From: Deinococcales bacterium
Lineage (GTDB): Bacteria > Deinococcota > Deinococci > Deinococcales > JAAFIG01
Direction of reading: 5' to 3'
DNA length: 17,537 nucleotides
Assembly: GCA_043778225.1 (NCBI GenBank)
Contig: JAYWGM010000078.1
Coordinates: 1-17,537 of the forward strand
The translations under genes were made by a program, and so were the position numbers. Positions 1 to 17,537 of the stretch are shown piece after piece. A model generated the notes under the pieces. That model was given only the letters and a program-made list of their open reading frames with translations, was not told the origin of the DNA and ran no database searches. Every line of letters starts with the position of its first letter. Positions within the stretch are counted from its first letter, which is position 1.

Positions 1-97
1 GATTAAACCAATTGCCATGGAAAAGGAATTGCGCTTTGCAATTCGTGAAGGTGGACGGACAGTTGGGGCTGGCGTTGTTACAGAAATTCTTGAGTAA
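1..97 (+). CDS. tuf: Elongation factor Tu, 3' end (partial)
   Basis: Frame from base 2 reads [31 protein letters not shown], the conserved EF-Tu C-terminus; TAA at 95-97; lies directly upstream of rpsJ. Confidence 0.97.
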
Positions 98-106
98 ATA
101 AAGCCC

Positions 107-138
107 ACCGCGCAGGGGTCAAAGACCTTTTGCGCGGT
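107..138 (+). promoter_or_regulatory. GC-rich hairpin in the tuf-rpsJ spacer
   Basis: ACCGCGCA(107-114)/TGCGCGGT(131-138) outer stem and GGTC-AAA-GACC inner stem; no U-tract follows on +. Confidence 0.5.
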
Positions 139-164
139 AACTTGTCATGAAGTATGGAGTAAGC

Positions 165-485
165 ATGGGACCTAAAATTCGTATCAAATTGCGTGGCTTT
201 GACCACCGCTCGTTGGACTCGAGCGCCGCGAAAATCGTGGATGCCGTTAAGCGCTCTGGCGCAGATGTGGCTGGACCAATTCCACTTCCAACCCGTATTC
301 GTCGTTTTACGGTGATTCGCGGACCGTTCAAGCACAAAGACAGCCGCGAACACTTCGAGCTTCGTACCCACAATCGTTTGGTAGACATTACCAACCCAAC
401 CAAAAAAACCATCGAAAGTTTAAGCACCTTGGATCTTCCAAGTGGTGTTGAAATCGAAGTTAAAACGGTAGGAGGTGCTGCATGA
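165..485 (+). CDS. rpsJ: 30S ribosomal protein S10
   Basis: [34 protein letters not shown] motifs; GGAG at 156-159 supports ATG 165. Confidence 0.98.
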
Positions 486-1105
486 AAGGCATCCTCGGCA
501 CAAAAGTCGGTATGACCCAAGTCTGGAAAAATGACAAGGTGATTCCAGTGACAGTCGTGCTGGCGGGACCCTGCCCAGTGGTGCAGCGTAAAACCCCAGC
601 AAACGATGGTTACAGTGCAGTTCAAATTGGTTTTGGTGAATCACCAAAGAAGGCTCTGAGTAAACCAGAACTTGGTCATCTCGAGAAAGCAAAATCTGCC
701 CCAATGCGCCACTTGCGCGAATTCCGTGATTACGCCCCAGAAGCCGACACCATCACTGCCGAGATTTTTACGGCTGGCGAAAAAGTAGATGTGGTTGGAA
801 CTTCTAAAGGTCGCGGTTTTACTGGTGTGATGAAGCGCTGGAATTTCCAAGGTGGTCCTGCTTCGCACGGTGCGAAGAAATGGCATCGCCGTGGTGGTTC
901 GATTGGCGCTCGTAAAACCCCAGGTCGGGTTATTAAAGGTAAAAAAATGCCAGGTCATTATGGTGTCGAACGCACCACCACCCAGAATCTCGAGGTCGTT
1001 GAGGTTCGTGCTTCGGAAAATCTGCTTTTAATTAAAGGCGCAATTCCGGGTGCAAATGGTGGTCTTGTGATGATTAAGCAAGCCAGAAAGGGAGGAGGGA
1101 AATAA
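482..1105 (+). CDS. rplC: 50S ribosomal protein L3
   Basis: [43 protein letters not shown] overlap with rpsJ. Confidence 0.98.
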
Positions 1106-2250
1106 TGCCGAGCATTAGCGTTATCGGAAACAATCCGGGTAGTCTCGAGTTGACTCTCCCGACTGCCAAGACCCATGTCTTGTACGAAGTCGTCAATTGG
1201 CAACTCGCCAAGCGTCGCCGTGGTACTGCCAGTACCCAAACTCGCGCCGAAGTCAGTCGTACAGGCAAGAAGCTCTACAGCCAAAAAGGAACTGGTAATG
1301 CCCGTCACGGCGACCGTTCTGCCCCAATTTATGTTGGTGGTGGTGCAGCTTTTGGTCCTAAGCCACGCAATTACGATTACACCTTGCCTAAAAAAGTGCG
1401 TAAGTTGGGCTTAGCGATGGCGGTCTCGAGCCGTGTGTCCGAAGGTAAAGTTTTAGCCGTAGATGGATTTAGCCTCGATGGCAAAACTAAGGGCTTTTTG
1501 GCATGGGCAAAAGAACACGGTATGGACGGTTCAGAACGTGTGTTCTTAGTCACCGACGACCTCATGGCAATTCGTGCGGCTAAGAATCTGCACTGGGTCA
1601 CGGCGGTTAAGGCGGCTGGCTTAAATTGCTACGATGTTTTACGCCACGAACAATTGGTTGCTGATAAAGCAGTTCTTTTGGCAGTTGGTACAAGCCTGAA
1701 CTTCAAAGCTGAGCAACTTCAGAAAGCCGAAGCTCGAGCAGCAGCCTTAAAAGCTGATAATGAAGCCATCGCCCTAAAAGCCAATCCAATGCCAGTGCCA
1801 CAAGCTCGAGCTTCAAAAGGTCCAAAAGGTACTTTGGCAAAAGCAACCTTGGCGGCAAGTAGCAAGGCTGATGTTGTCGCAAAACCAGCTAAAGCTGCCA
1901 AACCAGCTAAAGTTGCGATAGAAGATGCGGTTGTTGAAGTCGCACCAAAAGCTGCTCAGAAAGTGGCGGCTGGAGACGACTTAAAGCGCATCGAAGGCAT
2001 TGGTCCAAAAATCAATGATGCACTGTTATCGGCTGGAATCAATACCTTTGCCGAATTGGCAGCCGCAACCGAAGACAGCCTTAAAGCTGCCCTCGAGACG
2101 GCTGGTATGCGTTCGCACCCAAGCATGGGTACATGGGCAGAACAATCTGGTTACTTGGCGCGTGGTGATGAAGCAGGATTTGTGACCTTAACTGAGAAAT
2201 TGGTGGCAGGACGCGCCGTGCCTACTGAAGACAAAGAAGGTGACGCATGA
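1105..2250 (+). CDS. rplD: 50S ribosomal protein L4 with long C-terminal extension (Ala/Lys/Pro linker plus HhH domain)
   Basis: RRRGTASTQTRAEV, QKGTGNARHG, GGGAAFGPKPR in the first ~190 aa; ORF runs on to 381 aa and includes DDLKRIEGIGPK; SD GGAGG; stop overlaps rplW start. Confidence 0.96.
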   Translation: MPSISVIGNNPGSLELTLPTAKTHVLYEVVNWQLAKRRRGTASTQTRAEVSRTGKKLYSQKGTGNARHGDRSAPIYVGGGAAFGPKPRNYDYTLPKKVRKLGLAMAVSSRVSEGKVLAVDGFSLDGKTKGFLAWAKEHGMDGSERVFLVTDDLMAIRAAKNLHWVTAVKAAGLNCYDVLRHEQLVADKAVLLAVGTSLNFKAEQLQKAEARAAALKADNEAIALKANPMPVPQARASKGPKGTLAKATLAASSKADVVAKPAKAAKPAKVAIEDAVVEVAPKAAQKVAAGDDLKRIEGIGPKINDALLSAGINTFAELAAATEDSLKAALETAGMRSHPSMGTWAEQSGYLARGDEAGFVTLTEKLVAGRAVPTEDKEGDA

Positions 2251-2537
2251 ACTCGGTTTATGACGTACTGCTCGAGCCAGTCTCGAGTGAAAAAGCCTAT
2301 GCTGGAATGGCGGACGGCAAGTACAGCTTTTGGGTTCACCCACAAGCCAATAAGACACTCGTTAAAAACGCGGTGCAAAAAGCATTTGGCGTTAAAGTCG
2401 TTGCTGTGAACGTGCAGAATGTGCGCGGTACACATAAGCGCGTCGGTCGTTTCGCTGGTTTAACTGCTGCCCGCCGTAAGGCAATTGTGCAGTTAGCCGA
2501 TGGACAAAAGATCGAAGCGCTCGAGGGGGCAAGCTAA
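2247..2537 (+). CDS. rplW: 50S ribosomal protein L23
   Basis: [38 protein letters not shown]. Confidence 0.97.
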
Positions 2538-2538
2538 A

Positions 2539-3375
2539 ATGCCAACCAAAGAATATCGTCCGTATACCCCGAGCCGTCGTTACATCACGACCCTCGACTT
2601 TTCTGACCTGACCAAAAAGCGTCCAGAGAAGTCCCTGACTGCGCCACTGCCTAAAACCGGTGGTCGTAGCAACACTGGTCGCACCACCAGCCGTTTTATC
2701 GGTGGTGGACACAAGCGCTTGTACCGCATTATCGATTTTAAGCGCCGCGACAAGGGTGGCGTGCCAGCCAAAGTGGCTGCCATCGAATACGATCCAAATC
2801 GTTCGGCAAACATTGCCCTGCTGCATTACCTCGATGGCGAGAAGCGTTATATCCTTGCGCCAGATGGTGTTGAAGTCGGTAGCCGTATTGTTAGTGGACC
2901 AGAAGCTGAACCTCGAGTCGGCAATGCCATGCCGCTTCGTTTTATCCCAGTTGGTACAGTCGTTCACAGCATCGAATTGGTGCCTGGACGTGGTGCAAAA
3001 ATGGCTCGTAGTGCTGGAACTAGCGCTCAAGTCCAAGGTAAAGAAGGCGACTATGTGGTGCTTCGTTTGCCATCGGGCGAGTTGCGTCGGGTTCACACCG
3101 AGTGTTACGCCACGGTTGGCGTGGTAGGCAATGCCGACCATAAAAACGTGGTTATTGGTAAGGCAGGTCGTCAGCGTTGGATGGGCAACAAGCCACATCA
3201 ACGCGGCAGTTCAATGAACCCTGTTGACCACCCACACGGTGGTGGTGAAGGTCGCGCCCCTACAGGTCGTGTCCCAGTCTCGCCTTGGGGTAAAATTGCA
3301 AAAGGTGGCAAGACACGTAAAAAGCGTAACACCTCGAGTGATTTCATCATTTCTCGTCGTAAGAACTCGAGATAA
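2539..3375 (+). CDS. rplB: 50S ribosomal protein L2
   Basis: [43 protein letters not shown] 2539 just after the rplW stop. Confidence 0.98.
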
Positions 3376-3379
3376 AGGA

Positions 3380-3437
3380 CAGGTCGGGTCGGTGCGCTTG
3401 TGCCGATACCCCCTGATCTGCGCTGGCTATAACCAGC
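3380..3437 (+). promoter_or_regulatory. Structured rplB-rpsS spacer containing a 16S helix-21-like (S8-binding-site-like) hairpin
   Basis: CAGGTC(3380-85)/GATCTG(3415-20) base stem; GGTCG-GTGC-GCTT-GTGC-CGATACC (3387-3410); small hairpin GCTGG/CCAGC (3422-3437) just before the SD AAGGAG. Confidence 0.55.
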
Positions 3438-3450
3438 AAGGAGTTAAATA

Positions 3451-3738
3451 ATGCCAAGGAGTGCCAAAAAAGGTCCATTTGTGGATCTCCACCTGCTCGA
3501 CAAAGTAGATGCTGCCAGCGCTAAAAACGATAAGCGCGTCATCAAAACTTGGTCGCGCCGCAGTACCATTGTTCCTGAAATGATTGGTTTAACGTTGGCT
3601 GTGCATAACGGTAAGCAACACGTCCCAGTTTATGTTTCAGAGAACATGGTCGGTCATAAGCTCGGCGAATTCTCGCCAACTCGTATCTTTAAGGGTCACA
3701 GTGGTGGCAAAGATGCTAAAGCCACAGGTAAGAAATAA
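3451..3738 (+). CDS. rpsS: 30S ribosomal protein S19
   Basis: [31 protein letters not shown]. Confidence 0.98.
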
Positions 3739-4112
3739 TGGAAGCCTTCGCTTTAGCTAAATTTGTCCGTATCACCCCACGCAAAATGCGTTTGGTGATT
3801 GACCTGATTCGTGGCAAAACCGTCAAGGATGCAGAAGACCTCTTGAAATTTATTCCAAAGGGTGCAACCACACCAATTGCTAAAGTCTTAAAGAGCGCCA
3901 AAGCCAACGCTACCAACAACTTCGATATGCTCGAGGATCAGTTGTACATCAAGAGTGCTTTTGTCAACGAAGGTCCGACCCTGAAACGGATTATTCCTCG
4001 GGCTCGTGGTCGTGGTGATGGTTTATTAAAACGCACCAGTCATGTGACGATTATTCTCGAGGAAATGCCAGAAGGTAAAACCCGAAACAGCGGTAAAGGT
4101 GGGAAGCGATAA
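3738..4112 (+). CDS. rplV: 50S ribosomal protein L22
   Basis: VRITPRKMRLVIDLIRGK, VNEGPTLKR, PRARGR, KRTSHVTI. Confidence 0.98.
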   Translation: MEAFALAKFVRITPRKMRLVIDLIRGKTVKDAEDLLKFIPKGATTPIAKVLKSAKANATNNFDMLEDQLYIKSAFVNEGPTLKRIIPRARGRGDGLLKRTSHVTIILEEMPEGKTRNSGKGGKR

Positions 4113-4897
4113 TGGGTAATAAAATCAATCCACTCGGTCTACGCATCGGGATTAACAAAGACCACTTGTCCAAATGGTTTGCGACCAAAAAAGATTACGC
4201 CAAATTGATTGTCGAAGACAGCAAAATCCGTAAGATGGTCAATAAAGAATTGAACAATGCTGGTGTGGCAACAATCAACATTGAACGGGCGGCTCATCAA
4301 GTCAATGTCACCGTCAAGGCTGCCAAGCCCGGTGTTGTTATTGGTAAGGATGGCTCAAATATCAAGAAATTGCGCGATACATTAACTGCCGTAGTTGGTC
4401 ATACCAGCACTGTGGCTGTCAATGTCGAAGAAGTCGGCAACCCAAACACCAGCGCTCCGTTAATCGCGCAACGCATTGCCGAACAAATCGAACGCCGTTT
4501 TGCTTACAAGCGTGCCATGCAGCAAGCGATTCAAAAAGTGATGGAATCTGGTGCAAAGGGCTGTAAAATCGTGGTTTCGGGTCGTCTTGGTGGCGCAGAG
4601 CAAGGTCGCAAAGAAACCCGCATGGAAGGTCGCGTACCACTTCATACCCTGCGTGCCGACATTGATTATGGTTTTGCCGAAGCCTTAACCACCTATGGCA
4701 AGCTCGGTATCAAAGTGATTGTCTTTAATGGCGAAGTGATTGGTAAGCAAGATGGCACACGCCTCGCCCCACGCCCAATGGCTCGAGGCGGCGCAGATGG
4801 TGCAAAAAGCGGCGGCGATGACCGCCGTGGTGGCGCTGGTGCAAACCGCACCCGTCCGGGCGCTCGCGCTCGTCGTCCAGAGAAGGGAGGCGCGTAA
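4112..4897 (+). CDS. rpsC: 30S ribosomal protein S3
   Basis: [35 protein letters not shown]; Gly/Arg-rich C-terminal tail. Confidence 0.98.
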
Positions 4898-5322
4898 TGT
4901 TACTTCCAAAACGCATGAAGTTCCGTAAGCAAATGAAGGGTCGTATGCGCGGCTCAACCAAAGGCGGCGATTACATCGCCTTCGGAGATTTTGGTCTGGT
5001 GGCACTAGAAGCCGCTTGGATTCGTTCCAACCACATCGAAGCCTGCCGTATCAGCATGAGTCGCTATTTTCGCCGTGGTGGTAAAATCTATATTCGTATC
5101 TTCCCAGATAAGCCAATCACCAAAAAGCCTGCCGAAACCCGCATGGGTAGCGGTAAAGGCGCGGTCGAATACTGGGTGGCTGTGGTCAAACCGGGTCGTG
5201 TGATGTTTGAAGTCGAAGGCGTGACCGAAGAACAAGCCCGCGAAGCCTTTCGTTTAGCTGGACACAAACTCCCAATTAAAACGAAGTTTGTCACAAGGGA
5301 GGTCTACGATGAAGCGCAATGA
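4897..5322 (+). CDS. rplP: 50S ribosomal protein L16
   Basis: [42 protein letters not shown]. Confidence 0.98.
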
Positions 5323-5533
5323 GTCCCTAAAAGCCTTCCGCGAGATGAACGTCGTTAATCTCGATAAAGAAGTTGCAACTCGTAAAGAAGAACTGATGAA
5401 ACTCCGCTTCCAAAAAGTGGTCAGTACCGTCCAGAATACCTCGAGACTAAGTCTTCTTCGCAAAGAAATCGCGCAACTCTTGACCATCGCTACCGAAAAA
5501 CGCGGCGAAGGTCTTGCAAAGAAGGTGAAGTAA
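5309..5533 (+). CDS. rpmC: 50S ribosomal protein L29
   Basis: [10 protein letters not shown]...[10 protein letters not shown]; position between rplP and rpsQ; SD GGGAGG before ATG 5309. Confidence 0.93.
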
Positions 5534-5782
5534 ATGGCGGTTAAAACATTTATTGGTACAGTGGTGTCCGACAAAGCCAACAAGACCATTTCGGTCAAGG
5601 TCGAACGCAAGTTCACCCATCCCTTGTATGGCAAAGTGGTGACCCGCTCGAAGAAATATGCGACACACGATGAAAACAACGAATACAAAGCAGGCGACAT
5701 CGTTGAAATCATTGCTGTGCGCCCAATCAGCAAGACCAAAACGTGGAAAGTCAATCGTTTGGTCGAGTCGAAAAAGGACTAG
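5534..5782 (+). CDS. rpsQ: 30S ribosomal protein S17
   Basis: [34 protein letters not shown]. Confidence 0.98.
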
Positions 5783-5784
5783 TC

Positions 5785-6168
5785 ATGATTCAATCCTTTA
5801 CAGAATTAGATGTTGCCGACAATACTGGCGCAAAGAAAGTAATGTGCTTTCGCGTCATGGGTGGATTGTCTCGCGGTAGCGGCAACCAAAAGTACGCTGG
5901 CGTAGGCGATGTCATTATTGCCAGCGTTAAAGAATGCGCTCCTCGCGGTACGGTTAAAAAAGGTGATGTTGTCAAATGCGTGGTCGTCCGAACCAGCAAG
6001 GTCGTTAAACGCGCCGATGGCAGTGCCATTCGCTTTGACCGCAATGCTGCCGTGATTATCAACAAAGAAGGCGAACCTCGAGGTACACGTGTTTTCGGAC
6101 CGATTGCTCGAGAACTTCGTGACCGTAAGTTCATGAAGATTGTTTCGCTCGCTCCGGAGGTGTTGTAA
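5785..6168 (+). CDS. rplN: 50S ribosomal protein L14
   Basis: [42 protein letters not shown]; short Gly-rich loop insertion. Confidence 0.98.
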
Positions 6169-6482
6169 TGCACGTTAAGAGTGGCGACACCGTTAAAGTG
6201 CTGCGCGGCAAAGACCGTGGCACAATTGCAAAAGTCTTAAAAGTTTTGCCAAAAGAAGAGACTGTCTTGGTTGAAGGTGTCAATATCGTCACCAAAGCAG
6301 TTAAACCATCCGAAACCAACCGCACTGGTGGTTTCACCAAGTTTGAATCGCCAATCCATGCTTCTAAAGTCATGGTTGTGGATTCAGAAGGTAAAGCCAC
6401 CCGCATCGGTATGAAAGAAATCAACGGTAAGAAGGTGCGCGTCTCCAAGAAGAGCGGCGTAACCATCGAAGAGAGTAGGTGA
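6168..6482 (+). CDS. rplX: 50S ribosomal protein L24
   Basis: [17 protein letters not shown] (KOW), [16 protein letters not shown]. Confidence 0.97.
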
Positions 6483-6487
6483 GTTAT

Positions 6488-7033
6488 ATGGCAATGGAGC
6501 GATTAAAAATCACCTACCAAACGACAGTCCGCGAGGACATGATGAAGCGCTTTGGTTACACCAGCCCAATGGCAGTCCCAGCCCTTGTCAAAGTCGTGGT
6601 CAATCAAGGCATCGGTGAAGCCAAGGACGACAGCAAATTGCTCGAGAAAGCCCAAAAAGACATGGCAACAATCACGCTGCAAAAGCCAATTGTCACCAAG
6701 TCCAAGAAAAGCGTCTCGAACTTTAAGCTCCGTGCTGGTCAAAGCGTTGGTCTTAAAGTCACCTTGCGTGGCGAAAAAATGTACACCTTCCTCGAGAAAC
6801 TCTTGAATGTCGCCTTACCGCGTATTCGTGATTTCCGTGGAGTCAACCCAAACAGCTTTGATGGTCGTGGTAACTACAACTTGGGTATCAAAGAACAAAT
6901 GGTTTTCCCAGAAATTACCTACGAAATGGTAGATGCAACCCGTGGATTTGACATCACGGTCGTGACCACTGCCAAGAATGATGAAGAAGGTCGGGCGTTA
7001 CTCGAGGGACTCGGATTCCCATTTAAGAAATAA
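6488..7033 (+). CDS. rplE: 50S ribosomal protein L5
   Basis: [40 protein letters not shown]; start at ATG 6488 (6494 is an alternative). Confidence 0.97.
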
Positions 7034-7039
7034 ATTCTT

Positions 7040-7065
7040 GTAGGGCGAGGCACACCTCGCCCTAC
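7040..7065. repeat. GTAG-type REP-like palindrome
   Basis: Perfect 11-bp inverted repeat GTAGGGCGAGG-CACA-CCTCGCCCTAC starting with GTAG on both strands; no U-tract. Confidence 0.6.
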
Positions 7066-7077
7066 GATAGGAGACCT

Positions 7078-7347
7078 ATGGCAATTCAATCAAAGAAAGC
7101 TCGTCAAAAACAACGCGAAGTGCTGGTTAAGAAATTCGCCGCCAAACGTGCCGCCATGAAAGCTGCTGGCGATTATGTTGGTCTGCAAAGCATTCCACGT
7201 AATGCCAGCCCAGTTCGTCTTCGCAATCGCTGCTCGGAAACTGGTCGTCCACGTGGTTACGTTGGCTTTTTTGGTCTGAGCCGTATTGTGCTGCGCGAAA
7301 AAGCCCACGCTGGCGAATTGCCCGGCGTGACCAAATCCAGCCGCTAA
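7078..7347 (+). CDS. rpsN: 30S ribosomal protein S14, 89-aa zinc-free (C-) type
   Basis: [45 protein letters not shown]; only one Cys; SD AGGAG. Confidence 0.96.
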
Positions 7348-7596
7348 CGTCATCGAAACGTGATAAAGGGTCAAAAGCCTTTTTTCTGCAAGCTAATTTG
7401 CTGTACGCTCCACTGCTTGGGTCAAACCAAGTTTTATTTAACTTGAGAAGTTCGTGCTAGGGGTTCAAGCCTAGTAGCAGAGTCTTGAGTCGGTGCGGGG
7501 ATGGTCGAATGAGTTCATCCGATACCACCCGCGAAGCTAGAAAACGGTTTAAGCTCGGACAACGGGTCGAAAAACCGATTAACAGGAGAAGCAAAA
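7348..7596 (+). promoter_or_regulatory. 249-nt structured leader upstream of rpsH with a 16S helix-21-like hairpin
   Basis: Several hairpins by inspection; GCGGG(7495-99)/CCCGC(7528-32) encloses GGTCG-AATG-AGTT-CATC-CGATACC (7503-7526); SD AGGAG before rpsH. Confidence 0.6.
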
Positions 7597-7995
7597 ATGC
7601 TTTCAGATCCAATTGCAGATATGCTCACCCGCATCCGAAACGCGGTGCGTGGGTACAAGGAAACGGTAGATATTCCCGCTTCTAAGTTCAAAGAGCGGAT
7701 TGCCCATATCCTCGAAAAAGAGGGTTACGTTAAAGGTGTAGAGCGTGTCAAACTCGAGACTGGTTTTGAAATAATTCGTGTAGGCTTAAAATACGGCGCA
7801 AAACGCGAACCCGTCATTAAAAGTATTACTCGCATTAGCCGTCCCGGTCGTCGGGCTTACGTGACTTCGGATAATCTGCCAAAGATTCACGCAGGTTTAG
7901 GCATGAGCATTGTCAGCACCTCCAAGGGACTGATGGTTGACCGCGATGCACGCAAAAGTGGCATCGGTGGCGAAGTAATCTGCGAGGTGTGGTAA
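7597..7995 (+). CDS. rpsH: 30S ribosomal protein S8
   Basis: [42 protein letters not shown]. Confidence 0.98.
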
Positions 7996-8552
7996 TGAGC
8001 CGCATCGGTCGTCAACCCATTGCCCTACCTAAGGGCGTAACCGTCAATATCGGTGCTGGTTTAGTCAAGGTTAAGGGTGCAAAAGGCGAGCTTCACGTGC
8101 CAGTCAACGCCGAAATCTTAATTCAAGAAGAAGCTGGTAACATCAACGTTACCCGTCCATCGGACAGCCGCACTCATCGTGCCATGCACGGTTTAACCCG
8201 TACTTTGGTGGCTAATGCAATTCAGGGTGTCAGTGCTGGTTTTCAAAAGAACCTCGAGCTACATGGCGTGGGCTTTCGCGCCAAGCTCAATGGTAAGGTT
8301 CTCGAGTTAGCCATTGGTTACAGTCACCCAGTGATTATCGAACCACCAGAGGGCATCAGCTTTGTTTTGCCAGACCAAACCAAGATTCAGATTCATGGCA
8401 TTGACAAGCAGTTGGTTGGACAAGTCACCGCTAATATCCGCAAAGTCCGTAAGCCCGATGCCTACCACGGTAAAGGCGTGCGCTTTGAGGGTGAACAACT
8501 GACCCTCAAACCCGGTAAGTCAGCCGCCGGTGGTAAGGGAGGTAAGAAATGA
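7995..8552 (+). CDS. rplF: 50S ribosomal protein L6
   Basis: [37 protein letters not shown]. Confidence 0.98.
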
Positions 8553-8890
8553 GTTTAACTGCCAAAACGCGCCGTACATTTCGTACCCGCAACAAAATCA
8601 AAGCGGTCTCGAGTCGCCCACGTTTAAGCGTGTTCCGCAGCGACAAGCATATTTACGCCCAAATTATAGACGATGTGGCTGGAGCTACTTTAGCCGCCGC
8701 CTCGAGTGTCGCGCTTGAAACCAAGTCTGGTAACAAAACCGAAGTTGCTAAAGCCGTCGGGGTAGCAATTGCCCAAGCTGCTTTAAGCGCCAACATTAAA
8801 GCCGTAGTATTTGATCGTGGTTCGTACCAATACCACGGTCGTGTGAAAGCGCTCGCGGATGCGGCGCGGGAGGGTGGTCTTGACTTCTGA
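8549..8890 (+). CDS. rplR: 50S ribosomal protein L18
   Basis: [48 protein letters not shown]. Confidence 0.98.
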
Positions 8891-9467
8891 ACGCTCCAAC
8901 AACTCAGCCGGTGGCGGACGCGGCGGCAATCAACGCGGCGGTGGCAACCAACGTGGTGGCAATCAACGTGGCAGAGGTCGTAACGACCAAGCCGAACGCA
9001 GCACCGACCCATTTGAAGAAAAAATGATTTCCTTAGAGCGCAATGCCAAAACCTACCAAGGTGGTCGCCGTTTTAAGTTCCAAGCTGTGGTTGTGGTCGG
9101 AGACCGCAATGGTCGCGTCGGACTTGGAATCGGCAAGTCTCGAGAAGTACCATTGGCGGTTGCCAAAGCCAATGCCAATGCTCGTAAGAACTTGATTCGT
9201 GTACCTTTGCAAAACGGTACAATTCCACACGATATTATCGGAAAAAACACCACCAGCAATGTTATTCTGCGTCCAGCCAGCGCTGGCACAGGTGTAATCG
9301 CTGGTGGCGTACCTCGAGCCATTGCCGAATTGGCTGGCATCACCGATTTATTGAGTAAAGAACTCGGTAGCCGTACCAAAGTCAATGTGGCTTATGCTGT
9401 TTTCGATGGTTTAAGCCGTTTACAAACCAAAGAAGGCTTAGCCAAACTCAAGGAGACTGCACAGTGA
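8880..9467 (+). CDS. rpsE: 30S ribosomal protein S5 with N-terminal Gly/Arg low-complexity extension
   Basis: [40 protein letters not shown]; start inferred at TTG 8880 after a GGAGG-like SD (start uncertain). Confidence 0.95.
8922..8969 (+). repeat. Three tandem GGNQR-coding repeats in rpsE
   Basis: ggcggcaatcaacgc / ggc ggtggcaaccaacgt / ggtggcaatcaacgt. Confidence 0.85.
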
Positions 9468-9631
9468 ATGTTATTTTGCGCCGTAGCCTGATTAAACTGA
9501 CCAAGCCGCAATTGGCAGCCGCTAAAGCCCTTGGCTTACGCAAAATTGGTCAATCCGTTAGCGTCCAAGACAACCCTGCGGCTCGTGGGCAAGTCGAAGC
9601 GATTAAATTTATTCTCGAGATACAGCCGTAA
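9464..9631 (+). CDS. rpmD: 50S ribosomal protein L30 (55 aa, absent from the ORF track)
   Basis: Manual translation from GTG 9464: [61 protein letters not shown] and DNPA.RG motifs; SD AAGGAG; lies between rpsE and rplO. Confidence 0.93.
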
Positions 9632-9637
9632 GTTTTT

Positions 9638-9666
9638 GAGCCTTGGGTATTTGCATCCCAAGGCTC
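9638..9666. other. Hairpin in the rpmD-rplO spacer
   Basis: Perfect 10-bp stem GAGCCTTGGG/CCCAAGGCTC with a 9-nt loop, extendable by G-U pairs. Confidence 0.6.
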
Positions 9667-9692
9667 GAGACTGACTGCTCCAGAGGTTTGCA

Positions 9693-10160
9693 ATGAAACT
9701 CAATGAACTTAAACCAAATCCAGGAGCGCGTCACCGCAAAAAGCGGGTTGGACGTGGACCTGGCGGAACGGACAAAACCGCCGGACGCGGACATAAAGGT
9801 CAGCAATCGCGTTCTGGTTCGAGCTTGCCCTCAAGCGGTTCGTACAAAGCCGAAGGTGGTCAAACACCAATGATTCGACGTTTGCCAAAACGCGGTTTTA
9901 ATAATCCAAACAAACAACAATTTCACATTGTCAATTTGTCGGATTTAAGCGTTTTTGCGGCTAATGAAGTTGTTAATGGCGAAAGTCTGGTTGCTAAGCG
10001 CTTAATCAAAAAGATTCATCATCCAATTAAGTTACTTGCTTTTGGCGAACTTAACCTAGCCTTGACCATTGTTGTGGATAATGCCAGTGCAACAGCCATC
10101 GAAAAGGTCAAAAGCGCCGGTGGCAGTATTACCGTTACTAATGCCGCCGAGGGCGCGTGA
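9693..10160 (+). CDS. rplO: 50S ribosomal protein L15
   Basis: KRVGRGPGGTDKTAGRGHKGQ, EGGQTPMIRRLPKRGF. Confidence 0.97.
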   Translation: MKLNELKPNPGARHRKKRVGRGPGGTDKTAGRGHKGQQSRSGSSLPSSGSYKAEGGQTPMIRRLPKRGFNNPNKQQFHIVNLSDLSVFAANEVVNGESLVAKRLIKKIHHPIKLLAFGELNLALTIVVDNASATAIEKVKSAGGSITVTNAAEGA

Positions 10161-10183
10161 ACCTCGAGAAATCACGAAGCCAA

Positions 10184-10211
10184 AATGCCGCATCCTTAGG
10201 GTTGCGGCATT
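10184..10211. other. Hairpin in the rplO-secY spacer
   Basis: AATGCCGCA/TGCGGCATT 9-bp perfect stem, followed by TATACT (possible -10; no clear -35). Confidence 0.5.
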
Positions 10212-10243
10212 GTATACTTATGTGGATTTCTAAAGGATAAACT

Positions 10244-11572
10244 ATGTGGCGCGCATTCTTAGATGCTTTTAAAATTCCAGAGTTACGAATGAAAATCCTG
10301 TTCACCTTGGGTGCTTTGGCGGTCTACCGACTTGGTGCAGCCATTCCAACCCCGGGCGTAGATGCAAGTAGCCTTAGCAATAACATTCAAGGTGGCAACC
10401 TTGGTGGGGTGCTGGGCATTCTTGGTTTGGTCAGTGGTGGCAGTCTCGAGCAATTTTCGTTGTTTGCCCTTGGTGTGTTGCCCTACATTACCGCCAGCAT
10501 CGTGATGCAAATCATGACCACGGCGATTCCAGCCCTCGAGAAAATGCAGAAAGAAGGACCAGAAGGCTCGAAGCGGATTAACCAATATACCCGTACAGCA
10601 GCGATTGGTCTAGCCGCAGTGCAGGCGTTTTTCTTTGCCAATCTGTTGCAAAGCCAAGGTACGTTCGTGCGTATTGGTTGGAATCCAGCTGTCTTTATGT
10701 TTGTCTTGGTGATTACCCAAATGGCAGGTTGTGCTTTTACAATGTGGTTGGGTGAGCGCATTACCGAATATGGCATTGGCAACGGTATTTCAATGATTAT
10801 TTTTGCTGGTATTGTCCAAGGCTTTCCGACCCAGTTTCAGCAAACTTTTGCTTTGTTGGGAACACAATTTGACTTATTGGCTGTGATTTTTTTCTTTGCG
10901 ATGATTGTCTTGGTGATTGGCATTATTGTCTGGGTACAGCAAGGGGAGCGGCGAATACCTGTCCAATATGCCCGTAAAATTTCGGCTCGAGCCGGTGGGG
11001 CTGCCTCGAGTGCTGCCAATGCCAGTTTTATCCCTCTGAAAATCAATACGGCTGGTGTGATACCTGTTATTTTTGCCAGTTCGATATTACAATTGATTCA
11101 ACTGATTCCAACCAGTCTACCAAATGCACCATGGGCGCAAACAGTGGCGGACTTTTTGAATGTTCGCAGTGCCAGTGGATTACTGATTGAAGTGCTGCTG
11201 ATTATTGGTTTTACTTACTTTTACACCAGCATTACCTTCGACCCAAAACGGGTTGCCGAAAACTTGCGTGAACAAGGTGGTTTTGTACCCGGAGTTCGCC
11301 CCGGTACAGACACACAATTGCATCTCGAGCGTATTTCGGGGCGAATTACCCTTTGGGGTGCGTTGTTTCTTGGCGCGTTAGCCGTTATTCCAACCGTTGT
11401 ACAAAACATTACCAATGTCAGCACCTTCCCGTTGGCGGGGACAACCCTACTGATTGTGGTCGGTGTGGCGCTTGACACCTTAAAACAACTCGAGTCTCAA
11501 CTTGCGATTCGCAATTATGGTGGCTTTCTACAAAAAGGTAAGCTGCGCGGACGCGGTGGCTTTCAACAATAG
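10244..11572 (+). CDS. secY: Preprotein translocase subunit SecY
   Basis: FSLFALGVLPYITASIVMQ, WLGERITEYGIGNGISMIIFAGI, GGFVPGVRPG, LLIVVGVALDT; many hydrophobic segments. Confidence 0.98.
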   Translation: MWRAFLDAFKIPELRMKILFTLGALAVYRLGAAIPTPGVDASSLSNNIQGGNLGGVLGILGLVSGGSLEQFSLFALGVLPYITASIVMQIMTTAIPALEKMQKEGPEGSKRINQYTRTAAIGLAAVQAFFFANLLQSQGTFVRIGWNPAVFMFVLVITQMAGCAFTMWLGERITEYGIGNGISMIIFAGIVQGFPTQFQQTFALLGTQFDLLAVIFFFAMIVLVIGIIVWVQQGERRIPVQYARKISARAGGAASSAANASFIPLKINTAGVIPVIFASSILQLIQLIPTSLPNAPWAQTVADFLNVRSASGLLIEVLLIIGFTYFYTSITFDPKRVAENLREQGGFVPGVRPGTDTQLHLERISGRITLWGALFLGALAVIPTVVQNITNVSTFPLAGTTLLIVVGVALDTLKQLESQLAIRNYGGFLQKGKLRGRGGFQQ

Positions 11573-11581
11573 CGGCTTTTG

Positions 11582-11619
11582 GTTTCTCGAGTTTGCTAGG
11601 CTCGAGAAACTATTTTTTT
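11582..11619 (+). terminator. Probable intrinsic terminator after secY
   Basis: GTTTCTCGAG(11582-91)/CTCGAGAAAC(11601-10) stem followed by TATTTTTTT. Confidence 0.65.
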
Positions 11620-11631
11620 GATGGAGAATCC

Positions 11632-12192
11632 ATGCACAAAGTCATTATTTTCTTAGGACCTCCCGGCGCAGGCAAAGGCACACAAGCCAAACGCCTTGCA
11701 TCTGAACTCGAGTTGGTGCAGTTATCTACCGGCGAAATGCTGCGTGACCATATGGCTCGAGGCACTGAGTTGGGAATGCAAATCAAAGAGATTCAAAATT
11801 CAGGGCGACTTGTTTCTAACGAAATTGTGGTGGCGTTAATCCGCGATAAATTGTCGGCAATGGAGCGCATCCGCGTGATATTCGATGGTTTCCCACGCAC
11901 CATCGCTCAAGCCCAAGCGCTTGATGTGCTGCTTGAGGAACTGAGTGCGCCAATCTCGAGCGTGCCATTGTTTGAAGTCCCCGAAGACGTGCTGCGGCAA
12001 CGAATTTTAGACCGTGCCGATAAGGAAAAACGTGCCGATGACACCCCAGTGGTGATTCAAAAGCGGATGCAGGTCTACCAAGATGAAACTTCTCCACTGA
12101 TTGATTACTACGAACCACGCGGTAATCTCAAGCGTATCAATGCGCTCGGCGAGCCAGACGAAGTGTATGCCAGACTTAAAGCAGTTATTTAA
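11632..12192 (+). CDS. adk: Adenylate kinase (short LID type)
   Basis: P-loop GPPGAGKGTQA, LSTGEMLR, FDGFPRT, RADD; SD GGAG before ATG 11632. Confidence 0.97.
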   Translation: MHKVIIFLGPPGAGKGTQAKRLASELELVQLSTGEMLRDHMARGTELGMQIKEIQNSGRLVSNEIVVALIRDKLSAMERIRVIFDGFPRTIAQAQALDVLLEELSAPISSVPLFEVPEDVLRQRILDRADKEKRADDTPVVIQKRMQVYQDETSPLIDYYEPRGNLKRINALGEPDEVYARLKAVI

Positions 12193-12195
12193 CCT

Positions 12196-12975
12196 ATGTC
12201 CATTATCTATAAACGCCAAAACGAACTCGAAATGATGGCAGCCGCCGGAGAAATCCTTTACAAAGTCCATGACCTTGTAGAACGGGCTGTTGCCGAGGGT
12301 GTGACCACCAAGCACCTTAATGATGTGGCGGAAAATGCGATTCTCGAGTTTGGCGCTCGACCAGCCTTTCTTGGCTATAATGGCTTTCCAGCCACGATTA
12401 ACTCGAGCATCAATGATGTCATTGTGCATGGCATTCCAAGCACCCAAAAACTCCGCAATGGCGACATTATCAGCGTGGATATTGGATTACACTACAAAGG
12501 CTGGGTGGCAGACAGCGCCCGTTCGTATGGTGTGGGCAGCATCTCGCCAATGGCAAAAAAATTGCTCGAGGTCACAGATGCGGCACTCTGGGCGGGTATC
12601 AAAGCCGCACAAGCGGGTCAACGTTTAGGCGATGTTTCGTGGGCAGTGCAAAAAACGGTTGAAGCCGCAGGATTTTCGGTGGTGCGTGAATTTGTTGGAC
12701 ACGGCGTTGGACGTAAAATGCACGAAGAGCCACAAGTTCCTAATTGGGGACAAGCCGGCAAGGGACCTGTCCTCAAACCCGGTATGACCTTTGCACTCGA
12801 GCCGATGGTGACAGTTGGACGCACTGATGTGGTTGTACTCGAGGATAAATGGACAGCCAAAACCAAGGATGGAAGCCTAAGCGCCCAAATTGAACACACG
12901 ATTGCAATTACCGACCGCGGACCTCGGGTGCTGACCTTACCCAAAGGTGTGGCGTGGGGACCGGTGCATAAATAG
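12196..12975 (+). CDS. map: Type I methionine aminopeptidase
   Basis: VHGIP, GDIISVDIG, ADSARS, GHGVGRKMHEEPQV, FALEPM, EHTIAIT. Confidence 0.97.
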   Translation: MSIIYKRQNELEMMAAAGEILYKVHDLVERAVAEGVTTKHLNDVAENAILEFGARPAFLGYNGFPATINSSINDVIVHGIPSTQKLRNGDIISVDIGLHYKGWVADSARSYGVGSISPMAKKLLEVTDAALWAGIKAAQAGQRLGDVSWAVQKTVEAAGFSVVREFVGHGVGRKMHEEPQVPNWGQAGKGPVLKPGMTFALEPMVTVGRTDVVVLEDKWTAKTKDGSLSAQIEHTIAITDRGPRVLTLPKGVAWGPVHK

Positions 12976-13102
12976 TATTATACGGGACATACACGCCCAT
13001 GTTTATCTGGCATAATTGTTAAGCTAGATTTGATACCCGTTAAGGCGGGAAATAAGCCCCCCGTAACGGCGGGGAAAAACCAACCCGCACGACGGAGGAT
13101 AA

Positions 13103-13384
13103 ATGGCAGGAAGAAACCGCAGCTCTAAACCCGGCGCATCCCGCGAAGCCAAAGACGCAAAACGCCAAGAAAAAGCCGAGGATGTGATACGCACCGAAGG
13201 CGTGGTACTCGAGGCATTACCAAACACCACTTTTATGATTAAACTCGACTCTGGTCACGAATTACTTAGTTACGTTTCGGGCAAGATGCGAATGAATTAT
13301 ATCCGAATTCTGCCCGGTGACCGTGTGGTTCTCGAGATTTCAAAATACGATCCAAGCAAGGGTCGAATTGTGTACCGCAAATAA
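13103..13384 (+). CDS. infA: Translation initiation factor IF-1 (N-terminally extended)
   Basis: [44 protein letters not shown] before ATG 13103. Confidence 0.97.
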
Positions 13385-13519
13385 AGAATTCTTTTTTCTC
13401 GAGCAATAATTCTCGAGCTTGTATTATCCCCAAATTAGTCCAAATAGACAGTGCTGTACGACTGTCGAGCGCTGCTAAGGTTTCAAAACCAAACAAACGG
13501 CGGCGCGAGGAGGAAAATC

Positions 13520-13633
13520 GTGAAAGTCAGGGCAAGTGTTAAGAAAATGTGCGATAACTGCAAAGTTGTTCGCCGTCACGGCGTGGTTTTTGTCATCTGC
13601 AAAGACCCCAATCATAAGCAGAGGCAGGGTTAA
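13520..13633 (+). CDS. rpmJ: 50S ribosomal protein L36 (zinc-ribbon type)
   Basis: From GTG 13520: [45 protein letters not shown]. Confidence 0.97.
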
Positions 13634-13635
13634 GC

Positions 13636-14016
13636 ATGGCGCGTATTAGTGGTGTGGATTTACCACGCGAAAAGCGTGTCGAAATTGCTTTGACCTATAT
13701 TTTTGGCATCGGTTTGACCCGTAGCCAAGAAGTGCTGGCAGCCACAGGTATCAACCCAGATACTCGAGTCAAAGCACTGACCGAAGCTGAACAAACCAAA
13801 TTGCGCGATTTTGTTGAGAAAAACTTCAAAATTGAAGGCGATTTGCGTTCAGAGATTGGTCAGAACATCAAGCGACTGATGGACATTGGCAGTTACCGTG
13901 GCTTACGTCACCGTAAATCTTTGCCTGTTCGTGGTCAACGCAGCAAAACCAACGCTCGTACCCGCAAAGGTCCTCGTAAGACCGTTGCTGGTAAGAAGAA
14001 AGCCGCGAGGAAGTAA
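13636..14016 (+). CDS. rpsM: 30S ribosomal protein S13
   Basis: [42 protein letters not shown]. Confidence 0.98.
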
Positions 14017-14018
14017 TC

Positions 14019-14411
14019 ATGGCTAAACCTGTTAAAGGAAAGGCTCCAAAAGCCAAACGCCGCAATATACCAAGTGGCAAAGCGTACATTAATGCTTCGT
14101 ACAACAATACCATTGTCACGATTGCAGATAGCGCAGGCAACCCAGTTGCTTGGAGTAGCGGCGGTACAATTGGCTACAAAGGCAGCAAAAAAGGTACGCC
14201 TTACGCCGCGCAACTTGCAGCTGCCGACGCTGCCAAGAAAGCCCAAGGCATGGGCATGACCATAGTGGACGTGGTTGTGCGTGGCACAGGCTCTGGGCGT
14301 GAACAAGCAATTCGTGCCATTCAAGCCAGTGGCTTGGATGTCCGTTCGATCATGGATGATACCCCGGTACCGCACAACGGTTGCCGTGCGCGTAAGAAGA
14401 TGAGGTTGTAA
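14019..14411 (+). CDS. rpsK: 30S ribosomal protein S11
   Basis: [35 protein letters not shown]. Confidence 0.98.
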
Positions 14412-15028
14412 TGGCTCGTTATACAGGACCCGCAATTAAATTATGCCGCCGTGAAGGAGTCAATTTATTTGATTCTGATAAGGTCGCAAAATACCTCGCT
14501 CGGCGTGAATACGCCCCAGGTCAACACGGTCAACGCCGCAAGGGTCGCCCAAGCGATTTTAGTGTGCGTTTGCGCGAAAAGCAAAAGCTGATTCGTATCT
14601 ATGGAATGTCCGAAAAGCCATTTCGTAATTTATTCGGCGAAGCTGCTAACCGCGTCGGTGTGACCGGTACAATTTTTATTCAGTTGCTCGAGAGCCGCTT
14701 GGATAATGTCGTTTACCGTATGGGAATCGCGACCACTCGCCGTCAATCACGTCAGTTTGTTGGGCATGACCACATCCGAGTCAATGGTAAGCGCGTGACC
14801 ATTCCAAGTTACCGCGTTAAACCGGGCGATGCGATTACCGTTAAAGAAAGCAGCAAGTCCTTAACTTTCTTTAAGGAAAACGCCGAAGCCAGTAAGCGCC
14901 GTCGCACTCCAAATTGGGTTTCGTTTGATGCTGATAAACTCGAAGGTAAATTTGATCGTTTGCCGGCACGAGAAGATGTTGTAATTCCAGTCAATGAGCA
15001 GTTTGTAGTCGAGTACTACAGCCGATAA
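14411..15028 (+). CDS. rpsD: 30S ribosomal protein S4 (no four-Cys zinc motif)
   Basis: [37 protein letters not shown]; a single Cys. Confidence 0.98.
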
Positions 15029-15124
15029 TCCGCCCTCTCATAACCCAATGATTCTCGAGGTGCAAGCCCCGCGCACCGAACTCTTACCCTTACTTCGTTC
15101 CTCGAGAAATCACATGGAGGCACT

Positions 15125-16114
15125 GTGGAATTTAAGCCCCGCCTCACCGCAAAAACCACCGATAACTATGGCGAATTCGTCCTCGAGCCACTGCAACGTG
15201 GCTATGGTGTAACCATTGGCAACCCTCTGCGCCGTATTTTGCTCTCGAGCATTCCGGGTACAGCCGTCACCAGTGTTTATATCGAGGATGTGCTGCACGA
15301 GTTCAGTACCATCAATGGTGTGACCGAAGATGTGATTCACATTATTTTGAACCTTAAACAATTGGTTGTAAAATTTCACGCTGGTGGACCAAAAACCCTT
15401 TCGATTCGTGCCGAAGGTCCAAGACAAATTTTTGCCAAGGATTTAGATGTGCCATCTGATGCTGAAATTGTCAACCCAGAACAGTACATCTGCACCCTTG
15501 GCAAAGGTGGCAAGTTGGTTATGGAAATCCGTGTTGAAGAAGGTGTTGGCTATGTGCCGTCTGAGCGCCACAACACCAAAGACCGTATCAACTCCATGCC
15601 CGTAGATGCGGTCTATACGCCAGTCTCTCGAGTTGCTTACCACGTTGAAGATACCCGCGTCGGTCAACAAACAGACCTTGACCGTCTGATTCTACGCATC
15701 TGGACCGATGGCAGCATCACCCCAGACAGTGCGCTCGAGCAATCGGTCAATCTGCTTCGCGCTCAGTTGGATTTGTTCTCGAGTGCTGAGAAATTGGCAG
15801 CCCCTGTTGCTCCAGTTCGCCCAGTGATGGAAATTCCAAAAGCGGTGATTCAATCCGAGCCACCAGCCCCACGTGAAAAACTGGTCATCAAACCCGTTAT
15901 CGAAGCCACTGGAAACGACAATGGCATGACCTTAGAGGGCTTAGGTTTAACCACCCGCACGCTTCACAGCCTCAAAGAAGAAGGCGTGGACAGTGTGGCA
16001 GCCCTGACCAGTTTGTCCGAAAAAGACTTGAAGAAAGTCCCCGGTATTGGCGAACGAAGCCTTGACGAAATCAAGAAGCAGCTTGCCATGAGCGGACTCG
16101 AGCTTAAACCATAA
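15125..16114 (+). CDS. rpoA: RNA polymerase alpha subunit
   Basis: LEPLQRGYGVTIGNPLRRILLSSIPG, VLHEFSTI, TRVGQQTDLDRL; CTD with PGIGERSLDEI; GTG start after GGAGG. Confidence 0.98.
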   Translation: MEFKPRLTAKTTDNYGEFVLEPLQRGYGVTIGNPLRRILLSSIPGTAVTSVYIEDVLHEFSTINGVTEDVIHIILNLKQLVVKFHAGGPKTLSIRAEGPRQIFAKDLDVPSDAEIVNPEQYICTLGKGGKLVMEIRVEEGVGYVPSERHNTKDRINSMPVDAVYTPVSRVAYHVEDTRVGQQTDLDRLILRIWTDGSITPDSALEQSVNLLRAQLDLFSSAEKLAAPVAPVRPVMEIPKAVIQSEPPAPREKLVIKPVIEATGNDNGMTLEGLGLTTRTLHSLKEEGVDSVAALTSLSEKDLKKVPGIGERSLDEIKKQLAMSGLELKP

Positions 16115-16193
16115 GACTCCCCAACGTGCCTAAAAGCGCGACCATTCACCCTCTGCCACACAAACGGCAACCCAAGAGGACAGGAGCAACACC

Positions 16194-16565
16194 ATGAGAC
16201 ACCTTGTAGCAGGACGACGTTTAGGACGTTCCTCGAGTCACCGTCGTGCATTAAGCACCGCCCAAGCCACCGCCCTTTTTCGCCACGGACGCATCGAGAC
16301 AACCTTAGCCAAAGCCAAGGAACTGCGCCCATACGTCGAAAGCCTGATTACCACGGCTAAAGGCGGCAGCTTGCACAACCGCCGTATTGTTGGCGCGGAC
16401 ATCAAAGACAAAGCGGTTCTCAAAAAGCTCTTTGAAGAAATTGCACCATTGTTTGCCAACCGTCCCGGTGGATACACCCGTATCCTCAAGACTGGCACAC
16501 GCCGAGGCGACAATGCGCCATTGGCACTGATTGAACTGGTGACATACGAAATTCCAGCAGTCTAA
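16194..16565 (+). CDS. rplQ: 50S ribosomal protein L17
   Basis: [43 protein letters not shown]. Confidence 0.98.
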
Positions 16566-16577
16566 AGAAATAAAATT

Positions 16578-16615
16578 AACGAGTCTCGAGATAATTGCCT
16601 CGAGACTCGTTTTTT
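16578..16615 (+). terminator. Intrinsic terminator ending the alpha operon (possibly bidirectional)
   Basis: 13-bp perfect stem AACGAGTCTCGAG/CTCGAGACTCGTT, 8-nt loop, T-run downstream and A-rich upstream; lies between convergent genes. Confidence 0.85.
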
Positions 16616-16657
16616 GGTTATTCTGGAATAGAACAACCAGAAATGTAGATACGCTCC

Positions 16658-17074
16658 TTACAAATCCAGTACATCAACCTCAAGTGTCCAAAAGTCAGCA
16701 TCAAACGTAAAAACTTGGCTGCTTAGGCGTTGGCTCATTGCACTAACAATGGCATCTGTCAACGTAATTTTCTGCCCCATGTGTTGCGGCAACTTGTCCA
16801 GAGCTAAACCTAAATCCTCTGGTATGGGGTACTCCACTGGAAAAGCAGTGGTTAAACGCAGTAATTCCCCTGATGCTTTACCCGGCAAGAACGGTTTTCG
16901 GTATAACCTCAGCCTGTGAAACTCGAGTAGACAAGGTAATGGTATCCGAATCTCAGCCCGAATTTTAGCAAGGTACGCAAATCCTGCTTTGGCTCGATCG
17001 TATTCGCTGTCGGATTTATCGCTTAGGCTGTATAGAGGGCTTGTGTCGAGCAAAACAAGCCTATGCTGATTCAT
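16658..17074 (-). CDS. PIN-domain protein, VapC-like toxin
   Basis: VLLDTS near the N-terminus, LLE, ITLTDA and VFTFDADF give the four acidic PIN positions; 138 aa; overlaps the upstream small gene. Confidence 0.88.
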   Translation of the reverse strand: MNQHRLVLLDTSPLYSLSDKSDSEYDRAKAGFAYLAKIRAEIRIPLPCLLEFHRLRLYRKPFLPGKASGELLRLTTAFPVEYPIPEDLGLALDKLPQHMGQKITLTDAIVSAMSQRLSSQVFTFDADFWTLEVDVLDL

Positions 17075-17309
17075 GCTCGAGTTGAGTTAGGTAATGGTCG
17101 TGATTGAGTGCCATGTTGGTAATGCTGCCATCGGTTGGATTTTCGGCAAACATTTCAGCAATATCTTTCCAGTGGTGGGCGTTGCCTTGTGGGCGTGCAA
17201 AGAAAGACTCAAGACTTGCCTCAATGACTGCACTTTCAGTGGGAAACGAACCTTTTTGCACAGATTCCCGAATTAACTGCTCGAGTTTTGGGTTAAGGTC
17301 TAGCACCAT
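17061..17309 (-). CDS. Putative antitoxin (VapB-like, possible ribbon-helix-helix N-terminus)
   Basis: MVLDLNPKLEQLIRESVQKGSFPTESAVIEASL..., C-terminal ALNHDHYL; about 82 aa; overlaps the PIN gene start by 14 nt; start chosen at ATG 17309. Confidence 0.72.
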   Translation of the reverse strand: MVLDLNPKLEQLIRESVQKGSFPTESAVIEASLESFFARPQGNAHHWKDIAEMFAENPTDGSITNMALNHDHYLTQLEHESA

Positions 17310-17315
17310 GCGGAC

Positions 17316-17321
17316 AGTATA
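17316..17321 (-). promoter_or_regulatory. -10 box TATACT for a probably leaderless antitoxin-toxin mRNA
   Basis: Minus strand reads TATACT-GTCCGC-ATG; no SD upstream of the ATG. Confidence 0.55.
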
Positions 17322-17537
17322 CATCAAGTTCTTAAACCGCAGTTTTAACGTGTTTTGCCAAATGGATTGCAATCAGGGCTTTTGGCTGGACTCGAGTAGC
17401 AGCATTATAGAAATTTGGAATGTTTGTCACGCAAGCCTAATACCAAGTTAAGCTAATCAGTCTCGTATGATTCATCTCAATGAGAATATATTTGCTTGAC
17501 TGACGCATTCGTAAAATTCATGAAAGATTTTTAAGTG

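Follow-up and report, generated by a model that had tools for sequence, protein, structure and literature searches.

CTCGAG as a highly iterated palindrome in an uncultured family of Deinococcales

Why does a single six-letter palindrome, CTCGAG, recur throughout a 17,537-nucleotide stretch of Deinococcales DNA (hereafter the window), inside genes as well as between them? The window contained exactly 70 copies, spanning 218..17396, whereas dinucleotide-preserving shuffles of the same DNA (n = 200) contained 2.46 on average (sd 1.53, maximum 7) and none of the 200 reached 70. According to our own ORF annotation, 31 copies lay in frame 0 (CTC-GAG, Leu-Glu), 12 in frame 1 (xCT-CGA-Gxx) and 16 in frame 2 (xxC-TCG-AGx), the remaining 11 being intergenic or unassigned. 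The word spelled 29 of the 37 Leu-Glu pairs of the window and contained 12 of its 36 CGA codons, in genes where Arg was encoded 171 times by CGT and 150 times by CGC. The first-pass annotation had estimated about 70 copies in all three frames, at least 11 of them intergenic, and had proposed that they bring CGA codons into these genes; exact counting bore this out.

Individual sites illustrate this versatility. The first copy (218..223, frame 2) reads Asp-Ser-Ser, and the frame-1 copies at 1733..1738 and 1805-1810 read Ala-Arg-Ala and introduce a CGA codon, in agreement with the Ser-Ser and Ala-Arg readings suggested earlier for these positions. Between genes, copies at 9614 and 9664 (9614..9669) flank a GC-rich hairpin that follows a gene for a ribosomal protein, as read directly from the DNA, and another pair lies 14 bp apart at 13398..13417. 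At 16585..16604, read in the same way, a hairpin between convergent genes has two copies as the core of its stem and a T-run after it, and looks like a putative intrinsic terminator. The last copy of the window occupies 17391..17396.

The enrichment is not local, since contig C78, which carries the window, displayed the lowest density among 107 contigs (3.99 per kb vs a median of 6.27). In genome G000 (4.03 Mb), CTCGAG was the commonest hexamer, with 24,877 copies or one per 162 bp. Relative to base composition its observed/expected ratio (O/E) was 26.7; Markov models of order 1 (dinucleotides), 2 and 3 gave 47.5, 15.1 and 3.6, respectively. Practically no credence is left to the view that this excess merely follows from composition, from the use of codons or amino acids, from dispersed repeats or from 6-bp insertion footprints. 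Such a view could draw on the maximal-order (order 4) Markov expectation, which nearly equals the count (O/E 1.16), and on the fact that CTC and GAG are ordinary codons, through which high-GC relatives reach 2-3 copies per kb. Yet the order-4 ratio is circular, because CTCGAG itself accounts for 89% of the genome's CTCGA and 46% of its CTC. With gene calls that were crude (ORFs with a minimum length of 100 aa, picked by codon-usage score), 21,811 coding copies were seen vs 2,308 +/- 43 after synonymous shuffling within genes (9.4 times), and density was the same in coding (6.17 per kb) and non-coding DNA (6.12 per kb), which together rule out a codon artefact. Flanking positions (+/-10 nt) carried at most 0.033 bit each, with no extension past the hexamer, ruling out a dispersed repeat element of the REP or MITE type. 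Likewise, a gap stood opposite the word in G006 at only 30 of 1,414 aligned sites, which rules out an insertion footprint. The first-pass annotation had allowed that the enrichment might be confined to this locus or vanish on codon correction; it did neither.

Coding copies in G000 fell into the three frames as 12,976, 4,353 and 4,482, and density was flat over gene starts and stops. Spacing was near-exponential (mean 160.6, median 117), counts per 5 kb were over-dispersed (mean 31.0, sd 6.8) and no regular spacing was seen within contigs. One-mismatch variants, for whose depletion a test had been suggested, were not depleted, the transition variants CTTGAG and TTCGAG having O/E of 1.40 and 1.37.

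All 19 genomes sampled from one uncultured Deinococcales family displayed 4.3-6.8 copies per kb, while the word reached at most 3.4 per kb in four other families (132 genomes) and was avoided in sister family f3 (8 sites in 320 kb). Its abundance within the family spanned a GC range of 0.45-0.60; in orthologous operons with GC contents from 0.476 to 0.593, density stayed at 3.2-4.6 per kb throughout. Completeness of the source genome is 89%, and fragmented metagenome bins represent most of the relatives. A literature search turned up no published report of this abundance. CTCGAG is a true highly iterated palindrome (HIP) of this one family, and its unit is the bare hexamer.

The word also marks proteins. 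Leu-Glu was the most over-represented of the 400 dipeptides, with O/E of 2.31 in G000 and 2.34 in G006 vs 1.16 and 0.91 in two sister families, its frequency being twice that of sister families. Within the window itself this effect is weak, and the 22 shared ribosomal-operon proteins contained 27-32 Leu-Glu pairs in the family vs 19-38 in outgroups.

Retention was compared between G000 and G006 in a 215-kb alignment with 74.7% identity. In coding DNA the Jaccard index was 0.478 for CTCGAG vs 0.119 for 179 control hexamers of the same composition and 0.065 for one-off variants; the corresponding non-coding values were 0.521, 0.139 and 0.108, CTCGAG being about four times better conserved than control motifs in coding and non-coding DNA alike. 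Per-base identity was 0.86-0.89 within the word vs 0.72 across 15-nt flanks. Over longer distances, few particular sites were shared. Among the 9,466 shared columns of the operon in six family taxa, the word occupied 58 positions in at least one taxon, of which only 3 were common to all six, 6 were missing from just one taxon and 17 occurred in a single one. On these alignments, CTCGAG positions turn over between genera, and it would be density, not particular sites, that is held.

Several sites of the window illustrate these patterns. One of the three copies common to all six taxa (2912..2917) reads Pro-Arg-Val, where all five outgroups have other residues. The copy at 3930..3935, also present in 6/6 family taxa, coincides with a Leu-Glu dipeptide that is Leu-Glu in 3/5 and Phe-Glu in 2/5 Deinococcales outgroups, so that the word was reachable there largely through synonymous change. 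At 6077..6082, CTCGAG occurs in the source genome only, among the six taxa, within a Pro-Arg-Gly conserved everywhere, and is most simply read as a recent synonymous gain. Two copies in secY are common only to the source genome and L002. The first (10986..10991) accompanies a Lys/Arg difference, since other genus members read Ala-Lys-Ala; at the second (11005..11010), Ala-Ser-Ser stands against Ala-Ala-Ser in L001 and L004.

Positional memory at Leu-Glu sites does not appear strong in the G000/G006 comparison. At 873 conserved Leu-Glu dipeptides, the word was used in 650 cases in G000, 634 in G006 and 515 in both, with 472 expected if independent, and the excess identity (0.20) fell inside the range of control dipeptides (0.06-0.22). 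Some persistence exists nonetheless, as the state in G006 depended on that in G000 (515/650, or 0.79, vs 119/223, or 0.53). CTCGAG is rarest in rRNA, tRNA and ribosomal-protein genes and in recently imported (foreign-looking) DNA. The 23S rRNA gene of a complete family genome contained 1 copy in 2,933 nt vs 18 in 3,000 nt of flanks, and tRNAs contained 6 vs 32.6 expected. Only 3 of 749 5-kb windows held 8 copies or fewer, and their GC content was 0.34-0.42. Absence from rRNA and mobile DNA had been put forward as a test at first reading; scarcity in rRNA and in foreign-looking DNA was observed.

On balance, we lean towards the reading that CTCGAG is held at 4-7 copies per kb across the family by a weak, word-specific and genome-wide fixation bias, directed by a putative reader protein. 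Sequences one base off would be short-lived, and loss of the word would lag behind change in its flanks. The equilibrium abundance of the word would be about 30 times that of its neighbours, corresponding to a scaled bias near ln(26.7/0.87) = 3.4. It would settle where tolerated, at synonymous sites first, then through conservative amino-acid changes (extra Leu-Glu, Ser-Ser), in spacers and in hairpin stems. The most likely source would be a process coupled to recombination or repair, for example biased gene conversion or the favoured uptake of, and replacement by, CTCGAG-rich DNA, and a protein reading the palindrome as a dimer might direct it; a conserved cognate methyltransferase is apparently not needed. 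ComEC was intact in the 13/13 family genomes searched, so that DNA uptake may operate; its equal presence in 8/8 outgroup genomes means that it does not co-vary with the trait. AddAB-like nucleases, not found in G000 and 5/12 family relatives, also count against this reading. According to Xu et al. 2018 (PMC5861425), retention above that of flanks indicates selection rather than neutral replenishment. The present CTCGAG data do not discriminate between a conversion bias and weak selection. A possible, though doubtful, extension is that CTCGAG might be a genome identity word for a family-specific recombination, uptake or break-processing machinery. As such it would be a palindrome functionally akin to DUS or Chi, would have spread through molecular drive and would represent a second, independent origin of HIPs without dependence on a cognate methyltransferase. 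If so, the purpose of HIPs might become apparent from a comparison of this family with cyanobacteria, as well as with sister families in which the word is avoided or only mildly enriched.

The first-pass annotation had favoured methylation-coupled biased repair, as in Elhai's model for HIP1, the cyanobacterial HIP, where an orphan methyltransferase would mark CTCGAG and a methyl-directed or very-short-patch-like repair would restore or create it. This mechanism found no support in the genomes searched, and we regard it as unlikely. In its favour, Elhai 2015 (PMC4390886) describes cyanobacterial HIP1 and alternate HIPs as generally accompanied by methyltransferases that act on the word or on its core, and G000 has about 20 genes for DNA methyltransferases, one of them encoding a 650-aa enzyme of the Eco57I/TaqI_C type. 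Patchy enzymes are not fatal to it either, since the same account mentions four HIP1-rich strains without a recognisable CGATCG methyltransferase and the occurrence of both m5C and m4C enzymes. Yet none of the methyltransferase classes was found throughout the 12 family relatives searched. No C5 hit came from G002 or G010, no D12 hit from G006, G008 or G010, and no N6_N4, N6_Mtase or Eco57I hit from G002, while TaqI_C was found in only 3/12, although these absences rest on incomplete bins (57-94%) and specificity is not legible from sequence. Those enzymes that were traced by orthology were narrowly distributed. The 308-aa N6_N4 enzyme had orthologs in only 3 relatives and the 650-aa TaqI_C enzyme only in G001 and G003 (68% identity); G006, G010 and G011 each have a single N6_N4 enzyme, and these were mutually 25-31% identical, the G006 type being without a G000 ortholog. 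No Vsr was found, the transition variants that T:G repair would target were not depleted (see above), and differences from the ortholog were as frequent at C1 of the word as at C3 (48 and 48; 39 and 45), which argues against a single methyl-C hotspot.

Less likely still is site-level selection for a chromosome or nucleoid function, with CTCGAG used by an abundant DNA-binding protein, along the lines suggested for HIP1 by Xu et al. The fourfold conservation relative to controls in coding and non-coding DNA corresponds to the test used for selection by these authors (Xu et al. 2018, PMC5861425), and abundance over the whole GC range of the family is also consistent with it. Against it, one-off variants were less conserved than controls, unlike what is described there for HIP1*. 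Moreover, only 3 of the 58 operon positions were occupied in all six taxa, and near-exponential spacing with over-dispersed counts does not form a regular array. To our knowledge, there is no candidate CTCGAG-binding protein. Chi is typified by short, over-represented words marking self DNA, and CTCGAG might similarly halt an AddAB/RecBCD-type nuclease, start recombination and protect the genome's own DNA after breakage. A Chi-like effect in transformation has been suggested for HIP1 in a preprint by Kamoku and Nielsen 2024 (bioRxiv 10.1101/2024.09.10.611283). For CTCGAG we consider it very improbable: the AddAB-type domain PDDEXK_1 (PD-(D/E)XK) was not found in G000 and 5/12 family relatives, whereas AddAB-type proteins occur in outgroups f2, f4 and f5, which are without the trait. 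In addition, known Chi words are asymmetric and only few-fold enriched.

The weak fixation bias preferred here can be set against known systems. XhoI/PaeR7I-type restriction-modification, including MamA of M. smegmatis, recognises the same word. Restriction targets are avoided, as sister family f3 shows, whereas CTCGAG is enriched in this family, which rejects it as an XhoI-type target. An XhoI-family nuclease (PF04555) was not found in G000 and 5 relatives, with control genomes silent too. In E. coli, Dcm/Vsr very-short-patch repair raises CCWGG and lowers CTWGG, an example of a repair bias enriching a methylated palindrome. The present case differs from such a drive by the lack of any Vsr found, by C5 enzymes that are not universal (G002, G010), by T:G-derived neighbours that are not depleted (CTTGAG) and by a far larger effect.

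The uptake sequences USS (Pasteurellaceae) and DUS (Neisseriaceae) are genome-wide words accumulated by drive through uptake and recombination. They occur in coding DNA where tolerated, shape peptides, form inverted pairs in terminators and are rare in imported DNA. CTCGAG would resemble them in each of these respects, and its hosts likewise possess the uptake machinery (ComEC), although outgroups do too. USS and DUS are, however, longer (9-12 nt), asymmetric and found about once per kb, and the organisms rich in CTCGAG are uncultured.

The closest likeness is to HIP1 (GCGATCGC) and alternate cyanobacterial HIPs. In the sense of Elhai 2015 (PMC4390886) and Xu, Lawrence and Durand 2018 (PMC5861425), HIPs are 15- to 300-fold hyper-abundant genome-wide, and Xu et al. 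describe their distribution as periodic at 10-90 kb. By these accounts, HIPs and CTCGAG are both short, GC-rich palindromes, tens-fold over-represented in all frames and intergenic DNA, lineage-wide, conserved above control motifs, scarce in foreign-looking DNA and of unexplained cause. The early description of CTCGAG as HIP1-like was well founded in this respect, given the excess across genome and family, the copies in all frames and in spacers, their survival of the synonymous-codon shuffle, conservation above control motifs and scarcity in rRNA and foreign-looking DNA. It is not HIP1 proper, as the HIP1 core CGATCG was rare in G000 (182 copies, O/E 0.20). The word and the phylum (Deinococcota) are different, no co-distributed methyltransferase was found in the incomplete bins searched and no extension past the hexamer is conserved. 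One-off variants of HIP1 are reported as more conserved than controls (Xu et al. 2018), those of CTCGAG being less so. CTCGAG is also shorter (6 nt) and denser, with about 6,200 copies per Mb vs 300-2,700 per Mb for HIP1 (Elhai 2015). From outside their phylum, it parallels the HIP1 of cyanobacteria.

The hexamer palindrome CTCGAG occurred exactly 70 times between positions 218 and 17396 of the window, as against 2.46 ± 1.53 copies in dinucleotide-preserving shuffles (maximum 7; 0 of 200 reached 70), which bears out the count of about 70 given by the first-pass annotation. The window, which carries the S10-spc-alpha ribosomal-protein operon with secY and matched no Rfam family, was recovered in whole or in part from five sequencing runs, always as contigs. 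According to the ORF annotation, 31 sites lay in frame 0 (Leu-Glu), 12 in frame 1 and 16 in frame 2, while 11 were intergenic or unassigned. The occurrence in all three frames and the at least 11 intergenic copies noted earlier were thereby recovered, together with the individual examples (Ala-Arg-Ala at 1733 and 1805, Asp-Ser-Ser at 218). The word was also correctly recognized as a source of CGA in genes otherwise mostly using CGT and CGC: 12 of the 36 CGA codons of the window were inside it, other arginines being mostly encoded by CGT (171) and CGC (150). Likewise, 29 of 37 Leu-Glu pairs were spelled CTCGAG. Read by eye, the sites at 16585 and 16599 make up the core of a hairpin stem, with a T-run after it, in the spacer that separates two convergent genes.

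With 3.99 sites per kb, the contig of the window was the poorest of the 107 contigs of its genome (median 6.27). This genome (4.03 Mb, GC 0.487, 89% complete) contained 24,877 sites, i.e. one per 162 bp or 26.7 times the base-composition expectation. CTCGAG was its commonest hexamer and the next-ranking ones overlapped it. Observed/expected ratios (O/E) were 47.5, 15.1 and 3.6 under Markov models of order 1, 2 and 3, respectively, and 1.16 at the maximal order 4, a test that is circular here because the word contains 89% of the CTCGA and 46% of the CTC of the genome. Information in the site flanks amounted to at most 0.033 bit; the unit is therefore the bare hexamer, and these near-empty flanks ruled out a repeat element. 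Distances between sites followed a nearly exponential distribution (mean 160.6, median 117) on which a 3-base ripple was superimposed, and counts per 5 kb showed over-dispersion (mean 31.0, sd 6.8). No two sites lay 6 apart, a spacing that would generate the nearly absent GAGCTC. Site pairs occasionally formed hairpins, for which no preferred spacing stood out in non-coding DNA.

The enrichment proved to be a property of the DNA rather than of codon choice. In a set of 3,381 crude gene calls (ORFs of at least 100 aa picked by codon-usage score, together 87.5% of the genome), site density was 6.17 per kb in coding and 6.12 per kb in non-coding sequences, and it remained flat over gene starts and stops, save for local minima around the start and at the stop codon. 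Shuffling synonymous codons within genes kept only 2,308 ± 43 sites, to be compared with 21,811 observed. The over-representation extended beyond one locus and withstood codon correction, the two points on which the first-pass annotation had said that it could be refuted.

This DNA-level force was strong enough to double the proteome-wide frequency of one dipeptide. Leu-Glu ranked first among the 400 dipeptides for over-representation (18,749 versus 8,115 expected, O/E 2.31), as compared with 7,829 occurrences of Glu-Leu; Ser-Ser reached an O/E of 1.58. A relative of the same word-rich family (G006) displayed a similar Leu-Glu ratio (2.34), as against 1.16 and 0.91 in sister families of similar Leu and Glu content. 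The effect was weak in the constrained operon proteins, and the proteome claim is based on the genome-scale figures: 22 shared proteins contained 27 to 32 Leu-Glu pairs in the word-rich family versus 19 to 38 in outgroups. Among 48 coding sites of the window with at least three of five Deinococcales outgroups aligned, residues compatible with the word were found in most outgroups at 17, in a minority at 13 and in none at 18. Leu-Glu pairs spelled otherwise were especially rare with G-ending Leu codons (CTG-GAG 93 versus 1,335 expected from codon usage, CTG-GAA 161 versus 2,219, TTG-GAA 281 versus 2,676), and the transition neighbour CTT-GAG was near expectation (980 versus 1,030).

Sites were scarce in structural RNA genes and in some low-GC DNA. 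As no match in the source genome was obtained with four short motifs conserved in rRNA, the 23S gene of a complete genome of the family was used instead: it held one site in 2,933 nt and the 5S gene none, versus 18 in 3,000 nt of flanks. This 23S-5S-tRNA unit (L240, G151:C1:714879-720811) was closely flanked by the word: three copies stood in the 100 nt preceding the 23S gene, one in the 23S-5S spacer, one immediately behind the 5S gene and one on either side of the tRNA gene; the 6.4 kb upstream of the 23S contained no 16S gene. The 68 tRNA genes of the source genome contained six sites versus 32.6 expected, four of which belonged to a single-strand array of 26 tRNA genes for nearly all amino acids within 4.3 kb (C19:9937-14171). 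Only 3 of 749 windows of 5 kb displayed eight sites or fewer (GC 0.34-0.42), and a low-GC restriction-modification islet had three sites in 3.7 kb. Scarcity was observed in rRNA and in foreign-looking DNA; the check proposed by the first-pass annotation was for absence from rRNA and mobile DNA. Word density marks imported DNA in genomes of the family, a possible aid to binning.

Distribution was surveyed in 151 genomes of the order, belonging to five families. All 19 genomes of the word-rich, uncultured family f1 (five genera, the source genome included) were enriched, with 4.3 to 6.8 sites per kb, and the ribosomal operons of f1 relatives displayed 3.2 to 4.6 sites per kb over a GC range of 0.476 to 0.593. 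Densities were about 0.25-2.6 per kb in family f2 (37 genomes), about 0.01-0.27 in f3 (36 genomes, 37 to 1,193 sites per genome) and about 0.6-3.4 in f4 and f5 (59 small, high-GC genomes, in which CTC and GAG are common codons). Baselines were obtained from samples of 320-400 kb for one genome of each of the first three families. G006 (f1) had 6.07 sites per kb (O/E 31, 10.0 times the synonymous shuffle, 5.78 per kb in non-coding DNA), G013 (f2, loci L200-L219) 1.62 per kb (O/E 5.3, 1.83 times, 1.89 per kb) and G014 (f3, loci L220-L239) eight sites in 320 kb (O/E 0.1) where the synonymous shuffle predicted 49 (0.16 times), with none in non-coding DNA. Strong enrichment, mild enrichment and avoidance of the word are therefore all represented within one order. 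The mild enrichment of f2 may be an intermediate or a parallel state; several further f2 genera displayed 2.1-2.6 sites per kb together with few GAGCTC. A search of two f3 genomes revealed no nuclease of the XhoI family.

Site retention was examined in a 215-kb alignment of the source genome with G006 (74.7% identity), using the conservation test of Xu et al. (2018) and 179 hexamers of the same composition as controls. Jaccard indices for CTCGAG were 0.478 in coding and 0.521 in non-coding sequences, versus 0.119 and 0.139 for controls and 0.065 and 0.108 for variants one base away from the word (one-off variants). Identity was 0.86-0.89 within sites as opposed to 0.72 in 15-nt flanks. Loss of the word was therefore slower than change in neutral-looking sequence, and its one-off variants were unusually short-lived. 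Among 1,414 aligned sites of the source genome, 914 were shared, 470 substituted and just 30 opposite gaps, which led us to reject insertion footprints as their origin. Single-substitution differences were mainly C/T and affected both cytosines equally (C1 48 and 39, C3 48 and 45), T2 to C changes numbering 10 and 25.

Word positions were not kept at depth within the family. Over 9,466 shared columns of the ribosomal operon in six of its taxa, 58 positions carried the word in at least one taxon: three in all six, six in all except one and 17 in a single taxon, while 12 were restricted to the genus of the window and 15 to the other clade. At 873 Leu-Glu dipeptides common to both aligned genomes, CTCGAG was used at 650 and 634, and in both at 515, versus 472 if independent. 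Residual dependence at these positions was 0.79 versus 0.53, and excess identity at conserved Leu-Glu (0.20) fell within the 0.06-0.22 span of ten control dipeptides. We read this as a uniform pressure on the word, holding density while individual sites remain replaceable. Relative to expectation, the word stood at 26.7 and the median of its 18 one-off neighbours at 0.87; one-mismatch variants, for which the first-pass annotation had proposed a test of depletion, were not depleted. From these counts, an equilibrium argument puts the scaled fixation bias near 3.4. We conclude that a word-specific fixation bias probably maintains CTCGAG.

Most other GC-containing 6-bp palindromes were near absent from the 4 Mb of the source genome (GGCGCC 3, GGGCCC 1, AGGCCT 1, GACGTC 1, CTGCAG 13, GAGCTC 24), and the remaining NTCGAN palindromes were also scarce (TTCGAA 34, GTCGAC 49, ATCGAT 224). 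This is compatible with exposure to numerous restriction systems over a long period and with the about 20 DNA methyltransferase genes of this genome.

The methylation-coupled biased repair initially proposed found no support in gene co-distribution. Five Pfam families were searched over 20 relatives, one protein served as a further query, and 18 loci were examined. No methyltransferase class or ortholog was universal among the 12 f1 relatives: C5 enzymes went undetected in G002 and G010, D12 in G006, G008 and G010, and N6_N4, N6_Mtase and Eco57I in G002, and TaqI_C occurred in three. Traced orthologs were narrowly distributed. A C5 methyltransferase of 332 aa, adjoining a CBS-domain gene and with an HNH endonuclease of 199 aa after it (L020:1453-3082, contig C33 of the source genome), had high-scoring matches in six of the seven other genomes of its genus g1 (G002 lacking one) and none in other f1 genera. 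An N6_N4 methyltransferase of 343 aa and its 275-aa partner without recognized family (L189:2650-4496, L192:1393-3242, L194:894-2799), probably a restriction-modification pair, were conserved in G006, G004 and G008 (75-91% identity), without ortholog of the methyltransferase in the source genome. For a 650-aa Eco57I/TaqI_C methyltransferase, a PDB search gave generic gamma-class matches only (best E 2.7e-9) and no hint of its specificity. No Vsr (PF03852) was found in the source genome, and none of its methyltransferases co-varied with the trait among the 12 relatives; the first-pass annotation had suggested a search for a co-distributed orphan CTCGAG/TCGA methyltransferase and partner nuclease. 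As f1 bins are 57-94% complete and methyltransferase specificity is not readable from sequence, methylation is unsupported rather than excluded. The XhoI nuclease (PF04555) was not found in the source genome and five relatives, a weak negative given that this family was silent in all 14 control genomes. AddAB-type nucleases were not found in the source genome or in five of the 12 f1 relatives, which leaves a Chi-like role unsupported. ComEC was intact in all 21 genomes searched; DNA uptake is therefore possible, yet uninformative on the trait. Viral contigs with three sites within 70 bp represented at least 126 loci, mostly high-GC or repeat-rich, and none among the matches listed clearly resembled f1.

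For three decades highly iterated palindromes have remained puzzling and, to our knowledge, they have been described from cyanobacteria only. Our results showed that CTCGAG is a genuine highly iterated palindrome, shared throughout a family outside this phylum (26.7-fold in the source genome, present in 19 of 19 f1 genomes, with equal coding and non-coding densities), as the comparison with cyanobacterial HIP1 in the first-pass annotation had suggested. No published report of it as such was found in a search that left out subscription journals and supplements, and literature combining 'iterated palindrom' and 'Deinococc' concerned cyanobacteria only. A second case in an unrelated phylum provides a contrast against which the rival accounts of HIP1 can be tested, namely repair directed by methylation, a role in chromosome structure, and a signal for uptake or of Chi type. 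The Deinococcales offer a natural gradient, with one family 27-fold enriched, one about 5-fold and one avoiding the word about 10-fold.

The nearest known kind is cyanobacterial HIP1 with its alternate HIPs (Elhai 2015, PMC4390886; Xu et al. 2018, PMC5861425; see also Kamoku and Nielsen 2024, bioRxiv 10.1101/2024.09.10.611283, and Rodriguez-Cruz et al. 2026). CTCGAG in f1 shares their defining behaviour. It differs from HIP1 by its word, phylum and length, by a higher density and by having no evident cognate methyltransferase. It is further distinguished by the instability of its one-off variants, which are short-lived here, whereas those of HIP1 were better conserved than controls in the analysis of Xu et al. 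(2018).

Follow-up and report, generated by a model that had tools for sequence, protein, structure and literature searches.

The window analysed here, a stretch of 17,537 nucleotides from a Deinococcales bacterium, carries on its + strand a run of ribosomal protein genes that extends from rpsJ to rpmD. Within this run, rplB (L2; 2500–3375; NCBIfam TIGR01171, 427.9 bits), whose true start codon may lie later because the TIGR01171 match begins at residue 17, is located upstream of the first of two leaders and precedes rpsS (S19; 3451–3738; TIGR01050, 145.7 bits). The latter is followed by the tightly packed genes rplV, rpsC, rplP, rpmC, rpsQ, rplN, rplX, and rplE, the ends of which overlap by 1–4 nt or are closely spaced. 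Further downstream, rpsN (S14, 89 aa; 7078–7347; NF006477, 93.1 bits) precedes rpsH (7597–7995; NF001109, 171.3 bits), which encodes S8, the proposed repressor, and is followed by the overlapping genes rplF, rplR, rpsE, and rpmD. The rplB-rpsS (75 nt) and rpsN-rpsH (249 nt) spacers are the largest non-coding gaps of the run, all other gaps being 44 nt or less.

Each of these two spacers contains a 24-nt hairpin on the + strand: copy 1 (GGTCGGTGCGCTTGTGCCGATACC) at 3387–3410 between rplB and rpsS, and copy 2 (GGTCGAATGAGTTCATCCGATACC) at 7503–7526 between rpsN and rpsH. Both copies share the architecture GGUCG-4 bp-tetraloop-4 bp-CGAUACC, and the letters agree exactly with an earlier note on this DNA, which had described the pair as twins. 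Base-by-base pairing likewise bears out its statement that the inner stems differ in sequence yet still pair, with two G-U pairs in copy 1 (G-C, U-G, G-U, C-G) and one A-C mismatch in copy 2 (A·C, A-U, U-A, G-C). The pattern GGTCGN{8,16}CGATACC matches the window twice, versus 0.01 matches expected, and two matches were reached in 0 of 200 shuffles. Minimum free energy folding alone is ordinary for both leaders, with z-scores of −1.31 (leader 1) and −1.78 (leader 2).

Leader 1 forms a stem-loop (3377–3419) in which an outer helix, P1 (3377–3382 paired with 3413–3419), encloses an S8-like internal loop and the hairpin P2 (3386–3411), capped by the tetraloop GCUU (3396–3399). Matched to E. coli 16S rRNA numbering and to PMC4176348, G3388, U3389, and C3390 of copy 1 correspond to G597, U598, and C599, and G3404, A3405, U3406, A3407, and C3408 to the strand from G639 to C643, so that U3406-A3407 forms the bulge and A3407 is the equivalent of A642. 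A further hairpin, P3 (GCUGG-CUAUAA-CCAGC; 3422–3437), adjoins the Shine-Dalgarno sequence of rpsS (AAGGAG; 3438–3443; ATG at 3451), the GGAG of which is invariant in the leader alignment. Leader 2 (7495–7532) is closed by an outer helix of GCGGG (7495–7499) with CCCGC (7528–7532), next to which G7500 and A7501 are unpaired, and holds the S8-like loop and hairpin at 7502–7527, with the tetraloop AGUU at 7512–7515. In copy 2, G7504, U7505, and C7506 lie opposite G7521, A7522, U7523, A7524, and C7525, the bulge is U7523-A7524, and A7524 is the equivalent of A642. A second hairpin (CGGU...ACCG; 7545–7577), for which covariation is weak (one pair changed on both sides and several broken cells), is predicted downstream of the S8-like element and ahead of the Shine-Dalgarno sequence of rpsH (AGGAG; 7584–7588; ATG at 7597); all 8 aligned leaders carry an invariant AGGAGA. 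In the leaders of the window, no alternative pairing capable of hiding the Shine-Dalgarno sequence was found.

The pair of sites is exclusive within the 4.03-Mb genome. A covariance model, R1, recovers two sites only, copy 1 at 40 bits and copy 2 at 37.5 bits; as both are rows of R1, these scores arise by construction, and the informative part is that there is no third site, the next-best match reaching 19.6 bits (E 0.145). A script that searched for GUC-hairpin-GAUAC returned 14 candidates in the genome, and the reversed genome gave 7. Apart from the two leader sites, the remaining 12 overlap stop-to-stop frames of at least 120 aa (11 sites and the C15 site); the C47 candidate site is antisense, ahead of the probable start of the gene that follows. 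In relatives, R1 finds one or two copies per genome, almost always at rpsH or rpsS. A generic multi-copy repeat, which the earlier note had named among the outcomes that would speak against it, is thus ruled out.

Among 151 genomes of the order, 91 contain an R1 match at E ≤ 0.01. Of the 111 matches, 86 share the strand of rpsH and lie 11–125 nt upstream of it; 62 of these 86 come from genomes without any row in R1. Another 12 lie between rplB and rpsS, all in the family of the window, where the rpsS copy is present at 12 of 14 loci, versus 0 of 12 loci in four other families. The rpsH copy is conserved across the order; the one at rpsS arose in the family to which the window belongs. The proposal that S8 acts at two points has to be divided: the rpsH site is order-wide, whereas the two-site layout is confined to three genera of the window's family.

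The conservation and covariation of GUC/GAUAC that had been proposed as a check were both found across the order. In alignment A1, which comprises 26 distinct hairpins chosen by requiring 3 or more of 4 pairs, a criterion that favours pairing, and from which a bulged copy (L016) was left out, 95.7% of cells are paired versus 72.5% in shuffles (0/500), and the covariation score is 0.578 versus 0.139, with slid controls at or below 0.136. For the rpsS leader, RNAalifold recovers the P1/P2 fold and the 2-nt bulge unaided, and pairing amounts to 95.7% versus 81.3% in shuffles (0/500). In particular, helices 1 and 2 are 100% paired over 10 distinct sequences, with seven pairs changed on both sides, and P3 shows two-sided changes at pairs 52-78 (UA:4, CG:3) and 53-64 (GC:6, AU:4); three rows from genus g5 are off the P3 register and have their own longer hairpin instead. 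The outer helix of leader 2 is uninformative in genus g1 because it is invariant there. Altogether, compensatory changes and conservation span five families.

The invariant columns of the hairpin are G4, G5, U6, C7, G22, A23, A25, C26, and C27. In E. coli 16S rRNA (1542 nt), the two strands are U594 A A G597 U C A600 ... U638 G639 A U A C643 U G645, which stand within TTAAGTCAGATG...GCATCTGATACTGG; the helix 21 sequence that the earlier note had quoted is correct. In a genome of the same family as the window, helix 21 reads AAGUCC...GGAUACU, with a GUC/GAUAC core identical to that of the hairpins. Both hairpins thus carry, as had been claimed, the core of helix 21 with the same 2-nt asymmetry, whether the comparison is made with E. 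coli or within the lineage. The G597-C643 pair has its equivalent in columns 5-26 (GC in 26/26; G3388-C3408 and G7504-C7525 in the window), U598 opposite A640 in columns 6-23 (UA in 26/26), C599-G639 in columns 7-22 (CG in 26/26), and the bulged N641-A642 in columns 24 (U or G) and 25 (A in 26/26). The only core base that varies in relatives is the equivalent of 641 (U, G, or A), a position written N641 in PMC4176348, where A642 is described as making the sole base-specific contact with S8 that is conserved. Whether a G or A at this position is isosteric with the SELEX-favoured (G-C)·U triple given in PMC4176348 may be doubted. A Watson-Crick pair equivalent to 596-644 is present as well (columns 4-27, GC in 26/26); for this pair the same source gives A-U in E. 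coli but C-G in Thermus, so the hairpins differ from the E. coli rRNA here. The distal helix of the rRNA is replaced by 5 bp and a tetraloop. In contrast to the rRNA, the 26 hairpins have no unpaired equivalent of 595, as columns 3-28 pair (GC:8, UA:8, CG:7, UG:1, other:2). The A595·(A596-U644) triple is counted in the S8-site signature in PMC4176348; without an unpaired A595 equivalent, the mimic lacks any counterpart of this triple, one of two in the rRNA. The window's own S8 has its best solved relative in the 138-aa S8 of 30S structures (1i94_H; E 2.2e-45) and contains VSTSKG, that is, an intact S-T-S tripeptide, which is reported to stack on A642 (PMC4176348).

The spc operator, experimentally validated in E. 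coli and also described for further Gammaproteobacteria (Fu et al. 2013, PMC3616713), is likewise an mRNA copy of the helix 21 S8 site. It lies within the S10-spc gene run, where the genes behind it are spaced tightly for translational coupling, and presents G-U-C opposite G-A-N-A-C (+6 GAAACU +11 and +80 AAGUC +84). The E. coli sequence is G6 A A A C U11 ... A80 A G U C84, numbered after PMC4176348 and PMC3616713, so that its core is GAAAC and the GANAC strand stands 5' of the GUC strand; the A+80 triple is kept. In the hairpins, in contrast, the GUC strand comes first and there is no 595-like bulge. Moreover, the spc operator is a single site of about 80 nt that overlaps the rplE start codon, whereas the window has two hairpins of 24 nt, each in a spacer of its own ahead of rpsS or rpsH, 40–70 nt before the AUG; at its rplE start (6479), neither R1 nor the pattern has a match. 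On the E. coli rplX-rplE locus, R1 does not exceed 6.8 bits, i.e., no homology to the spc operator by the model, and on 80 loci of other phyla it gives no match above 14.9 bits; three Oscillospiraceae loci inspected by eye read AAAGGCC...GGAACCUC and not GUC...GAUAC. The scan of Rfam leader families that had been suggested gave no family: Rfam 15 has no match at the gathering score over the window, and at E ≤ 10 between 3300 and 7700 it has one unrelated match (E 5.9). The ribosomal protein leaders in Rfam 15 (L10, L13, L19, L20, L21, S15, and S4) follow the same logic, in which a protein binds the mRNA of its own operon, as in general do the 20 candidate leaders of Eckert and Weinberg 2020 (PMC7247131), in the text of which "rpsH", "uS8", and "Deinococc" do not occur. 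No paper on an rpsH leader was found in the literature searched. The hairpins are most likely feedback switches, not previously described, through which S8 limits the synthesis of ribosomal proteins in the Deinococcus-Thermus group.

We regard it as probable (about 70%) that the two hairpins imitate, on the mRNA, the site in 16S helix 21 where S8 docks and serve as operators for S8 feedback, a reading in which binding of S8 is predicted from sequence and fold. Each hairpin presents the G-C, U/A, and C-G pairs and the two-base bulge, with an invariant A as its second base, in a continuous helix that ends in a 5-bp stem and a tetraloop. Whenever S8 synthesis outpaces the supply of new 16S rRNA, free S8 would bind the weaker mRNA sites, and the bound helix, together with the small hairpin before the Shine-Dalgarno sequence, could hinder 30S loading on rpsS and rpsH. 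Repression would then spread by translational coupling, from rpsS to rplE/rpsN and from rpsH to rpmD. We infer the route from binding to repression, as the hairpins end about 40–43 nt (copy 1, 3410 to 3451) and 70 nt (copy 2, 7526 to 7597) before the start codons.

It is unlikely that the likeness to helix 21 is coincidental and that these are conserved structured spacers with no role for S8, acting instead in RNase processing or stability, in pausing, or as the target of another protein that binds NNUU. At least 90% of copies have an NNUU tetraloop, a conservation that the S8 model neither needs nor explains and that could point to another partner, although sister-family variants with UACG or CACG loops indicate that UU is dispensable. 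The missing 595 bulge and the distance to the start codons in the window's genome are also in line with a different role, as are terminator-like hairpins elsewhere in the 249-nt spacer, which hint at transcript-level events; a putative one with a U-run at 7415–7440 (+ strand) comes from a consensus scan only, and the region holds 6 such sites versus 6.1 expected from shuffles, i.e., no excess. Against this stands the fact that the invariant positions are exactly the bases of the asymmetric loop of the S8 site rather than those of the helix or the tetraloop, and that the element precedes the gene of S8 itself in 86 matches of the order sample. Furthermore, the core is inverted in one sister family, with the GANAC strand 5' of GUC as in the E. 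coli spc operator, before rpsH in 23 of 23 genomes examined; survival of the core through such an inversion speaks for selection on the internal loop.

A further possibility, which also appears improbable, is that S8 binds and the outcome is not translational feedback but mRNA protection, control of read-through into rpsH, or a holding site for S8. The large distance to the ribosome-binding site and the upstream terminator-like hairpins would fit such an outcome, as would the length of the rpsN-rpsH spacer, which varies from 228 to 372 nt within the window's genus. In compact versions from sister families, however, the helix either abuts the Shine-Dalgarno sequence, ending 3–4 nt before GGAGG in one family, or ends 30–36 nt before the AUG. 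Such placement is what translational operators usually show. Neither hairpin is followed by a U-run, and the E. coli precedent, control of the spc operon by S8, is translational (PMC3616713, section 15; PMC10931766, section 2.6). Chance resemblance or origin from a dispersed repeat, for which the 15 genome-wide matches to the strict 12-base flank pattern (6–20 nt gap) versus 10 in the reversed control might be cited, is refuted by the enrichment in the window, the specificity of R1, and conservation over five families, the remaining matches to the flank pattern forming no hairpin or falling inside open reading frames.

S8 feedback thus remains the best reading of the hairpins. Feedback by S8 on the spc ribosomal operon is a textbook case, to our knowledge documented only for E. 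coli-like bacteria. In section 2.6 of a 2024 review, spc regulation elsewhere is described as unknown, and phylogenetic studies are said to "have not been advanced" (PMC10931766). The candidate operator is compact (24 nt plus an outer helix), is present in most of the sampled genomes of an entire order, and would be new to RNA family databases. Among the genera that carry it are some whose genomes are as small as those of thermophiles and whose S8 comes closest to the protein from Thermus in the solved 30S structures, and the question is therefore directly testable with existing proteins and ribosome structures. In sister genera, a pair of S8 cores stands back to back in the rpsH leader, with one G-C pair common to both (GGAUACG-GUCG...CGAUAC-CGUCC), which would imply two S8 molecules on one pseudo-symmetric RNA or, alternatively, an evolutionary flip of operator orientation caught midway. 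An operator copied or re-invented at a second place in a gene run, and one protein-binding loop used in either orientation, would both be useful cases for the study of how RNA regulators originate. It is also possible, at odds somewhat short of even, that in the uncultured family of the window S8 is the master repressor of most of the S10-spc run, acting through two operators, an ancient one at rpsH and a new one inside the S10 block. A 75-nt operator-bearing spacer would then have been inserted between rplB and rpsS, and the genes from rpsS to rpsN would be under the control of S8 instead of L4.

Two copies of a 24-nt hairpin lie in a run of ribosomal protein genes, exactly where the earlier note had placed them by reading the sequence: copy 1 (GGTCGGTGCGCTTGTGCCGATACC) at positions 3387-3410 and copy 2 (GGTCGAATGAGTTCATCCGATACC) at 7503-7526. 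The gene order assigned by NCBIfam is S10, L3, L4, L23, L2, spacer, S19, L22 ... L5, S14, spacer, S8 and L6. By ORF coordinates, the two hairpin-bearing spacers measure 75 and 249 nt and are the only large gaps in the rpsJ-rpmD run; the remaining gaps are 44 nt at most, and at most genes there are overlaps of 1-7 nt. The pattern GGTCGN{8,16}CGATACC matches twice in the window versus 0.01 matches expected, a number reached in none of 200 shuffles. Minimum free energy folding of the two hairpin regions is unremarkable alone (z-scores -1.31 and -1.78), and cores in the inverted orientation occur in the window at chance level (6 found versus 6.2 expected).

Several other features were observed in the same gene run. 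The rpsN-rpsH spacer, which measures 228-372 nt across the window's genus, contains three hairpins upstream of the leader (7348-7480): one that is A/U-rich, has a U-run and directly follows the rpsN stop, one that is terminator-like (7415-7440) and a further one at approx. 7454-7478. L4 (1105-2250) is 381 amino acids long; residues 21-191 match the bacterial L4 family and are followed by a long C-terminal extension, which matches low-complexity stretches of other models and only partially the L4 'sunset domain variant' (131 bits, cut-off 385). The string CTCGAG occurs at the end of rplB (3367-3372) and also within the S8-like hairpins of relatives, namely L018 (genus g5) and L029-L031, L034 and L035 (family f4 and genus g9), with the sequences GUCGCUCGAGUUCGGGC and CCCUCGAGACC.

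Of the 31 related genomes, 29 yielded an S8 gene. The window's own S8 (rpsH, 7597-7995) is closest to the 138-amino-acid S8 of solved 30S structures (E 2.2e-45), which is consistent with the Deinococcales assignment. Upstream of rpsH, a GUC-stem-tetraloop-stem-GAUAC hairpin is present at all those loci of the window's family (f1; genera g1, g2, g3 and g5) that reach the spacer, as well as at three f2 loci and one f5 locus. At three f4 and two g9 loci the element reads GGUCG(A/G)GGGG-GUU-CCCUCGAGACC; its fold is unchanged, and the first bulge position is G. The inner stems vary freely yet pair (AAUG/CAUC, GACG/CGCC, CUCG/CGGG, GCGA/UCGC, GUGU/GCAC). In L018 (g5; 1037-1066 plus flanks) and in L017 and L023 (g2), the rpsH hairpin has GGAUACG...CGUCC as its outer helix, and in L024 (g3) GGAAACG takes the place of GGAUACG; such a helix is itself a second, inverted GUC/GAUAC core that has one G-C pair in common with the inner core, resulting in a pseudo-symmetric double S8 motif.

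Covariation was scored on an alignment (A1) of 26 distinct hairpins of 30 nt (18 taken from rpsH leaders, 8 from rpsS leaders), which align unambiguously to the structure ..((((((((((....)))))))..)))... Standard pairs occupy 95.7% of the cells versus 72.5% in shuffles (0/500 reach the observed value), though the hairpins were picked by a filter of at least three of four pairs, which biases the set towards pairing; L016, a bulged copy, was left out, and rows with the same sequence were combined. The covariation score is 0.578 versus 0.139 in shuffles, and does not exceed 0.136 when the partners are slid. Six of the ten pairs have changed on both sides, and the other four constitute the invariant core, columns G4 G5 U6 C7 ... 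G22 A23. A25 C26 C27. The check in relatives proposed by the earlier note yields stems that covary above shuffles around an invariant GUC/GA.AC. At least 90% of the 26 distinct copies, which span four families, have NNUU as their tetraloop (3396-3399 and 7512-7515; columns 13-16), and f2 variants have UACG or CACG loops instead; the S8-core model offers no explanation for the NNUU loop.

The core matches the site in helix 21 (h21) of 16S rRNA that is bound by S8. A 16S rRNA gene was not found in the window's own assembly, which is 89% complete, so the 16S of relatives was used. In a complete genome of the same family, h21 reads AAGUCC ... GGAUACU, and the GUC/GAUAC core of the hairpins is identical to it. 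E. coli 16S rRNA has A596 G597 U598 C599 ... G639 A640 U641 A642 C643 U644, as the earlier note had quoted. In NZ_CP091836.1 (L196), the E. coli record that comes closest to the 16S of the relatives, the helix-21 region is atypical (...GCATTTGAAACTGG...); the usual sequence is present in the other E. coli record (L197). According to PMC4176348, the S8 signature includes the triple (G597-C643).U641, the triple A595.(A596-U644), which in Thermus is G595.(C596-G644), and a step written "N641-A642". The hairpins have equivalents of all described signature positions except 595, and the window's S8 contains VSTSKG. Among relatives, the sole core position to vary is the equivalent of 641, where U, G and A all occur. 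In place of the missing 595 bulge, columns 3 and 28 of A1 covary as a Watson-Crick pair. Binding weaker than that of rRNA would be expected from this loss, and weakened binding would be what a feedback operator needs. In an E. coli genome, the validated operator pairs +6 G-A-A-A-C-U +11 with +80 A-A-G-U-C +84 (positions named as in PMC4176348 and PMC3616713), which provides experimental precedent both for A at 641 and for an arrangement with the GANAC strand first.

The survey was extended to 151 genomes drawn from the order, in which S8 was also mapped, using a covariance model built from A1 (R1; E<=0.01). Matches were obtained in 91 of the genomes: 15/18 in f1, 16/37 in f2, 2/36 in f3, 22/23 in f4 and 35/36 in f5. 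Of 111 matches, 86 lie 11-125 nt upstream of rpsH on the same strand, 62 of them in genomes that contributed no row to R1. Another 12 lie in the f1 rplB-rpsS spacer, as established by mapping S19, and one is on a second contig (C264) of genome G007, with a score equal to that of its rpsH site. The remaining 12 are weak matches elsewhere (30.9 bits or less); the six that were fetched all fall in long open frames and were rejected as real sites.

The two families with few matches also carry related structures. Among 20 f2 genomes examined that lack an R1 match at rpsH, a regular expression finds a GUC...GA[A/U]AC hairpin in 14 (12 GAAAC, 2 GAUAC); two more have the hairpin with one U.C mismatch, as judged by eye, two have a degenerate GGCC...GG[G/U]ACC, and two have no such hairpin before rpsH. 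In f3, the core precedes rpsH in the opposite orientation in all 23 genomes examined (L149-L168, L025, L027, L028). This inverted element, [C/U]GGAUACGAAC-variable hairpin-(G)U[G/C]AUCGUC[C/U][G/A], starts 114-244 nt upstream of rpsH and shows covariation at its outer pair, which is C...G or U...A. Beside the f3 core lies another conserved internal loop, GAAC/GUGAUC. The rpsH site is order-wide.

The distribution of the second site is narrower. S19 was found in 26 of the 31 genomes. In f1, a 74-88-nt rplB-rpsS spacer with GGGUCG-4bp-NNUU-4bp-CGAUACCC is present at 12 of 14 loci (g1, g3 and g5); at both g2 loci the spacer is different, longer and without the asymmetric loop. The hairpin is absent before rpsS from all 12 loci of four other families, where the spacers measure -1 to 13 nt. 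For ten distinct spacers, RNAalifold arrives unaided at the outer helix, at a core that includes the 2-nt bulge and at the 4-bp stem; compensatory changes are seen at 7 of the 16 predicted pairs. When the small hairpin abutting the Shine-Dalgarno sequence is included, 95.7% of cells are paired versus 81.3% in shuffles (0/500), and covariation is 0.462 versus 0.168.

The weakest alternative, a generic repeat, is contradicted by R1, which in the 4.03-Mb assembly (107 contigs, 89% complete) assigns 40 and 37.5 bits to the two sites versus 19.6 bits (E 0.145) to the next best match; both sites being rows of R1, the informative result is the absence of a third site rather than their scores. Two other searches of the whole assembly gave candidates that were all rejected as further copies. 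A loosened flank pattern matches 15 times versus 10 in the reversed control; apart from the two known sites, the matches lack the hairpin fold, and the two most hairpin-like (on contigs C72 and C15) are in open reading frames. A script for GUC-hairpin-GAUAC with a closing pair returned 14 candidates versus 7 in the reversed genome, and the 12 that are not the known sites (the C15 site and 11 more) all overlap long stop-to-stop frames. One of these 12, on the minus strand of contig C47 (10969-10998), is a perfect 7-bp hairpin, AGUCCUUCCCC-AUGUUA-GGGGAAGGAUACU, with h21-like flanks; it has transporter-like genes on either side, is antisense and precedes the probable start of the following gene, and was judged a chance match.

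The scan suggested by the earlier note returned no relevant match in Rfam 15. PMC3616713, whose title confines most such E. coli regulators to Gammaproteobacteria, puts the known S8 RNA at the start of rplE, and PMC10931766 describes spc regulation in other species as unknown. The text of PMC7247131, supplements aside, nowhere mentions rpsH, uS8 or Deinococc. No publication describing a leader of rpsH came up in a full-text literature search, whose coverage excludes most subscription journals and supplements. In an outside control of 80 S8 loci from distant phyla, the best R1 score was 14.9 bits, a strict regular expression matched none and a loose one matched five. Four of these five, the actinomycetotal loci L075, L083, L113 and L117, have GGUC...GGA[A/G]ACC hairpins approx. 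60-100 nt upstream of rpsH that resemble the S8 core, although R1 gives L113 only 11.8 bits. Given hairpins of this type, S8 mimics before rpsH may in general be widespread and simply unrecorded. Three Oscillospiraceae loci (L088, L091, L100) share AAAGGCC...GGAACCUC...CGGUAACUCU approx. 60-110 nt before rpsH, as seen by eye.

Both leaders follow a common plan: an outer helix (3377-3382/3413-3419 at the rpsS site; 7495-7499/7528-7532 at the rpsH site), the S8-like loop, a 5-bp stem with its tetraloop, a short linker, a second small hairpin (3422-3437; 7545-7577), a Shine-Dalgarno sequence (3438-3443; 7584-7588) and the start codon (3451, rpsS; 7597, rpsH). In f2, a gap of 3-4 nt separates the outer helix from the GGAGG that follows; in f4 and f5, the distance from the end of the element to AUG is mostly 25-36 nt, and in about ten f5 genomes it is 112-125 nt. 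From these distances it is proposed that bound S8 would block 30S loading and that repression would then spread along the coupled genes; the case for such a block is weakest for the long leaders of this genome. In view of the terminator-like hairpins upstream of the leader in the 249-nt spacer, rpsH may start a transcript of its own. The promoter scan reported no sigma-70-like site on the plus strand of either spacer. Attenuation is unlikely because no U-run follows either hairpin. In four freshwater metatranscriptome runs, contigs of approx. 85-95%-identical relatives cover both leaders; one (X18 record 9) bridges rplB, the spacer and rpsS, and another (X19 record 23) connects rpsN with rpsH, the variable part having 117 other letters. 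Because contigs are blind to transcript ends and DNA may have been carried over, they speak neither for co-transcription nor against it.

In sum, this is a genuine RNA element that is conserved and covaries strongly. The reading put forward in the earlier note, feedback by S8, is retained: a putative S8 operator is the best explanation for the conservation, the covariation and the identity with the h21 core. It resembles the E. coli spc operator in its proposed mode of working but lies outside that RNA family. The two-site arrangement claimed by the earlier note holds for three genera of f1 and does not extend to other families. Given its own covariation and its absence elsewhere, the rpsS twin is a family-level innovation, shared by three genera of one uncultured family and not peculiar to this genome.
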